Source of the DNA: Roseibacillus sp.
GTDB taxonomy: Bacteria; Verrucomicrobiota; Verrucomicrobiia; Verrucomicrobiales; Akkermansiaceae
Reading direction: 5' to 3'
Assembly: GCA_965242925.1 (NCBI GenBank)
Contig: CBDEUM010000030.1
Location: 256,001-320,000 of the forward strand
DNA: 64,000 nt
The position numbers and the translations under genes were made by a program. Positions 1 through 64,000 of this stretch are shown here, one piece after another (the first letter of the stretch is position 1; every line of letters begins with the position of its first letter). The notes under the pieces were generated by a model that ran no database searches, had not been told where the DNA came from, and saw only the letters and a list, made by a program, of their open reading frames with translations.

Positions 1-1
1 A

Positions 2-424
2 GAAATCGGCGCCAACCCGGTCCATCTTGTTCACCAGAATGAGACGGGCCACCGCCGATTCATTCGCGTAACGCCAGTTAGTCTCGGATTGGGGCTCCAC
101 TCCACCAGATCCGCAAAAAACTCCGACGCCACCATCAAGCACCTTGAGCGAACGATAAACCTCGATGGTGAAGTCCACGTGCCCCGGAGTATCAATGATG
201 TTCAGCTGGTGGTCGTTCCAGAAACAGGTGGTGGCCGCCGACTGAATCGTGATCCCCCGCTCCTGTTCCTGCTCCATGAAATCCGTGGTGGCAGCACCAT
301 CGTGCACCTCCCCGATCTTGTGGATCTTCCCCGTGAGCTTGAGTATACGCTCCGTAGTCGTTGTCTTTCCCGCATCGACGTGCGCAAAAATGCCTATGTT
401 CCGGTATTTCGAAAGGTCAGCCAT
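2..424 (-). CDS. fusA: Elongation factor G, N-terminal part (runs off window start)
   Basis: Manual translation of minus strand from ATG at 424: [28 protein letters not shown]...[11 protein letters not shown]...[10 protein letters not shown]...NKMD (G1-G4 motifs); absent from the ORF track because truncated. Confidence 0.95.
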
Positions 425-460
425 GGTTGAAATTTGGGTTGGCTAAAGCTTTGCAGGCGC

Positions 461-504
461 CGTGTCTGCCTCAACTTCCCTGAAAAGTCGAGACTTGAGA
501 CACA
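461..504 (-). promoter_or_regulatory. Long bulged hairpin in fusA leader
   Basis: Minus strand UGUGUCU-CAA-GUCUCGACUUUU-CAG-GGAAGUUGAGGC-AGACACG folds into an ~19-bp stem with a 3-nt bulge; the G.U pairs work only on the transcribed strand. Confidence 0.45.
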
Positions 505-657
505 AATTAGACCTGTTTTTGCGGGAAACACGGAAGTTTTACAGTCCTTTGCTCCTTCATATAGGTTCAGATAGGCAAACTAAGCTGCACTTTAGACCGG
601 AGTTTCCTTCGTCTACAAAGGGAGATTCCTGCCCTTGCAAACCGCCCCGTTTGCTCC

Positions 658-1530
658 TCAGCGTTTGTCTTCCGCGAACCTGAAGGGCTTGCCGCCGACC
701 AGGTCGTCACTCGTGAAGGTGGGACACCAGTAGCGTTCCACGTGCCTCACCACCAAGCCGGTGCCCGAGAAGTGATCCACCCCCGGAGGTCGTTGAGGAT
801 TGTACATCGTGTCCGTCATGTCACGCATAAGGGCCACGTTTTTCCCTACTTTTACCATCTGCCGAATCCCGAAGGGCCGCCCCAGCACACACATGTTGAG
901 GTGCACTCCACAGAGGATCACGTTATCGATCTTCTTTGCCGCGAGAAGATTATAGGTCTCCTGACCATTATCCGTAATAGCATCGCCCTTCAGGATCTCG
1001 ATGCTCTTGATCTGCCTCGTCCACGCTTCGCGGATCTCGCACTTGGGTTCCTCGCAGCTGCATCCCATGTCCGAGTCATCAATGGGCAGCACCCCCTCGA
1101 AAGCCGGGTCGGGCCAGCACCACTTGGTTCCCCAGCGATCCTTGGCACTCAACTTCACCGGGGCCTTCGTGAAGGGAGCTTTTCGTGCATACTGGCGCTG
1201 CGGCGCGGTCTTGTAAAAGTCCACCACGCTACTGGGCGCATGAATGATGAAGATTCCCTTCGAGCGTGCCTTCTTGACCACCTCATTCATCGGTCCGCCC
1301 ATCTCACCCACCCGGCGTGCCGCCGACTTGCACCAGTGATCATCCCACATGTCACAGATGATCAAAGCTGTCTTTGACGCCTCCCAATCAACCTTTTTCA
1401 TGACTGCCGTCCCGGGTGCATCCTTTGTTCGTGACCGCATGGTGAGGCTCAACATCTGATCAGCCATAATCGAAGTGGGAAGAAGCGCCAGAAGGAGAAA
1501 TACAGGAGCCCTGCTCATCGACGTTTCCAT
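658..1530 (-). CDS. Secreted isochorismatase/nicotinamidase-like cysteine hydrolase
   Basis: Signal peptide; TALIICDMWD and GVHLNMCV motifs of the cysteine hydrolase fold. Confidence 0.75.
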   Translation of the reverse strand: METSMSRAPVFLLLALLPTSIMADQMLSLTMRSRTKDAPGTAVMKKVDWEASKTALIICDMWDDHWCKSAARRVGEMGGPMNEVVKKARSKGIFIIHAPSSVVDFYKTAPQRQYARKAPFTKAPVKLSAKDRWGTKWCWPDPAFEGVLPIDDSDMGCSCEEPKCEIREAWTRQIKSIEILKGDAITDNGQETYNLLAAKKIDNVILCGVHLNMCVLGRPFGIRQMVKVGKNVALMRDMTDTMYNPQRPPGVDHFSGTGLVVRHVERYWCPTFTSDDLVGGKPFRFAEDKR

Positions 1531-1828
1531 GATCCAACGCTAGGGAATCCAGGCCATACCCGCAACGCTGAATCCTCACTTGAGGAATCTGCGGGACTCA
1601 ATGCCGGGAATGAGTGAGAAGTGCACGAGCACAATCCGCCAAGATCCTTCGATATTCTGAGAGGCTCTGGTCCTCCTAATGTTTACCTGGCTAAGCCTTT
1701 TTGCTCTCTTCTTCTCCCGGATTCGGCTGCAGCCCCCGTTTCCCAAAAACCATCAGGAGAACTCCACAAGAATCCGCTCCCTCCATGATCGCCCCTTACT
1801 CCCGGAATCCGGCGCCCGCGAACACTGG

Positions 1829-3295
1829 CTACGCAAGCACGCCATTGATCACCTTGCCGTGCACGTCGGTGAGGCTCTCCTTTCTTCCCTGGTGAAAGTA
1901 GGTCAGCAACTCGTGGTCAATTCCCATGAGGTGAAGAATGGTGGCGTGGATGTCATGCACATGGACGGGGTCGACCACCGCTTCAAAGCCGAATTCATCG
2001 GTCTCGCCATAGGCCGTCCCCCCCCTGATCCCAGCCCCCGCCATCCACATGGAAAAGCCGTAGGGGTTGTGATTCCGTCCCGGGGCATCCTTTCCTTCAC
2101 TGAAGGGCATCCGTCCGAATTCTCCACCCCACACCACCAGCGTCTCATCCAATAGTCCACGTTGCTCAAGATCACCCAGGAGGGCCGCGATGGGTTGATC
2201 AATCTCCGCTCCGTGCAACCCGTGATTCTTCTCAATCGATTCGTGTGCGTCCCAGGTCTCTTCCAGATGACCGCCCCCGGAGTACAGCTGCACGAACCGC
2301 ACACCCCGCTCCACCAGTCTCCGGGCTACCAGGCAATTGCGCCCAAACTCATCTGTAGGCGCTTTCCCCAGCCCGTAAGTCTCCTTCGTCTGTTCAGACT
2401 CCTGATCCAGGGCCACCGCCTGGGGTGCCTCCGCCTGCATGCGATAGGCCAGCTCGTAAGTTTGAATTCGCGCTGCAAGCTCGGATCCGCCCGGCCGGTC
2501 CTTCAGATGATCCGCGTTGAGTGCACCAAGAAAATCGAGCTGATTGCGCTGGGATTCCCGATCTAGATGCGCAGGCCCTTCCAGGTCCAGCACCGGGCTT
2601 CCCGTGGGACGAAACAACGTTCCCTGGTATGTTGCCGGCATGAACCCGCTTGACCAGTTGGGTTGTCCGCTGATCGGCCCCCCCCGTTTGTCGAGAATGA
2701 CGACGTGCGCCGGCAGACTGTCATTTTCGGAGCCTAGTCCGTAAGCAACCCAGGCGCCCATCGAGGGTCTCCCGATCTGGGGCATGCCCGTATTCATCTG
2801 CACCAGGGCTGATCCGTGAGCATGGCTGTCAGCATGACAGGAACGGATGACCGCCAATTTGTCGGCGTGTTCACGCAGACGGGGAAAGTAGTCGGATATC
2901 AACAGGCCGCTCTGTCCGCCCGGATGGAATTCACGCCAGTTGGGAGTGAGAAAACCCACCCGGCGGCCACCCGAATTGATGTAGTTCCTGTCCGGAGGGA
3001 GGTTCTTTCCCGCGTGCCTTCGCAACTCAGGCTTGTAGTCGAACGTATCCACCTGACTGGGGCCCCCATTCATCATGAGAAAAATGCAGGCCTTGGCTCT
3101 TGGCGGGGAAATGGCCGGGCCTGGAAGCCAGTGAGTCGGGGAGCCACGGCAGCCCCCGCGTGCCTCGCAAAGAATCCGCTCCCGGCCAGAAGGGAAGTGA
3201 GCGCCACTCCCGTGAACCCGCCGCCCATCTCCCACACGAACTCACGCCGGGTGAGCCCGCAGGGATAACCACTCTGCTCGTCGCCTAGTCGACAT
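1829..3295 (-). CDS. DUF1501 family protein (Tat-like signal); N-terminus frameshifted in this sequence
   Basis: [46 protein letters not shown] motifs; [12 protein letters not shown] twin-Arg segment lies in another frame between 3100 and 3295. Confidence 0.85.
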
Positions 3296-5894
3296 GAAGA
3301 AACTCGTTGGTGTTGAGCAGCACGTGGCAGACCGAGGCGAGCGAGAGGAACTCCGGTGTGCGCTCCCCACCCGGACGGCTCTCCTCGGAAATTGCGATGG
3401 AGTACTTTCCTCCAAGCACCCCGCTCACCGCCCGCAACTCAGTTTCTCTCAATTGCCGGTCATAAATCAGGATCTCTGCGAGGTCCCCTCTCCAGTATTC
3501 TCCATCAATGTTCCCCTGCTGTCCGATGACATACGATCCGTCGAGTCTGCGAGACGACAACGCGGACGGGCGGGAACCGATAAGGAGTCCGTTGTGCAGG
3601 ATTCTGATCCCCTCCAACCCGGTGGAAGCGGCTACTACGAAGGCCTCCCCTGGCCGGTCGATCCCTGCCTCACTGCTAAAATCATCCGAAAAGCGAACCG
3701 TTCCCTTTCCTGTCAGCCCAAGAAACAACGAGGTGCCCGAGTTGCCGCCCTTGCCGTTCCAATTGGAGAAGATCCCACGATGAGAGGTTAAGCCGCTCCG
3801 GTCGCTTGCCACCGCCAGGATGGTATTGGACTGCGAACTCACAACCTCGCCCACAAGTCGGAGAAATTCCCGTTTTCCACTAAAGCGTACGGCCGGATGT
3901 CCGCCTATCGCCTCCCTGATCAGGCGAGGACGACGATCCTCCTCTTCCTGATGCGCGTAATGGGCTTCCCCTGATCCATTCCGCCAACTTCTCACTTGCC
4001 CTTCCGAACCCGTGGTCAGCCCCCGATCCGCCGCAAGCCACAAGACAAGCCCCTCGACCGGAATCCTGGCAACAACGGGCTCACTCCCCTGCGCCCTCTG
4101 GAACCTTTCCCTCTGTCTGGCGTAATGCCGTGCGGCCAGATCAAGCTCCGACTCCCTGGGTTCCCGGGTCAGGACTCTCCGCCATGCCTCGCAAATCGCC
4201 TCCCTTTCATTCGGCTCCTTCGCAAGGATGCTCCTTGCCAATCCTTCACTACGGGAATGCACGAACCGGTTGTTCAACATCGCAAGAGCCTGAGGCACCA
4301 CCGTGGTAACATCGCGGCGGCCACACGGCTTCTCGCTGTTCGGAAAATCAAACACGGTCATGAGAGGCAGCAGCAGATGCCGCTTGCTTACCATATAAAT
4401 GCTCCTCCGCTGCCGTTCTTCGGGAGAGGAAGGCTTCCACGCCTTGCTCTTCCGCGAAAATCCCTCCAGCACTTCCGGGGACATCAGAGGATAGAAGCTC
4501 GGCCCCCCCATCTTGAGATTCAACTCACCGGAGGCAGCCAACATGGAATCCCGCAACGCTTCTGCGTCCATCCGGCGTCTATTCTGTTTCCACAGTGCCC
4601 TGTTAGCCGCATCCCGTCGGGAGTAGGCTTCCTCCCTCGGGTGTAGCGAAGATTGCCGGTATGTCTTCGAGAGGACGATTTGCCGGATGAGTGGCTTGAT
4701 CCTCCACCCATTCTCCACGAATTCCCCAGCCAGCCAGTTGAGGAGATTCGGATGACTGGGAGGATCTGCCTTCACCCCGAAATTGTTAGGTGTCCCGACG
4801 ATTCCCCGCCCAAAGAGAGCCTGCCAGATCCGGTTCACCATCACGCGAGCGGTAAGAGGATTTCGTCGATCGACGATGAACTCGGCCAATTGCGCCCGAC
4901 GTTGTGTGGTTTTCGCCTCCGGTTGCGGATTTATCATCGGCATGTCCAATACGGGCACCAGCGAGAGCACACCGGGTTGCACGACTTGAGCCTTCCTGTG
5001 CAACTCCCCGTTCTCCAGCAGATGAAGCGGCGGCGGTTTCTTCCGGATATCGGTCCATCCGAACACTGCCTTTACGCCCAGTTCCTGCTCGTTGGGACCT
5101 CCCATCAAAGCACTGTCGCGCGGCTCTATCGCGCCGGGCCAGAACGCGGCCGCCATGCGATAGTAGTCGCGCTGGGGAATAGGATCGAACTTGTGATCGT
5201 GACACCGCGCACACTTCACGGTGACCCCGAGAAAGGCCTTACTCACCACGTCCACCATATCCTCCAGTCGCTCGAACTTATAGTCCTGCGGGATCATTCG
5301 GTTCGTCATTCCATGTCCCCGCCCGCAACATGCCAGTTGCGATCACGGACAACTCGGTTCGCTCCATCATCTCATCCCCGCTAACTGTTCACACACGAAC
5401 CGGTCATAGGGCATATCCTCATTAAATGCCTGAATGACCCAATCACGATACTTCCAGATGTTTGGCTTCAACGCATCACGCTCGTAGCCATTGGTTTCGG
5501 CGTAACGCACTACGTCGAGCCAGTGTCGAGCCCCAGCGTTCCCCGAAATGAGGAGAGGACAGGAGATGATCAACCAGAGTCATATAGGCTTCCAGCGACT
5601 GGTCCGCCTCAAAAGCGTTGCAACCTCCTGCAAGGTCGGGGGGATTCCAATCAGATCAAAGTACAGGCGCCGGATCAGAGTTCCCCGCTCCGCGCGGGGC
5701 GCCGGATCCATGTCCTCCTTCGCCAAGCGTAACCGCACAAAGGCATCAACCGCACCCAACTCCTCCTGCCCCTCCACGGAAGGCGGCACCGGTCGCACTA
5801 CCGGCTGAAAGGCCCACCAATCCAGCCCTGCGCGCTCCTCTTCCGCGAACGTTGCAACGGAGAACAGGATGACGACCGGAATGAGCCGACGCAT
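3285..5894 (-). CDS. DUF1549/DUF1553 (PSCyt2/PSD1) protein with LamG-like insert, split by ~4 single-base indels
   Basis: Pieces join across frames: [51 protein letters not shown] (CxxCH), [32 protein letters not shown]. Confidence 0.85.
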
Positions 5895-5967
5895 TCGAAG
5901 GATTAAAATCCCTCAGATCATTGATTGCCAGCCAAATTCCGCCCGATCCGCATGCACCCCTCTCCCT

Positions 5968-8900
5968 CTAATCCGGCTCTCCCCATCCGCCGCCACCCGG
6001 CGTCTCGATCCGGAGGCGCTCTCCCGAGCGCACCTCGAAACTGTGAACTGCGGGCAGGATCTCGCTTGATCCATCCGGGCGGATGAGCACCTGCCGACCG
6101 AGAACTCCATCCCCTCCACCTTCCGCTCCCCGGGGTGCCGTCTCGCGGCGCTGGGTCAGGAGCGAGACCGTCATGGGTTCGATAAATTCGATGTCACGCA
6201 AGAGACCGTCGCCACCAGCGCCACCTCCCCTCTCCGCCCGAGCCGCGGCGGAGCGAAAACTCCCGCAGTCGGACCGGAAAACGATGCTCAAGGATCTCAG
6301 GATCGGTAATGGCGGTGTTGCTCATGTGCACGTGCGTTCCGCTCAAACCCTTCCAACCTGGACCGGCACCGGAGCCTCCCCCGATGGTCTCGTAATAACC
6401 AAAATCTTCGTTGCCGAAGAGAACATTGTTCATGGTCCCCTGACTGTTGGCCTGCACGCCGAGGGCCTCTAACAAAACATCGACCACTCGTTGGCTGGTT
6501 TCCACGTTACCGCCCACCACGGCCGGGCAGCATGAGGGATCATCGGGGAATTCCGGATTCAGGATCCCGGGTGGAATCTCGATCTGAACCCCCTCGAGGA
6601 GACCTTCGTTCAACGGGAGATCGAGGGCCACCCAGGCCCGCAGCACATAAAGAACCGCGCTGCGCACAATCGATGGGGTTGCGTTCAGGTTTCCCGGATG
6701 CACCGGCCCCGACCCCGCAAAGTCGATGTGAAGACAACCCGTCATGCTCGTGATTTTCACCTCGATGACCGTGCCGTCATCGAGGGAGTCGGCGGCCCTC
6801 CAGGTGCGCTCACCCAGTTCCTGCAACTTGTCCGCCATGACCGCCGCAGCACGTTCATAAAGGCGCACCATGTTTCGAATCACCGTCTCTTGGCCCGCGT
6901 CTGCCACGAGAGACTGCACGGCTTTGACACCATGGCGATTGGCAGCGGCCTGTGCGGCAAGGTCAGCGAGATTGTCGGACAGCATGCGACTGGGACAGGC
7001 GGCGGATTGGAAGAGGTCCTTCACCTCCGCGAAGCGATCCCTGCCTCCCTCGAACAGGAGAACCGGCGCAATCACAACTCCCTCCTCCTCAAGTGAAGTA
7101 GCCTCCGCCGGCATGGACCCGGGAGTGCGGCCTCCGATCTCGGCATGATGCGCCCGGTTAGCGACAAAGGCAACGAGGGCTCCCTCCGAAAACACGGGAC
7201 TGATAAGCGTGACATCGGGAAGATGGGATCCGCCAAAGCCGGGATGATTCACCGCTACCATATCGCCCTCCTGCCAGGCATGACCCCGGCTCACCTTCCG
7301 CACGCACTCGCCCAGAGCACCGAGATGCACCGGGATGTGGGGAGCATTGACGACCAGGCGCCCCTCCCCGTCCAGCAGGGCACAGGAATAGTCGAGGCGC
7401 TCCTTCACATTGGTGGAGATCGCGGAACGCCGCAGGAGTTCTCCCATTTCCTCCACCACGCTCTCGAACCGGCAGCGGAACAGTTCAGCTTCCACCTCAG
7501 GAGCCCACTCTGCCGATCGCCGCGGTTCGGCCACGCGAGCCAGCTTCAGACTCCCCTTTGAGCCCTGCGTGAATCGCCAGCCCGGCTCAACGACGCAGGT
7601 GCGAAATGAATCCTGTCGCACTCCCCGTCTCTCCGCCACCTCCTCCGGTTCCGCAAACTCCTCGATTTCCTGCTCCTCGAGCGGCCCGGCGGCCACCACC
7701 CGCACCGCAACAACCTCCACCTCGCGATCCCGGGGAACCCCATACCCGTAGAGCACCTCATACTTGGCGTGAAACGCAGCCCGGACCTCGTCGAGAGTCG
7801 GCGCCACCTCGTACTCCAGCTCCAGCGAGGAGTCCTGTCCCCAGAGCCTCAACTCACACAGGTAGCGCGAAACCTCCGCGGTCTCTCCTACCTCGTCCCG
7901 CGCTTCACCGGCTAGCTCACAGAGCAAACCGGACCAGCCCCGCTCAAGATCCCCGCACTTTCGCAGAATCTGTCGCTCTGCAATACTCTCTCGCACAGAT
8001 CGATGCAGCCCCCAGGCACTCAGCAGACCGGCATCACCCGGCACCAGGATCTCACTGATTCCCAGTTTTTCAGCCACCGCACAGGCGTGCTGGGGCCCCG
8101 CTCCCCCGAAGGCCACCAAGAGGTAGTCGCCCGGATCATAACCCTCTCGCAGGGAAACCTTTCGGATCGCCTCCGCCATGCGCTCCACTGCGATCTCCCG
8201 GAGTCCTTCCAACAAGTCTTGATCCGGTGCGAGCTCCACCCCGTCTCGCTGCATCTGCTTCTTCAACGACTCAAACCGGTCCTGCGAGGCTCCCACTTCC
8301 AGCGGGATTCCCGCCTTGCCGGTCTCCATACATCCGAGCAGCAGGTTGACATCGGTGATGGTGAGCGGGCCACCCCTTCCATAGCAGGCTGGCCCCGGAT
8401 CGGCCCCGGCGCTCTCCGGTCCAACCTCCATCCCTCCGTTGCGCCAACGACAGATCGACCCCCCTCCTGCCGCCACTGTTTCAATCCGAACAGCCGGGGC
8501 GACAACCCGCACCGGCCCGATGGCCTGCTCATAGCGGAAGGAAGGTGCTCCCTCGAGTCGCGCCACATCCGTACTGGTCCCTCCCATGTCGAAAGCGAGG
8601 ATGCGCTCATGCCCGGCCGCCCGGGACGCCGAGAGGGCCCCCACCACTCCCCCAGCCGGTCCACTCAGGAGGCTGTCGACCGGGCGGTAGTCTTTCGCTT
8701 CCTTGAGAAATCCGGCACTTGTCAGCAACTCCAGGGAACCCTCTCCCAGGCGCGATCCCACTGCCGCCACAAATCGATCCATGACCGGAGCAAGGTAGGC
8801 ATTGGCGGCTGCGGTTTCCGCTCGCGGAAGGAACCGCATCCTGCTGGCAAGCTCAGTCGATAGCGAAACAAAGCGAATCCCTGCCTCGCGTAGAAGTTTT

Positions 8901-9637
8901 CCCAGTCGCTTCTCATGCACGGGATTGGCGTAGCTATTCAAAAGGGCAACCGCTACCACCTCAACCGCCTCGTGATGCAGGCACTCAATCAACATCGCGA
9001 CCTCTTCTTCATCGAGATGTTCGATGACCTTTCCCGTCGCGCTGATGCGCTCCCGGATGCCGATGGCACGCTGGAAGACCGGCACGGGGAGCTCCTGATC
9101 GAGTTTGAAGAGATGAGGCCGTCGTTGATCACGGATACGCAGGAGGTCCTCGAACCCCTCGGTGACAATCAAAACGCCTTCACTTCCTCTCCGTTCAAGC
9201 AGGGCATTCGTTGCACGGGTAGTGGCGAGCCTGAAGTCAATGATGGGGAAGGGGCTGCCCAGAGGAGTGGAGGTCAGGAGCCTCGCAGCCAGGACCGGAG
9301 CTTCCTCTCCAGTGAAAAGATCCAGCAACTCTCCCTCCGCAAAGGTTCGCCCCCCCTCAACCGTGAGGAGTCGTCCTTTACGCCGCCATCTGGAGACCAC
9401 TCCTCCACCATGGATTGCAAAATCCTGCAACAAGCCATCCTCGACACCGAAGTCACCTGCGAGCCGATAGCATCCTGTGCCAATCCGTTCCTCCACCCGC
9501 GTCCGCAGGACCCCGCTGGAGAGCACCTTGCAACGCCGTTCCTCCCCCTCCGGACTCCGGGCCCAGCCATCGGTAAAAGTTCCCCCCGTATCCACTCGTA
9601 GCAACCAGGGCGGATCTGGGGCAGGCGGGGAGTTCAT
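5968..9637 (-). CDS. Fused hydantoinase A/B / 5-oxoprolinase (ATP-hydrolysing); one extra base near 6217
   Basis: [45 protein letters not shown] motifs; C-terminal ETPGGGGWG continues in ORF 5968..6291. Confidence 0.9.
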
Positions 9638-9891
9638 CAGACAAAAAGCACAGCCACCGACTCCGGAGCGGATCGCGGCGACTCGGACCGATCATCGGAA
9701 CATTTGCCAGGCACGCAATGATCCATTGCCCCTCTCCACCCTGGCAGGGTCGCAGGGTTCCTCGAGAGCTCACAATGAAACCGCGGCAGGGCCCTGAAGG
9801 ACAAATCACTGATCTGCCGCCTACCCTGAGCCGCTACCACCCTCACCAACCGGATCGCGGCCCCTCTCACCAGGCCCCTCGTCGCTCCTCC

Positions 9892-10830
9892 TCAAAGTTT
9901 ATCCAGCTCGCGGGCGCATATGATGAGCGTCTCACGCACCCCCGGGAAATACTTACCCTTGCGCAGAATAGCCAGCGAGGTCCCCTTGAATTCAAGAAAA
10001 TCGACCAAGCCTTGAGAACAACTCATCACAATCGATTCCCCCTCCCGCAGACCCAGTTTGGAAGTGCACTCCTGCAGGATTTGGAGAGCCTCCACCTCCT
10101 TGGAGTTGATCTTGGTAACGTTGAGAATACCCGGCAATCCGCGCACACGCTGCATGATTTCCTGATAGCTCAACTCGTGATCAACTCCGAAAATTGCCCG
10201 CAGCTCCAGCTGCTTGGTTTCGCCCGTTATCGATTCCTCAGCCTCCGGTTGCTCCGGATTGGAAGACCCCTCATTCTCCGGCTGCTGTGACGGCTCCGGG
10301 AGGGGAGCCGTCTTGCTCCCTGTCCCGGTCGGGGCGGAAAAATCCCCGGTCCGGGTGTCCTCCGCTGGGGAAGAAGCGCCCGCGTCGGCCTTCTCCGGAT
10401 CCTCCCTGACCTGCGGCAGGTCCATTCCCACAAAGGGATCCGCCACGGGCGACGGTGCTGCCTCCTGCTGCTCCGGAGATTCGGGTTGGGAATTCATCTG
10501 GATGGGAGCCGCCTCCAATTGCTGCACCGGCGCCGGGCCTGGTGGGAACCCTTTCATCGGGAATCCACCTCCTGCCTGCTTCTGCTGCTGGAGAATCTGG
10601 CCTTCGGCAATCTCGAAGGGATTGGCAGTAGTCGGGTGTTGCTCGCAATAGGGTTGGGTGTGCTCCAGCGCCTGTTGGCCGACTGCCTCAAATGGCGAAG
10701 GCGAAGAAGCCTGGTCTTCTCCGTTTCCCCCTGCGATTTGAAAGGGATTCTGCAGATCCGGCAATCCCCCGGCCGGACTGCTCACGGGACCGGAACCAAA
10801 GGGATTGAGAGGAGGATTGGAGTGAGACAT
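9892..10830 (-). CDS. Hypothetical protein: disordered N-terminus with repeated [NSD]PF motifs, compact C-terminal domain
   Basis: 312-aa ORF with ATG after AT-rich upstream region; P/Q/E-rich N-terminus and ~100-aa folded-looking C-terminus. Confidence 0.7.
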   Translation of the reverse strand: MSHSNPPLNPFGSGPVSSPAGGLPDLQNPFQIAGGNGEDQASSPSPFEAVGQQALEHTQPYCEQHPTTANPFEIAEGQILQQQKQAGGGFPMKGFPPGPAPVQQLEAAPIQMNSQPESPEQQEAAPSPVADPFVGMDLPQVREDPEKADAGASSPAEDTRTGDFSAPTGTGSKTAPLPEPSQQPENEGSSNPEQPEAEESITGETKQLELRAIFGVDHELSYQEIMQRVRGLPGILNVTKINSKEVEALQILQECTSKLGLREGESIVMSCSQGLVDFLEFKGTSLAILRKGKYFPGVRETLIICARELDKL

Positions 10831-10972
10831 GATTCGATTATGATTAACTTCAAATTAAGCGGGCTATCTCCTGTTGTAAACCTAAATCCGTCCGCCTCCC
10901 CTGGGCATCCAGACGGCGAAGCCCCTCCCCCCCGGGTCCAGAGAACGGGACGAGATGACATCAGGGAAACTT

Positions 10973-11515
10973 CTAGCCTTTGAGTCTCTTGAGTTCACGA
11001 CGCAGCATGAGCTTGGTGGCGGCGCTCACCCGATCGATGAAGAGAACCCCATTGAGATGATCGGCCTCGTGCTGGATGACCCGGGCGAGAAGCCCGTCGG
11101 TCTCCAATTCCAGTTCGCTGCCGTCAAGCTGTGGAAACGTTCCCTTTACCATCTCCGGTCGCTGAACCTCGGCCCGAATCTCCTGAATGCTGAGACAGCC
11201 CTCCTCCATTCGCTCCCGTTCACCCCTCTTCTCGAAGCGGGGATTGATGAAGACCAAGGGCATGATGTCCGCCACTTCGGCCTCCTCGCCGTTCACCTTG
11301 AGCACACCCACACAATCCGGGTCGTGCGAAACGTCCACCACCGCCAGTCGCAGATCCTGTCCAACCTGCGGTGCAGCCAGACCCACCCCCTGCGCCTCGC
11401 GCATGGTCTCAATCATATCCTCTGCCAGTGTCCTGATCTCCTCGGTCACTTCGCTTACCGTCCGGCATCGCTTGCGTAAAACGGGGTCACCAAATTGAAT
11501 GATGGGCAGGATCAT
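10973..11515 (-). CDS. def: Peptide deformylase
   Basis: GVGLAAPQVG, EGCLS, QHEADHLNG motifs. Confidence 0.97.
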   Translation of the reverse strand: MILPIIQFGDPVLRKRCRTVSEVTEEIRTLAEDMIETMREAQGVGLAAPQVGQDLRLAVVDVSHDPDCVGVLKVNGEEAEVADIMPLVFINPRFEKRGERERMEEGCLSIQEIRAEVQRPEMVKGTFPQLDGSELELETDGLLARVIQHEADHLNGVLFIDRVSAATKLMLRRELKRLKG

Positions 11516-11991
11516 GGCTGGAGCGGGTCTACGAAATCGACGGGCTGGGGCAGGCGAATGCGGGCGGGCACATCCTTGATATCATATTGCGCTGCGGTGA
11601 GCCCGTCCAGCACCAGGAAGAACTGGGCAAGGGTCGCACCCCGGTCGGCGGCAAGTTCAAGTTTCCGGTGGGGATTTTCCTTCCGAAAGACAATGAGCGC
11701 ATCGGCAAGCAGGTCCGGACTGGCCAGTTCGTAATTGTCCAGGGTGATAGCACCCTCCGCCGTGACCGCCAGCACTGCCCGACGCTCCACCACTTCAGTG
11801 GTTTCCATCTCCTTCACCACCGGCAGGGTCACCCTCACGACTGGTCGTGGCTCCGGGGGCGGGTTGTTGAGTTGCTCCTCCCTGGGAACCCCCCGGGTTA
11901 CGATGAAGAAAATCAGGAGGATGGTGAGAATATCGATGAGCGGCACGATGGGCACCCGCTCCTTCCTCTTCCTGGGCTGGTAAAAGTTCAT
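11512..11991 (-). CDS. exbD: ExbD/TolR family protein
   Basis: IVPLIDILTILLIFFIV TM with conserved Asp; LAADR motif; overlaps def start. Confidence 0.85.
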   Translation of the reverse strand: MNFYQPRKRKERVPIVPLIDILTILLIFFIVTRGVPREEQLNNPPPEPRPVVRVTLPVVKEMETTEVVERRAVLAVTAEGAITLDNYELASPDLLADALIVFRKENPHRKLELAADRGATLAQFFLVLDGLTAAQYDIKDVPARIRLPQPVDFVDPLQP

Positions 11992-11998
11992 TGTCCGC

Positions 11999-12754
11999 CT
12001 ACCGGGGGAACTCGGAGAGTTGGGGAGATGTCACGGCCGGCCTCTCTGACATCGTCCCATCGTCCGCACCTTTCCGTCCCGGCCTCCGCTGACAGGCACT
12101 GATGAGAATTCCCAGCAATACTTCCAACCGTGCGGACATGGTCTCGATCTTTCTTGTGAAATAACTGTGGGCCACCACCGACGGCACAGCCACCACCATG
12201 CCCGCAATGGTAGTGCCCAGCGCCCGCGCGATGCCCGAACCAATCTTGGCATTGTTCACCCCGGAGGTAAGGTCTTCCGTATTGCCAAAGATGAGAACCA
12301 GGCCGCTCGCCGTACCCAGCAATCCCAGCAGGGGAGCAACCGTAATGACCACATCCAGCACCGACAGGCCGGCATGCATACGCACAACCTCCTCCTTCGC
12401 ACTGGCCTGCACCGACTCCTGCGCTTCCGCTGCAGAACGGTCACCGTGCTTCATGGCCACGTCGCAAAGTCGTGCCAGAGAGGATTCCCCCGCCCTGAAC
12501 TCTTCCTGCAAGGCCTCCAGACGCCCCTCCTCCACGTGCACCTCGACCAGTTCAAGGTCGCCGGCCAGTCGGTCGGGAACAACCACAGCCCTCGTAAGGG
12601 TGATCATCTTGTAGAGGATGACAATCAGGGCCACCAGCGAGCACAGCACGATGAGCAGCATGAAAAAGCCCCCATCGGAAAAAAATTTCCAGGTTTTCTG
12701 GAGAGCCTCGGGTGCGGCATCCGCCGCCAGGGTGTATGAATCCTTCCGCAACAT
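11999..12754 (-). CDS. exbB: MotA/TolQ/ExbB proton channel family protein
   Basis: APLLGLLGTASG and GIARALGTTIAGMVVAVP motifs. Confidence 0.9.
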   Translation of the reverse strand: MLRKDSYTLAADAAPEALQKTWKFFSDGGFFMLLIVLCSLVALIVILYKMITLTRAVVVPDRLAGDLELVEVHVEEGRLEALQEEFRAGESSLARLCDVAMKHGDRSAAEAQESVQASAKEEVVRMHAGLSVLDVVITVAPLLGLLGTASGLVLIFGNTEDLTSGVNNAKIGSGIARALGTTIAGMVVAVPSVVAHSYFTRKIETMSARLEVLLGILISACQRRPGRKGADDGTMSERPAVTSPQLSEFPR

Positions 12755-12755
12755 G

Positions 12756-13937
12756 TTAGAAACGGAAGTTGATGTGAAACTCCAGTGGTTCACCCTCCAA
12801 CTCCCTGAGCACTTCCTCGGGCATGGCCGGCAACCGGGGTTGCTGCACAGCCTTCATGGTGAAACCCTTCTGCATCGCACTGGCTTGGAAGACGTCGAGG
12901 TAGCGCAAACCCGACACCTTGCCGTTCTTATCGACATAAAACCGGAGAGTGAGGATCCCCGGCAGCACGTGATCCCGGTGCATCACGCAGCGCCGCTGCC
13001 ACTCGGTCTCGATCATGCGGTTCACCCGGGCCTTGTATTTTCCGAGCGCAGTGGCTTCAACCTTGAGGGAACTCCGTCCCTGGCGACTGATCGTCCCCTC
13101 CATCCTCGTCTTCCTGGACTCCGTCCGAAAACCGCCATTCTTCACCTGCTCTCTGATCGGTTCCTGACTTTGCCCGTCCTCCCCTTTCCTGGTCACCTCG
13201 GCCTCACGCTCGTTCTTCTTTCTCCTCGGGAGCGTTTCTTCCTTCTCCTCCTGCACGCCTTCCTCGGCTGGCACCTCCACCGTATTCCTGCTCTCCAGCA
13301 AATCTTCCTTCGCCCTGCCCTTCTCCTCCTCGGGTTGATCTGTTGCGACCGGGGCCGTTAAATCCCCAACGGCTGATTCGGGATCGCCTGCCACCTCCTG
13401 CGGATCCACATTTTCCGGAGCCGCCCTGCTCTCCTCCTCACCAGGAGAGAAATCGGAATTGAACAGGTTGCGCTCGTTGCGCACGGAATCTTCCCCTTCC
13501 TGGGTCGGCAACTCGGGACCATCCTCCTTGGCCGGTGCCAGTTCGGCAGCCGCCAGGGTGTTCCGTTCACCGATCAGAATCGCCCCCTCGGGAGCCTCTT
13601 CGGATTCCTGGTCCGGACTGGTCTTGGCATAGCCGACGGGATCGTTCTCGATCGGATCGATCCTGACAGGTTCTCCGGGTTCGGACACCTCCTCCGGTTC
13701 CAGTGCTTCGCGCAGGGCGAGCAGGGCCGCCGCATCCAGTTCGACCACAACATCCTTAAACTCGTCAGGATCATCCGGACGCGCCAGTTCGGGAGGTTCG
13801 GGCTCTTCCTCCTCCGCAATCAGAATATCGACCATGGTGGTACCCACTATCGCACCGAAGGCCACGAAGTGCAGTGCAAGAGCAGCGACCACCGCGACAG
13901 CAAAGCTTCGTTCTCTGGCTGGTCTGACTGAAATCAC
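12756..13937 (-). CDS. TonB/TolA-like energy transducer
   Basis: N-terminal TM with His (ALALHF), long acidic linker, TonB_C-like C-terminus (LTLRFYVDKNGKV); upstream of exbB/exbD; start uncertain. Confidence 0.7.
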   Translation of the reverse strand: MISVRPARERSFAVAVVAALALHFVAFGAIVGTTMVDILIAEEEEPEPPELARPDDPDEFKDVVVELDAAALLALREALEPEEVSEPGEPVRIDPIENDPVGYAKTSPDQESEEAPEGAILIGERNTLAAAELAPAKEDGPELPTQEGEDSVRNERNLFNSDFSPGEEESRAAPENVDPQEVAGDPESAVGDLTAPVATDQPEEEKGRAKEDLLESRNTVEVPAEEGVQEEKEETLPRRKKNEREAEVTRKGEDGQSQEPIREQVKNGGFRTESRKTRMEGTISRQGRSSLKVEATALGKYKARVNRMIETEWQRRCVMHRDHVLPGILTLRFYVDKNGKVSGLRYLDVFQASAMQKGFTMKAVQQPRLPAMPEEVLRELEGEPLEFHINFRF

Positions 13938-13975
13938 CGCGTGCGCAGTCTCGCCTCCCTTTCCCCTGCTGGCAA

Positions 13976-15310
13976 CTACGGAACCGCACTCCAGGCCTTC
14001 CAACACTCCAGAAACCCGCTCGCAAAGTCCTGCGGACGCCTCGCAATCCAGCGATTCACCTCATCGGGGAACAACCACAGGCCCGCATCCACCTCCGAGC
14101 AGGGGAAGCGAATGGGATTCGTCTGCCGAAGCTCGAAGAGATGGACAAACTCCCAGCCGGTTTCCACCGTGGGGGGCAGGGTTGCCACCAGCTTGAGCTC
14201 GGCCCCCTTCTGCCCAGCCTCTTCCTCCAACTCACGCACCGCACAGGCTTCGTAATCTTCCCCGGCATCGAGGTGCCCGGCCACGCTCGAATCCCAGGTT
14301 CCGGGATGAGTGTCCTTCAATCGCGACCTCTTCTGCAGGAACACCTCCCCACCTTTATTGAAGATGAAAGCGTGAATGGCACGGTGGAGCAGATTGCGCT
14401 GATGCACCACCTCCCGCTGTTCCTGCCTGACCACTTCGTCGTCTTCATTCACCACGTCAAATACCTCATCGCCACGCTGCGGAATCTCGCTCAAGGGGTG
14501 AAGATCGTAGTGCCGGCACAGATCCACCCACTGCCTGAGGCTCAATTCTTCCGCCCGGATCGTCTCCGCCACTCCCAGCGCCGCTGCCACCACCGCCCAT
14601 TCCGGCTCCGGTGGCAGGGCCTTGCGAAGCTGCTTGCGTCGCTGCGCGAATCCCCGCCGCACCAGTTCGTCAAAGAGACGTGCATCGTAGACCGGCAGAT
14701 CGTCACCCCGGGGCTCCACCGCCATCAGGGTGGAATTGATGGTCGGGCGTGGATAGAAAACCTCCGGGCCGATGGTCTTCAGCGGCGTGCTCAACCACTC
14801 ACTCTGCATACGCAGCGCCAGCACCCCGTAGTTCTTGGTCCTCGGCACCGCCAGAATACGGTCAATCACCTCCTTCTGCAGCATCAGCACAGCCCGCGAG
14901 ACCGGGGAAGGCCGCTGAAGGAAATTGCGGAGAATCGCCCCACCCGCGGAGTAAGGCAGGTTGCCCAGAAACTTGACCGGGCGCTCCTTGAAGAGCGATC
15001 GCAGGTCAAAACGCGCCCCATCGGCATGCACCACCTCCACCGTATCCTCACCAGCAAACCGTTCCTTCAGCCACGCCGCAAGCCGCCGGTCGTATTCCAC
15101 CAAAAGAAGGCGGCGCACCCGCCCAACCAAAGCCTCGCTCAAAGCTCCCGTGCCGGGTCCCACCTCTACTACGAAGTCTCCAGGCTCGGGCTGCAATTGA
15201 TCCACGATCCAACGGGCGGTGTTGGGATCTGTTAGGAAGTTCTGGCCCAGTTTCTTCGACGGCACCACCTCAGCCTCTGCTAAAGCCGCCCTGACATCAG
15301 TCCCGCTCAC
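13976..15310 (-). CDS. rsmA: 16S rRNA dimethyltransferase RsmA/KsgA fused to C-terminal Nudix domain
   Basis: KKLGQNFL, EVGPGTG, GNLPY, FAQRRKQL; then Nudix box GHLDAGEDYEACAVRELEEEAG. Confidence 0.92.
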   Translation of the reverse strand: MSGTDVRAALAEAEVVPSKKLGQNFLTDPNTARWIVDQLQPEPGDFVVEVGPGTGALSEALVGRVRRLLLVEYDRRLAAWLKERFAGEDTVEVVHADGARFDLRSLFKERPVKFLGNLPYSAGGAILRNFLQRPSPVSRAVLMLQKEVIDRILAVPRTKNYGVLALRMQSEWLSTPLKTIGPEVFYPRPTINSTLMAVEPRGDDLPVYDARLFDELVRRGFAQRRKQLRKALPPEPEWAVVAAALGVAETIRAEELSLRQWVDLCRHYDLHPLSEIPQRGDEVFDVVNEDDEVVRQEQREVVHQRNLLHRAIHAFIFNKGGEVFLQKRSRLKDTHPGTWDSSVAGHLDAGEDYEACAVRELEEEAGQKGAELKLVATLPPTVETGWEFVHLFELRQTNPIRFPCSEVDAGLWLFPDEVNRWIARRPQDFASGFLECWKAWSAVP

Positions 15311-15395
15311 GCCAGAAGAGTGGATCAGTGGAGCGCAAGGAGCAAGGAGCGAGAGACCGATCTGAAACCAATCGCCACTCGTCGTTCCTGCCTCT

Positions 15396-16025
15396 ATGTT
15401 CGAACCTACCGTGACCCTGGCCACCTATCTGACCCTCCTCCGTACCCTTCTCGTTCCGGTCTTCGCGGTCCTCGCGGTCTACTACGGGGTGAGCGTGGAA
15501 GACGGCGCCCCGGTCGAGGCCTACCACTGGTGGGCAGTCAGTGTTTTTGTGGTAGCAGCCCTCACCGACCTGGCCGACGGCATCATCGCCCGCCGCTGCA
15601 ACCAGCATACACTTCTGGGCGCGGTCCTCGACCCCATCGCCGACAAACTCCTCATCCTCACCGCCATCCTCATCCTCTCCATTTGGCCCTGGGGAGACGG
15701 CTGGGGCATCCCTATTTGGTTCGTCGGACTTGTCATCGTCCGCGATGCTGTCGTATGGGGCGGCATCGCCGTGCTGCGTTTCCTCGAACACCGGGTGGAG
15801 ATCCAACCCCACTGGACCGGGAAGATCTGCACTGCTCTTCTCATGGTCACAGTAGCCTGGACCGGACTCAAGATCATCCCCCTTAACCCGATTTACCCCA
15901 CCACCGTCACCGCCTTCTTCCTCGTCCTCGCCACCTCCATCAATATTCGCCAGGGTATCGACCAACTCCATCAGGGTGAATTGAAACGCACAACCGAACA
16001 GGAACATGACCAGCCAGTCCCGTAA
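15396..16025 (+). CDS. CDP-alcohol phosphatidyltransferase (PgsA-like)
   Basis: TDLADGIIARRCNQHTLLGAVLDPIADK signature. Confidence 0.9.
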   Translation: MFEPTVTLATYLTLLRTLLVPVFAVLAVYYGVSVEDGAPVEAYHWWAVSVFVVAALTDLADGIIARRCNQHTLLGAVLDPIADKLLILTAILILSIWPWGDGWGIPIWFVGLVIVRDAVVWGGIAVLRFLEHRVEIQPHWTGKICTALLMVTVAWTGLKIIPLNPIYPTTVTAFFLVLATSINIRQGIDQLHQGELKRTTEQEHDQPVP

Positions 16026-17394
16026 ACCCGTGATCGCCCTCGTGGGGCGTCCTAACGTGGGCAAGTCCGCTCTCTTCAATCGCCTGGCAGGCCGCACCAT
16101 CTCCATCGTGCATGATCAGCCAGGCGTCACACGCGATCGCGTCTCCGCTCCATGCTCCCTCACTGACGTCCCCTGTGATCTGGTCGACACCGGAGGCATC
16201 GGGGCCCTGGTTGACGCGGACTTCGCTGAGGCCGTCAGCACTGGGGCACAGATCGCAATCGACACCGCGGAAATCATTCTTTTCCTCGTCGATGCCCGCG
16301 AGGGACTGACTCCGGTCGACGAGTCCATCGCACAGCAACTTCGCAAGGCCGCGAAAAAGGTCTGCCTCGTCCTCAACAAGGCTGACCACGAAGAACTCGA
16401 CCACATCGCCGGCGACTTTGCCCGACTCGGTCTGGGTGCAGGTCTTTCCGTCTCGGCCGCACACGGCCGCAACTTCAAGGCTCTCCTGAGCGAACTGGAT
16501 ACCCGCCTCACCCCCTTTGCTGAATCCGCCCGTGAGGCTGAGACAGCTGCCCGGGTTACAGGTCTCAAGATCGTGGTGATCGGCAAACCTAACGCCGGCA
16601 AATCCTCGCTTGTCAACGCCATCCTCGATGACGAGCGAACGATCGTCTCGGAAGTGGCCGGCACTACCCGGGACGCGGTGGACATTCCCTACGATCGGGC
16701 CGGAGAACGCCACACCCTTATCGACACCGCTGGTCTTCGGCAGCGTTCCCGCATGGACACTTCCGTGGAGGTGTTCTCCGCCATGCGCGCGGAACGCTCT
16801 ATCCGCCGGGCGGATCTCTGCCTCCTGGTGGTCGATCTCTCTGCCGGCATCTCCGCCCAGGATCGCAAGATTGCCCGCCTCGTGCAACGCGAACAGAAGC
16901 CCTGCATCATCATCGCCAACAAGTGGGATCTCTACCACCCGGACGCTCCCAAGCGAGCGCGCATGGAAGAAGCCGAGGAGATCATCCGAACAGAGCTCTT
17001 CTTTCTCCATTACGCTCCCTTCATCTGCGTCTCCGCCCGGGAGAAACAGGAACTTGACCGTATATTCGGCTCTATCCGCAAAGTGCGTGAGGACGCCCAG
17101 AACGTCATCGGAACGGGAGAACTGAATCGCCTCCTTGCTGACGCTCTCCGCCGCAATCCTCCTCCCGCCGGCAAACGCCATCGCAGACGACTGAAGATTC
17201 TCTACGCCACTGCTGCCGTGAACGAGCGCTACGCTGCCATTCCGGTGCCTCGTTATATTCTCTTCGTCAACGACAAACGCCTCCTCGCAGACTCCTACCA
17301 GTCCTACCTCGAGAATACACTGCGCAAGGAAACCTCTTCCCTCGGTCTGCCTATCAACTTCTCGGCGCGATCACGCCGCAAACCCGAAATGTAA
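16006..17394 (+). CDS. der: Ribosome biogenesis GTPase Der/EngA
   Basis: Two G domains: GRPNVGKS...DTGG...NKAD and GKPNAGKS...DTAG...NKWD. Confidence 0.97.
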   Translation: MTSQSRKPVIALVGRPNVGKSALFNRLAGRTISIVHDQPGVTRDRVSAPCSLTDVPCDLVDTGGIGALVDADFAEAVSTGAQIAIDTAEIILFLVDAREGLTPVDESIAQQLRKAAKKVCLVLNKADHEELDHIAGDFARLGLGAGLSVSAAHGRNFKALLSELDTRLTPFAESAREAETAARVTGLKIVVIGKPNAGKSSLVNAILDDERTIVSEVAGTTRDAVDIPYDRAGERHTLIDTAGLRQRSRMDTSVEVFSAMRAERSIRRADLCLLVVDLSAGISAQDRKIARLVQREQKPCIIIANKWDLYHPDAPKRARMEEAEEIIRTELFFLHYAPFICVSAREKQELDRIFGSIRKVREDAQNVIGTGELNRLLADALRRNPPPAGKRHRRRLKILYATAAVNERYAAIPVPRYILFVNDKRLLADSYQSYLENTLRKETSSLGLPINFSARSRRKPEM

Positions 17395-17519
17395 CCCCCC
17401 GGCGTAGCTCCCTGGCGCATTTTCAGGACTTCATCCTGGTTTTTCGGAACCTCCAGCGATCACCCTTCCACCGCACCTTGATCGTTGATCCCCCAACGAT
17501 CAAGGTACAGGCTTCCCTC

Positions 17520-18497
17520 ATGCCGCTTCTCGACGTCCGCAATCTCACCACCCGGTTTCATACGCGTACGGGAGTCGTGCACGCGGTGGAAGGCGTCTCC
17601 TTCTCCCTGGGGGCCGGACAGACCATCGGGATCGTGGGTGAATCCGGCTCGGGCAAGAGCGTGACCTGCTACTCGCTCCTTGACCTCATCCCGCAACCAC
17701 CGGGCAAGATCCACTCCGGCGAAGCCATCTTCGACGGGATCGATCTCCTCAAGAGCTCCGAGAGAGAGTTGCGTGGCATTCGCGGCAAACGGATTTCCAT
17801 GATCTTTCAGGACCCCATGACCTCCCTCAATCCCTATCTCAGGATCTCGAAGCAACTCACCGAACCGCTCGAGATCCACGAGGGGCTGAATGGATCGGAA
17901 GCGCTCAAGCGTGCCATAGAATCGCTGGAGGAAGTCGGAATTCCCGAAGCCTCCAAGCGCATTCACTCCTACCCTCATGAGTTTTCCGGCGGCATGCGTC
18001 AACGCGTCATGATCGCGATGGCACTCATCACCCGGCCCGAAATCCTCATCGCCGACGAACCCTCCACCGCCCTCGACGTCACTGTCCAGAAGCAGGTTCT
18101 CGATCTCCTGAACGAGCGACAGAAGGCGCTCGGACTCTCCATCATCCTGATCACTCACGATCTCGCGGTGGTTTCAGAAAGCTGCGAGGTCGTCCATGTC
18201 ATGTATGCCGGACGCATCGTGGAGCAGGCGCCCACCACTGACCTCTTTACAAATCCGCAGCATGCCTATACCCGCGCCCTTCTCAAGAGCATCCCCGCCA
18301 CCCACCAGCGCGGAGAATCCCTCTACACCATCCCAGGCATCCCGCCCGACCTTTCCCAGGAACCCACCCACTGCTCCTTCAACCCGCGCAACACCATCGG
18401 TGATGCCTCCCGCTGCCTGACCGATCGTCGCCCGGAACTGACCGAGGTCGCAGAGGGACATTTCGCCCAGGACTGCCCCGGTTGCCTCGCGAAATAA
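17520..18497 (+). CDS. oppD: Oligopeptide/dipeptide ABC transporter ATP-binding subunit (OppD/DppD)
   Basis: GESGSGKS, YPHEFSGGMRQRVMIAMAL, LIADEP, oligo_HPY-like C-terminus. Confidence 0.9.
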   Translation: MPLLDVRNLTTRFHTRTGVVHAVEGVSFSLGAGQTIGIVGESGSGKSVTCYSLLDLIPQPPGKIHSGEAIFDGIDLLKSSERELRGIRGKRISMIFQDPMTSLNPYLRISKQLTEPLEIHEGLNGSEALKRAIESLEEVGIPEASKRIHSYPHEFSGGMRQRVMIAMALITRPEILIADEPSTALDVTVQKQVLDLLNERQKALGLSIILITHDLAVVSESCEVVHVMYAGRIVEQAPTTDLFTNPQHAYTRALLKSIPATHQRGESLYTIPGIPPDLSQEPTHCSFNPRNTIGDASRCLTDRRPELTEVAEGHFAQDCPGCLAK

Positions 18498-18591
18498 CAG
18501 CTAGTCCTAACTGCGGCAGAGGCAGCCCTGGAGACGAGAACCGGCCGTCCCCGTTGACCCAGGATTCCGGTTCCCGGCGAAACCTGATTTT

Positions 18592-19020
18592 CTACGCCTC
18601 AATCTCCTCTCCACCAACGTAAAAACCGATCTTGCGCCTCTTCTCCGGTTCAACCTTCTGGGTATAGCACAGGATCTGAAAACTCGACTGGTGCGAAACA
18701 AACATGCAGGGCGCTCCGTCGAGACCCCCCTCCACCACGACGCTGGAATGCCCGTCTTCGCCAACTGAACGCACTTCAATGGCGTTTCCATTCGAGAGCA
18801 GGGCGAGGATCACAGGTTGTTCATCCTCCCCCAGACGCTCACGCCACTTCTGGACGCGGTGCGCCAGGCGTTTCACGAACTCTCCCGCCGATTCGAACCG
18901 ATGCTGCTGCTCAGCCGGCATGTGCGCGAGAATCTCCCCGATATCGGGCATACCAGTCGCTCCCGGGAGGCTGAGATACGGACGGCGCAGGGGACCCTTG
19001 TTTTCAGCTTCCTCGCTCAT
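18592..19020 (-). CDS. Conserved hypothetical protein (DUF6173-like)
   Basis: 142-aa ORF overlapping folE2 stop; ends ...EKRRKIGF. Confidence 0.65.
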   Translation of the reverse strand: MSEEAENKGPLRRPYLSLPGATGMPDIGEILAHMPAEQQHRFESAGEFVKRLAHRVQKWRERLGEDEQPVILALLSNGNAIEVRSVGEDGHSSVVVEGGLDGAPCMFVSHQSSFQILCYTQKVEPEKRRKIGFYVGGEEIEA

Positions 19021-19805
19021 GAATTCCCGCGCTTCTCGATTACCGCGTAGGCATTGTGGTTATGAATGGATTCGAAATTCTCCGCCTCTATCCGGTACCA
19101 TGTGATCATTTCATGCGCCTCGGAGCGCGAGGCCACATTCCGCACCAGATCTTCCACAAATACCGGATGATCGTAGGCACGCTCCGTTACCTCCTTTTCA
19201 TCGGGTCGCTTGAGCAAGCTGTAGAGCTCCGAACTGGCCGAACATTCCACCAGATCCACCGCATCCTCGATCCACACTGGCTCCGAGAACCGGATCGCAT
19301 AGGTCACCATCCCGCGCTGATTGTGCGCCCCGCGGTTGCTGATTGCCTTGGAGCACGGACAGAGCGTGGTCACTGGCACTATTACGGTCAGAACGAAGTC
19401 AATCCCACCTTCCTTCTCCGCATCCACTTCAAAACGCACCTCGTAGTCCATGAGCCCCTTCTTCTTGGTCACCGGTGCGGACTTGGACCGGAAGAACGGA
19501 AACTGAAAGCTCACGTGGGCGCGCCGCGCATCAAGACGCTCCAATAACTCCTGCGGCAGGGACGCCATGCTGCGCACATCCAGACAGTTGCCATGCGAAT
19601 TCAGAATCTCGACGAAACGGCTCATGTGGGTGCCCTTGTAGTGATGCGGCAGGTCCACTGCCAAAGCGACCGTGGCAACCGTACGCTGCACCTCCCCGCT
19701 CTTCTCACGCACCTCCACAGGAAAACGCAGGGACTTCACACCCACCCGGTCGATCGGAAGATTACGATCGTCCCTCTCGTTCTGCATGTCCGTCAGTTCG
19801 TGCAT
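19017..19805 (-). CDS. folE2: GTP cyclohydrolase IB
   Basis: IDRVGVK, KGTHMSRF, TTLCPCSK, GAHNQR, FVEDLVR, ESIHNHNA motifs. Confidence 0.96.
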   Translation of the reverse strand: MHELTDMQNERDDRNLPIDRVGVKSLRFPVEVREKSGEVQRTVATVALAVDLPHHYKGTHMSRFVEILNSHGNCLDVRSMASLPQELLERLDARRAHVSFQFPFFRSKSAPVTKKKGLMDYEVRFEVDAEKEGGIDFVLTVIVPVTTLCPCSKAISNRGAHNQRGMVTYAIRFSEPVWIEDAVDLVECSASSELYSLLKRPDEKEVTERAYDHPVFVEDLVRNVASRSEAHEMITWYRIEAENFESIHNHNAYAVIEKRGNS

Positions 19806-19877
19806 CGGTCCTCTAGGTCCTGCAACTTCGAGACAAGACCAGAATACCGCCCAGGAACCGAACGCTTCGGAATCGGT

Positions 19878-20120
19878 TCAGGGCAGCAGATTCACCGCCC
19901 GGGCCCGCTTGATCTCACGCGTGATCTTGCGGTGCATCTTGGCGGATACGCCAGTCACTCGGCGCGGAAGGATCTTGCCAGTTTCCGTGGTGAACTTGGA
20001 AAGAACCTCAGGACTCTGATAGCTGATGCGATGCATCTCGAGGTCGAGACGCTTAGTTGTCATCTGCTTGTTAGCCTTGCGAAAGGCAATCCGCCGCTCC
20101 TTGGTTTTGGGCTCGCTCAT
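19878..20120 (-). CDS. rpsR: 30S ribosomal protein S18 (no Zn-ribbon cysteines)
   Basis: [18 protein letters not shown]...[13 protein letters not shown]. Confidence 0.95.
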
Positions 20121-20129
20121 GATCAGTCG

Positions 20130-20303
20130 TTAGCGGAGTTCGCGGTGAAGCGTCCGGCGCTTGAGATAGTGGTTGAACTTCACCTTCTCCAAACGGCCAG
20201 GCGTCTGCAGGCTCTTCTTGTTGCGGGTGGTCACGTAGCGGGATGGCTGCTTGCCCTCCGCTTTCGCTTCGGTGCACTCAAGGATGATGATGTCGCGCGG
20301 CAT
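20130..20303 (-). CDS. rpmG: 50S ribosomal protein L33 (C-minus type)
   Basis: MPRDIIILECTE...RYVTTRNKK...RLEKVKFNHYLKRRTLHRELR. Confidence 0.93.
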   Translation of the reverse strand: MPRDIIILECTEAKAEGKQPSRYVTTRNKKSLQTPGRLEKVKFNHYLKRRTLHRELR

Positions 20304-20334
20304 GACTTGCGAAAAGGGCCGGAAACCTAGCCAA

Positions 20335-21075
20335 TCAGGCGCGTGCGTCAAGCGAAACTGCTGGCGCGTTGGCCGCCCCCATCCCAAGCCCGATTGCATC
20401 TGAACTGCGGAATTTGCGGTGCGGATTCTCCTGCTCCCACTGGGACTGGCACTCCACTGTGAGGCGGGCAAAGGGGATTGCCTCCAGACGTGCCTGGGGA
20501 ATTTTCTTCCCTGAAATTCCACAAATCCCGTAATTACCCGCCGCAATACGCTCCAAGGCAGCGTGGATTTCCTGCACGGCATCCTGCTCCTTGGAGAGGA
20601 GATTGAGGGCAAAATCGCGATCATAGGCGTCACTACCGGCATCCCCCTGGTGCATACCGCTCCCCGAGGAATCATTGCCAGAGGGCCCATTGCGCAACGC
20701 CTCCTGCTGCACACCATACATCGCGTCCATCAGTTCGTCCTGCAGGTCAAGGAGGCGCTGGCGCTGCTTCTTGACAAAGTTGGTGAGCTTCACCCGTTTC
20801 CTGGGGGCAGCCTTTTTGGCGGGCGTTTTCTTCGCTGCCTTCTTGGCGGGCGCCTTTTTGGCGGGCGTTTTCTTCGCTGCCTTCTTGGCGGGCGCCTTTT
20901 TGGCGGGCGCTTTCTTCGCTGCCTTCTTGGCGGGCGCCTTGGCGGGCGCTTTCTTCGCTGCCTTCTTGGCGGGCGCCTTTTTGGCGGGCGCTTTCTTCGC
21001 TGCCTTCTTGGCGGGCGCCTTTTTGGCGGGCGCTTTCTTCGCTGCCTTCTTAACTGCCTTCTTCTTCGTCGCCAT
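20335..21075 (-). CDS. DksA/TraR family protein with N-terminal histone H1-like AKP repeats
   Basis: [14 protein letters not shown] coiled-coil tip, [37 protein letters not shown]; ~90-aa K/A/P repeat N-terminus. Confidence 0.9.
20810..21060 (-). repeat. Coding tandem repeat (~42-bp unit, [14 protein letters not shown])
   Basis: Repeated gcctttttggcgggcg(c/t)tttcttcgctgccttcttggcgggc on plus strand. Confidence 0.9.
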
Positions 21076-21270
21076 AGGGTTGTTGAATACGAAAAGTGCG
21101 CTCCAGGCCCAACCGGCAGAACCATTCCCCGGTGGGAGGGCGGGAGTGCCTACTGGCTTTCACCAGACGCTGCAAGTGGAAAGTGTCTCGATCATCCTTT
21201 GATATTCACAATTTCCAGACTGTCCTTACGCTTGAATTTGACCCGCACCCTCTTACCTTTCCAGCGTCCT

Positions 21271-22032
21271 ATGGATCTATCCGCGGTCATTGAATCTCTG
21301 CTCTTCGCTTCTGAAGAACCTCTTCCCTCCCCGGAACTGGCCCGGTTGATCCGGGCCCGCCTCGCAGAAATCGAGGATGGCGTGGCAGACGAGGAAGAGG
21401 ATTACGGAAAGGCTGCCGAACTTGCTGATGACCTGAAAAAGCTGACCGCGATCGATGAAGAAACCGTCATCGAGGCCATCGCCTCTCTCAACAGAAAATA
21501 TGATCGAGGCAAGCGCTCCTTTTCAATTATCGAACGTTCCAGAGGCTGGAAGATCCTCACCCGTCCGGAATACGGCGGATTCGTCCGCCAGCTCTTTCCC
21601 GGTATCAAGCCACGCCGCCTGAGTCCGCCTGCGATGGAAACCCTCGCCATCGTGGCCTACCGCCAACCCGTCACCAAGGCCTCGATCGAGCACGTGCGCG
21701 GCGTGTCCTCGGATAGCATCCTGCAGAAACTCCTCGACCGGGAACTGATCAAGATCGATGGCCGCGCCGAACTCCCCGGACGACCGCTCCTTTACGCCAC
21801 CACTGAATTCTTCTTCGAGCACTTCGGTATCAAATCCATCAGCGAACTTCCCAATTCCGCTGAACTTCGCGCCGTCGAACTCCCCGAACCTCCCGGACAG
21901 GGGGGAGATGACGTAACTCAGGGGAGCAATGAGGAAAGTGACGGCGAAAAACAACTTGCCCTCGTGGAGCCTCCCATCGAACCCGCCGCCATCCAACAAC
22001 CTCCTCCTGATTTTTCGGCTCCTGGAAGCTGA
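21271..22032 (+). CDS. scpB: SMC-Scp complex subunit ScpB
   Basis: [48 protein letters not shown]. Confidence 0.95.
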
Positions 22033-22095
22033 TGGCGATGAGTGGCCGCGCTTTTCGGTTTAGAATTATGGAATTAGTCGCTAAAGCTTTCTCCG

Positions 22096-23166
22096 GTGTC
22101 CCTCGACGAGATCCGTAAACGTATCGACACGATCGATAAGCAGCTGCTTGATCTTCTCTCGCAGCGAGCTGATCTCGTGCACGAAGTCGGCCTCATCAAG
22201 AAGCGCGACGGTCTCCAGATTTATGCGCCCGACCGTGAGGAGGCCCTGTTGCGGAAACTCGTGGAAATGAACGAGGGGCGACTCCCGGAAAAATCCATCC
22301 GCTCCATCTACCGGGAAATCATGTCGGCGGCCCTTGCACTGGAGGAGGATCTCAAGATCGCCTACCTGGGCCCGGAGGGCACCTGGACTCACCAGGCCGC
22401 CATCAAGAAGTTCGGGCACTCGGTAAACTACACTCCTCATGCGAGTTTCTCCGACGTCTTCGACGATGTCGCCCGCCGCCGGGCCGATTATGGCGTGGTC
22501 CCCATTGAGAATTCCACCGAGGGCGCGGTCTCCCACACGCTCGACCTCTTCGTTGATTCGCCCCTGCGAATATGCGCCCAGATCCTCCTTCGCATCGACA
22601 ACAACCTGCTCGCCACTATCACCCGGGAGGAGGTTCGCACCCTCTATTCCCATCCCCAGGTCTTCGGTCAGTGTAAGAACTGGATTCTGCGAAATCTCCC
22701 CGAGGCGGATCTTGTGGAAGTCTCTTCCACCACCAAGGCCGCCCATCTCGCCCACGAAAACGCCGCTGAGGGTGCTGCTGCTCTCGGAGGGCGTCTCGCT
22801 GCCGAGCTGGCCGGGCTCAAGGTTCTCGACGAGGCCATCCAGGACCGGGCAACCAACACGACCCGTTTCCTGGTCATCGGCGAAAAGACCTGCCCGTCCA
22901 CCGGCAACGATCGCACCTCCATCCTCTTCTCGGTCCACGACCGCCCCGGATCACTCGTCGCAGCCCTCAAAGCCTTCGATTCCTTCGAGATCAATATGTC
23001 CAAGATCGAATCCCGGCCCTCAAAACAAAAGGACTGGGAATATATTTTCTACGTCGACCTCGCTGGTCACTGCGAAAACGGACAGGTGTCCTCCGCTCTG
23101 GAGGAACTCGAAAAACACTGTTCCCTGGTCAAACTACTCGGCAGCTATCCCGACAGCGCTGAATAA
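22096..23166 (+). CDS. pheA: Chorismate mutase/prephenate dehydratase
   Basis: CM domain (IRKRIDTID), AYLGPEGT, VVPIENSTEG, NTTRF, ACT domain KIESRP. Confidence 0.96.
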   Translation: MSLDEIRKRIDTIDKQLLDLLSQRADLVHEVGLIKKRDGLQIYAPDREEALLRKLVEMNEGRLPEKSIRSIYREIMSAALALEEDLKIAYLGPEGTWTHQAAIKKFGHSVNYTPHASFSDVFDDVARRRADYGVVPIENSTEGAVSHTLDLFVDSPLRICAQILLRIDNNLLATITREEVRTLYSHPQVFGQCKNWILRNLPEADLVEVSSTTKAAHLAHENAAEGAAALGGRLAAELAGLKVLDEAIQDRATNTTRFLVIGEKTCPSTGNDRTSILFSVHDRPGSLVAALKAFDSFEINMSKIESRPSKQKDWEYIFYVDLAGHCENGQVSSALEELEKHCSLVKLLGSYPDSAE

Positions 23167-23639
23167 CAACCAGGCATCAGAACCTTACCGAGTCTGCCGG
23201 AAGCGAAGCAACCATCCTGGAATCGCCACCTCAATAATACGTGGCCGTTAAAGATCGGGATTGGGCAATAAATCAGAAGCAGCGGAGATCACTTTTCCCG
23301 TATATATTCCCTTTGAAGGATTTGCGATCTCTTCGCCAACCCGGAAGCCAGTCGAGCCCTGAGCTTGGGCCTGAGCACTTTCGATATTTCCTAATTCTCT
23401 CATCGTAGGTCGTTTGCCTATCGGCCTGATCAGGTTAAGGGAAGTGGAACAATCTGGTTTCCTGAATTTGCTTCGAGATTGGCAGTTATCCAACAGGAAA
23501 GGCTTTCCCATAGTTGTTCTTGTGAATTTTTATAAGAAAGGGGATGTCTTTCTCCGTTCGAACTGATCAGCAAACAAAACATCGCCCTTTTCCTGCCTTC
23601 TGGAAGCACCCTGACAACTGCTGCGGTTCACCCCCAGAT

Positions 23640-23682
23640 ACCCCCTGATCGGAAGCGGAGACCGGTCGGGGGGTTGCCTTTT
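23640..23682 (+). terminator. Intrinsic terminator-like hairpin
   Basis: ACCCCCTGATCGG-N9-CCGGTCGGGGGGT 13-bp stem (G.U on plus strand) followed by TGCCTTTT. Confidence 0.5.
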
Positions 23683-23693
23683 ACACTCCACCT

Positions 23694-25421
23694 CTAGGGC
23701 TCCAGAGGTTCAGGCCGCAACTTACCGTGATTGTATACTGCTGTTACCTCATCCGGATTCAATCGGCGCGGGAAGATCATGATTTCGTCGAGTGCTCCAG
23801 CAAGGTAACTTACAGTTCGACCTGCCTGAAAACGACCGAAGATGAGGGGTGCCCCATCAAAGTCCACCCGTCCCTCGAAGTGGATCTGCGAGACAGGCTT
23901 CCCATCGAGGTACAGAACGGAGAGCCTGGAGGTGGTATCGAAGGTGAAGGCGATATGGAACCACTGTCCGGAAAAATTCGTGGACATGACGTGGCTTAGT
24001 GGCACGGGCTTCCCTCCCCAGAAATCCTGCCGTAACTCGCGCTCGATGAAGATGAGATGGAAATACTGTCCCTCCTGTTCCGCCTTTCGTTGCCCGACGA
24101 GGCCCTGAACCCCTTCCAGTTCCGCGCGCACCCAGAGGGCAATCGTGAAACTGGAACTGGAGAGTGGCAGCGTTCCAGCCGGGACTTCAATCATGTCATC
24201 CACCCCGTCAAACAGCACTCCCATGCCACGTCGGCCCTGCGTGGATTGCACCCCGTGCAAGGTAGCGTTGATACCGTTGCCACTCTGATCGGAAACGCTT
24301 TCGCCATCAGCAACATCCTCAAAGGAGTAGTAGAGTGCCGAACCAGTCGGAAGAACCACGTCGGGAGATGCCGGGACCTCCTCCTCCGGGACTGGCTCCT
24401 TCGCTGCAACTGGCTCCTTCGCTGCAACTGGATCCTCCGCGACAACTGGAAGCTCCCCGGAGTTCTCCGTAGTCGCGTTTCTCAGGACTCCAATTGCAAT
24501 CAAGACGGTTCCGATCAACACCACCGCCGCTCCGCACAACGCCAGCATCGGCCCAAGGTGCTTCCTCCGTAAAAAGCGGAGCACCTCCAGTTCACGCGGC
24601 TGGGAAGCCGCAAACTCAAAATCTCGCTTGAACTCCGTGCAATCGTTGTAGCGGTTGTCGCGGTTGCGCTGCATGGCCTTGGCCAGCACCAGGTCGAAGC
24701 GTCCCTGCAATCCGGGATGGACTTCCCCGGGTGGCCGATAGTCCCCGCTGGGTCTCGTTCCGGTGAGCCCCTCGTAAGCCAGGACTCCCAGGGCAAAGAT
24801 GTCTGCGCGATGGTCAATCTCCACGTTCAAGTCCAGCATTTCCGGCGGAGCGTATTCGGGGGTGAGAAAGCGAGCCTCGTTCTGACTGCGCAGGTGATCC
24901 GGACCGCCCTGCGTCGCGCGGGCAAGGCCGAAGTCCATGAGTTTCACCACTCCCTCGCTATTCCACATGATATTCTCTGGCTTGACATCACGATGCACGA
25001 TGCCGTGGCGGTGAGCATACGCGAGGCCGTCACACGCCTGACAAACCAGGGCCACGGCCTCTTCCTCAGTCAGTGGTCCGGACTGAAACCGCGAGTGGAG
25101 AGTTGGTCCGTCGATCCACTCCAGAGCCATCCATAACAATCCGCCGGTCTCTCCAAAGTCGTAGAGTTGGGCAAGATTCGAATGATTGAGGCGCGCCATC
25201 GCCTTGGCCTCAAGCGAGAAACGGCTACGGAAATCCGACTCGCCCATATCGTATGGCAGGATCTTGAGGGCAACCTGCCGCTCAAGGTGACGCTGCACCG
25301 CGTAGTAGACCGCACCCATGCCGCCCCGCGCCACAAACCGCTGGACATCCAGCTGGGGCAGAACCTTCGTCAGTTCCTCGGGTGAAGGAACATCGAATTC
25401 AGGAAGAGGGGTGAGAGCCAT
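23694..25421 (-). CDS. Hanks-type Ser/Thr kinase with TM and extracytoplasmic LamG-like domain
   Basis: RGGMGAVY, VALK, HRDVKPEN, DFGLA, TPEYAPPE; TM; LamG-like FTIALWV...WFHIAFTFD...LYLDG...GALDEIMIF. Confidence 0.92.
   Translation of the reverse strand: MALTPLPEFDVPSPEELTKVLPQLDVQRFVARGGMGAVYYAVQRHLERQVALKILPYDMGESDFRSRFSLEAKAMARLNHSNLAQLYDFGETGGLLWMALEWIDGPTLHSRFQSGPLTEEEAVALVCQACDGLAYAHRHGIVHRDVKPENIMWNSEGVVKLMDFGLARATQGGPDHLRSQNEARFLTPEYAPPEMLDLNVEIDHRADIFALGVLAYEGLTGTRPSGDYRPPGEVHPGLQGRFDLVLAKAMQRNRDNRYNDCTEFKRDFEFAASQPRELEVLRFLRRKHLGPMLALCGAAVVLIGTVLIAIGVLRNATTENSGELPVVAEDPVAAKEPVAAKEPVPEEEVPASPDVVLPTGSALYYSFEDVADGESVSDQSGNGINATLHGVQSTQGRRGMGVLFDGVDDMIEVPAGTLPLSSSSFTIALWVRAELEGVQGLVGQRKAEQEGQYFHLIFIERELRQDFWGGKPVPLSHVMSTNFSGQWFHIAFTFDTTSRLSVLYLDGKPVSQIHFEGRVDFDGAPLIFGRFQAGRTVSYLAGALDEIMIFPRRLNPDEVTAVYNHGKLRPEPLEP
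24392..24450 (-). repeat. Short 18-bp coding tandem repeat (PVAAKE) in kinase linker
   Basis: ctggctccttcgctgcaa x2 plus one degenerate copy. Confidence 0.7.
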
Positions 25422-25739
25422 ATACTGTGCAGATCCTGCTCAATCACTTGTCCACGGACGTTTCTTCCAGGATCTCGATTCCAAGCGCACGATTGAGGAT
25501 CGGCGATCCCCCTGCCAGTAATCTACCCCTGCCATCTCTTAGGCCTGGGCAGCATCCAATTCCCAGCAGAATTGTCCACTCGAACCAATCGAAACTGGCT
25601 GGGCTGTCCATGATCAGAGAACCTCAATAAGGACTCGCCGATTGGACTCCGGCCTTCAGGGGTCGGTGAGCACTACCCCGTGGCCTGGATTTCTGCCGCC
25701 CGCCGGGGGGCATCAGGAACACTCCTCCGGCTTCACCTG

Positions 25740-27596
25740 TTAACCCTTTCCGGGCTGCTCCAGCAGCTCCCCGAGAAGTTCCGCCATGCCTTCGGAGACC
25801 TCTCCGGCATTCACCTCTAATCCGGCTTCCAACAGGGCGTGATCAGTCAACTGCCTGGCCACCATGGTAGCCAGGTCCCGCTGACTCTCCTGCAGTGAGG
25901 ACAGCCTGCGGATGAGCGGATGGCGAACGTTGATCTCAAGTTTGGCCTTCGTTTCCGGCATCTCCTGCCCCATCGACGCCATCATCGCCCTCATCTGGGC
26001 GTTGGGCGCGTCTTCCGGAAGCAGTGCCACCATCGGATGTTTCACCAGTCGCTTACCGGCATCCACTCGCGTCACGCGATCATCGAGGGTGGAATTCAAC
26101 CATGAAACAAGCCCTTCCGTTTCCTCCTCGGAGAGCGACTCACCATCGGACTCCTCCGGCAACTCTTCCAGTTCGATTCCGGCACGATTGGCGGCCACCA
26201 GCTTCTTTCCCTTGTACTCCCGCAGCGCCTCCAGCACATACTCGTCCACCGCTTCGGTGAAAAAGGCGACCTCCAGCCCACGGGCCCGGAACCCCTCGAA
26301 GAAGGGCCCCTTCTCAAGGGCCTCCCGGCTGGATCCCACCAGGAAGTAGATTTCTTCCTGTCCCTCCTTCATGCGATCGAGGTACCCAGTCAGGGAAGTC
26401 TGTTCATCACCCTCCGTCATGGAGGATCCAAATCGGAGGAGGCCCGCCAGGAGTTCCTGGTGTGTGGGCGAAGCCACGATCCCTTCCTTCAGGAACCGGC
26501 TGAACCGGTCATGGAATTCCCGGTAGCCCTCCGGGTCGGTCCCGGACTGCTTGTCCAGAAACTTGAGGTAACGCTTGGTGAGCACCTCGTTGAGCTTCCG
26601 CACGAGAGCACTGTCCTGCATCGATTCCCGCGAGATATTGAGGGGCAGATCCTCACTGTCGATGACTCCGCGAAGGAACCGCAACCACTCGGGCAGCAAG
26701 CCTTCCGGGTGCTGGTCGATCAGCACCTTGCGACAGTAGAGCGCCACTCCGGGAGGCTGTGCTCCCAGTCCCATGCGTTCCGCATTCTCGCCCGGCACAA
26801 AGAGCAACGCATTAATGGCCAGCGGTGCATCGGCCGAGAAATGCATGGTGTAACGCGGCTCGTCCATCGCATGCGCGGTGAACTGATAGAATTCCTTGTA
26901 CTGTTCCTCACTTACATCGCTCTTCGGCTTGAGCCAGATCGCCTCCACCGTATTGACCCGTTCACCATTCAGATTGACCGGAAAGCCCACGAAGTTCGAG
27001 TAGCGCTCGATAATGCCCTTCACCCGGTGTGTCTTTGCAAACTCCTCGTGCTCCTCCTTGAGGTGCACCACGATGCGAGCTCCCCGTCGCTGGCCTTCTA
27101 CCCCATCAATGGTATAACCACTCGCCCCGTCGCTTTCCCATCGCAGGTGCTCTCCTTCCTCCCGCCACGAGTGGGTGAACACCTCCACCCGATCCGCGAC
27201 CATGTAAGAGCTGTAGAAACCGACTCCGAACTGACCGATAACATCCGGCCTTGTTCCCTCCTTCATCTTTTCCAGGAAGGCCTTCGTGCCCGAGTGCGCA
27301 ATGGTTCCGAGATTTTCCACCAGTTCCTCCCGAGTCATGCCGATCCCATAGTCCGCAATCGTGATGGTCCTGGCCGTTTCGTCGGTGGTGATATTGATCT
27401 CCAGGGGGAGATCCCCATCAAAGATCTCATTTTCAGTCAATTGCGTCAGGCGCTGCTTTTCCAATGCGTCGGAGGCGTTGGAAATCAGTTCCCTGATGAA
27501 AATTTCGCGGTCAGTGTAAAGCGAATGGATGACGATATCCAGCAACTGCCGAACTTCTGCATGAAATTCTCTGGTCTCACTCTCCGTCTTACTCAT
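25740..27596 (-). CDS. htpG: Hsp90 chaperone HtpG
   Basis: FIRELISNASDA, NLGTIAHSGT, IGQFGVGFYS, DSEDLPLNISRE. Confidence 0.97.
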   Translation of the reverse strand: MSKTESETREFHAEVRQLLDIVIHSLYTDREIFIRELISNASDALEKQRLTQLTENEIFDGDLPLEINITTDETARTITIADYGIGMTREELVENLGTIAHSGTKAFLEKMKEGTRPDVIGQFGVGFYSSYMVADRVEVFTHSWREEGEHLRWESDGASGYTIDGVEGQRRGARIVVHLKEEHEEFAKTHRVKGIIERYSNFVGFPVNLNGERVNTVEAIWLKPKSDVSEEQYKEFYQFTAHAMDEPRYTMHFSADAPLAINALLFVPGENAERMGLGAQPPGVALYCRKVLIDQHPEGLLPEWLRFLRGVIDSEDLPLNISRESMQDSALVRKLNEVLTKRYLKFLDKQSGTDPEGYREFHDRFSRFLKEGIVASPTHQELLAGLLRFGSSMTEGDEQTSLTGYLDRMKEGQEEIYFLVGSSREALEKGPFFEGFRARGLEVAFFTEAVDEYVLEALREYKGKKLVAANRAGIELEELPEESDGESLSEEETEGLVSWLNSTLDDRVTRVDAGKRLVKHPMVALLPEDAPNAQMRAMMASMGQEMPETKAKLEINVRHPLIRRLSSLQESQRDLATMVARQLTDHALLEAGLEVNAGEVSEGMAELLGELLEQPGKG

Positions 27597-27693
27597 GATG
27601 GTAATTGAAACAGCCGGGGCCTAACCCGTTACGGCCAAGCTGTCAACAGGGGCTAACCCCTCTTCCTCAACAATACTCCTTCGATACCAAACC

Positions 27694-28335
27694 ATGCCCC
27701 GCGTCTGCATCACTGCCCAAGGCAAAAACGCCCAGCCCTACCGTTTCTCCCTTGATCGAAAGGTGGTCCGTATCGGTCGCTCCACCGACAACGACATCGT
27801 CATCGATTGTCCCTCGGTCTCCTCCCACCACTGCGAGATGAAACGCATCGACGGTGGCTATATTCTTGAAGACAAGGACTCAACCAACGGAATCAAGGCA
27901 GACGATGCCCGAATGGAGATCATCGACCTTGAAAACGGCCTTGATATTCTGGTCGGCGACGCCGCCCTAGACTTTGAGTTGACCGACAAGGAAAAGGACA
28001 CTCTGTCCGAGGAGGAACACGTTCCCAAGCAGCGCGCCCCTCTTCCCAAGAAAAAGAAGGACGGGAAGGCTTCGCCCAAGCGCCCGGCCTCACCTCTTCC
28101 CTCCCTTCCTGGTTCTCCCGGTGCCGTCACTCCTCTGGTCATTACCCCGACCACCTCAGGCGCAAACTTTGCCATTACAATCGGCCTTCTCTTCCTTGCG
28201 CTGATGGCCTTCTACTTCGGCCTCGCCAGCAAGCACCAGAGCAAGTATTCCAGATCCGAGTATGAGTCCAAGGGACTCTGGGGGGACATGTGGGACAAAG
28301 GACTACCCAGGAAGAAGCCTGACTCTTCCGAGTAG
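27694..28335 (+). CDS. FHA domain membrane protein
   Basis: IGRSTDNDI, SVSSHH, DSTNG FHA motifs; C-terminal TM. Confidence 0.88.
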   Translation: MPRVCITAQGKNAQPYRFSLDRKVVRIGRSTDNDIVIDCPSVSSHHCEMKRIDGGYILEDKDSTNGIKADDARMEIIDLENGLDILVGDAALDFELTDKEKDTLSEEEHVPKQRAPLPKKKKDGKASPKRPASPLPSLPGSPGAVTPLVITPTTSGANFAITIGLLFLALMAFYFGLASKHQSKYSRSEYESKGLWGDMWDKGLPRKKPDSSE

Positions 28336-28405
28336 GACCGGTCCAATCCGGAACCTTGTTTTTCGTGACAGGCGACGGCTATTTTCCAGCTTCCATACTG
28401 CCTGG

Positions 28406-29701
28406 TCAGGGCAAGGGATCCTTGATCTGGCCCGCGCCCCGCACGCGATACTGATAGGACGTCAACTCCCGGAGAGCCATCGGACCCCGGGCGTGCAATT
28501 TGTCGGTAGAGATCCCAATCTCTGCACCGAATCCGAATTCCTCCCCATCGCTGAAACGCGTGGAAACGTTATGAAACACGCAGGCGGAGTCCACCTCACG
28601 CAGGAAACGCTCAGCACTTGCCTCATCCTTCGTCACGATGCAGTCGGTGTGCTGTGATCCGTAGTGGTTGATATGCGCTACCGCCTCCGTCCCTGAACTG
28701 ACTACCTTAATGGCCAGAATATAATCAAGGTACTCGGCGCTCCAGTCCTCTTCGCTCGCCGCCACCACCTGGTCCCCAAGGATCGCCCGCGTCTTGGGAC
28801 ACCCCCGTAACTCAACCTGCCGGGCGGCAAGGCTTTGCGCCACTGCCGGCAGGAACTCACCCGCCAGCGCCTCGTGCACAAGCAATGTTTCCAGGGCGTT
28901 GCAGACGCTCGGTTTCTGCGTCTTGGCGTCAACCGTGATCTCCCCGGCCATCACCTGATCCGCCGCTTCATCCACGAATACATGGCAGATCCCATCGTAA
29001 TGCTTGATGACCGGCATCCGTGCCTGCGAAACCACCGCCTCGATAAGACCCTTGCCGCCCCGCGGGATGATGAGATCGAGATAGCGATCCATCGAGGCCA
29101 TCTCCTTCACGCTCTCCCGATCGGCAAAGGGAATCAACTGAATGGAGTGCGGTGGGAGCCCTTCCTTTTCTCCGCCCCCCTGCAGGGCCGCTGCTATCGC
29201 CCGGTTGGAGTGAATGGCTTCTGAACCACCGCGCAGTATGGTGGCATTACCCGACTTCAGGCACAGCACCGCCGCGTCACTCGTCACATTGGGACGACTC
29301 TCATAAATGATTCCGATCACCCCGATGGGCACCCTGATCTGTTGAATACGTATTCCGTTCGGGCGGGTGCGTTCATCGAGAATCTCACCGACAGGATCTG
29401 CTAGTCCGGCCACCTGCTCCACGCCCCCCGCCACGGCCTCGAGACGAGCCTCATCGAGGCGCAGGCGATCCAGCATCGCACTGGTCAACCCGTTCGCCTC
29501 CCCCGTCGCCAGGTCCCTGGCATTTTCCTCCAGGATCCCCGCCGACTGCTCCCGCAGTTCGGCAGCCATGGACTCCAACATGGCGTTCTTCTGCCGGGTG
29601 CTCAGGATCGCCAGGCTGTGTGCCGCCGTCCGCGCCTGCCGCCCCATTGTGAAGACGGCATCATGAATTTCCTCCGGGCTCAGTTCTCCGACCGCATTCA
29701 T
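28406..29701 (-). CDS. proA: Glutamate-5-semialdehyde dehydrogenase
   Basis: IIYESRPNVT, PRGGKGLI, VCNALET, FGAEIGISTDKLHARGPM. Confidence 0.97.
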   Translation of the reverse strand: MNAVGELSPEEIHDAVFTMGRQARTAAHSLAILSTRQKNAMLESMAAELREQSAGILEENARDLATGEANGLTSAMLDRLRLDEARLEAVAGGVEQVAGLADPVGEILDERTRPNGIRIQQIRVPIGVIGIIYESRPNVTSDAAVLCLKSGNATILRGGSEAIHSNRAIAAALQGGGEKEGLPPHSIQLIPFADRESVKEMASMDRYLDLIIPRGGKGLIEAVVSQARMPVIKHYDGICHVFVDEAADQVMAGEITVDAKTQKPSVCNALETLLVHEALAGEFLPAVAQSLAARQVELRGCPKTRAILGDQVVAASEEDWSAEYLDYILAIKVVSSGTEAVAHINHYGSQHTDCIVTKDEASAERFLREVDSACVFHNVSTRFSDGEEFGFGAEIGISTDKLHARGPMALRELTSYQYRVRGAGQIKDPLP

Positions 29702-29728
29702 GGTGAGACTGCTATAAAGGGAATTCCC

Positions 29729-30493
29729 TCAGGCGCCAACCCGGAAGCGTGTCGCAACCCCATCACCTGCCACGATCTCGGTCAGGCGGTCAGGACGGCG
29801 ACCGTTGGCGATCACAGTTTCCACTCCTTCCTCCACCGCAAATTTCACTGCCTTCAGCTTGGAACTCATTCCCCCGATTGCAAATCTTCCCTTCTCCTTC
29901 TCGGCGTAGGACATCACCTCTTCAACCGAACACACTTCGCGCACAATCGCAGATGAATCCGGCGGAAACAGACCATCAACACTCGTCAGGAGAACCAGCA
30001 ACCGGGCTCCAAGCAGGGCTGCCACCCGCGCCGAAAGCATGTCGTTGTCCCCCACACTCAGTTCCTCCACTGCCACCGAGTCGTTCTCATTGATGACCGG
30101 CACGATTCCAGGCTCCGCCACAAGCCGCTCCAGCAGGTCGCAGACCCGCCACCGGTGATCCTCGATCTCAAGGTCTGCCGCGGTAAGAAGCAACTGCGCG
30201 ACGCTGACGTCAAAGCTGCGAAAGAGATTTTCGTAGGCGTGCATGAGCCGGGTTTGTCCCACCGCCGCCGCGGCCTGCCTGGTAGGCACATCGTCGGGAT
30301 ATTCCTTCAAGCCCAGGGCCGGTATCCCGGCTCCCACCGCTCCTGATGAGACCAGGACCACCCGCTGACTGTGGTCCGGCAGGTCCGCCACCGCGTTTAC
30401 AAGCCGGGCCAGGGACGCCCCGTCCAACGTGCCGTCCTCCCGGGTAAGGACCCCCGTCCCGATCTTGATCACAATGATGTCCTGCTTTGGCAT
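29729..30493 (-). CDS. proB: Glutamate 5-kinase (no PUA domain)
   Basis: VIKIGT, VSSGAVGAG, AAAAVGQ, INENDSV, GDNDMLSA, GGMSSKL. Confidence 0.95.
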   Translation of the reverse strand: MPKQDIIVIKIGTGVLTREDGTLDGASLARLVNAVADLPDHSQRVVLVSSGAVGAGIPALGLKEYPDDVPTRQAAAAVGQTRLMHAYENLFRSFDVSVAQLLLTAADLEIEDHRWRVCDLLERLVAEPGIVPVINENDSVAVEELSVGDNDMLSARVAALLGARLLVLLTSVDGLFPPDSSAIVREVCSVEEVMSYAEKEKGRFAIGGMSSKLKAVKFAVEEGVETVIANGRRPDRLTEIVAGDGVATRFRVGA

Positions 30494-30558
30494 CTTCAGG
30501 ATTCCCCCGTTCGTCTGGATTCTGAGTGAAGGTCCTTCCCGTCCAAGGCAAAACATCC

Positions 30559-32313
30559 TCACATGCGTTCGGGCACTGCAATCCCGAGCAGGTCCAATCC
30601 TTTCCGTAGAACGCACGCCGTCAATTCACAGAGGACGAGGCGCGTATTCCTTACCGATCCTTCCGACTTGAGAACCGGGCAGGCCTGAAAGAAGGAATGA
30701 TAGGCCCGCGCCAACTCCAGGAGATAACTTGCCAGCAGGTTCGGTCGGAATCCCTCCAGCACCACCGGCACCACCTCGCCGAAACGCGTCAGCATGCGGG
30801 CAAGATGGATTTCCCTCTCATCGCTCAGTTCGAGCCCCTCACCATCGAGAACAACCTCTTCCCCCAGTTTCCCAAAGATTGAGCGACAACGCACATAGCT
30901 GTACTGCAGGTAGGGTGCCGTATCCCCTTCCATGGAAACCATTTTCTCCAGATCGAAGATGTAATCCGAGCTCCGGTGATGAGAGAGCTCCATGAACTTG
31001 ACGGCACTGATTCCGATCAACTCTGCCAAGGCTTTCCGCTCCCCTTCATCCTCCACCCGCGAACGCCCTTCCGAGCTCTCCCGCGCAACCTGGATGGCAT
31101 CGTCCAGCAGGTCGCTCAGCAGGGGCAAGTCCCCCGCCCGCGTCTTGAGTGGCTTGCCGTCCTTACCAAGGATCGTCCCGAAGGAGATATGCTCCAGTTG
31201 AATCTCCCGTCCGCGGCGCGCCGCCACCGCAAAAAGTTGCTTGAAATGATCACCCTGCCGGTGATCCACCACATACCAGGCACAATCGGCCTGCAACTCC
31301 TCCACCCGGTAATCGATGGTGGCGATATCGGTGGTGGCGTAGTTAAAGCCCCCGTCGCTCTTACGGACGATCATGGGTTTGTCCTCCCATCTGCCTTCCT
31401 TCTGGATCCTGAAGGGATCCTTCCCCGGATCGACTGAGTTGTCCGAGAAGACACAAACCGCCCCATCGCTCTCCCGCGCCAGACCGGCCTCGAGCAGGTC
31501 CTCCACCACGCCAGGCAGGCGCTTATGGTAGGAACTCTCCCCCAACCAGTGATCAAAGCTCACCTCAAGGTGATCGTATATCAGTTGCAGTCCCTCCCGC
31601 GACAGACCCACACACTCCTTCCAGATCGCGAGGTTGTTCTCGTCACCCTGCTGGAGCGCGACCAGTTCCTGGCGACACTCCTCCTTCACGGACTCGTCCT
31701 CCGCGCACCTGCTGTTGGCGGTTCGATAGAGACGCAACAGTTCATTGAGCGAATCGTCCTCCAGCGCGGAGCGATCGAGTTCCCTCTTCCAGGCCCAGAT
31801 TACCATCCCGAACTGCGTGCCCCAGTCCCCGATGTGATTGTCGGTGATCACCTCGTGTCCGAGAAAGCGCCCAATTCGCGCCAGGGAGTCTCCAATAAAG
31901 GTGGATCGGAGGTGTCCCACATGCATCGGTTTGGCCACATTTGGAGCACTGAAATCAATTACGATGCGGTGTGGGGTTCGCACCCGCGCCACACCCAGTC
32001 GATCATCTTCCAGCAGATCCCCGAGGCACCCTGCAAAAGCCTCCGCCCTGACCCGGAAGTTCATGAAGCCCGGCCCGGCAATCTCGACCTCGGCCAGATC
32101 CGACACCTCGGTAACCTCCGCCAGCGCCTCTGCGAGGGAACGGGGGCTCTGTTTCACCACCTTGGCAAGAACCATGGCAGCATTCGACTGGTAGTCACCA
32201 AAACGCAGATCTGCGGCCTGCGTGACGTCCACCTTCTCCAATTCTTCCCCTCTAATCCCGCAAGCCGCACATCCCGCCCTCAGGCGCTCCTTGAGTATCT
32301 CAACAAGTGTCAT
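30559..32313 (-). CDS. argS: Arginine-tRNA ligase
   Basis: FGDYQSN, DFSAPNVAKPMHVGHLRS, NHIGDWGTQFG, YLQYSYVR. Confidence 0.97.
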   Translation of the reverse strand: MTLVEILKERLRAGCAACGIRGEELEKVDVTQAADLRFGDYQSNAAMVLAKVVKQSPRSLAEALAEVTEVSDLAEVEIAGPGFMNFRVRAEAFAGCLGDLLEDDRLGVARVRTPHRIVIDFSAPNVAKPMHVGHLRSTFIGDSLARIGRFLGHEVITDNHIGDWGTQFGMVIWAWKRELDRSALEDDSLNELLRLYRTANSRCAEDESVKEECRQELVALQQGDENNLAIWKECVGLSREGLQLIYDHLEVSFDHWLGESSYHKRLPGVVEDLLEAGLARESDGAVCVFSDNSVDPGKDPFRIQKEGRWEDKPMIVRKSDGGFNYATTDIATIDYRVEELQADCAWYVVDHRQGDHFKQLFAVAARRGREIQLEHISFGTILGKDGKPLKTRAGDLPLLSDLLDDAIQVARESSEGRSRVEDEGERKALAELIGISAVKFMELSHHRSSDYIFDLEKMVSMEGDTAPYLQYSYVRCRSIFGKLGEEVVLDGEGLELSDEREIHLARMLTRFGEVVPVVLEGFRPNLLASYLLELARAYHSFFQACPVLKSEGSVRNTRLVLCELTACVLRKGLDLLGIAVPERM

Positions 32314-32415
32314 CTTTGATGCAATGCGCTCCACGCTTGATTGAAATTGCGAGATCGTTAGCTCTCAGGACATGGACCCGCTAACATTTCGGCATCCAAA
32401 AGCGGAGCCTAGAAT

Positions 32416-32886
32416 TCAGCCAACCTTCTCCTCACACTTCTCCAGGGTCCGCATGAGATCGTCCGCGGTCAATGCTTCGGACATCTTCTTCCGGACTTCG
32501 CATTGCGAAAAGAGCCCGGCGATCGATGCGAGGGTCTGCAAGTGTGCATGTGGTTGATTCTTGGGCACGATCAGGAGAATAACAAAATGGACCGGAGCAT
32601 TGTCGCAGGCCTCGAAACCGACTCCCCCCGGGGACCGTCCCAGTGCCGCCACCGGCTCCTCCACCCACTCACAATAACAATGGGGGATTGCCACCCCATG
32701 ACCGATCCCGGTGCTCACCTGCTCCTCCCTGGCATGCAGTGCTCCCAGAACATCAACCCGCCGTCCGGATTCAACGCAGCCGATCGAGATGAGATGATCC
32801 ACCAGTTCGCCGAGCGCATCCCAGTGCGTTTCCGAGACCATCTCCGGCAGGATGCGGCGCTCCGAAAGAAGCGAAACAAGTTTCAT
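32416..32886 (-). CDS. PTS EIIA (Ntr/fructose-type) protein
   Basis: REEQVSTGIGHGVAIPH with phospho-His; DNAPVHFVILL. Confidence 0.88.
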   Translation of the reverse strand: MKLVSLLSERRILPEMVSETHWDALGELVDHLISIGCVESGRRVDVLGALHAREEQVSTGIGHGVAIPHCYCEWVEEPVAALGRSPGGVGFEACDNAPVHFVILLIVPKNQPHAHLQTLASIAGLFSQCEVRKKMSEALTADDLMRTLEKCEEKVG

Positions 32887-33023
32887 GGGAATCGGGGTGG
32901 GGAGAACTCCAGGCAGGTGCCTGGGGCCGGGTAGACTCATTACCCGACCCGAGCAAGAGTTTTCCCCTGCGCCTCCCCTGATCCCTCTTGACCTTGGAGC
33001 CGCCCGATCAGACATTCTACTGC

Positions 33024-33524
33024 ATGCGCCCATGCATCTCCACCGTTGTAGTTTGCGTAGGTTTAATACTAACCTCCTGCGAGACAATTCCTCCAAATTA
33101 CGGAACTCCTAACATGGGAGGCCCCGGCAAGGAAGAACGCAGGGAGGCGATTGCGGTTGAGCAAACGGGAGACTTTTACATCGGGCGTCGCTATCATGTG
33201 AACCGAACATGGTGGTGGGGGTATCTCCGACGCCCACGCCAACCCTGGTCCAAGGCCCAACTCGTGGTCTTTAACCAGAGCGTCAAACGGGCTCCCGACA
33301 ATCTGACCCAGAGCGGCCCTTCCGGCGCACACTACGCCTACGACAACAACTACGAGTATCGCATCTGGGGCTCCTTCACGGGCGAGGATGTCTACGAACC
33401 AAACAGCAACCAATTCCTCCCGGAGTTCCGCCTCGCCGACTACCAGCGTATCGATCCTGACCCAGGGTGGCTTTTTCATCCGAGCGATCACTACGATCCT
33501 CTCCGGTTGACCCTGAAGCCGTAG
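33024..33524 (+). CDS. Hypothetical lipoprotein
   Basis: Lipobox LILTSC; aromatic-rich mature domain. Confidence 0.75.
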   Translation: MRPCISTVVVCVGLILTSCETIPPNYGTPNMGGPGKEERREAIAVEQTGDFYIGRRYHVNRTWWWGYLRRPRQPWSKAQLVVFNQSVKRAPDNLTQSGPSGAHYAYDNNYEYRIWGSFTGEDVYEPNSNQFLPEFRLADYQRIDPDPGWLFHPSDHYDPLRLTLKP

Positions 33525-33696
33525 GATCGGAATGGCCAATTTGTCCACAATCCGCATGTAGGTCCTCAATCTCCAGCCGGAATCCGCATTCTTCTGGCCC
33601 ATTTCCCCAACTCAGTATGGGGGGTGTTTCTCTTTTTTTGAACGAAAACTCTCCCGAAGACACAAACTTTGTGTCGCAAAGTTTGTCTTGGCGAGC

Positions 33697-34404
33697 ATGT
33701 CACAGGATCCCTATCACATTCTACCCATTCCGGCTCTCTGCCGGGGTGAACAAGCACTCCTCTCTTCCTGGATCGAAGGGACCCGGCCGGGCTCCCTTCG
33801 CATCTGCGCGATCCTGATCATTCTGGGCTGCGGGGCCTACGGGTTCACCATCGGATACCGCAACGGCTGGGAAATGGCCGGCTGGGTGGCTCTCAAGCTC
33901 CCCGCCATCATCTTTCTCACTCTCTTTGTAAATGGTCTCCTCAACGGAATGATCGGGTTGATCCTGGGAAGTGGCATCGGATTCCGCCAGAGTCTGCAGT
34001 TTCTTCTCACCGGTTTTGCCATCATGAGCGTGATCGTAGGCGCGCTCAGCCCGGTTACCTTATTTGCCACCCTCAACATGCCGGCTCCTGGAGCGGAGAA
34101 CAGCTTCGACTGGCACGCTCTCAACCTGCTCCTCCACACTGCGATCATTGCTTTTGCCGGAACCCTTGCCCACTGGCGCCTCCTTCAATATGTGCGCGCT
34201 TTTGCGAATTCCCGTCGGACCGGGACATTCACCTTCTGCGCCTGGCTGGCCGGCAATCTCTTTGTGGGTGCCCAGATCTCGTGGAATCTTCGCCCCTTTT
34301 TCATCTCGCCTGGTCTGGAAGTTGAATTCCTCCGACCCGACCCCTTTGACGGCAGCTTCTATGAAGCCGTCTTCCATGCCTTCCGCAGGATCTCTCCCTT
34401 GTAG
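33697..34404 (+). CDS. Multi-pass membrane protein (paralog of next gene)
   Basis: 5-6 hydrophobic segments; ALKLP...AQISWNLRPF. Confidence 0.75.
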   Translation: MSQDPYHILPIPALCRGEQALLSSWIEGTRPGSLRICAILIILGCGAYGFTIGYRNGWEMAGWVALKLPAIIFLTLFVNGLLNGMIGLILGSGIGFRQSLQFLLTGFAIMSVIVGALSPVTLFATLNMPAPGAENSFDWHALNLLLHTAIIAFAGTLAHWRLLQYVRAFANSRRTGTFTFCAWLAGNLFVGAQISWNLRPFFISPGLEVEFLRPDPFDGSFYEAVFHAFRRISPL

Positions 34405-34434
34405 TCAGAAAGAAAACACCAAGCCGAAACAGCA

Positions 34435-35250
34435 ATGAACGAAGAGCCTACAGACGACACCCCGCCCCCTCCGCTTCCTGGCCAACCGAAGCCGTCACCT
34501 GGAACTCCCCGGGACGAATCTGCCCGCAACAGATCACAGGCGAGCTTCGTAGAAATGGAGGGGGATAAAACCATCTCCAACACCATCAACACTCTCCTCA
34601 GAAAGCCTCTCTCCCTGGTCTACACCATCGAGATGGAAAAGAGAGCAGATGGTCGGAAAATCCTTCTTCGACTCCTTTGCATCAGCATTACCTGTCTGGC
34701 CATTTTCGGGCTGGTGGTGGGAACTTTCTCCTGGAACCACCAGCTCTGGGCCGCTCCCCTCAAGATTGTCGGCGGCCTCCTCTTCAGTGGCCTGCTCTGC
34801 CTTCCCAGTCTCTACATCTTTGCCTGCCTCGGGGGTCTGGACGTCAGGTTCCGCACCATCGTGGGCATTCTGTGCGGATTGATCGCTCTCTCCGGACTCC
34901 TTCTGGTGGGCTTTGCGCCGGTTGTGTGGCTCTTCAGCGTATCAAGCACCTCGGTCACCTTCCTCGGATTTCTTCTCCTGACCCTGTGGATCATCTGCGC
35001 CAGTCTGGGCCTGGCACTGGTCTTTCGTGCCGGTCGGGCCCTCGGCATGACCAACACGGGACATCTTGTGGTCTGGTGCGGGGTGTTCCTTCTGGTCACC
35101 CTCCAGATGAGCACCACCCTCCGCCCCATCCTGGGAAGCCAACAGGGGGAGAAGCTCGTGGACTTTGGTGAAAAGAAATTTTTCCTCTCCCACTGGGGCG
35201 AACAGTTGCGCGGCGAACACAGGGAGAACCTCCGCGAGAAGGAGCAGTAG
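34435..35250 (+). CDS. Multi-pass membrane protein
   Basis: Hydrophobic segments; PLKI...LCLPSLYIF...LQMSTTLRPI. Confidence 0.75.
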   Translation: MNEEPTDDTPPPPLPGQPKPSPGTPRDESARNRSQASFVEMEGDKTISNTINTLLRKPLSLVYTIEMEKRADGRKILLRLLCISITCLAIFGLVVGTFSWNHQLWAAPLKIVGGLLFSGLLCLPSLYIFACLGGLDVRFRTIVGILCGLIALSGLLLVGFAPVVWLFSVSSTSVTFLGFLLLTLWIICASLGLALVFRAGRALGMTNTGHLVVWCGVFLLVTLQMSTTLRPILGSQQGEKLVDFGEKKFFLSHWGEQLRGEHRENLREKEQ

Positions 35251-35307
35251 TCCCGGCACCACTTCCCTGTTCCCGCTCCGGAAAGATGGACCGCCACCGG
35301 ACCTTCT

Positions 35308-36792
35308 TCAGTATTTCTTCCACACCGTCGGGACGAACAGAACCAGCACGACATACAACTCCAATCTTCCCAGCACCATCAGAAGGGAAAGGAGCACCTG
35401 GGTGGTGGGATACAGATGGCCATAGTTTCCGGCGGGGCCCACTTCTCCGTAGCCGGGTCCGATGTTCCCGAAGGTCGCCAGCACCGAGGACACCGTGGTA
35501 TCAAAATCAATTCCGTGTGCAGTTTCAATAACTGCCACGATCACCATCGACACGAGAGCTATCAGCGCGAAGAGAGCCACAAAGAGCACGGTCTGCGCCC
35601 GGAACACGTCATCAATGGGGTTGCCATTCACCTGCATCCGCAGGATCTGGTTCGGCCGAAAGGCTTTCACGATCTCCTGCCAGGCCGCCCGTAACAGGAG
35701 GATGAGGCGGCTCACCTTCATGCCGCCTGAAGTCGATCCCGCGCAACCACCCACCAGCATGAGAACCAGCAGAATGAAGTAGATGGCTACCGGCCACTGT
35801 CCGTAGTCGACAGTGGCGTAACCGGTCGTCGAGGCAATTGACACAATGGTGAAGGCCGCACCCCGCAGGGACTCCCCCGCGCTCATCCCTCCACCCCATG
35901 ACCCCACCGCCCACATGCCGAGAATCCCCATCAACACGAGGAAAAAGTACCAGCGAACCTCTTCCAGACGCCGGAGCCGCTGCCAGTTCCGCTTCACGAT
36001 CATGAGATAAATCAGGAAACTCGTGCTGCCCAGGATCATGAAGAGCTCCAGCCAGATCTCGATGAAGAGGCCGTTTGCCAGGTCGGAAAAATGCGCGATG
36101 CTGTTGTTGTGGGGACTGAATCCTCCGGTAGCCACCGTGGTGAAGGCATGGGCCACCGCATCGAACCAGCTGAGACCCAGCCCGCGCAGTCCCAGGAGAC
36201 ACACTGCCGTAAGGCTGAGGTAGATTTTCAGGAACAACAGGGCGGTATCCTGGATCCGCGCAGTAGATGCCTCACCGGACTGGAAGGAGGACTCGTTTCG
36301 AAAGAGGGACTTTGCCCCGCCTCCGATGCTGGAGAGGAGAGCCACGAAGAGAACGAGGATCCCCAACCCTCCCAGCCATTGCATGACTGCGCGCCAGAGA
36401 AGAATACCCCGAGGCCACTCACTGAGATCAGCGATCACGGTCGACCCCGTGGTCGTGAAGCCGGAAACTGACTCAAAGAGAGCGGCCGTGGGAGCAAGAC
36501 GAGGCTCTCCCAGCAGAAAGGGAATCGCACCAAAACATGCACTGAGCACCCAGCCCAGCCCCACAATCAGCACGCCCTCCCGCCGGGGAATCCGGTCGAG
36601 GGTGCTCCTTCCGGAAACCATGAGAATGATGCCTGCCACAAAGGTGATCCCCCCCGCAATCATCAGCGGCATGACTCCTGCGCCATGCGGATCGACAGGG
36701 TCATAATAGGCAAAGACGCCGCAGGCCACCATTGCCACGCTTTCCAGGGCAAACAACCAGCCGAACACCTTGGCCATCAAGCGGAAGTTCAT
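35308..36792 (-). CDS. trkH: TrkH potassium uptake permease
   Basis: FESVSGFTTTG, QWLGGLG, TGGFS, GGCAGSTSGGMK, GNIGPG, GRLE. Confidence 0.96.
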   Translation of the reverse strand: MNFRLMAKVFGWLFALESVAMVACGVFAYYDPVDPHGAGVMPLMIAGGITFVAGIILMVSGRSTLDRIPRREGVLIVGLGWVLSACFGAIPFLLGEPRLAPTAALFESVSGFTTTGSTVIADLSEWPRGILLWRAVMQWLGGLGILVLFVALLSSIGGGAKSLFRNESSFQSGEASTARIQDTALLFLKIYLSLTAVCLLGLRGLGLSWFDAVAHAFTTVATGGFSPHNNSIAHFSDLANGLFIEIWLELFMILGSTSFLIYLMIVKRNWQRLRRLEEVRWYFFLVLMGILGMWAVGSWGGGMSAGESLRGAAFTIVSIASTTGYATVDYGQWPVAIYFILLVLMLVGGCAGSTSGGMKVSRLILLLRAAWQEIVKAFRPNQILRMQVNGNPIDDVFRAQTVLFVALFALIALVSMVIVAVIETAHGIDFDTTVSSVLATFGNIGPGYGEVGPAGNYGHLYPTTQVLLSLLMVLGRLELYVVLVLFVPTVWKKY

Positions 36793-37005
36793 ACTCTCTT
36801 CTTACTGATCATTCCCCCGCTGTGTGATGAGGTGTTCACCCGGGACAAGACTCCCGCCGCAGGGCAGAATCCGGACGAGAGCGCAGGCCCATCCTGCTGG
36901 CTTCCCCCGCCTGGATACGAATGCACGAATATCCTCACGGCCGGGACTGCCCAGTATTTTTCACTCCTCGATCGAATGTTCTCCATCACTCCGGAACCGC
37001 CCGGT

Positions 37006-38379
37006 TCAATGCAGCAGTTTGAGCAGTTTCTTGAGCACCTTCGGGGAAACCATGGCGTAAATGTGGTCGCCCGCTTCCACCACATCATCGGGACCTGGCA
37101 CAATAGCTTTCAACCCCCGCAGCAATCCCACCAGGACTGACCCGGCAGGCCAGTCAATTTCACTAACCTTCATTCCCGCTGCCTTGGCCTTCCTGCCCAC
37201 ATTGGTTCCAATCACCTGACCGGCCGTGAACTTCTTGGCTACATAGTATTTCTCACCGGTCAGATAACGTTCAATGTAGCGTCTGGTCGCCTCCCGCGGA
37301 CTGACCGCGGCCACTACTCCAAACTGTCGGCCACTCGATCCAATCGCGCGCGCATAATCCGCCCGGTGAATGATGGTCAGGCAATTCTTGACCCCAATAT
37401 CATTAGCCTGCAGGCACGTCATCACATTGTCCTCATCACTCGAACTGGTGGCTACGAAGAAATCAGCCTGCCCCACCTGTTCCTCCTCCAGCTCCGCCAC
37501 CACCGTGGCATCAGCATTGATCACGGTGGTATCGCTGAGCCGCTCGGTCAGTTCCTGGCAGATCTTCTCATCCTTCTCGAAGATCCGGACCCGGCAGGAC
37601 TCCCAGCTCTCCAGCCTCTGTGCCAGGGCAAACCCGTATTCCCCGCCTCCGAAGATCACCACCCGCATCGTCTCGGCGCGCTTGCCGCCCTGCTGCAGGC
37701 TCTCCGCCAGATTCCGCAGACGCCGCGGCTCCCCAAAGATAGTGGCCACGTCACCTGCCTTGAGGACTGACTCCGCATCAGGCACGATACTCTCACCCTC
37801 CCGCGTGATCGCAACTACCCGTGTGCGCTCGGGCACCTTCAGATCCCTGAGGGTTGTTCCGGCCGCATCGCTCTTCGCCCCTACCCGGACCTGCTGAACC
37901 TCGATCTGGTCCGGTGCCAGTTGCTCAGCCTCTACCCTGAGCGAGTCCGGGTTGCGGATGAACTTGGCCAATTCGATTGCGGTCAGGCGTTCCGAACTGA
38001 ACAGATCATCGATTCCAAAGTGCCCTCGAAAGTCAAACAGCCACTTGTCCCGCTCAAGGCCCGGATGAACCCGGCTCAGCACCTTCTCCACGCCCATCGC
38101 CTTGGCCATGGAGCCACTCATCAGATTCACAGTATTCTCGCTGGTCAGAGCGAGGAAGAGGTCGCACTCCCCGATATTGGCCTGCGCTAATGCAGACGGG
38201 CTGCTTCCATCATCGCAGATCACCTTGGCATCGATCCCTCTCTCAAGCTCCGCCACCAATCGCGGGTCCGAATCAATCACCGAGATGCTGTGTGCCTCCC
38301 GCGCACCTTCCCGGGAACGTGAAAGCTCCGTGGCCAAGTGCCGGCCAATCTCTCCGGCTCCGACGATAATGATGTTCAT
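37006..38379 (-). CDS. trkA: TrkA potassium uptake NAD-binding subunit
   Basis: Two RCK_N (IIVGAGEIG; IFGGGEYG) plus RCK_C domains. Confidence 0.94.
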   Translation of the reverse strand: MNIIIVGAGEIGRHLATELSRSREGAREAHSISVIDSDPRLVAELERGIDAKVICDDGSSPSALAQANIGECDLFLALTSENTVNLMSGSMAKAMGVEKVLSRVHPGLERDKWLFDFRGHFGIDDLFSSERLTAIELAKFIRNPDSLRVEAEQLAPDQIEVQQVRVGAKSDAAGTTLRDLKVPERTRVVAITREGESIVPDAESVLKAGDVATIFGEPRRLRNLAESLQQGGKRAETMRVVIFGGGEYGFALAQRLESWESCRVRIFEKDEKICQELTERLSDTTVINADATVVAELEEEQVGQADFFVATSSSDEDNVMTCLQANDIGVKNCLTIIHRADYARAIGSSGRQFGVVAAVSPREATRRYIERYLTGEKYYVAKKFTAGQVIGTNVGRKAKAAGMKVSEIDWPAGSVLVGLLRGLKAIVPGPDDVVEAGDHIYAMVSPKVLKKLLKLLH

Positions 38380-38661
38380 AAGAACAGCCCTCGGCCGCGT
38401 TGTTATTCTCCCAGTCCCCCGGGAGCATGCCAGCAAAATCTCCCTAACGGGACACTACCACTTCATAGTTAGTGGTTTAAGATAGATGGGGCCACCTGAT
38501 CTACCGGACCAGGACGGACATTCGTCTTGGGAATTCGGCTCACCAGACGCTCCCGCAGCTCCTCAAATCCGCGTCCTCGTCGGACCGGCGAAAGACCGAC
38601 CTGCCATGCGGTCAGCCTTGCAGCCAGAGCCGATGTAACCTATCAAATATGCTTGCGGTGA

Positions 38662-41600
38662 ATGATGAAGAAAACCGCGCCTCTCTTGGTATTTTTTCAG
38701 ACACCTCTGCCACGCCGAACAGTGACCTCTTCCCCGCTCTCCCTCCTCGTCGTCGTCTCTCTCCTCCTCTGCTTTTCCCCCCCCTCCTCCTCCCAGGAAG
38801 AGGAACCTGCCCCTCCTGCCGCCAAGGATGGCCAGAACGACCCGACCCTGGAACAATATTACGTCGCCAATGGGGCCTACAACCGGAAGCTCTATCCGGT
38901 TGCTATTCAGCAATATCAGGCCTTCCTCGGCACGCATCCCGAACACGCCAAGGCTGACCTGGCCCGTCGCGGGCTCGCCCTCAGCCACTATGCCTCCAAG
39001 CAATACAAGGAAGCAATCGACCCCCTCTCCGCCCTCCTGGGAAAAGAGAAGCTGGATCCCGCCATCAGCCGCGAACGTCTCGTCATGATGCACGGCCAGT
39101 GCCTCCTCATCACCGGCGAGAAGGACAAGGCCAAGGCTCTCTATGCCGCTGAACTTGCCAACCTCAAGACACCCGCCTACCTCCACGCTGCTCTCGCCTC
39201 CGTCTCAGACGTGAGTTTCGGCGCGGCCCAGTGGGCTGAGGTGGTCACCTGGACGGGCAAGCTCCTCGGCGCCCAACCGAGCAAAGCCCAGGCCGCTCGC
39301 GGTTACTACCAGCAGGGCTACGCCCACTATCAGCTCAAGGATCCGGAAAAGGCCATCGAAGCACTCTCCAAGATCGAAGGTTTGGAAGCGGACTCGATCT
39401 GGATCACGCGGGGTCTCTATCTTGCCGGCGAGTGCTACAATCAGTTGAAGAAATCCCAGGAAGCCATGCAGGCCTTCCAAAAAGCCCTCCCGGGGCTCAA
39501 GGACAAGGATGCCATCGAATGCCGCTACCGCCTGGGCCTCACCCGCTTTGTCCTCAAACAGTATGAAGAATCGGCGACCGATCTGGCAGCCTACCTTGAA
39601 GCGGCCGCAGACGGCCCTCACGCTACCGAAGCGCAACTCTACCTCGCTCGTACTCACCTTGAACGCGGATCCTTTGAGACAGCCGGAACGCAACTGAAAG
39701 CCCTCGCCGAGGAGACCAGCAAGGTGTCGGCCCGGGCCAACCTCTGGCACGCAAGAGTCTACACCCGCCCGGAGACCAAGGATTACACCACCGCTGCCAC
39801 CATCCTGGCCACCGCCACCGAAACCTACGCTGAATCCCCCATCATCAATGATCTGCGCTTCGACTACGCCAACGTCCTGATGGCCAAGCCTGAACCCGAT
39901 TGGCAGAACGCCCTCGCCTCCCTCGCCCTCCTGAGCGCTGCTGAGAGTTTCGGTCAGCAGGCTGAGGTGCTCAACCAGACCGCCGTCTGCCAGCAGAAAC
40001 TCAAGCAGTATGAAGAGAGCCTGGCCTCCAACAACAAGTTCCTGGCTGCCCATGCCGAGCACCGACTGGCTGGAGAAGCACGCTTCATGAAGGCCGAGAA
40101 CCTCTTTCTCCTGGGTAAACTGGAGGAGGCCTCCAAGGGGTATGCCGAGTTCCTCTCCGCCCACGCCGACCATCCCAACAAAATGGCCGCCGGCTTCCGT
40201 CAGGCGCAGATCCACCACGCTACCGGTCGCTGGGCCGAATGCCTCAAGGCTGCCACCGCCATCGCCGCCAACAAGCCCGAGGGTCCACTCTACGGTCAAC
40301 TCCCCTTCATGATCGGTGACTCCCTCTTCCGGCAGAAGAACTGGAAGGAGTCCATCGCCCCGCTCTCAGAATTCCTCGCTACCAGAGTCGCAAAAACCGA
40401 CGAGGGCCGGACTGTGAAGGCCGAACCGAACGTGGACACTGCCCTCATCCAGCTCGCGGTCTGCCATGACCGCAGTGGCAACAAGGAAGCAGCCCTCGAT
40501 CACCTCGACACGGTCGTCAATCACTACCCCGGCCAGTCCGGCCAGTTACCCCTCGCTCTCGCGGAGCAGGGACGCCTCGCCTACGAGGGCGGAAATCTGG
40601 AACTCGCACGTGCCGCCCTCGAAAGGTTCCGCACCATGGACAAGCCGGAGAACGAACTCTTCGCAAAATCGGCCCCCAGGCAACGGCCCCGCGTGAATTA
40701 CTACCTCGGCTGGATCGAAGCGGTCGCCGGTAAGCATGCCGCCGCTGCCGCCAACTTCAATGCCGTGGTCCAGACCCAGGCCAACCATCCCCTCGCTGCC
40801 GACGCCGCCCTTCAGCACGGCATCGCCCTGTTCAATGCAGGCACCTTCGATAAGTCCACCACGCAGTTCCAGTCGGTCCTCCAGCAATACGAAAAGCACC
40901 CCAAGCTCGCCCGCGTGGTTTACCACCTCGGACTCTCGCTTTCCCGCCAGAAGGAATTGGCCCAGGCTGCCAAGCAGTTCCAACGTATCAACGAAGAGTT
41001 CAGCAAGTCGGACTTTGCTGACCATGCGCTCTACGAGTGGGCCTGGTGCGAACGTGGAACAAAACGGCAGAAGGAAGCCATCGATCTCTACAATCTTCTT
41101 CTCAAGAATCATCCCGAGAGCTCCCTCGCGCCCAAGGTGCAGAGTGAACTGGCTGAACTCAATGTTGACAGCGGGGCACAGGACCAGGTCATCGCAGACC
41201 TCTCCGCCACCCTGGAGAAAGTGAAGAAGGAACCCCTCCGCGAGGAACTGCGTTATCAACTCGCCAGTGCCCACTTCAAGAAGGCCGATCACACCAACGC
41301 GGCCGGACAGTTCGAAAAACTGCTCGAGGACTACCCCCAGTCCAGGTTTCTCGCTTCCATGCATTTCCAGGCCGGGGAATCGCAACTCCAGCTCAAACAG
41401 ATCGAACAGGCTCAGGCCCACTTCGCCGCGGCAGCCATGATCCAGGGCAGCCCACAGTCCCTGGTCGAATCGATCACCATGCGCCTGGCCGAAACACAGG
41501 CTCTCACCGGGCAGCACAGCGAAGCCGCGGCCTCCTACCAGGCCTTCCTGGAAAAATTCCCGCAGAGCCGCTGGACCCGGAACGCGCGCTTCGGGTTTGC

Positions 41601-41964
41601 CTTCTCCACCGAGAACGCCGGCGATCCCACCACCGCCCTCGCCGAATATTCCAAAATCCTCGACGAACCGAAAACCGACCTCTGGACGGTGCGCAGCCGC
41701 TTCCAGACCGGCTCGTGCAATGCCAAGCTCGAAAAGCACGACCAGGCCGTGATCGATTTCGTCAAGGTCGAGATCAGCTACCCGCAGTATCCCCGCTGGC
41801 AGGCGGAAGCCGTGCTCGAAATCGGACGCATTCTCCTGTCCCAGAACAAACCTGAACAGGCCAGGGAACGCTTCCAGGAAGTAGTTTCGCGTTTCGAGAA
41901 GGAAGAGGCGGCCGCCACTGCCAGAAAGCTCCTCACCCCGGCCACCGCAAACGGCTCAAACTGA
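38662..41964 (+). CDS. Secreted multi-TPR protein (YfiO/CpoB-like repeats)
   Basis: Signal-like N-terminus; ~25 repeats of A.Y..G..Y......A...F..FL..YP pattern; start uncertain. Confidence 0.9.
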   Translation: MMKKTAPLLVFFQTPLPRRTVTSSPLSLLVVVSLLLCFSPPSSSQEEEPAPPAAKDGQNDPTLEQYYVANGAYNRKLYPVAIQQYQAFLGTHPEHAKADLARRGLALSHYASKQYKEAIDPLSALLGKEKLDPAISRERLVMMHGQCLLITGEKDKAKALYAAELANLKTPAYLHAALASVSDVSFGAAQWAEVVTWTGKLLGAQPSKAQAARGYYQQGYAHYQLKDPEKAIEALSKIEGLEADSIWITRGLYLAGECYNQLKKSQEAMQAFQKALPGLKDKDAIECRYRLGLTRFVLKQYEESATDLAAYLEAAADGPHATEAQLYLARTHLERGSFETAGTQLKALAEETSKVSARANLWHARVYTRPETKDYTTAATILATATETYAESPIINDLRFDYANVLMAKPEPDWQNALASLALLSAAESFGQQAEVLNQTAVCQQKLKQYEESLASNNKFLAAHAEHRLAGEARFMKAENLFLLGKLEEASKGYAEFLSAHADHPNKMAAGFRQAQIHHATGRWAECLKAATAIAANKPEGPLYGQLPFMIGDSLFRQKNWKESIAPLSEFLATRVAKTDEGRTVKAEPNVDTALIQLAVCHDRSGNKEAALDHLDTVVNHYPGQSGQLPLALAEQGRLAYEGGNLELARAALERFRTMDKPENELFAKSAPRQRPRVNYYLGWIEAVAGKHAAAAANFNAVVQTQANHPLAADAALQHGIALFNAGTFDKSTTQFQSVLQQYEKHPKLARVVYHLGLSLSRQKELAQAAKQFQRINEEFSKSDFADHALYEWAWCERGTKRQKEAIDLYNLLLKNHPESSLAPKVQSELAELNVDSGAQDQVIADLSATLEKVKKEPLREELRYQLASAHFKKADHTNAAGQFEKLLEDYPQSRFLASMHFQAGESQLQLKQIEQAQAHFAAAAMIQGSPQSLVESITMRLAETQALTGQHSEAAASYQAFLEKFPQSRWTRNARFGFAFSTENAGDPTTALAEYSKILDEPKTDLWTVRSRFQTGSCNAKLEKHDQAVIDFVKVEISYPQYPRWQAEAVLEIGRILLSQNKPEQARERFQEVVSRFEKEEAAATARKLLTPATANGSN

Positions 41965-41994
41965 TAACCTCCAACTCCTCCCGCCCCGAGCGCC

Positions 41995-44900
41995 ATGCCG
42001 AGCGATCCGCCGCCCGCGCCCAAGCCCAACCGCAAGCGTAACTTTGCCAGGGGCCTGGAGCGAGCACGCGAACAGGCGGGGCGTGCTGCCACCTCCTTCG
42101 GTGCCTGGCTACGTCTGAAGGCCGGCCCGCAAAGCAAAAAGGCCGCCGTCTTCTGCGGTAAAAGGGCCGTAGCAGCTGGACGCAACCTGAGTGCCCTTGG
42201 CAGATCCTCTGGTATCCGCCTCAAGTCTTCGCTGGCAAGTCTGAAGGGCCTCCCGAAAAAAAACCCAACCGTTCTGCAGGCTGAATTAATGGTGGAGGAT
42301 GATCCTCCCATTCCGCAGCCTCCCATCACGCAGCCACCCATCGCGGAGCCTCCCATCGCGGAGCCTCCCATCGCGGAGCCACCCATCGCAGAGCCTCCCA
42401 TCGCGGAGCCTCCCATCGCGGAGCCTCCCATCGCGGAGCCTCCCATCGCGGAGCCTCCCATCGCGGAGCCTCCCATCGCAGAGCCTCCCATCGCAGAGCC
42501 TCCCATCGCAGAGCCTCCCATCGCGAGAGCCATCCGGAGCCTCCCATCGCAGAGCCTCCCATCGCAGAGCCTCCCATCGCAGAGCCTCCCATCGCAGAGC
42601 CTCGCGGAGCCACCCATCGCAGAGCCGCCCATCGCGGAGCCTCCCATCGCAGAGCCTCCCCGCGGAGCCTCCCATCGCAGAGCCTCCCATCGCAGAGCCT
42701 CCCATCGCAGAGCCTCCCATCGCAGAGCCTCCCATCCCATCGCAGAGCCTCCCATCGCGGAGCCTCCCATCGCAGAGCCATCCCATCGCAGAGCCTCCCA
42801 TCGCAGAGCCTCCCATCGCGGAGCCTCCCATCGCGAGCCACCCATCGCAGAGCCTCCCATCGCAGAGCCTCCCATCGCAGAGCCTCCCATCGCAGAGCCT
42901 CCCATCGCAGAGCCTCCCATCGCAGAGCCTCCCATCGCAGAGCCTCCCATCGCAGAGCCTCCCATCGCGGAACCGCCCATCGCGCATCCTCCGGCGGCAC
43001 CAGATCAACCAGCGCTTGCCGCCAGAGCCGCTTATATTCCGGGTGGAGAGTCTAAATCGCTCTCTCCCCCGACTCTTCCAGTTGCTGCCTTGACGGACAA
43101 ACTGAGCGCCCTTCGTCCCCACCTGAAAAAATTCCTGGAGGATGTTCGCAAGGGATTACTAACCCGCTGGGTCGCCCCGGTGGCCCTTCTTGTCATCGCA
43201 GCTCTCATAGGATTTTCCCTTCTCGGCAAGCTGCGGGAGAAAATCTGGACCTACTACACCGACGACCAGGGCACCCAAGCCGAAGTCAATGAAGAGAAGA
43301 CGCGCTACGTCCTCTGGCAGGATCCCGAATCCCATCTTTTCGAGGAACCAGCCCGCCCTCAAAAGAACAATAAGGATCCCGCTCCACCTTCGCCCAACCT
43401 GCCTGGCGGGAAACTCGAGGCCGCCTTCTCTCCCGACGGCACCCGGATGGTTCTCGTCCGCTGGCAGGCACCGGACTCGAACGCCGACATGTATCTCTCT
43501 AACTGGAACGGCCGAACATGGAGTCGACCCGCCCCCCTCAAGTCGCTTAACACGGAGTCCAATGAACGTGGTCCCGCCTTCTCGCGGGACGGACGCTACC
43601 TTTATTTCAGTTCCGACCGTGAGGGCGGGGCCGGTGGCTACGACCTCTACGTCGCGCTGCCCAACGGCAAGGACTGGAAGGTGCAATCACTCGGCAACGA
43701 TCTCAACTCTCAGGATGACGAGAGCGGACCCGCAGTCTCCTCCGACGACAACAGGATTTACTTCTCTTCCAACCGCTCCGGGGCCCGCGAGGAGGACATC
43801 TTCGTCGCCGAACGCATGGAGCTTGAGACCGAAAAGCAGAAGTTTCCCAGGTTCAGCGAGGCCCAAGCTGTAAAGCACCTCAACTCAAAGGAGCACGATG
43901 TGCAGGCCGCACTCACCAGGCGGGGCGAGCATGTCTTCCTCGCCTCCGACCGCGACAGCCGCGGCAACAGGGGCTACGGAGTCTACTTCAGCCGTGTGGT
44001 GGATGGCAAATCTCTCAAACCCGAAAAGGTTGACCTCTATATCAAGGACGGAAACGTAACCGATCCCGCCGTGCGGATGGATGGCTTCGACCTCGTCTTC
44101 AGCGCGGACCACGAAGCGGACTCCACCGGGGAAGGAACCGACTATCGACTCTACCGCTCCACCACCCGCGAGGTCATCGGCTACACCAACCTCTCCCGCT
44201 GGGAACAGTTCAAGGATCTCCTGGGCACGATCGGCTGGTGGATCTTCCTCGCCCTCGCTGCCCTCATCGCCCTCATCTATCTCCTTGAGAGCTGGCGTGA
44301 CATCACTAGCCTCTTCCACAAGTGCCTGGCCGGGTCGGCGGCTACCCACCTCTTTCTGCTCATCCTCTTCGCTCTCCTCGTGATCGCCAAGGAAATCGAG
44401 CAACAGAGCGATCCGCCGCCCGACGTCCTCGTCAGTATCGATGCCCTCAGTGAAGAGGAACTCGCCCTTGAGAGCATTCCGGAAGAAACCGAGATCACGC
44501 AACCGGACCTTGCCCACCAGGCGGAAAAGGCCGCTGCGAACTTCGATATCCCGGAGTTCAAACCACAGGAGGACGCCCAGGCCGTTCCCATCGACGCCGA
44601 GTTCCAGCAACAGGCCATGGACGTCGAGGTCAAGACCGCGGCCGCCAATCCCACTGAAGATGTCGCGGAACCGACCGAACCCTCCACCCTTCTCAGCGAA
44701 CTCTCCGAGACCGCGCTCCCCGAACCCGATCAACCGGTTCTTGAAGAACTTGAAGTCGCCGAGGTCCCGGAGGCCCCCAATCCCGCGGAAACTGAATTCA
44801 CTCCGGCCGAACCCCTCCCCGCTACCGAACGCAGCGAAACCCAAACTGTTGCGGATACCGCCGTAGCCACCCCGGCCGATGCTGCCGAGATTCAACCCTC

Positions 44901-47900
44901 GGAGACCATCACCGACAGCCCGGCACCCACGCCGCTCGCCGAGGTTGCTCCCGCTCAGGCCGACTCCGACCAGACGGACGCCCCGGAGGCGCTGGAGTCC
45001 GAATTGCTCGCTGCCCTTCCGGAGACCTCCCCCCTGCAGGCCGAACCGGTCGAGTTGGAAGAGAACGATCCCAGCGACAACAACAATCCGGCCAACCCGA
45101 CCCAGGACACCTTTGATCCCGCCAACGCCCTTCCGGCCACCACCAGTAAGGAAGCGCATGCCAACGCTCCCAGCGACTCCCCCGCCGAGAACCAGGCCGA
45201 GGCCTCCGAGGTATCCAACGGAAGCATCGAGACCATCACTGTCGCTGACGGTCCCGCCTCCCCGACGGGAGAGGCTGACAGCGAAAACGAAGCGCCCGAA
45301 TCAGTGACCGACTCCGCCCCGAGCCGGGACCTGCCCGAGTCCGCTCTGGTGGACACCGGCATTCCCCAACTCGAGGAAGGGGACCCTGCCGCCAACAACG
45401 AACCCGCCAATCCGGCCAACGAGGCCTTCAATCCCAGCGAGGCGCTCACTGCCAACCCAAGCGCACCAGCCGAGGGCGAGCCCATCTCAGATGCGGCCGT
45501 GCCGGACCAGGCCGAAATCGCCGAGGTCGGCGGCGGAGAACTGGCCCAGAACCCCGTCCCTGAAGCGGCCTCTCCGGTCGGAGAAGCCCGGGCAGAACAA
45601 TCCGTTCCCGAGGCCCGGATGGAGTCCGACCTCTCCGCCAACCTCCCGGTGACCGCCCTCCTCGATCCCGGCGCTCCACAACTGGACGAGGGCGAGCCCA
45701 ACCCTAACAACGAGCCCGCTAATCCGGCCAACGAGGCCTTCACTCCGGACGGGGCCACGGCTTCAACTGCTACAACTCCAGTAGATGGAGGTCCTATCTC
45801 CGACGCCGCAGTGCCCGACCAGGCTGATGCCGCCGAGGTAACCGGAGGAGCGATGGCCCGGGCCGAACCCTCCACCGGCCCGTCCTCCGCCGTCGGAGAG
45901 GCCCAGGCCGAGGAGTCCGTTCCGCAATCCCAACTTGAATCCGGTCTTTCCAGCAACCTTTCAGAGACCGACCTCCTTGATTCCGGAGCTCCCCGGTTGG
46001 ACGAGGGCGAGAACGAACCGGCCGGCGCTCCAGGCGATGAGAATTTCAAACCGGAATCGTCTTCCGCTCTTGCTTCCAGACAAGGGAGTGAAACGACGAG
46101 CGACACGGCTGAATCCTCCCAGGCTGATGCCACTGAAATCGGCAAGGGTGAACTGACCCCCAGTCAGGCGGAGCAGGGATCGGCCCAGGCCGTGGGAGAA
46201 TCGCAGGCTGAGGACGGGGCCGCCAGCGAACCCTCGGCCCTCGTCGGCAATCTCCCCGATTCCTCTCCCGTCGATCCGGGTGCACCCGCCCTTGAGGAAG
46301 GCCCCGGGAAAGCCGCTGGCGGTGGGGACGAAAGTTTCAAGCCTGACCGCAGCACCGTGACCGCCAAGCAGGGAGCGGAAACCGGAGGCGACTCTGCGGA
46401 GTCCTCCCAGGCCGACTCCTCGGAGGTCGGGCAGGGCGAACTGGCTGCCCGGGAGACCAGTGAAGGCTCCGCCCAGGCCGTGGGCGAAGCTCAAGCCACG
46501 GAAGGCCTGTCCGGCGAACCCTCGCCCCTTGCCGGCAACCTCCCCGAGTCCTCTCTCCTCGATCCGGGCGCGCCCGCCCTTGAGGAAGGCCCCCGGGCCG
46601 CCACCGAGGGCAGCGGCGACGAACCCTTCAAGCCCGGTGGCGGGGCCATGGCCACCAACAAGGCCGCGGATGCCGGAGCCGACAGCGGCTCAGCAGCCAG
46701 CAGCCAGATCGACGCGGAATCCATTTCCGGCAACGGCCTGACGGCCGAAGGTGCCAACCTCACCAACCCTCAAGATGGACTTGAGGCCGGAAGCTCCGAA
46801 ACGGTCACCGACCCAGGAGCGGTGGGCCCCATCAGCCTCGAACCCACTCTCACCGGTTCCCTCCTTCCGGGAAAACTCGAGGCCCCCGCGAATCTCGGCA
46901 CCAGCGATTTCATCAAGAAACAGCGTGGGCGCCCCTCCATGGACATCATCCAGCAACTGGGCGGATCGGACGGGACGGAAAAGGCCATCCGTGCTTCCCT
47001 GCGCTGGCTTGCAGAGAACCAGGAGGAAGATGGCCGCTGGGACTCCAAGAAACATGGTGCCAAGGGCAAATTCGACACCGGAAACGCGGGACTGGCACTC
47101 CTCTGCTTCTTCGGCTGGGGCGCCCGCCATGACCGCGAAGGGGAATACCAGGATCATGTCCAACTGGCCCTCGATTACCTCCTCAAGATCCAGAAAGACA
47201 ATGGCGACCTCAGCGGCCAGGGCCTGATGTACTGCCACTCCATCGCCTCCATCGCCCTGTGTGAGGCCTACGGCATCAGTAGGGACGAACGACTCCGCGA
47301 CCCGGCCGAACGCGCGATTGCCTACACCCTCGCGGCCCAGAGCAAGAGCAGGGGCGGCTGGCGCTACAACCCCGGCGAGGACTCCGACACCTCTATCACC
47401 GGCTGGCAGTATATGGCCCTCCACAGTGCCCGCCTCGCCGGCCTCAAGGTTCCCGAAGAAAACTTTGAGCGCGCCCGCAAATGGCTCGACCAGGCAGGTG
47501 GCGGCAGGCACGGAGGACTCTACGGCTATCAGGGTCCCGGGACGAAATGGCCTGCCATGATCGCCACCGGCATGTTCTGCCGCCAGCTCGATCTCGTCCC
47601 CCCGACCTCCCCGATGCAGATCGAAAGCGCCCGGCAGCTGAAGATGCGTCCGATGAAAACGAGCCGACCGGACTACTACTACATTTACTACGCCACTCTC
47701 GCTCTCTACCAGCACCAGGGATCCATCTGGCAGGACTGGAATGAGAGCCTCAAGGACATCCTCCCCCGGGTGCAGGAGAAGACGGGATCCAATGCAGGCA
47801 GCTGGGACCCGAGCAGCGGACTGGCCCGTAATGGTGGACGAATCACCTCCACCACCCTCGCAACCCTCAGCCTGGAAGTCTACTACCGCATTCTCCCCAT

Positions 47901-47979
47901 CTACGGCTTCCGCGGCAACGAGGACGAGGCTCCCGAACTCAAGGTTAAGGGAGAGGTCGACGAACAGGAGGACGAATAG
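41995..47979 (+). CDS. Giant membrane protein: PPIAE repeats, TM, PD40/TolB-like propeller, 2 TMs, acidic repeats, prenyltransferase/squalene-cyclase alpha/alpha barrel
   Basis: AFSPDG/PAFSRDGRYLYFSSDR PD40 motifs; SAATH in third TM; QEEDGRWD, GGWRY..DTSITGWQYMAL, GSWDP, TLSLEVYYR. Confidence 0.85.
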   Translation: MPSDPPPAPKPNRKRNFARGLERAREQAGRAATSFGAWLRLKAGPQSKKAAVFCGKRAVAAGRNLSALGRSSGIRLKSSLASLKGLPKKNPTVLQAELMVEDDPPIPQPPITQPPIAEPPIAEPPIAEPPIAEPPIAEPPIAEPPIAEPPIAEPPIAEPPIAEPPIAEPPIAEPPIARAIRSLPSQSLPSQSLPSQSLPSQSLAEPPIAEPPIAEPPIAEPPRGASHRRASHRRASHRRASHRRASHPIAEPPIAEPPIAEPSHRRASHRRASHRGASHREPPIAEPPIAEPPIAEPPIAEPPIAEPPIAEPPIAEPPIAEPPIAEPPIAHPPAAPDQPALAARAAYIPGGESKSLSPPTLPVAALTDKLSALRPHLKKFLEDVRKGLLTRWVAPVALLVIAALIGFSLLGKLREKIWTYYTDDQGTQAEVNEEKTRYVLWQDPESHLFEEPARPQKNNKDPAPPSPNLPGGKLEAAFSPDGTRMVLVRWQAPDSNADMYLSNWNGRTWSRPAPLKSLNTESNERGPAFSRDGRYLYFSSDREGGAGGYDLYVALPNGKDWKVQSLGNDLNSQDDESGPAVSSDDNRIYFSSNRSGAREEDIFVAERMELETEKQKFPRFSEAQAVKHLNSKEHDVQAALTRRGEHVFLASDRDSRGNRGYGVYFSRVVDGKSLKPEKVDLYIKDGNVTDPAVRMDGFDLVFSADHEADSTGEGTDYRLYRSTTREVIGYTNLSRWEQFKDLLGTIGWWIFLALAALIALIYLLESWRDITSLFHKCLAGSAATHLFLLILFALLVIAKEIEQQSDPPPDVLVSIDALSEEELALESIPEETEITQPDLAHQAEKAAANFDIPEFKPQEDAQAVPIDAEFQQQAMDVEVKTAAANPTEDVAEPTEPSTLLSELSETALPEPDQPVLEELEVAEVPEAPNPAETEFTPAEPLPATERSETQTVADTAVATPADAAEIQPSETITDSPAPTPLAEVAPAQADSDQTDAPEALESELLAALPETSPLQAEPVELEENDPSDNNNPANPTQDTFDPANALPATTSKEAHANAPSDSPAENQAEASEVSNGSIETITVADGPASPTGEADSENEAPESVTDSAPSRDLPESALVDTGIPQLEEGDPAANNEPANPANEAFNPSEALTANPSAPAEGEPISDAAVPDQAEIAEVGGGELAQNPVPEAASPVGEARAEQSVPEARMESDLSANLPVTALLDPGAPQLDEGEPNPNNEPANPANEAFTPDGATASTATTPVDGGPISDAAVPDQADAAEVTGGAMARAEPSTGPSSAVGEAQAEESVPQSQLESGLSSNLSETDLLDSGAPRLDEGENEPAGAPGDENFKPESSSALASRQGSETTSDTAESSQADATEIGKGELTPSQAEQGSAQAVGESQAEDGAASEPSALVGNLPDSSPVDPGAPALEEGPGKAAGGGDESFKPDRSTVTAKQGAETGGDSAESSQADSSEVGQGELAARETSEGSAQAVGEAQATEGLSGEPSPLAGNLPESSLLDPGAPALEEGPRAATEGSGDEPFKPGGGAMATNKAADAGADSGSAASSQIDAESISGNGLTAEGANLTNPQDGLEAGSSETVTDPGAVGPISLEPTLTGSLLPGKLEAPANLGTSDFIKKQRGRPSMDIIQQLGGSDGTEKAIRASLRWLAENQEEDGRWDSKKHGAKGKFDTGNAGLALLCFFGWGARHDREGEYQDHVQLALDYLLKIQKDNGDLSGQGLMYCHSIASIALCEAYGISRDERLRDPAERAIAYTLAAQSKSRGGWRYNPGEDSDTSITGWQYMALHSARLAGLKVPEENFERARKWLDQAGGGRHGGLYGYQGPGTKWPAMIATGMFCRQLDLVPPTSPMQIESARQLKMRPMKTSRPDYYYIYYATLALYQHQGSIWQDWNESLKDILPRVQEKTGSNAGSWDPSSGLARNGGRITSTTLATLSLEVYYRILPIYGFRGNEDEAPELKVKGEVDEQEDE
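42304..42987 (+). repeat. 15-bp VNTR CCTCCCATCGC(A/G)GAG, ~45 units, with several partial units
   Basis: Directly visible; reads PPIAE, LPSQS or ASHRR depending on frame, no stop in any plus frame. Confidence 0.97.
44720..46700 (+). repeat. Degenerate ~100-aa acidic protein repeats (6-7 copies)
   Basis: Recurrent LP.S.LLDPGAP.L(E/D)EG...(E/D).F.P...DSA...QA(D/E)A.E(V/I)G.GEL pattern. Confidence 0.75.
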
Positions 47980-47984
47980 GGCAC

Positions 47985-48119
47985 TCTCCTGGCCTTGGCT
48001 GGAACTTCCAGTCGACCGCCATTAGGGGTTGCATGCAGTTCAGCAGCGGCAGAGACACCGAGTCCCCGCAGGACATGGCGACGGCTCATGCACCAGTTCT
48101 GGGAAAGAAATTGGGCCAT
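47985..48119 (-). pseudogene. Truncated N-terminal remnant of a DUF1552-like Tat protein
   Basis: MAQFLSQNWCMSRRHVLRGLGVS then, after a frameshift, LPLLNCMQPL; ends at the convergent gene's stop. Confidence 0.55.
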
Positions 48120-48304
48120 TTTAAATTCCTTTCTATCTACGAAGCAGAATGAATTTCCAGCGGAGGGGCTCCGGCGAAGAGTCCTACAACACTCCTTATC
48201 TGCACAGAAATCGTCATATTTTCCATCCTATTTTCAGGGCGCACGCAATCTGCAAGCAAGTGAAAGCAAAGCGCTCCATCGCGCCTGCACCTTCCGACGC
48301 CCCG

Positions 48305-48332
48305 TTGACTTTCGCTTCCAAGACCCTACCCT
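48305..48332 (+). promoter_or_regulatory. Sigma70-like promoter of tRNA gene
   Basis: TTGACT-16 nt-TACCCT, 7 nt before tRNA 5' end. Confidence 0.55.
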
Positions 48333-48339
48333 CCGCCCC

Positions 48340-48433
48340 GGAGAGTGTCGCATGGCTGGTGCTGGCCGCGGTCTTCAAAACCGTTGAAACCTCGCAAGGG
48401 GTCTGGTGGGTTCGATTCCCTCCCTCTCCGCCA
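48340..48433 (+). tRNA. selC: tRNA-Sec (anticodon UCA)
   Basis: GCGGT-CTTCAAA-ACCGT anticodon arm, D-arm with 4-nt TGGT loop, long variable arm with GCAA loop, GGTTCGATTCC T loop, G discriminator and encoded CCA. Confidence 0.92.
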
Positions 48434-48656
48434 CTTTCTTCCCTAGTTTTATAGGTATCGAATCTCAGAGGCACCAATGGGGCACCAACTTTGTCCGCCC
48501 AGGGCAAGCAGAAAACCCCCGGAGCGCGGCGGCGGAAATGAAACGCCACGCCACCGGGGGCGTATCCCTGAAAAAATGTTTACGCCGTGATCCAGTGACC
48601 GGCGAGCCAGTCGAGGAGACAGTGGCGCGGTGCGCCTAGCTTCATGCCCTTGGAGT

Positions 48657-49250
48657 CTATCCCCTGTGTTGCTCGAGCAGGGTCATCATTAAAAGTGCAA
48701 CGAGGATACGGATTTGCTGTTGGGAATCTATTTCTGTAATAGACTCAATGGAGAATTTACCCTCCCAGAGGGCCGGCTTTTTCTTCAGGCGCATGACTGC
48801 GTTGCCATTGGAGTCAGTGATAATGTAGCTCGGGTTGGTGAAGTAGCCGGCAAAGATTCCGATGATGGGGATGCCGGAAAAAAGAGAGTCCAGAAAACGG
48901 ATCAGGACAGATTCCTCACGCACGGTGAACTCTGCAGGTTGAGCGGCATCATTGGGATAAATCTCGTAGTGCGCCCGCCACAGGGAACGCAATCCTTTTC
49001 TCCTGACACCGCCAAACTGGTTTCCCTCAGCATTACTGAAGTTGTAGGCGGCTGACCAGTCGATGACTTTATTAGCCTTGATTTCACAAAGTTTCTTTTC
49101 CTTTGTGTTATCGGTGAATACCTCGACGTGTTCCTTGAGTTTGAAGAGCTTCTGCTTGACGTAGAGCACAGGACTGCCGTCGGCATCGGTGACATAAAGT
49201 TGCGGTGAGGCTGCCAATATTTTCCGGGTGAGTTGTAAGGGATATTTCAT
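48657..49250 (-). CDS. LURP-one/scramblase (tubby C-terminal-like) family protein
   Basis: LYVKQKLFKLKEHVEVF, GGVRRKGLRSLWRAHYEI; repeated beta-strand pattern; visibly AT-richer than core. Confidence 0.65.
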   Translation of the reverse strand: MKYPLQLTRKILAASPQLYVTDADGSPVLYVKQKLFKLKEHVEVFTDNTKEKKLCEIKANKVIDWSAAYNFSNAEGNQFGGVRRKGLRSLWRAHYEIYPNDAAQPAEFTVREESVLIRFLDSLFSGIPIIGIFAGYFTNPSYIITDSNGNAVMRLKKKPALWEGKFSIESITEIDSQQQIRILVALLMMTLLEQHRG

Positions 49251-49568
49251 TTTCTTGATGAAAGGTGAACGGTGATTGCGGTGACGGCGTTGTTAACGAT
49301 CGGATTTCTTTTTGAAGGCATCTAAAACTTTCGCCTGATCAGTGGACGGGGCTTGGTTATGCCGGATTTCTTCTTTGTCGGAAAATCCTTATCCTTCTTG
49401 GCTTCGTTAACCTTCCCCAATCCAAACTCAAGCTCCTTTTCGAGTCCTGCTGCTGCTTCGCCATGTCGCTAAATGAACTAAACCTCGGGGAATAGAGCAA
49501 GAAGCCTCCTTGAAGTGGTTAAACCGAGAAACAAACCGGCAACGGGAGGAAACGCGGAGGGGGAAAGC

Positions 49569-49894
49569 AACCTCACCCCGCCCAGATCCCCGTGGATTTA
49601 ACCAGGGGGGTAATCGGTTGTCCTGGGCTCCACCCCTTTTACAATTTTTCTTCGGGGTGATGTGGCCTTTCGATGGGCTGACGCGCCCGTAGGGTTCCCA
49701 CGCTTGCCGACTGCGCCTGGGGGGTGGTAGTCGCCTTACAAAGGCAGCACCTATTTGTAATAGACTTGTCCGTGATGGGCGCCTTAGGGGCGCGCGTTGT
49801 CTTATAAACGAGTCACCCCGCCCCGATCCGCGTGGGTTGGGTCCGGCCCCCAACAAGCCCCTCTCCTCGCTTGCCCCCTGCGCCTGGGGGGTGG
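49569..49894 (+). repeat. Junction modules A1 (49569-49598), B1 (49701-49729), A2 (49813-49843), B2 (49860-49894)
   Basis: A=TCACCCCGCCC(C/A)GATCC(G/C)CGTGG(A/G)TT; B=CGCTTGCC(GA/CC)CTGCGCCTGGGGGGTGG. Confidence 0.85.
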
Positions 49895-50049
49895 CCGGGT
49901 TCATTTCCAGCCATTCTGGGTTGGGAATGACGCTATGAAAATCTTGGACTGCCCTCGTCGCTTCTTCGTGTCCACCCGGTTTTGATGGTGATCGGAAGGC
50001 CTTCCCTCATAGTCACCGCTACGCAGGGCTACGATAACTGCGCCAAGAC

Positions 50050-51945
50050 ATGAAACATTCTCGCACGCCCCTCGCCGTGGGCTCCCTGGCATTCGTCATC
50101 CTGGGAGCCTGGCCACCATCGAGCGCCCAGCCACTGGTCTTCGACGAGAAGATCGGCCACTACAAGAACCTGTCCTACGAAGTCCTCTCCGACGAGGGCT
50201 TGTCCTGGGAGGAGCGGGTGAAGCTGTTCGGAGGAGAGACGGTTCACTACGAAAAGCTGACAAATCAAGAGCGCGCCGCCAAAGAGGCAGAACTGGCTGA
50301 GCTGTTGCGAAGGATGAGAATTGCAGACCGGATGGTGCATCCCAATTTCAGCGATGTGGAGCGGGCTGAGAAGGCCGTGCGCACCTGGCTCGACGCGCAG
50401 CTTCAACTGATTCCGGAGGCTTACACCGACCGGGACGCCCAGAAATTGCGCCACGCCGCGTTGGGCTTCTTCCGCGCCTACGAACTGTTTGGCGACAAGC
50501 GCTACCTCGAGGCCGGACTGACCTGCAGCGATCGGATTCTCGCCGCACAATTGCAACGAGGCCACTGGGCCTACGGTAATCAGGGCGGTAAGATGATGCG
50601 TATTCAGGATGGTTTTGTTACCAGGCCGTTCTGGATCATGCTCTACGCGCACAAGCTGAGCGGAGACAAAAAGTATCTCGAATCGGCCCGGCGCGGGGCC
50701 GATGTGCTCCTCTCCGCCCAGAGCGCAGGCGGCGGCTGGCCGGATCAATGGATATTTCCCGGGGGATCGACGCCCTCGAGCGGCACCCGCAATGGGAGTA
50801 TCTCATTCAACGACAGCGCCACCAACGCGACCTTCCGCATCATGGTCATGATGTACCATGTGACCGGGGACAAGAAGTACATCGCCAAGCTCGGCAATCT
50901 GGGACCGTGGATCGCAAAGGCGAACCTGGGCAAGGGCGAGTGGGCCGGCTGGTCCCAGCAGTACCACGGCGACGGCCGACCCACGCGGGCGCGGGCCTAC
51001 GAGATCGAGTTACCGTACACCCGAGTGACGTGCTGGCACGTGGGGCCATTGCTGACCTGGCTCTACCTGATGGACGGCAACGAGGCCCACATGGAATTGC
51101 TGAAACGGGCTTATGCCTCGCACGAGCGCATTCGGGTGGAGGACCTGAATTACCTGGACGACTGGAAGGCGATAGGTGCGGTCTGGACCGATACCCCTTC
51201 CTACCCCCGGCTTCAGTATCGACCCGGTTTGCCCGATGCCTACTTGCCCGATGGTTCGAACTGGGGCTGCGTGCAGATCGCCCACAAAATGATTCCGTTC
51301 AAAAAGATTACCCCCAAACAGATCAAAGATTACGGCGGTTTGATGCACCATCATCAGCCCAACGTGCGCGAGATGGCAAAACTCGCTCGGGCCTACCAGG
51401 CACCTCCCCGCTGGAACAATATCTACCTGTACTCGCACACCTCGAGTAAGGTCGCGTACGCCATGTCGAAAGTCCGCCGGGTGCTGCTCGAGCGCAAGCG
51501 CGGCGGACGTGATGCTGTGTTGCGGTATTATTCCTACCCGACAAAGTTCACCCCCGATCAATACCTGCAGGCTCGCATCGATGCCGCCAAGCGCGTGCTG
51601 GACTATGGCAACCGGTCTCTCGCGGTCGACCGGGGCGACGGGCCGGGCAGTAGCAGCATCAGCGCGTGGGAGGACTTCGGCTGGGTGTCCCGCAAATACA
51701 AGTGGTATGTCCGTGAGGCGGCTTTCAACACGTCCGGTCCGGGGTCGGGAACGGTTTGGTACCAGTGGCAGTTCCTCTGGGACAACAAGCTGGCCCACGG
51801 CAATATCGACGCCGACGCCGCCACGCGAGGCGGGCGCGGGCTCGAGATGTACTCGAACCTCGATTCATGGGACGTGCTGGGCGAGTGGGGCATGGCCTGT
51901 CTGGAGAAGGAAAACTACTTCGATGTCCCGATCGGGAAGGACTGA
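50050..51945 (+). CDS. Secreted pectate lyase PL10-like (alpha/alpha barrel) protein
   Basis: Signal peptide; LLSAQSAGGGWP, ISFNDSAT, GWSQQYH..PTRARAYE resemble PL10 motifs. Confidence 0.6.
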   Translation: MKHSRTPLAVGSLAFVILGAWPPSSAQPLVFDEKIGHYKNLSYEVLSDEGLSWEERVKLFGGETVHYEKLTNQERAAKEAELAELLRRMRIADRMVHPNFSDVERAEKAVRTWLDAQLQLIPEAYTDRDAQKLRHAALGFFRAYELFGDKRYLEAGLTCSDRILAAQLQRGHWAYGNQGGKMMRIQDGFVTRPFWIMLYAHKLSGDKKYLESARRGADVLLSAQSAGGGWPDQWIFPGGSTPSSGTRNGSISFNDSATNATFRIMVMMYHVTGDKKYIAKLGNLGPWIAKANLGKGEWAGWSQQYHGDGRPTRARAYEIELPYTRVTCWHVGPLLTWLYLMDGNEAHMELLKRAYASHERIRVEDLNYLDDWKAIGAVWTDTPSYPRLQYRPGLPDAYLPDGSNWGCVQIAHKMIPFKKITPKQIKDYGGLMHHHQPNVREMAKLARAYQAPPRWNNIYLYSHTSSKVAYAMSKVRRVLLERKRGGRDAVLRYYSYPTKFTPDQYLQARIDAAKRVLDYGNRSLAVDRGDGPGSSSISAWEDFGWVSRKYKWYVREAAFNTSGPGSGTVWYQWQFLWDNKLAHGNIDADAATRGGRGLEMYSNLDSWDVLGEWGMACLEKENYFDVPIGKD

Positions 51946-51972
51946 AGAGCCCCAGCCTGAGTGCACATGGAA

Positions 51973-52103
51973 GATCCGCGTGGCGTAGCCTCTCCCCGCT
52001 TGCCGACTGCGCCTGGGGGGTGGTAAGAAGGGTTCTACCCCCACCGTTCCCCGGTTCCTCAGCCTTCAGGAATCACGGACCGAAAAAACGATTCCCTAGC
52101 AGC
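51973..52103 (+). repeat. Junction modules P/B3 (51973-52025) directly followed by C1 (52037-52103)
   Basis: GATCCGCGTGGCGTAGCCTCTCCCCGCTTGCCGACTGCGCCTGGGGGGTGGTA, then ACCCCCACC...CCTAGCAGC. Confidence 0.88.
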
Positions 52104-52362
52104 AGGGCATTTCCGGAATGACGCGCAAAACCACCAGCAGATTCTACACCCTCGCAAGAGTCGAGCACAACAAAGCATTGTTGATTCATCGTTCCAGGCA
52201 AATTCATCGCCAGCAGGCTAGGTAAATCGTGTCATAATCACGAAAGCACGCATGCTGCTTCCATGCCCCGAACGGAATCACATGGACGCAAACACTGTAC
52301 ACGTACACACCATTGTTCAGTTGTCGAGTTTCCTAAACAAACCTTCGGACAGTTGATTGGCG

Positions 52363-53928
52363 ATGAGCCTTAATTCAGAAAGCATATTCAGCGAACACTT
52401 CCGAGAGACACGCCGCCAACTGCGTTCGTTGTGGCTGAAAATATGGGGCGGTGGATTCGCTATCGTCCTCATCGGATTTTGCTTGGCTTGGTTTTTCATC
52501 CAGCCAGCGCCTCCACGTGAGATACACATGGCGGTTGGTTCACCAGATGGTGCCTATTTTCAATTTGCGAACGCCTATGCAGACGAGCTAGCGAAGCAGG
52601 GAATCGTGCTTCATCTTCATACGAGCAATGGATCACTGGACGATTATGAATTACTGCAAAAAGATGACAAAATCGATTTGGCAATTGTTCAAGGCGGGAC
52701 TGCTGCAGCAAACAAACTTTCAGACCCCAACATCGAGTCACTGGCTAGTTTGTATCTAGAACCAGTCTGGGTATTTTACCGCAGCGTTGAACCTTACCCT
52801 GACCTGCGTTCTTTCAAGGGCAAAACAATTGCCACCGGTCGTTTTGGTAGCGGCACAGCAGCTTTGTCAGCGCTACTCTTAAAAGAAAATGGAATCACGT
52901 CATCCTCCACCAATTTCCTGCCGATTGGCGGTCTTGAATCAATGCGCCAACTCAAAGATGGATCCATTGATGCAGCATTTTTCGTCACATCCCCAAGTGC
53001 TCCCGCGGTCCAGTCGCTGGTACGGATTCCAGGCCTTCGTCTGCTCGATTTCGAGCGTCACGAGGCATACTCAAAACGGCACCCCTTTTTGTCAGCTGTG
53101 CAACTCGAAGAAGGTGTCGTTGACCTTGAGAGAAACTACCCAAAATCCAATGTCCACTTGATTGCGCCGGCTGCTAACCTCATCGCCAACAAACGTTTAC
53201 ACGACTCGTTAATTCCGGTGCTACTACGTGCAGCTGATACCGTTCACCAAAATGAGCCGAGCCTGTTTCAGCACCCCCAACTTCCATCTGCACAATACAT
53301 TGAATTCCCCTTAAACGAATCAGCAAGACTCTATTTTGAGTCTGGTCCACCACTGCTTCAGAAGTACCTGCCTTTTTGGGTTGCTTCGTTTTTCGATCGC
53401 GGAGCAATTCTGTTGCTGCCTGCCCTGACTTTGCTTTTTCCACTCTTCAAAATTGCCCCCCCTCTCTACCGTTGGCGAATTCGGTCGCGCATTTACCGCT
53501 GGTACAAACTACTCCGCGAAATGGAAACGGACCTGAGAGGTGAAGACAATATCGAGAAGCTGCGCGTTCATTGGAACACATTGCAAATCATGGAAACCGA
53601 ACTCGATGACCTCCAAGATGTTCCATTGGCATACATGCAGGAGTTCTACAGCCTCAGACTGCACATTGAATTCGTAGAAAGACGTGTCATTCGCAGGCTC
53701 AGACTGAATAACGATTCAGGTGAGCATTCGGATAGCGAGAATCCGACCGACACACAATCAGGGAAAGAAACGGATCCAAGTGCGACAATTCTGAGAAAAA
53801 CTGAAGAAACAATCGCGATCGATTCAACAGTCCCATTTGACGCCGCTCAAGCAACGGTGACCGACATTCAATCCGAACAAAGTGATTCATCCCCCAACAA
53901 CAGCGACGCATCCCCTAAGAATCAGTAG
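52363..53928 (+). CDS. TAXI family TRAP transporter solute-binding protein with C-terminal membrane extension
   Basis: IQPAPP..MAVGSPDGAY, SNGSLD, DLAIVQGG, SLYLEPVWVF, GSGT, GPPLLQKYLPFW, RSRIYRWY; visibly AT-richer codon usage. Confidence 0.85.
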   Translation: MSLNSESIFSEHFRETRRQLRSLWLKIWGGGFAIVLIGFCLAWFFIQPAPPREIHMAVGSPDGAYFQFANAYADELAKQGIVLHLHTSNGSLDDYELLQKDDKIDLAIVQGGTAAANKLSDPNIESLASLYLEPVWVFYRSVEPYPDLRSFKGKTIATGRFGSGTAALSALLLKENGITSSSTNFLPIGGLESMRQLKDGSIDAAFFVTSPSAPAVQSLVRIPGLRLLDFERHEAYSKRHPFLSAVQLEEGVVDLERNYPKSNVHLIAPAANLIANKRLHDSLIPVLLRAADTVHQNEPSLFQHPQLPSAQYIEFPLNESARLYFESGPPLLQKYLPFWVASFFDRGAILLLPALTLLFPLFKIAPPLYRWRIRSRIYRWYKLLREMETDLRGEDNIEKLRVHWNTLQIMETELDDLQDVPLAYMQEFYSLRLHIEFVERRVIRRLRLNNDSGEHSDSENPTDTQSGKETDPSATILRKTEETIAIDSTVPFDAAQATVTDIQSEQSDSSPNNSDASPKNQ

Positions 53929-53993
53929 GGCGTCGAGCCAAAAGAGCCGGTTCGACATCGCCTCATGGGTGTATCAGGCTCTGGTCAACACGC

Positions 53994-54114
53994 GTTGCAC
54001 CCCCACCTTCCCCGGTTCCTCAGCCTCCAGGAAACACGGCCCGAAAAAGCGATCCCCTAGCAGCCGATCCGCGTAGCGTAACCTCACCCTGCCCCGATCC
54101 TCGTGGATTGGGTC
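53994..54114 (+). repeat. Junction modules C2 (53994-54064), P and A3 (54066-54114)
   Basis: C2 matches C1 over ~67 nt with 1 indel and 5 substitutions; followed by GATCCGCGTAGCGTAACCTCACCCTGCCCCGATCCTCGTGGATTGGGTC. Confidence 0.88.
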
Positions 54115-54239
54115 ACTTGCTCCGCTTTGGGATTACGCGCTCCTGCTTGAGTCGATGCATCAGTAGTCCCACCAGGTCGCCTTCAGGTTCCCGGACCACT
54201 GGAGCGTGCTCAAGAACGTGATCGTGGTGAAGTGAACCC

Positions 54240-55130
54240 CTACCTGGGAATTACCACCCGCGACGGTTCGACAGTGGCTATAAAGTATCCGAGCGGCCTC
54301 TCATTCAGGTCGGCAATGAGCCACGTTGCCTTGGAAAATGTCCCACGGGTGAGCGTCCCACCTGCCGCGATCTCGGCGTAGTATTTCAGTCCTCCACCGT
54401 ACTCAGCCCAATAGAGCTTCACCGCTTCACTCCTTGTGTTCTCGATACTGACGCTGCTGAGGTTGCCTCCTCCCTTGGAGCGCGGCGGCGTTTCCGTGCC
54501 GGCGGAAACCCACTTCAACTCGACGCGCACGGTTTTCTTCTCTTTCGCTTTGGCCATCTTCTTCCTTGCAGCAGCCTCGGCAGCGACCTTGTCGAGATTC
54601 ACTCCCCTCACGATTTTCAGCTTCGGTAATGACCGGGCGAGGTTGCTGCAGCCCTCATCGGTCACCCCGGTCTGCCAGACGTAGAGCCGCTGCAGCTTCT
54701 GCAAGGATTCAAGATGGACGAGTCCGGCATCGGTGACCTTGGTGCCGTAGAGATTCAGGTATTCAAGATTGGTCAAACCCGCCAGATGGGCCATGGCTCC
54801 ATCACCAACCCCCGTTCTCTCCAGATGAAGGCGTCCCAGATTGCTGAGATTCGCTAGCAGCTTGAGGCCCTCATCGCTTGTCCGGGTCCCTCTCAGATTC
54901 AGGGCGAGGACGGATTCCCCAAGCAGAGCGACCTGCGCCAGGGTGTCGTCTCCCATCGACTTGCCCTTCCGCTGGAACTCAATCTCCCAGCCTCCTCCCA
55001 GGGAACGGACGATCCCACCTTCATCGCGAATCGCCTGCAGGGCTCCGTCATTAGCATGCGAAAACGTACTGCCCGACAGGATGATGACTGCACCGCAGAG
55101 GAAAAGGGGCTTTTGGATAGAGTGGCGCAT
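54240..55130 (-). CDS. Secreted leucine-rich-repeat protein with C-terminal VHL-beta-like domain
   Basis: LxxLxLxxTxVxDxGLxxL repeats; C-terminal RS...SVSIENTRSEAVKLYWAEYGG..KYYAEIAAGGT....TF....WLIAD. Confidence 0.75.
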   Translation of the reverse strand: MRHSIQKPLFLCGAVIILSGSTFSHANDGALQAIRDEGGIVRSLGGGWEIEFQRKGKSMGDDTLAQVALLGESVLALNLRGTRTSDEGLKLLANLSNLGRLHLERTGVGDGAMAHLAGLTNLEYLNLYGTKVTDAGLVHLESLQKLQRLYVWQTGVTDEGCSNLARSLPKLKIVRGVNLDKVAAEAAARKKMAKAKEKKTVRVELKWVSAGTETPPRSKGGGNLSSVSIENTRSEAVKLYWAEYGGGLKYYAEIAAGGTLTRGTFSKATWLIADLNERPLGYFIATVEPSRVVIPR

Positions 55131-55253
55131 TACCGGGTCAATGGCACGGCAGTGTACATGGTATTCCGCCCCTCGAACATCCTGCAAAGAGACGATCGCC
55201 GCATCTCCACAATTCCTGGTAGTTTTTAAGAAGAAATCAATTAGGATCAACTC

Positions 55254-56624
55254 GTGGATCATCATTTGCACTACACTCGGAGGCAGGTTCTTCGTTCGAG
55301 CGTGGCGCTGACGGGATTGACCCTCCCCAACTGGATGCAGATGCGGGCGCAGGCTGCGACCGAGCAGGCCCTCGAGACTGCTCCGAAGGCGAAGTCGTGT
55401 ATTGTCCTCTTCCTCTGGGGCGGATTGGCGCAGCAGGAGTCCTTCGATCCGAAGCCTGATGCCCAATCGGAGTATAAGAGCCGGTTCGGCGAGATCCCCA
55501 CCGCCACGCCCGGCATTCAATTCTGCGAATACCTTCCACTGCTGGCCAGGCATAGCGAGAAGATGGCAATCGTGCGGTCGGTGCACCACACCCAGGGAGC
55601 GCACGGAAGCGGACTCTACAAGAGCATGACCGGTCGCGATCCGATTGGCGGCACGAGAGCCCGCAATCGTGCCAACTGGCCGTCGCTGACCTCATTCCTT
55701 GGAAGGTTTCAGAAGCAGACTGCCGGTGTCCCCAATGCCATTCGCATGCCGCATACCATGTACGACAATGGCACACTCATGGCCGGTGACGATGCCGGCT
55801 GGCTGGGATCTGATTATGATCCGGTCATGCTTCGCATCCCCGACGGCACGCCCTATCAGGGGACGATCCGGCATACGGAGCCCGCACTCGATCTCACTCT
55901 CGGAGTCAAGTCGGACCGCTTCCGAAAGCGCCTCCTCATGCTGAACCAGCTCGAGCGCCGGCTCGCTGCGAAGGGGGCCGCTGAATACCAGGAACTGGAT
56001 CACTTCCGCCAGATGGCGGCCGACATGCTGGTCAGCTCGCCGGTCAAGGAGGCTTACGACCTCGAAAAGGAGGATCCCAGGCTGCGCGCGATGTACGGCG
56101 ATCACATGGGCGGACAGGGAATGCTTCTTGCCCGTCGGCTCACCGAGGTGGGAGTGCCGGTGGTTCAGGTGGTGTGTGCCGCCGAAGACCTTCAGGGCGG
56201 CTACTCGGACACATTTGACACCCATCACAATCACTTCCCCAAGATGAAGGAGCGACTCCTGCCCGTGTTCGACCAAGCCGCCTCCGCGCTTCTCACGGAT
56301 CTCGAACAGCGTGGGCAACTCGACGAAACCCTCGTTGTCTTCCTCACCGAGTTCGGACGCACGCCTAAGATCAATGGCAAGGGCGGACGCGATCATCATC
56401 CGGCCGTCTATTCCGTCGCGCTTGCAGGTGGCGGCATCCGGGGGGGGCAGGCCTACGGCAGCAGCGACAAGAATGCCGCCCTGCCCACCAGTGATGCCTG
56501 CACCCCGGCCGATCTCCACGCCACAGTCTACAAGGCGATGGGCATCGATCACCGGGCCGAGCTTCACGATCGGGAAGGACGCCCTTTCATCATCTGCGAG
56601 GGCAATCCGCTGCCACTGTTCTGA
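55254..56624 (+). CDS. DUF1501 family protein (Tat signal)
   Basis: TRRQVL, KAKSCIVLFLWGG, FDPKP, ARRLTEVGV, TEFGRTPKIN, GGRDH. Confidence 0.92.
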   Translation: MDHHLHYTRRQVLRSSVALTGLTLPNWMQMRAQAATEQALETAPKAKSCIVLFLWGGLAQQESFDPKPDAQSEYKSRFGEIPTATPGIQFCEYLPLLARHSEKMAIVRSVHHTQGAHGSGLYKSMTGRDPIGGTRARNRANWPSLTSFLGRFQKQTAGVPNAIRMPHTMYDNGTLMAGDDAGWLGSDYDPVMLRIPDGTPYQGTIRHTEPALDLTLGVKSDRFRKRLLMLNQLERRLAAKGAAEYQELDHFRQMAADMLVSSPVKEAYDLEKEDPRLRAMYGDHMGGQGMLLARRLTEVGVPVVQVVCAAEDLQGGYSDTFDTHHNHFPKMKERLLPVFDQAASALLTDLEQRGQLDETLVVFLTEFGRTPKINGKGGRDHHPAVYSVALAGGGIRGGQAYGSSDKNAALPTSDACTPADLHATVYKAMGIDHRAELHDREGRPFIICEGNPLPLF

Positions 56625-56638
56625 TTCGATCTCAATTC

Positions 56639-59068
56639 ATGTCCCCTGAAGTCCGCCTGTCACTTACTCTTTGTTTCGCTCTGAGCGCAACGACCCCCGC
56701 GCAGGAGGTCCGGTGGAGCAGCGACGAAGAGATTGCGCTGATCGGTCCCCATGCCCGCCACCAACTCGTCCTGATGTCACCCCGGCATGACCTGACACGG
56801 AAGGCGACATACACCTGTGATCCCGAGGGCATTGTCGAAGTAGACCAATCTGGCTACCTGCGTCCCCTGCGCAACGGGACCGCTACCATCACCGCCATCT
56901 GGAAGGACACTCAGAGCGCTGGCCGAACGGTCACGGTGGAACGGCATCATGAGGCAATCCCGGTGAGCTTCGCCAACGAGATCGTCCCTCTCTTTACCCG
57001 TCATGGCTGCAATGGTGGAAGCTGTCACGGAAAGGCGGGAGGGCAGAACGGCTTCCAACTCTCCCTCTTCGGATTCGAACCGTGGAAAGACAGGGATAAT
57101 ATTTCGGAGGGACGTAGTCGCCGCATCTTCCAAGCGGCTCCGAAACACAGCCTCCTTGTATTGAAGGCTTCCGGTCAACTTCCGCACAAAGGCGGATCCC
57201 GCCTGCACAAGGACAGTGACGACTATCGCCTCCTCGTGCGATGGATCGGTCAAATCAGTTCCACCTCCGACAATAGAAAAGAGACGCCCGGGGTCGAAGG
57301 AATCGTGGTCATGCCTTCGGAGCGTCTCGCAGCGGCCGGGGTGTCGCAGCAACTGCGCGTCACCGCTCACTTTACGGATGGATCGACCCGCGACATTACC
57401 CGCGCATCGGTTTACGAGTCCAACAATGAGAACATGGCGGAGGTGGAGCTTGATGGCCTGGTCCATCTCAAGGACAAGACCGGCACTGCTTCTGTCATGG
57501 TGCGGTTCCAGGAACACGTCACAGTTTTCCGGGCAACCATCCCTCTGGGCGTCCCCGTCGAGAACATGCCTGGACCGACTAATCTGATCGACGAGCATGT
57601 CTTTTCGAAATTACGGAGACTGGGGCTTCCTCCTTCCGGTCTTTGCGACGAAGGGACATTCCTGCGCCGCGTGACCGTCGATATTGCCGGTCGCCTTCCC
57701 AACCTGGAAGAAACCAGGGCGTTTCTCGCCGATGAGTCACCTGACAAGAGGTCGCGCATCATTGATGCTCTCCTGAACGGCAGCGGTTACGCCGACTACT
57801 TCGCCGGCAAGTGGGCTTCCATCCTGCGCAACCAGCGCCGGAATGATCGGCACAGACCCGATACTTACGCCTTTCACGAGTGGATTCGCCAGTCGCTGCA
57901 GGCGAATCGGCCCTATGACGGATTCGTCCGCGATATCCTGACCGCGACGGGTACGATTCGCGATAATCCTCCCGTAGCGTGGTACCGCAACGTGGGGGGC
58001 GAAAAGGAGCGCATGCAGGACATGGGACAGGTGTTCCTGGGAGTGCGGTTGCAATGTGCCCAGTGCCATCATCATCCCTACGAAAAGTGGAGTCAGGACG
58101 ATTATTATGGCCTCGCCGCCTTCTTCACCACCCTGGAGAATAAACAGGCCCGCCCCGGGGAAGGGGCTTTCGTCCATCGCTCCAAAATCGCTCTATCAAA
58201 GAACCCCAGCAGCGAACAAGATCTCGGTCCGGCCCTGCCAGGGCGAGGTTCACTGGAGCTTTCCCCCGGGGATGATCCCCGTCAGGCCCTGGCTGACTGG
58301 GTGGTCGATCCGGAGAACCCCTACTTCGCCCGCATGATCGCCAATCGTTACTGGAAGCATTTCTTTGGACGAGGCCTGGTCGATCCCGAGGACGACATGC
58401 GCACTACAAATCCTCCCACTCATCCTGCCCTTCTCGCCGCCCTTGAAGAGCATGTCATTAAGAGCAAGTTCGACCTGAAGGCGCTCATCCGGCTCATCTG
58501 CAACAGCGGCACCTATCAGCGCAGTAGCATCCCTAATGAGCATAACGGCGAGGACCAGCAAAACTATTCGCGCTTCTACCCCCGCCGCCTGCAGGCTGAG
58601 GTCCTGGCGGATGCCATCAACCAGCTCACCAATGGATCCGATTCCTTCCGGGGGCAGCCCGCGGGAGCACGGGCCGTGCAACTGCCCGACGATCAGTTTG
58701 CCCGCGAGTTTCACTTTCTCGCCATCTTCGGCCGGCCTAATATGGCCAGTGCCTGCGAATGCGAACGGAGTTCCAGCTTCAGCCTGGCCCAGGCAGTGCA
58801 ACTGGTGAACTCAAAGGAAACCAGTGCTAAGCTCGCCTCTCCCCTCTCCCGGGTTTCCCTTCTCCTCCGCGATGACGACCGCTCTGACCAGAGCCGGATC
58901 GAGGAACTCTACCTGAGGGCCTACTCCCGCCCCTCCACTTCCGAGGATCTAGTGATCGCCAAAAGCCACCTCGACGAGGCCAGCGCCAATCCAACGGCCC
59001 GGCGGGCCTCCTACGAGGATCTGGTCTGGGTGCTCCTCAACAGCCGGGAATTCATCTTTAACCACTGA
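56639..59068 (+). CDS. DUF1549/DUF1553 protein with BIG2 Ig-like domains
   Basis: GCNGGSCHGK, FLRRVTVDIAGRLP, LQCAQCHHHPYEKW, NPYFARMIANRYW, CECER, LLNSREFIFNH. Confidence 0.92.
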   Translation: MSPEVRLSLTLCFALSATTPAQEVRWSSDEEIALIGPHARHQLVLMSPRHDLTRKATYTCDPEGIVEVDQSGYLRPLRNGTATITAIWKDTQSAGRTVTVERHHEAIPVSFANEIVPLFTRHGCNGGSCHGKAGGQNGFQLSLFGFEPWKDRDNISEGRSRRIFQAAPKHSLLVLKASGQLPHKGGSRLHKDSDDYRLLVRWIGQISSTSDNRKETPGVEGIVVMPSERLAAAGVSQQLRVTAHFTDGSTRDITRASVYESNNENMAEVELDGLVHLKDKTGTASVMVRFQEHVTVFRATIPLGVPVENMPGPTNLIDEHVFSKLRRLGLPPSGLCDEGTFLRRVTVDIAGRLPNLEETRAFLADESPDKRSRIIDALLNGSGYADYFAGKWASILRNQRRNDRHRPDTYAFHEWIRQSLQANRPYDGFVRDILTATGTIRDNPPVAWYRNVGGEKERMQDMGQVFLGVRLQCAQCHHHPYEKWSQDDYYGLAAFFTTLENKQARPGEGAFVHRSKIALSKNPSSEQDLGPALPGRGSLELSPGDDPRQALADWVVDPENPYFARMIANRYWKHFFGRGLVDPEDDMRTTNPPTHPALLAALEEHVIKSKFDLKALIRLICNSGTYQRSSIPNEHNGEDQQNYSRFYPRRLQAEVLADAINQLTNGSDSFRGQPAGARAVQLPDDQFAREFHFLAIFGRPNMASACECERSSSFSLAQAVQLVNSKETSAKLASPLSRVSLLLRDDDRSDQSRIEELYLRAYSRPSTSEDLVIAKSHLDEASANPTARRASYEDLVWVLLNSREFIFNH

Positions 59069-59117
59069 ATCCGGCTGCTGCAGGGTGTCTCTCGGCAGAG
59101 CAATCCACCACCCCACA

Positions 59118-61529
59118 ATGCCTTTCAAGACAACAAGGATTGTACCGCTGCAACTCGTCGCCCTGGTTACTGTCACCGGCTCTCTCCCCGCCCAGCTTCC
59201 TGTTCCGGTTCTGGAATCCATTTTTCCTGCGGGAGGCCAAGCCGGAACCACCGTGGAGGTCACCGTTACCGGGGAGGAACTGGAGGGGGCCACCGGGCTT
59301 CTCTTTTCCACTGCCCGACAAGGGTTCACCATCACCAGCGCAGCCCTTCCCACCACCGTCTCTCCCGGGAATCCCAATCGCTTCCGCCTGCAGATTCCGG
59401 CAAATGCCAAGCCTGGGTGTTACGGTGTCCACGTCCAATGTGCCCGGGGCCTGAGTTCCCCACGTGCCTTTGTGGTAAGCAACAGACCGGAGCTCATTGA
59501 ATCGGGATCAAATACAAGCAGGGACCGGGCCATGAAGATTTTTCCTGGAATCATCGTCAACGGACAGGCAGATGAAAGTGCCAGTGATATCTATCGCCTC
59601 GATCTGAAGGCTGGCGACAAAATCCGGATCGCCTGCGAATCAGAAGCACTCGCCTCCAGGCTCAGTGCAGGACTGGTTCTCTACGACGAGGCCGGACTCG
59701 AACTTGACCGGGATCGCAACAACTCCGATCGCAATGCGATGGTCGCGATGTCCACGCCCGTGGATGGGAGCTATTTCCTCCATGTCTCGGACTTCACCTA
59801 CCGCGGAGGAATCGGCTACACCTATCGTCTCGAGGTCGAACGCGGACCACAGATTTTCTTCCTCTTTCCTCCTGCCGCTCAGTCGGACAAGAACAGCACC
59901 TTTACTCTCTACGGACGCAATCTCCCCGGCAGTGATCCTTCCAAGCGGGTGCAGGTGGGCAACCGTCTACTGGAAACCCTCCAGATCAAGGGGTCGGTCC
60001 ACTCGCTCGAAGAATTCAAGGGTCATGGCCGCATCCGTCAGGCCATGGTGCCGACCAGGTCTTACCGACTTCAGGACGGAAACGATGTCTCGAATCCGGC
60101 ACCGCTGGGCATTGCGTCCGCACCTGTTGTTCTCGAGACCGAGACAGGAACCGACGGGCAACCCCAGAGTGTTCAAATCCCCTGTGAGGTCCAGGGCCGT
60201 TTTCACCGCACCCGCGACCTCGATCGTTACCGCTTCGAAGCCAGTAAGGATGATGAACTCTGGATTGAGTGCCTCGCCCAGCGCATCGGCACCACCGTCG
60301 ACCCAGTCGTTACAATCGAAAGGGTCATCCGGAATGAGCAGAGCGGAGAAACCGCCCAGCAGGCAGGCTCTGTCGACGACCTGGGGGATGACACCGGAGA
60401 ACGCAGGTTTCCACTTCCCTGTGGTGATGCTGCCATGTCCTTCAAGGTTCCCGAGGATGGGACCTATCAGGTCAGTATCCTCAACTTGGCTGGCCGCGGA
60501 GGAATCGACCAGGTCTACCGCTTGGCCATTCGCAAACCACTGCCAGGGTTCGAACTGCTGGCGATTCCCTGGCGCCAGGTTCACATCAAAAACGAAGTGG
60601 ATATCCTTACCCCGGTCCTCCCCCCGGGAGGAAAAACCGAGATCCGGGTCTTTGCCATGCGCCAGGGCGGATTTCAGGGAGAGATCGAACTCAAGATCGA
60701 TGGCCTGCCACCCGGGGTAGAGTGTCCCCCGGTCTCAATGGGTGGTGGCCGGGACTCCATCGTAACGCTCACCGCAGATCCCGGCACCGAACAGTGGGAT
60801 GGCCTCATTTCCGTGCAGGGAACCAGTGGGGGCCTGACGCGAACCGCCAGGATCGGAATGCTTCTCCACCGTGCGAAGGATTTCAGCAAGGAAACCTACT
60901 CCACGGCACTGGCACGAAGCCTCTCTCTTTCCATACCCGGAACGGGGAACCCCTTATCGATCATGATTCCCGGAGAACAGCGCTTTGAGATCACAATCGG
61001 CGACACCCTCGAGATCCCCGTGAAACTGCTCCGGCACCAACCCGGAGAAGAGGTCATCATCAGGTCGAAGGGACTCCCGCACAAGCACCCTGAGCTGAAG
61101 ATCCCCGCGAATTCCGGAAACGGATCACTCGTCATCGCCTCTGGCAAGCGGGACGAATTCCCAAGGGAGCCTGGCACCTGGACATTTCGGCTCATGGCGG
61201 AGGCAGCCTTCCAGCACCAGCCGGGTCCGGCCGCTGTCCTTCATGCCCGGGCTGGGCAAGCCCGCCTCAAGACCGAGGAACGAAAGCTCCTTGAAGAAAT
61301 CCAGGCTTCCCCCTCACTAGGCGCACCGGAAGCCCGCGAGGAAGCAGCGCTTCGCGCAGTGGAAGCGGCCCGAAGACTACCTGTCCTCCAGTCAGCGATA
61401 CGGGCCACCTCCGAGCGAATCAAGGTGATCTCGGAACGCACGCGAGCCAGCAGTCGCAAGATCCAGGTATTCTCCATTCCGCTGAGCATCACGGTCAAGC
61501 CACGTGCCACGGAAGAACCCCCTGAATAA
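59118..61529 (+). CDS. PPC (pre-peptidase C-terminal) domain protein of PVC DUF1501 clusters
   Basis: IFPAGGQAGTTVEVTVTG start, D.YR...K.G, YRGG..Y.YRL, DLDRYRF motifs; late coiled coil. Confidence 0.8.
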   Translation: MPFKTTRIVPLQLVALVTVTGSLPAQLPVPVLESIFPAGGQAGTTVEVTVTGEELEGATGLLFSTARQGFTITSAALPTTVSPGNPNRFRLQIPANAKPGCYGVHVQCARGLSSPRAFVVSNRPELIESGSNTSRDRAMKIFPGIIVNGQADESASDIYRLDLKAGDKIRIACESEALASRLSAGLVLYDEAGLELDRDRNNSDRNAMVAMSTPVDGSYFLHVSDFTYRGGIGYTYRLEVERGPQIFFLFPPAAQSDKNSTFTLYGRNLPGSDPSKRVQVGNRLLETLQIKGSVHSLEEFKGHGRIRQAMVPTRSYRLQDGNDVSNPAPLGIASAPVVLETETGTDGQPQSVQIPCEVQGRFHRTRDLDRYRFEASKDDELWIECLAQRIGTTVDPVVTIERVIRNEQSGETAQQAGSVDDLGDDTGERRFPLPCGDAAMSFKVPEDGTYQVSILNLAGRGGIDQVYRLAIRKPLPGFELLAIPWRQVHIKNEVDILTPVLPPGGKTEIRVFAMRQGGFQGEIELKIDGLPPGVECPPVSMGGGRDSIVTLTADPGTEQWDGLISVQGTSGGLTRTARIGMLLHRAKDFSKETYSTALARSLSLSIPGTGNPLSIMIPGEQRFEITIGDTLEIPVKLLRHQPGEEVIIRSKGLPHKHPELKIPANSGNGSLVIASGKRDEFPREPGTWTFRLMAEAAFQHQPGPAAVLHARAGQARLKTEERKLLEEIQASPSLGAPEAREEAALRAVEAARRLPVLQSAIRATSERIKVISERTRASSRKIQVFSIPLSITVKPRATEEPPE

Positions 61530-61530
61530 C

Positions 61531-61620
61531 CCGCCAGAACCGGAAACATCCCTATTTTTATAGGGTTTATATCCAACAGAGGACCACCCCTGTACGCAGA
61601 ACCCCCCGGGAACGCAGGCA
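61531..61620 (+). repeat. Degenerate copy of tRNA-Sec 3' end/flank (att-like)
   Basis: CCGCCA..CCCTATTTTTATAGGG..CAGAGGACCA..GCAGAACCCCCCGG versus 48428 CCGCCA..CCCTAGTTTTATAGGT..CAGAGGCACCA..GCAGAAAACCCCCGG. Confidence 0.6.
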
Positions 61621-61663
61621 CCATTGCCCCCCGCGCCTCGGCTGTGCTAGGAATCGCGGTGCT

Positions 61664-61762
61664 ATGAAGATGCTCGTCCTGCTGTTTGCCGCGCTACTGG
61701 TCGCGGGTTGTGGTGAGAACGCGGCGAGCAACTCCGCGTTCACGTCAGCTTCTAGGCATTGA
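61664..61762 (+). pseudogene. Lipoprotein signal-peptide stub (MKMLVLLFAALLVAGCGE...) behind B-like promoter
   Basis: Lipobox VAGC, stop after 32 aa. Confidence 0.6.
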
Positions 61763-61806
61763 AGTTTGCAGCAGCTTCAGATTATCGTGACGCTTCGTTC
61801 TTAGCC

Positions 61807-62022
61807 ATGAACCCGCGATCAAACATCCAGCATCCAGCTCGACTCAATGTCGTCACACTCTTCGCCTGCATCTGGGCCTGCGTCGCAACGCCCCTCCACT
61901 CTGCTCCAACTCTCACCACCGATCGCATCCTCCAAAAAGCCCGATCGCACTGGGCGTTCCAACCGCTCAAGTTCGATCTCCCACCGCCCAACTCCAACTC
62001 CGGCTACCAAGGCGCCGAGTGA
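61807..62022 (+). pseudogene. N-terminal fragment of a DUF1549-type protein
   Basis: Signal-like region then ARSHWAFQPL motif; stops at abrupt GC-to-AT switch. Confidence 0.55.
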
Positions 62023-62356
62023 AGAAGTTAAGCCTGTCGAAGAAAAACAGCAGGAGGTTAAGCCTGAAGAACCCGTTGCTGAAACTGAAAAACCAGAACT
62101 GACACTGAAGGAGAGGGTAGTTGGAAAGTGGGATTTCGGAGGAGTTACCCTTATCTTTGATAAAAATGGAACGGCCAAGGCTATGAGAGGAGGAAATTTA
62201 ATAGGTGGTCGAACTTGGTTTATCAAAGATGGAAAGATTCATACAATTAGTGATGGCCCAGCTAAAACAGTGGTGATTTATGTAATGAATGAAGATGGTA
62301 ATTTGCAACATCCCTCTCGCGGTGAAGCAAAAAGAATTAAAACCGAAGACAACTAA
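62021..62356 (+). pseudogene. AT-rich lipoprotein-like body lacking its own start
   Basis: EEVKPVEEKQQEVKPEEPVAETEKPE linker then small beta domain (VVGKWDF); no ATG/RBS of its own. Confidence 0.55.
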
Positions 62357-62391
62357 ACCAACCCGCTCCACCACTTGAACGCCGCAGGGTT

Positions 62392-62473
62392 GTTGCACCC
62401 CCACCTCCCGGGCCGCCATTCAGCCCAGCCGGCAAAAGGAAAATCCTAGCATTCATTGAAGGAAAATCCTAGC
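62392..62473 (+). repeat. Divergent module C3 with duplicated 15-bp end AAGGAAAATCCTAGC
   Basis: GTTGCACCCCCACCT shared with C2; perfect direct repeat at 62436-62450 and 62459-62473. Confidence 0.7.
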
Positions 62474-62611
62474 GTTCCTCGTTCCACTTGTTCGGTCTCG
62501 ATATCAAGGACGTCAACTACGCCTGCCCCAACGGGGTCACCAAGCTGACAGCTCGTCAACGGCCTGCTGAAGAACCCGGTGTGGAAAACCGCAACCCGGA
62601 AGGCCGCCCTG

Positions 62612-64000
62612 ATGTGTAGCGTTCGCCGAATGTCGTGGTTCTCCCGGACCACGCTGGCCGGGTTCACGGTGTTGGTTGCGGCGTTGGCGGGATCGTGCCG
62701 GATCTCGACGGCCGCCGGGCCCAATCTCGTCGCCAACGGTGGCTTGGAAACCGTGGATCCGAAGTACACCGACCGGCCACGGGGGTTCCGACCCGGCCGG
62801 GTCGGCAAGGCGTTCTCCGAGATGACCTGGACATCACCGGGCCACAACAGCCGGCGATGTGTTTCGGTCACGACGAAGGACTCGTCGGGCCTGGGCTACT
62901 GGCAGACCCTGGTGACCGTGGAGCCCCGGACCACCTACACCATTTCACTGGACTACCGGGCCAGGGCCGCGGCGCTGGAGACGGGCATCCCACACTTCCC
63001 TCGTAGTCGACCGGGCGGTCCGAATCTCGAGCTGGGCATGCTGCCGTCGGATGCCACCGTCGCCGGGCAATCGACGACCTGGTCGGATATCGGGATCGCC
63101 CTGGATCCCGTCGGGGGCATCTTCCTGCCGTTGGCGACCGAGTGGTCCCGGTTCCGGCACACGTTCAAGACGCGGGCGGGACAGACCCGGCTGGTCGTCA
63201 AGTTGCGTCTTTGTCATTACGCTCAGCAGGTTTGGTTCGACAACCTCTCTGTTGTCGAAGGCGAGTTGCCGAGGCCCGGGATGGTGGCCGATCCACTGTG
63301 GGCAGCCGGCGACACCACGCCACCGGCGGTCTTCCGTCCTTCGCCGCTTCCGAACACGAAGGCCGCCCGCGATACGATCATCGGGGCCGTCTTCTCCGAA
63401 GACGGGTCGGGCGTCGATCCGAAATCCGCCCGGGTGCTGCTCGACGGAAAGGACGTCACCTCGCTGGCTGTGATCAACGCCGGCGGTCTCCGTCTCTCAC
63501 CGGACCATCCGCTTGCCGAGGGCCCGCATCGCGTCTCGGTTTCGATTGCCGATCGCGGCGGCCTCCGCAGTAACACGCTTGCCTGGCAGTTCGGCGTCGG
63601 TCGAACGCTGCGGAATACGCTGGTAATGAAGGTTGCGAAGGACGTGAAAACCTGGTCCACCCGACTCAACAGCGAGCCATTTTTCCCGATCGGGATCTAT
63701 GCCTACTCCTGCCAACCCGGCGACGGCCGTTTTCGGGCCGATCATCTTCGGCAGGCGGTCGACGCCGGTTTCAACATCGTGTTCAACACGATCGAGACCC
63801 GACAGGGGCTCGACATCGAACTGGCCCACGGCATCATGGGCACGCTGAACATCACGGCCGGATTGAAACACTGCACCGACCCCGAGGCGGCCGCGGTGGC
63901 ATTGATGAAGATGGGGCAGGGCCGCTTCGCCGATCATCCCGGGGTGGTTGCCTTCTGGGCCGACGATCCGGAGAACGTCGAGAACTCGATGGGGACCCCG
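62612..64000 (+). CDS. Secreted carbohydrate-active-like protein (CBM4/9-like, Ig-like, glycoside hydrolase-like barrel); runs off window
   Basis: Manual translation, open to window end: signal peptide, NLVANGGLE...VWFDNLSV, DTTPP Ig-like, FFPIGIYAY, HPGVVAFWADDPE. Confidence 0.7.
   Translation, partial: MCSVRRMSWFSRTTLAGFTVLVAALAGSCRISTAAGPNLVANGGLETVDPKYTDRPRGFRPGRVGKAFSEMTWTSPGHNSRRCVSVTTKDSSGLGYWQTLVTVEPRTTYTISLDYRARAAALETGIPHFPRSRPGGPNLELGMLPSDATVAGQSTTWSDIGIALDPVGGIFLPLATEWSRFRHTFKTRAGQTRLVVKLRLCHYAQQVWFDNLSVVEGELPRPGMVADPLWAAGDTTPPAVFRPSPLPNTKAARDTIIGAVFSEDGSGVDPKSARVLLDGKDVTSLAVINAGGLRLSPDHPLAEGPHRVSVSIADRGGLRSNTLAWQFGVGRTLRNTLVMKVAKDVKTWSTRLNSEPFFPIGIYAYSCQPGDGRFRADHLRQAVDAGFNIVFNTIETRQGLDIELAHGIMGTLNITAGLKHCTDPEAAAVALMKMGQGRFADHPGVVAFWADDPENVENSMGTP

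Follow-up and report, generated by a model that had tools for sequence, protein, structure and literature searches.

Genus-specific mosaic repeats join unrelated genes in a variable island downstream of tRNA-Sec in a marine verrucomicrobium

In enterobacteria, BIMEs combine a few motif types in mosaics, and the Neisseria intergenic mosaic elements (NIME: dRS3/RS, Correia) form mosaic repeat arrays between genes. The BOX elements of Streptococcus pneumoniae are modular as well, with boxA, boxB and boxC in variable combinations; BOX is not known to be linked to the exchange of gene units. On Acinetobacter plasmids, pdif modules rely on inverted pairs of 28-bp XerC/XerD sites and on a recombinase encoded elsewhere. 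In minimal mobile elements (MME), as presented in PMC3787668, gene content varies between fixed flanks via homologous recombination. For the additive islands of Alteromonas, PMC4898812 describes partial tRNA repeats, integrases, integrons and illegitimate recombination.

Here we analysed a stretch of 64,000 nt (the window) on a 375-kb contig (C30) of Roseibacillus sp., a marine verrucomicrobium; other contigs of this genome are given as C4, C14 and so on, and congeners as G008, G012 and so on. We read 48434..64000 as the proximal 15.6 kb of a flexible ('additive') island of ~39 kb at tRNA-Sec, a patchwork in which each unit holds one to a few genes and has its own history (Table 1). The anchor was correctly predicted, since ARAGORN and Rfam both place tRNA-Sec there, but the array is not confined to 48434..64000: profile searches followed it past the window end to C30:343347. 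No partial direct repeat of tRNA-Sec was detected within C30:304471-345000. The segment downstream of the tRNA matches C4:67279-67385 (88%), C4:140892-141011 (82%) and G012:C235:15276-15472 (75%), and is paralogous to the DNA adjoining tRNA-Ser(tga) and tRNA-Met on C4. The PL10-like and TAXI-like genes lie between modules as originally described. Their names hold less well, because the Pfam matches (Pec_lyase, 36 bits; NMT1_3) are accompanied by NCBIfam scores below the cut-offs (27.6 versus 189.8 bits; TRAP_TAXI, TIGR02122, 61.5 versus 84.35 bits). The TAXI-like protein has no close homologue in 19 congeners (the best match in a congener, seen in 1 of 19, reaches 27% identity; the best in the order reaches 41%). 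The four-gene block is kept in many congeners (G012:C236 81%, G015:C51 75%, among others).

Table 1. Features of the tRNA-Sec island in the window (window positions).
Feature	Position	Strand	Evidence and remarks
tRNA-Sec (anticodon TCA)	48340..48433	+	ARAGORN; Rfam RF01852 at 59 bits; conserved anchor, proximal island border
tRNA-downstream segment	48406..48615	+	hairpin and truncated 3' end of a minus-strand gene
LOR ORF, 197 aa, GC 49%	48657..49250	-	weak LURP-one-related domain, Pfam PF04525 E 1.7e-07; cargo unit
Module A1	49569-49599	+	nhmmer; runs on into ~130-150-nt 'A-long' element (49569..49700)
Module B1	49697-49726	+	repeat finder, profile search, shuffle test; orphan, no gene start behind
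Module A2, carries core GATCCGCGTGG	49813-49840	+	repeat finder, profile search
Module B2	49860-49893	+	profile search; 160 nt upstream of PL10-like ORF
PL10-like exported protein, 631 aa	50050..51945	+	weak pectate-lyase fold, Pfam PF09492 E 4.8e-09; between B2 and P/B3
Core GATCCGCGTGG, P (CGTAGCC, GTAG-tagged), module B3	51973..52022	+	B3 orphan, C1 directly after
Module C1	52039-52103	+	repeat finder, blastn, profile search
TAXI-like solute-binding protein, 523 aa, GC 49%, C-terminal extension	52357..53928	+	Pfam NMT1_3; between C1 and C2
Module C2	53996-54063	+	repeat finder, blastn, profile search
Core variant GATCCGCGTAG, P2/A-left, core variant GATCCTCGTGG, A-right (module A3)	54066..54115	+	
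Four-gene block	54240..61529	.	Pfam; kept at 65-81% in many congeners
LRR protein, start uncertain	54240-55604	-	Pfam
DUF1501	55254-56624	+	Pfam
Big_2/DUF1549/DUF1553	56639-59068	+	Pfam
TIG/PPC	59085-61529	+	Pfam
Multi-copy leader fragment with degenerate B (~61624)	61548..61719	+	by eye and copies elsewhere
169-aa ORF, 3' part low-GC	61847..62356	+	no Pfam match; fragment 62007-62089 multi-copy
Divergent C-like element	62392..62460	+	by eye; 5' block recognisable, remainder diverged
712-aa ORF start	62579..64000	+	runs to C30:320717; no Pfam match; island continues past window

The predicted modules A, B, C and P were all recovered by repeat finder and profile searches, every copy in the window on the plus strand. 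The repeat finder returned three copies of A (49573, 49813, 54084; 31 nt, 77-90% identical), three of B (49688, 49855, 51984; 42 nt, 67-88%), two of P (51973, 54066; 27 nt, 85%) and two of C (52039, 54000; 65 nt), the latter nearly alike as expected (88% without gaps; blastn gives 91% across 67 nt with a single gap). Profile searches placed B3 at 51987-52022 and A3 at 54079-54111, and 54066..54115 is a tandem of a ~30-nt unit. Compared with dinucleotide-shuffled versions of the window, the A core gave 3 matches with 0.00 expected and the B core 3 with 0.03 expected, a count that none of 100 shuffles reached. The 48-kb core of the window (1-48433) was free of profile matches to any module, again as originally noted. 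The proposed degenerate B at 61624 and divergent C at 62392 are visible by eye and faint in sequence comparison; the C gave a 15-nt blast match, and its 5' block matches with four mismatches at C30:318394. 'A-long' was aligned with three other long copies; it contains a promoter-like TTGTCC-16-TACAAT at 49618-49645, in a scan where promoters overall were not above shuffles.

A and B have diverged from one C-rich unit of ~30-40 nt (CCTCnCCCCGC...). P/B carries a GTAG tag as in REP elements and a weak palindrome, and the A-P-B tandem often stands immediately before the ribosome-binding region and the start codon in genes for exported proteins, where it might act as a portable regulatory leader. 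Uniform orientation and the position just before start codons could alternatively mean a purely transcriptional role. C measures 69 nt, is conserved at both ends but variable between them, and is present in every kind of intergenic region. As originally noted, the modules do not resemble attC sites: they have neither R nor L boxes, nor the hairpin that attC forms as a single strand. They also fail the tests for MITEs, lacking terminal inverted repeats (the C 5' block forms one inverted pair in all the sequence examined), and for classical REPs. No Rfam family matched them, Alifold gave no conserved fold on 54 copies, and single-strand folds ranged from z -1.3 to +2.8.

BOX elements share the variable combination of modular units; here, unlike in BOX, the modules are associated with gene-unit boundaries. 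Short sites bound gene units in pdif too, whereas the modules are direct, C-rich and dissimilar to dif. Like the BIMEs of enterobacteria, and like the GTAG-type REPs characterised in PMC3733652, they are short intergenic repeats of few motif types, mosaic, oriented and clustered; those elements can act as recombination substrates, and here the GTAG tag of P/B stands next to a weak C/G-rich palindrome. Unlike them, the modules occur in tens rather than hundreds of copies, have no convincing palindrome and no RAYT, concentrate in variable regions at unit boundaries and are, as A-P-B, fused to gene starts. Neisseria NIME and MME likewise combine intergenic mosaic repeat arrays with gene exchange between related lineages, but the MME crossovers described in PMC3787668 lie in conserved flanking genes, whereas here many apparently lie inside short repeats. 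The marine Alteromonas islands, in the account of PMC4898812, are also tRNA-linked hotspots with cassette sets that differ among close relatives, near-identical cassettes despite diverged cores, and niche-interacting cargo; in the present island tRNA repeats and integrases are absent, and the junctions carry a shared kit of short modules. CALIN, as outlined in PMC4889954, resemble the array in their unrelated units, a recurring short element in one orientation, the absence of a nearby integrase and the recurrence of units in other genomes in different orders. They differ in that the array has neither R/L boxes, attC hairpin nor IntI, its units reach several genes and its breakpoints vary.

The modules had been tied to this island. 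However, profile searches of the whole genome found 9 copies each of A and B at three loci, the island and two others, and 26 copies of C on 10 of the 42 contigs. All families occur genus-wide (15 of 19 congeners, versus none of 21 genomes outside the genus). Thus, they are not a device of the selC island. The genome-wide scatter of ordinary REPs, named beforehand as counter-evidence, is seen in part: C is dispersed, yet strongly clustered in variable regions, and 17 of the 26 copies have a neighbour within 5 kb (simulation mean 1.3, maximum 9 in 5000 trials). The regions that bear modules are variable. In the closest relative, G008 (core 91-93% identical), nothing exceeds 76% identity to C30:320001-340000, and synteny with it breaks off at 92522 on C14 and immediately past tRNA-Leu(caa) on C34. 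Contigs of relatives frequently terminate in modules.

The array indeed appears to be integrase-less. Pfam scans (31 and 32 ORFs) revealed no recombinase in or beside the arrays, and tblastn detected no integrase remnants in them (best E-value 0.07). The genome holds only three PF00589 genes, none close to arrays: two Xer-like and one 411-aa integrase 105 kb away. IntI was not found, and neither Y1 transposases nor RAYT occur in this genome; Y1 transposases are present in 4 of 20 genus genomes, flanked there by other repeats. No circular or excised form was seen in the assembled contigs, a type of data blind to such forms. The proposed tRNA-linked array keeps its unrelated units and its lack of a local recombinase, but not its restriction to selC.

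Units were compared with core identity baselines of 81-85% for G012 and 72-78% for G009 and G014. High-identity units (92-99%) occupy different contexts in congeners: the PL10 unit (96-97% to G012:C235:12998-15140), a 140-aa unit (94%), a symporter-C-SDR segment on C23 (96%), a DUF1501 operon (99%), a sulfatase (95% and 92%) and a GSDH-like gene (97.5%). All comparison genomes are MAGs, several partner contigs measure just 2-7 kb and G012 has Ns near a junction; transfer between species may look commoner than it is if mis-binning or strain mixing occurred. Seven shared segments could be delimited on both sides. Of their 14 ends, by raw count, 8 lie inside a module or at its edge in one or more genomes, 1 comes within 32 nt of a module and 5 have no detectable module. 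Intergenic DNA harbours both modules and breakpoints. The anticipated coincidence of breakpoints with modules was largely found, and the breakpoints keep to no single fixed nucleotide. The PL10 tract common to G012 starts 16 nt past B2, passes the core by 31 nt and stops inside B3; in G012 the unit also ends core-P-B3, with B3 truncated, and units on G012:C235 are delimited by three successive cores. Further breakpoints lie in CCTCnCCCCGC or CACCCCCA motifs away from the core. The sulfatase unit begins 5 nt ahead of its ATG and ends ~10 nt past its stop between unrelated flanks, and the 336285-336781 segment also lacks detectable modules at its ends, indicating that another process moves genes too.

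Truncated, hybrid or orphan modules are frequent. B1 and B3 are orphans, and at C34:309327-309460 A-P-B is followed by merely 14 nt of coding sequence. The leader fragment at 61548..61719 consists of the degenerate B, a ribosome-binding region, about 19 codons from the start (ATG 61665) of a lipoprotein signal peptide and a break; it recurs at 88-96% (C34:307299, C23:13100, C38:88897, C30:341839, C30:321051) and is the scar of a lost gene start. At the array borders homologous recombination is active, judging from one sharp tract: G012:C235 and C4 are 99-100% identical for ~4.8 kb from the 5' end of tRNA-Ser, after which identity falls to 78-84% within 300 nt.

We give about an even chance to the view that the modules are mosaic repeats of the BIME/NIME kind within an additive flexible island, acting as short homology patches for recombination. 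Shared short motifs flank otherwise unrelated genes across genus members, so that incoming congener DNA could join resident DNA by homologous or short-homology recombination. Crossover patches would be the modules or a conserved tRNA gene, and units would be added, replaced or deleted, with scars remaining. The original prediction had invoked a recombinase encoded elsewhere or RecA; homology-driven, RecA-type recombination fits better as the presumed agent, and a dedicated recombinase less well. For RecA to exchange DNA efficiently, however, patches of 8-70 nt with 80-95% identity are on the short side.

It is doubtful, though conceivable, that the modules are passive REP/BIME- or MITE-like elements or portable expression signals with no part in gene movement. 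As selfish or structural repeats, or as leaders with a signal-peptide start or an RNA-end element, they would accumulate in tolerant island intergenic DNA, and the breakpoint match would be a by-product of shared location. C copies do sit, by crude ORF calls, between genes that converge (9), diverge (6) or run in tandem (11), like interspersed repeats; P/B has the tag and weak palindrome of GTAG REPs, which PMC3733652 reports as abundant in a verrucomicrobium, and modules, like ordinary repeats, are frequent break points of relatives' contigs. A complete A-P-B copy is followed by an ATG after 10-17 nt, and metagenome contigs most often continue B into '...AGGTAGGTATCAGGAATGAAGAAAGCCC' (loose ends). 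Moreover, modules at the orthologous sites L024 and L025 of two species persist at about flank identity and are thus not visibly hyper-recombinogenic. However, the copies are few (9, 9 and 26) and clustered in variable regions, terminal inverted repeats and a conserved fold are lacking, and a promoter would have no target at the 9 of 26 C copies between convergent genes. In the C23/G012:C269 segment, with its 96% identical cargo, different module types diverge exactly past a shared motif. At one end our genome continues into B and G012 into A after a common GCGGGG(A/T)GAGG; at the other, ours enters the C 5' block and G012 a reverse B after TTGC(A/G)CCCCCA. Passive co-location does not predict this, and we read both ends as crossovers where different modules share a motif of 8-13 nt.

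A dedicated site-specific cassette system seems unlikely. On this view, the crossover site of a recombinase encoded elsewhere would be the 11-nt core GATCCGCGTGG within the imperfect palindrome CCCCGATCC-GCGT-GGATTGGG, and cassettes would be joined core to core as integron cassettes are at attC. The core is constant at many junctions while its contexts assort freely: all four combinations of left (A-left, L_A; C end, L_C) and right (A-right, R_A; P/B, R_P) were found, with L_A/R_A 8, L_A/R_P 4, L_C/R_A 2, L_C/R_P 1 and other/R_P 3 in this genome and relatives, and L_A/R_A 33 and L_A/R_P 34 in metagenome loci. Direct cores at 51973 and 54066 bracket the unit P-B3-C1-TAXI-C2, as successive cores do on G012:C235, modules within arrays face one way, and 2 of the 17 long metagenome loci scanned (L165, L172) have tyrosine recombinase genes no more than 4 kb from an A module. 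Against this, the PL10 tract overruns the core and other breakpoints lie away from it, truncated and hybrid modules are numerous, the right arm of the palindrome is absent in about half of the sites (R_P class), most C copies have no core, and no recombinase co-occurs with the modules, neither the distant 411-aa integrase nor the sparse Y1 transposases. A mosaic created by chimeric assembly or mis-binning at repeats is very improbable: the genomes are MAGs with contig breaks at modules, ambiguous bases adjoin the G012:C235 junction, and, among the 80 genome-collection rows listed for the C motif, 16 are small contigs whose MAGs bear the label of another phylum, but independent contigs (4 runs, 4 studies) span the window junctions in the same order (A2-B2-PL10-P-B3; B3-C1-TAXI; TAXI-C2; C2-P-A3-LRR-DUF1501), the window sits on one long contig, the G012:C235 insertion is tied to tRNA-Ser via 75 nt of unique sequence with flanks at baseline identity, and the sulfatase unit lies inside 87-kb and 29-kb contigs of diverged background.

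We therefore return to mosaic repeats as homology patches. The island downstream of tRNA-Sec is variable, and genus-specific repeats join unrelated genes in it. Most likely, these modules are small patches of shared sequence at which related marine bacteria swap genes.

The original prediction had placed short modules of one orientation (A, B, C and the leader P) at most junctions between unrelated cargo genes downstream of tRNA-Sec. With a repeat finder, all claimed copies other than a degenerate B and a divergent C were recovered on the plus strand at the places given (see table). The A core and the B core each matched the window three times, versus 0.00 and 0.03 matches expected from shuffled sequences, and C1 and C2 share 91% identity over 67 nt with one gap. 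No modules had been noticed in the 48-kb core, and profile searches gave 0 matches of any module in window 1-48433. The degenerate B near 61624 and the divergent C near 62392 are recognisable by eye but were recovered only weakly by search, and the labels 'PL10' and 'TAXI' of two cargo genes are based on weak similarity. As a whole, the observation was confirmed.

Positions and ends of modules and units, identities of shared units, and junctions bridged by metagenome contigs (positions without a contig name refer to the window; C23, C30 and C34 are contigs of this genome, G-numbers related genomes and X-numbers metagenome runs)
Feature	Position	Strand	Detail
tRNA-Sec	48340-48433		
A copies	49573, 49813, 54084	+	repeat finder
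B copies	49688, 49855, 51984	+	repeat finder
C copies	52039, 54000	+	repeat finder
P copies	51973, 54066	+	repeat finder
Full tandem A-P-B	C30:327797-327865		
Full tandem A-P-B	C34:309327-309392		
Full tandem A-P-B	C23:9021-9088		
PL10 unit, ends			left at most 16 nt from B2; right inside B3
140-aa unit, ends			left at first base of A; right at first base of next A in G012
C23 segment, ends			both in modules
DUF1501 operon, ends			0 and 11 nt from C copies in G009
Sulfatase	beyond window		95% G009, 92% G014
DUF1501 operon	beyond window		99%
497-nt piece	beyond window		99%
GSDH-like gene	beyond window		97.5%
A2-B2-PL10-P-B3			bridged: X5 record 12, X2 record 5
B3-C1-TAXI			bridged: X2 record 6
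TAXI-C2			bridged: X8 record 29
C2-P-A3-LRR-DUF1501			bridged: X2 record 7

The arrangement itself is found in independent data. The 7-kb core of the finding is present in at least 16 DNA runs (20 runs in all, including 4 RNA runs with at most 8% of words, from 14 studies). With few differences, the region is covered by contigs from four runs, each of a different study, which bridge its junctions in the order of the window; otherwise, metagenome contigs break at modules. The 15 'joints' listed from assembled contigs have sides of 19-55 nt that match other module copies, and have no bearing on excision.

A, which is made up of a left part and the core GATCCGCGTGG, and B have both diverged from a single C-rich unit of ~30-40 nt that starts with (T/G)A(A/G)CCTC(A/T)CCCCGC. 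P consists of the core GATCCGCGTGG followed by the start of B, CGTAGCC. The genome contains three full tandem A-P-B copies. Those on C30 and C23 end ~10 nt before the start of an exported-protein ORF; the one on C34 is followed by only the first 14 nt of exported-protein coding sequence and then by a C copy. A can also run on as an 'A-long' element of ~130-150 nt, of which four copies were aligned. C measures 69 nt; its 5' block TGCACCCCCACCTTCCCCGG and its 3' block AAAAGCGATTTCCTAGCAAT are conserved, its centre is variable. According to crude ORF calls, 9 of the 26 C copies lie between convergent genes, 6 between divergent genes and 11 in tandem settings, where 9 are co-oriented with the genes and 2 antisense. 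The core GATCCGCGTGG is flanked by two types of left and two types of right context, which are found in all four combinations, together with many truncated hybrids. Scars are common: orphan B1 and B3 copies, a truncated B3 in G012, the A-P-B copy with only 14 nt of coding sequence, and a leader fragment at 61548-61719. On the module-rich contig C23, a 105-aa ORF with 43% GC (11159-11841) lies between two similar 5'-truncated direct C copies and is, after TAXI, a second example of a gene of low GC content with C on both sides. A 469-aa ORF at the end of this contig (260-1666) encodes two retroviral-type aspartyl protease domains.

The window spans C30:256001-320000. The genome (4.58 Mb, 42 contigs, ~60% GC, 90% complete) harbours nine copies of A and nine of B, all located at C30:305.5-336 kb, on the 15-kb contig C23 or at C34:309.3 kb, whereas C is present in 26 copies on 10 of the 42 contigs. 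These C copies are clustered: for 17 of them, another copy lies within 5 kb, versus an expectation of 1.3 and at most 9 in any of 5000 simulations. The array had been given as 48434..64000; it continues past the window to C30:343347. A 141-nt C2-P-A3 probe matched 15 of 19 congeners, with at least 21 matches in each of four, and 0 of 21 genomes of other genera; its matches are often arranged in runs on one strand, at spacings of 2-5 kb, or lie at contig ends. Searched genome-wide and in relatives, the modules are clustered in variable regions, but they are a genus-wide feature and not a device of the selC island. The exact C 5' block was found in 84 stretches of a collection of species-representative genomes, and 64 of the 80 matches listed are titled Roseibacillus sp., Akkermansiaceae or Verrucomicrobiae/-ales. 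Sixteen of the 80 listed (L062-L127) come from MAGs that bear the labels of other phyla, including Deltaproteobacteria, Chloroflexota, Planctomycetota and Thermoplasmata, and lie on contigs no longer than 27 kb; these are probably mis-binned, repeat-rich island contigs. The A motif occurs on at least 130 metagenome contigs, and viral contigs gave 0 matches to the C 5' block and 0 to the A motif.

If identity is compared with that of the core, the island appears as a mosaic. Measured on window 28500-48440, core identity to this genome is 91-93% in the closest relative G008, 81-85% in G012 and 70-78% in G009, G014 and G010. The four-gene block 54239-61529 is ordinary in this respect (81% to G012, 65-75% to others), while identity to G012:C235 is 96-97% in the PL10 unit (49859-52014). 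That G012 contig is syntenic with C4 of this genome at ~80-85% and has an insertion of 8.1 kb immediately upstream of tRNA-Ser(tga), which comprises a third gene, the 140-aa unit found here at C30:327.8 kb (94%) and the PL10 unit. The TAXI-like gene (49% GC) has no close homologue in 19 congeners, where the best match, in one of them, reaches 27% identity; within the order, the best match reaches 41%. For C30:320001-340000, nothing above 76% identity was found in G008, and single units of this stretch are near-identical in distant congeners, each on a different contig.

Module arrays follow tRNA-Sec in this genome and tRNA-Leu(caa) in both C34 and G012:C179, with differing cargo, and adjoin tRNA-Ser(tga) in G012:C235 only. 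In G002, an A module lies 290 nt after tRNA-Sec, and the C14 region of this genome with three C copies is non-syntenic with G008. Two features of additive flexible genomic islands are present: tRNA hotspots with differing unit sets in relatives, and near-identical units over diverged cores (92-99% versus 72-85%). A third hallmark, a partial direct repeat of the tRNA gene, was absent, the best tRNA-Sec fragment inside the island being 16 nt long (E 26). The locus is an additive flexible island except for the integrase or tRNA-repeat hallmark.

Several further features of the region were recorded. Directly upstream of tRNA-Sec (41995-47979) lies a 1994-aa ORF with extensin-like, PD40, squalene-hopene-cyclase-like and weak pectate-lyase domains, and G008:C59 ends just inside it, at about window 42326. 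One sequence of ~200 nt follows three tRNA genes (Sec, Ser-tga and Met; window 48406-48615, C4:67279-67437 and C4:140892-141011); within it, a GC-rich hairpin occurs together with the 3' end of a gene on the minus strand that encodes ~180-220 aa and has no assigned family, and the window copy is truncated. At C30:333297-335776, which shares 99% DNA identity with G009:C48:2957-5053, the 698-aa DUF1549/DUF1553 ORF of G009 is split into overlapping ORFs of 421 and 409 aa by a frameshift or an assembly error. Window 61484-62751 shows a summed contig depth of 21-532 in four metagenomes, versus ~2-25 in neighbouring bins, and its fragment 62007-62089 has further copies at C38:89637 (98%) and in G012:C228 (92%). 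Within the community, this small ORF region of low GC content is in part a highly repeated element.

Exchange of units with breakpoints at modules had been predicted. Seven shared segments were delimited at both ends. In at least one genome, eight of the 14 ends fall within a module or at its border; one further end lies 32 nt from an A-like copy, and five are without a detectable module. The most telling case is the segment shared by C23 and G012:C269, in which the cargo between the ends is 96% identical. At one end, the common sequence GCGGGG(A/T)GAGG continues into B in this genome and into A in G012; at the other, the common TTGC(A/G)CCCCCA continues into the C 5' block and into reverse B, respectively. 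That the modules are purely passive repeats is a reading that we regard as rather doubtful.

The arrays had further been described as integrase-less. Pfam searches of 31 and 32 ORFs around them revealed neither a recombinase nor a transposase in or beside the array. Integrase remnants were not detected in the arrays either (best tblastn E 0.07), and no direct repeat of tRNA-Sec marks an att scar inside the island. Three tyrosine recombinases (PF00589) are encoded in the genome, two of them Xer-like and one a 411-aa gene ~105 kb from the island; none lies within 100 kb of an array, as judged with a generic, not IntI-specific profile on a 90% complete genome. Among 86 ORFs from 17 long module-bearing metagenome loci, we found two tyrosine recombinases (at L165, beside tRNA-Leu(tag), and at L172), one reverse transcriptase and one primase-polymerase. 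Classical integrative islands thus also carry modules, but not regularly. At C29:366157-366721, a 104-aa fragment comes after tRNA-Leu(tag). It shares 99% identity with the N-terminal end of a full-length 422-aa integrase, which adjoins tRNA-Leu(tag) on the 481-kb metagenome contig L165; the C29 locus is an integrative island in decay and has no relation to the module arrays. A site-specific system built around the core GATCCGCGTGG would suit the combinations of left and right contexts beside it, but no recombinase gene lies next to the arrays, and we hold such a system to be improbable.

G012:C235:15216-20050 and C4:67524-62700 of this genome are 99-100% identical over ~4.8 kb, against a background of 78-84%. 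The tract starts exactly at the 5' end of tRNA-Ser and drops to 78-84% within 300 nt inside core genes; it represents a recent, clean import through recombination between two species-level lineages. Judged from these alignments, homologous recombination is demonstrably active at an array border. Modules at orthologous positions persist between two species with about the identity of their flanks; at one C copy, the change was a partial replacement and not a clean insertion or loss.

We then compared the modules with known repeat families. As had been stated, they do not resemble attC sites: RYYYAAC/GTTRRRY boxes 40-140 nt apart were found at no module in 48434-64000 by regular-expression search of both strands, and the only four box pairs lie inside an ORF at 61986-62063. 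Folds of both strands of C1, C2, A3 and B3 with DNA parameters gave no stable attC-like hairpin (z of -1.3 to +2.8 versus shuffles). Box scan and single-strand folding being both negative, attC features were rejected. Sites of the pdif type are 28 bp long (XerC-spacer-XerD) and bracket each unit as inverted pairs. The modules here repeat in direct orientation, and A contains a palindrome with 8-nt arms and a 4-nt spacer. Alifold detected no consensus structure on 54 C copies, either strand, and the central 34 nt of 71 unique C copies showed a weak, inconsistent hairpin signal (mean z -1.05, 46% below -1). Only tRNAs, and no module family, were returned by Rfam at a permissive threshold for window 48000-64000 and loci L003 and L004. 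A MITE with the C 5' block as terminal inverted repeat was rejected: a scan for inverted pairs at most 1.5 kb apart with at most 4 mismatches found one facing pair in this genome and all loci, clean empty and filled C sites were not found, and the one polymorphic C site is a partial replacement. In 48300-54400, scans gave three sigma-70 promoter-like sites versus 2.9 expected and nine terminator-like sites versus 6.2 expected, and are not informative apart from one site inside A-long.

For REP elements, the published criterion was a GTAG (or CGTC) tetranucleotide at one unit end (PMC3733652). Such a tag exists: CGTAGCC stands before B at P1/B3 (51984), in all three full A-P-B copies and at most junctions with P/B to the right of the core, but not at B1 and B2. 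REP elements further have an imperfect palindrome of 20-40 bp; in B3, CCTCTCCCC can pair with GGGGGGTGG (-5.9 kcal/mol as DNA; z +0.7 versus shuffles). A high copy number over the chromosome was not observed: the 4.58 Mb contain 26 copies of C and nine each of A and B, in clusters, and PF01797 (RAYT, Y1 transposase) had 0 matches in this genome. Y1 transposases are encoded in 4 of 20 genomes of the genus; the six loci examined carry other GTAG repeats and no match to A, B or C better than E 0.046. At four loci (L268, L270, L272 and L273, from G017, G009 and G010), IS200/RAYT-like Y1 genes are flanked by tandem GTAG-tagged palindromic repeats of other families, which makes them true REPtron-like loci in some species of the genus. 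The GTAG tag is the only feature of the classical REP definition that the modules clearly show. Among the papers listed on repeats in Roseibacillus and on REP elements in Verrucomicrobia, no published account of these modules was found, and for the latter subject PMC3733652 was the sole relevant one.

Of the original interpretation, an integrase-less, tRNA-linked array of unrelated units exchanged at modules stands, but the repeats are genus-wide, the junctions heterogeneous, and some units move without modules. Our best reading, to which we give about even weight, is a BIME/NIME-like repeat kit in an additive flexible island, where modules and conserved tRNA genes would serve host recombination as short homology patches. 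A stronger proposal, which we hold to be unlikely, is that the modules evolved as a genus-wide 'linker' system, an integron analogue running on host recombination that makes accessory genes exchangeable without an element-encoded recombinase. Exported-protein genes would then share one format, with A-P-B as their leader and C as their spacer, and the C-rich or G-rich motifs CCTCnCCCCGC, CACCCCCA and the core GATCCGCGTGG would be preferred crossover points, either as substrates of an unlinked site-specific enzyme or as hot spots of the Chi or G-quadruplex type.

Among the organisms that degrade algal polysaccharides, marine Verrucomicrobia are major players, and which substrates each strain can use depends on its accessory genes for exported enzymes, binding proteins and sulfatases. 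At this locus, genes are exchanged one by one among the species of one genus at tRNA-linked hotspots, where no integrase, transposase or phage gene was seen and a shared kit of short repeats sits at the joins between pieces. If the repeats are passive, they are still a new repeat family that breaks assemblies and also appears to send small contigs into wrong bins. If they are crossover substrates, they would provide a cheap, host-driven route to cassette-like gene flow, which could explain flexible islands in other free-living bacteria and offer sequence markers for tracking gene flow in metagenomes.
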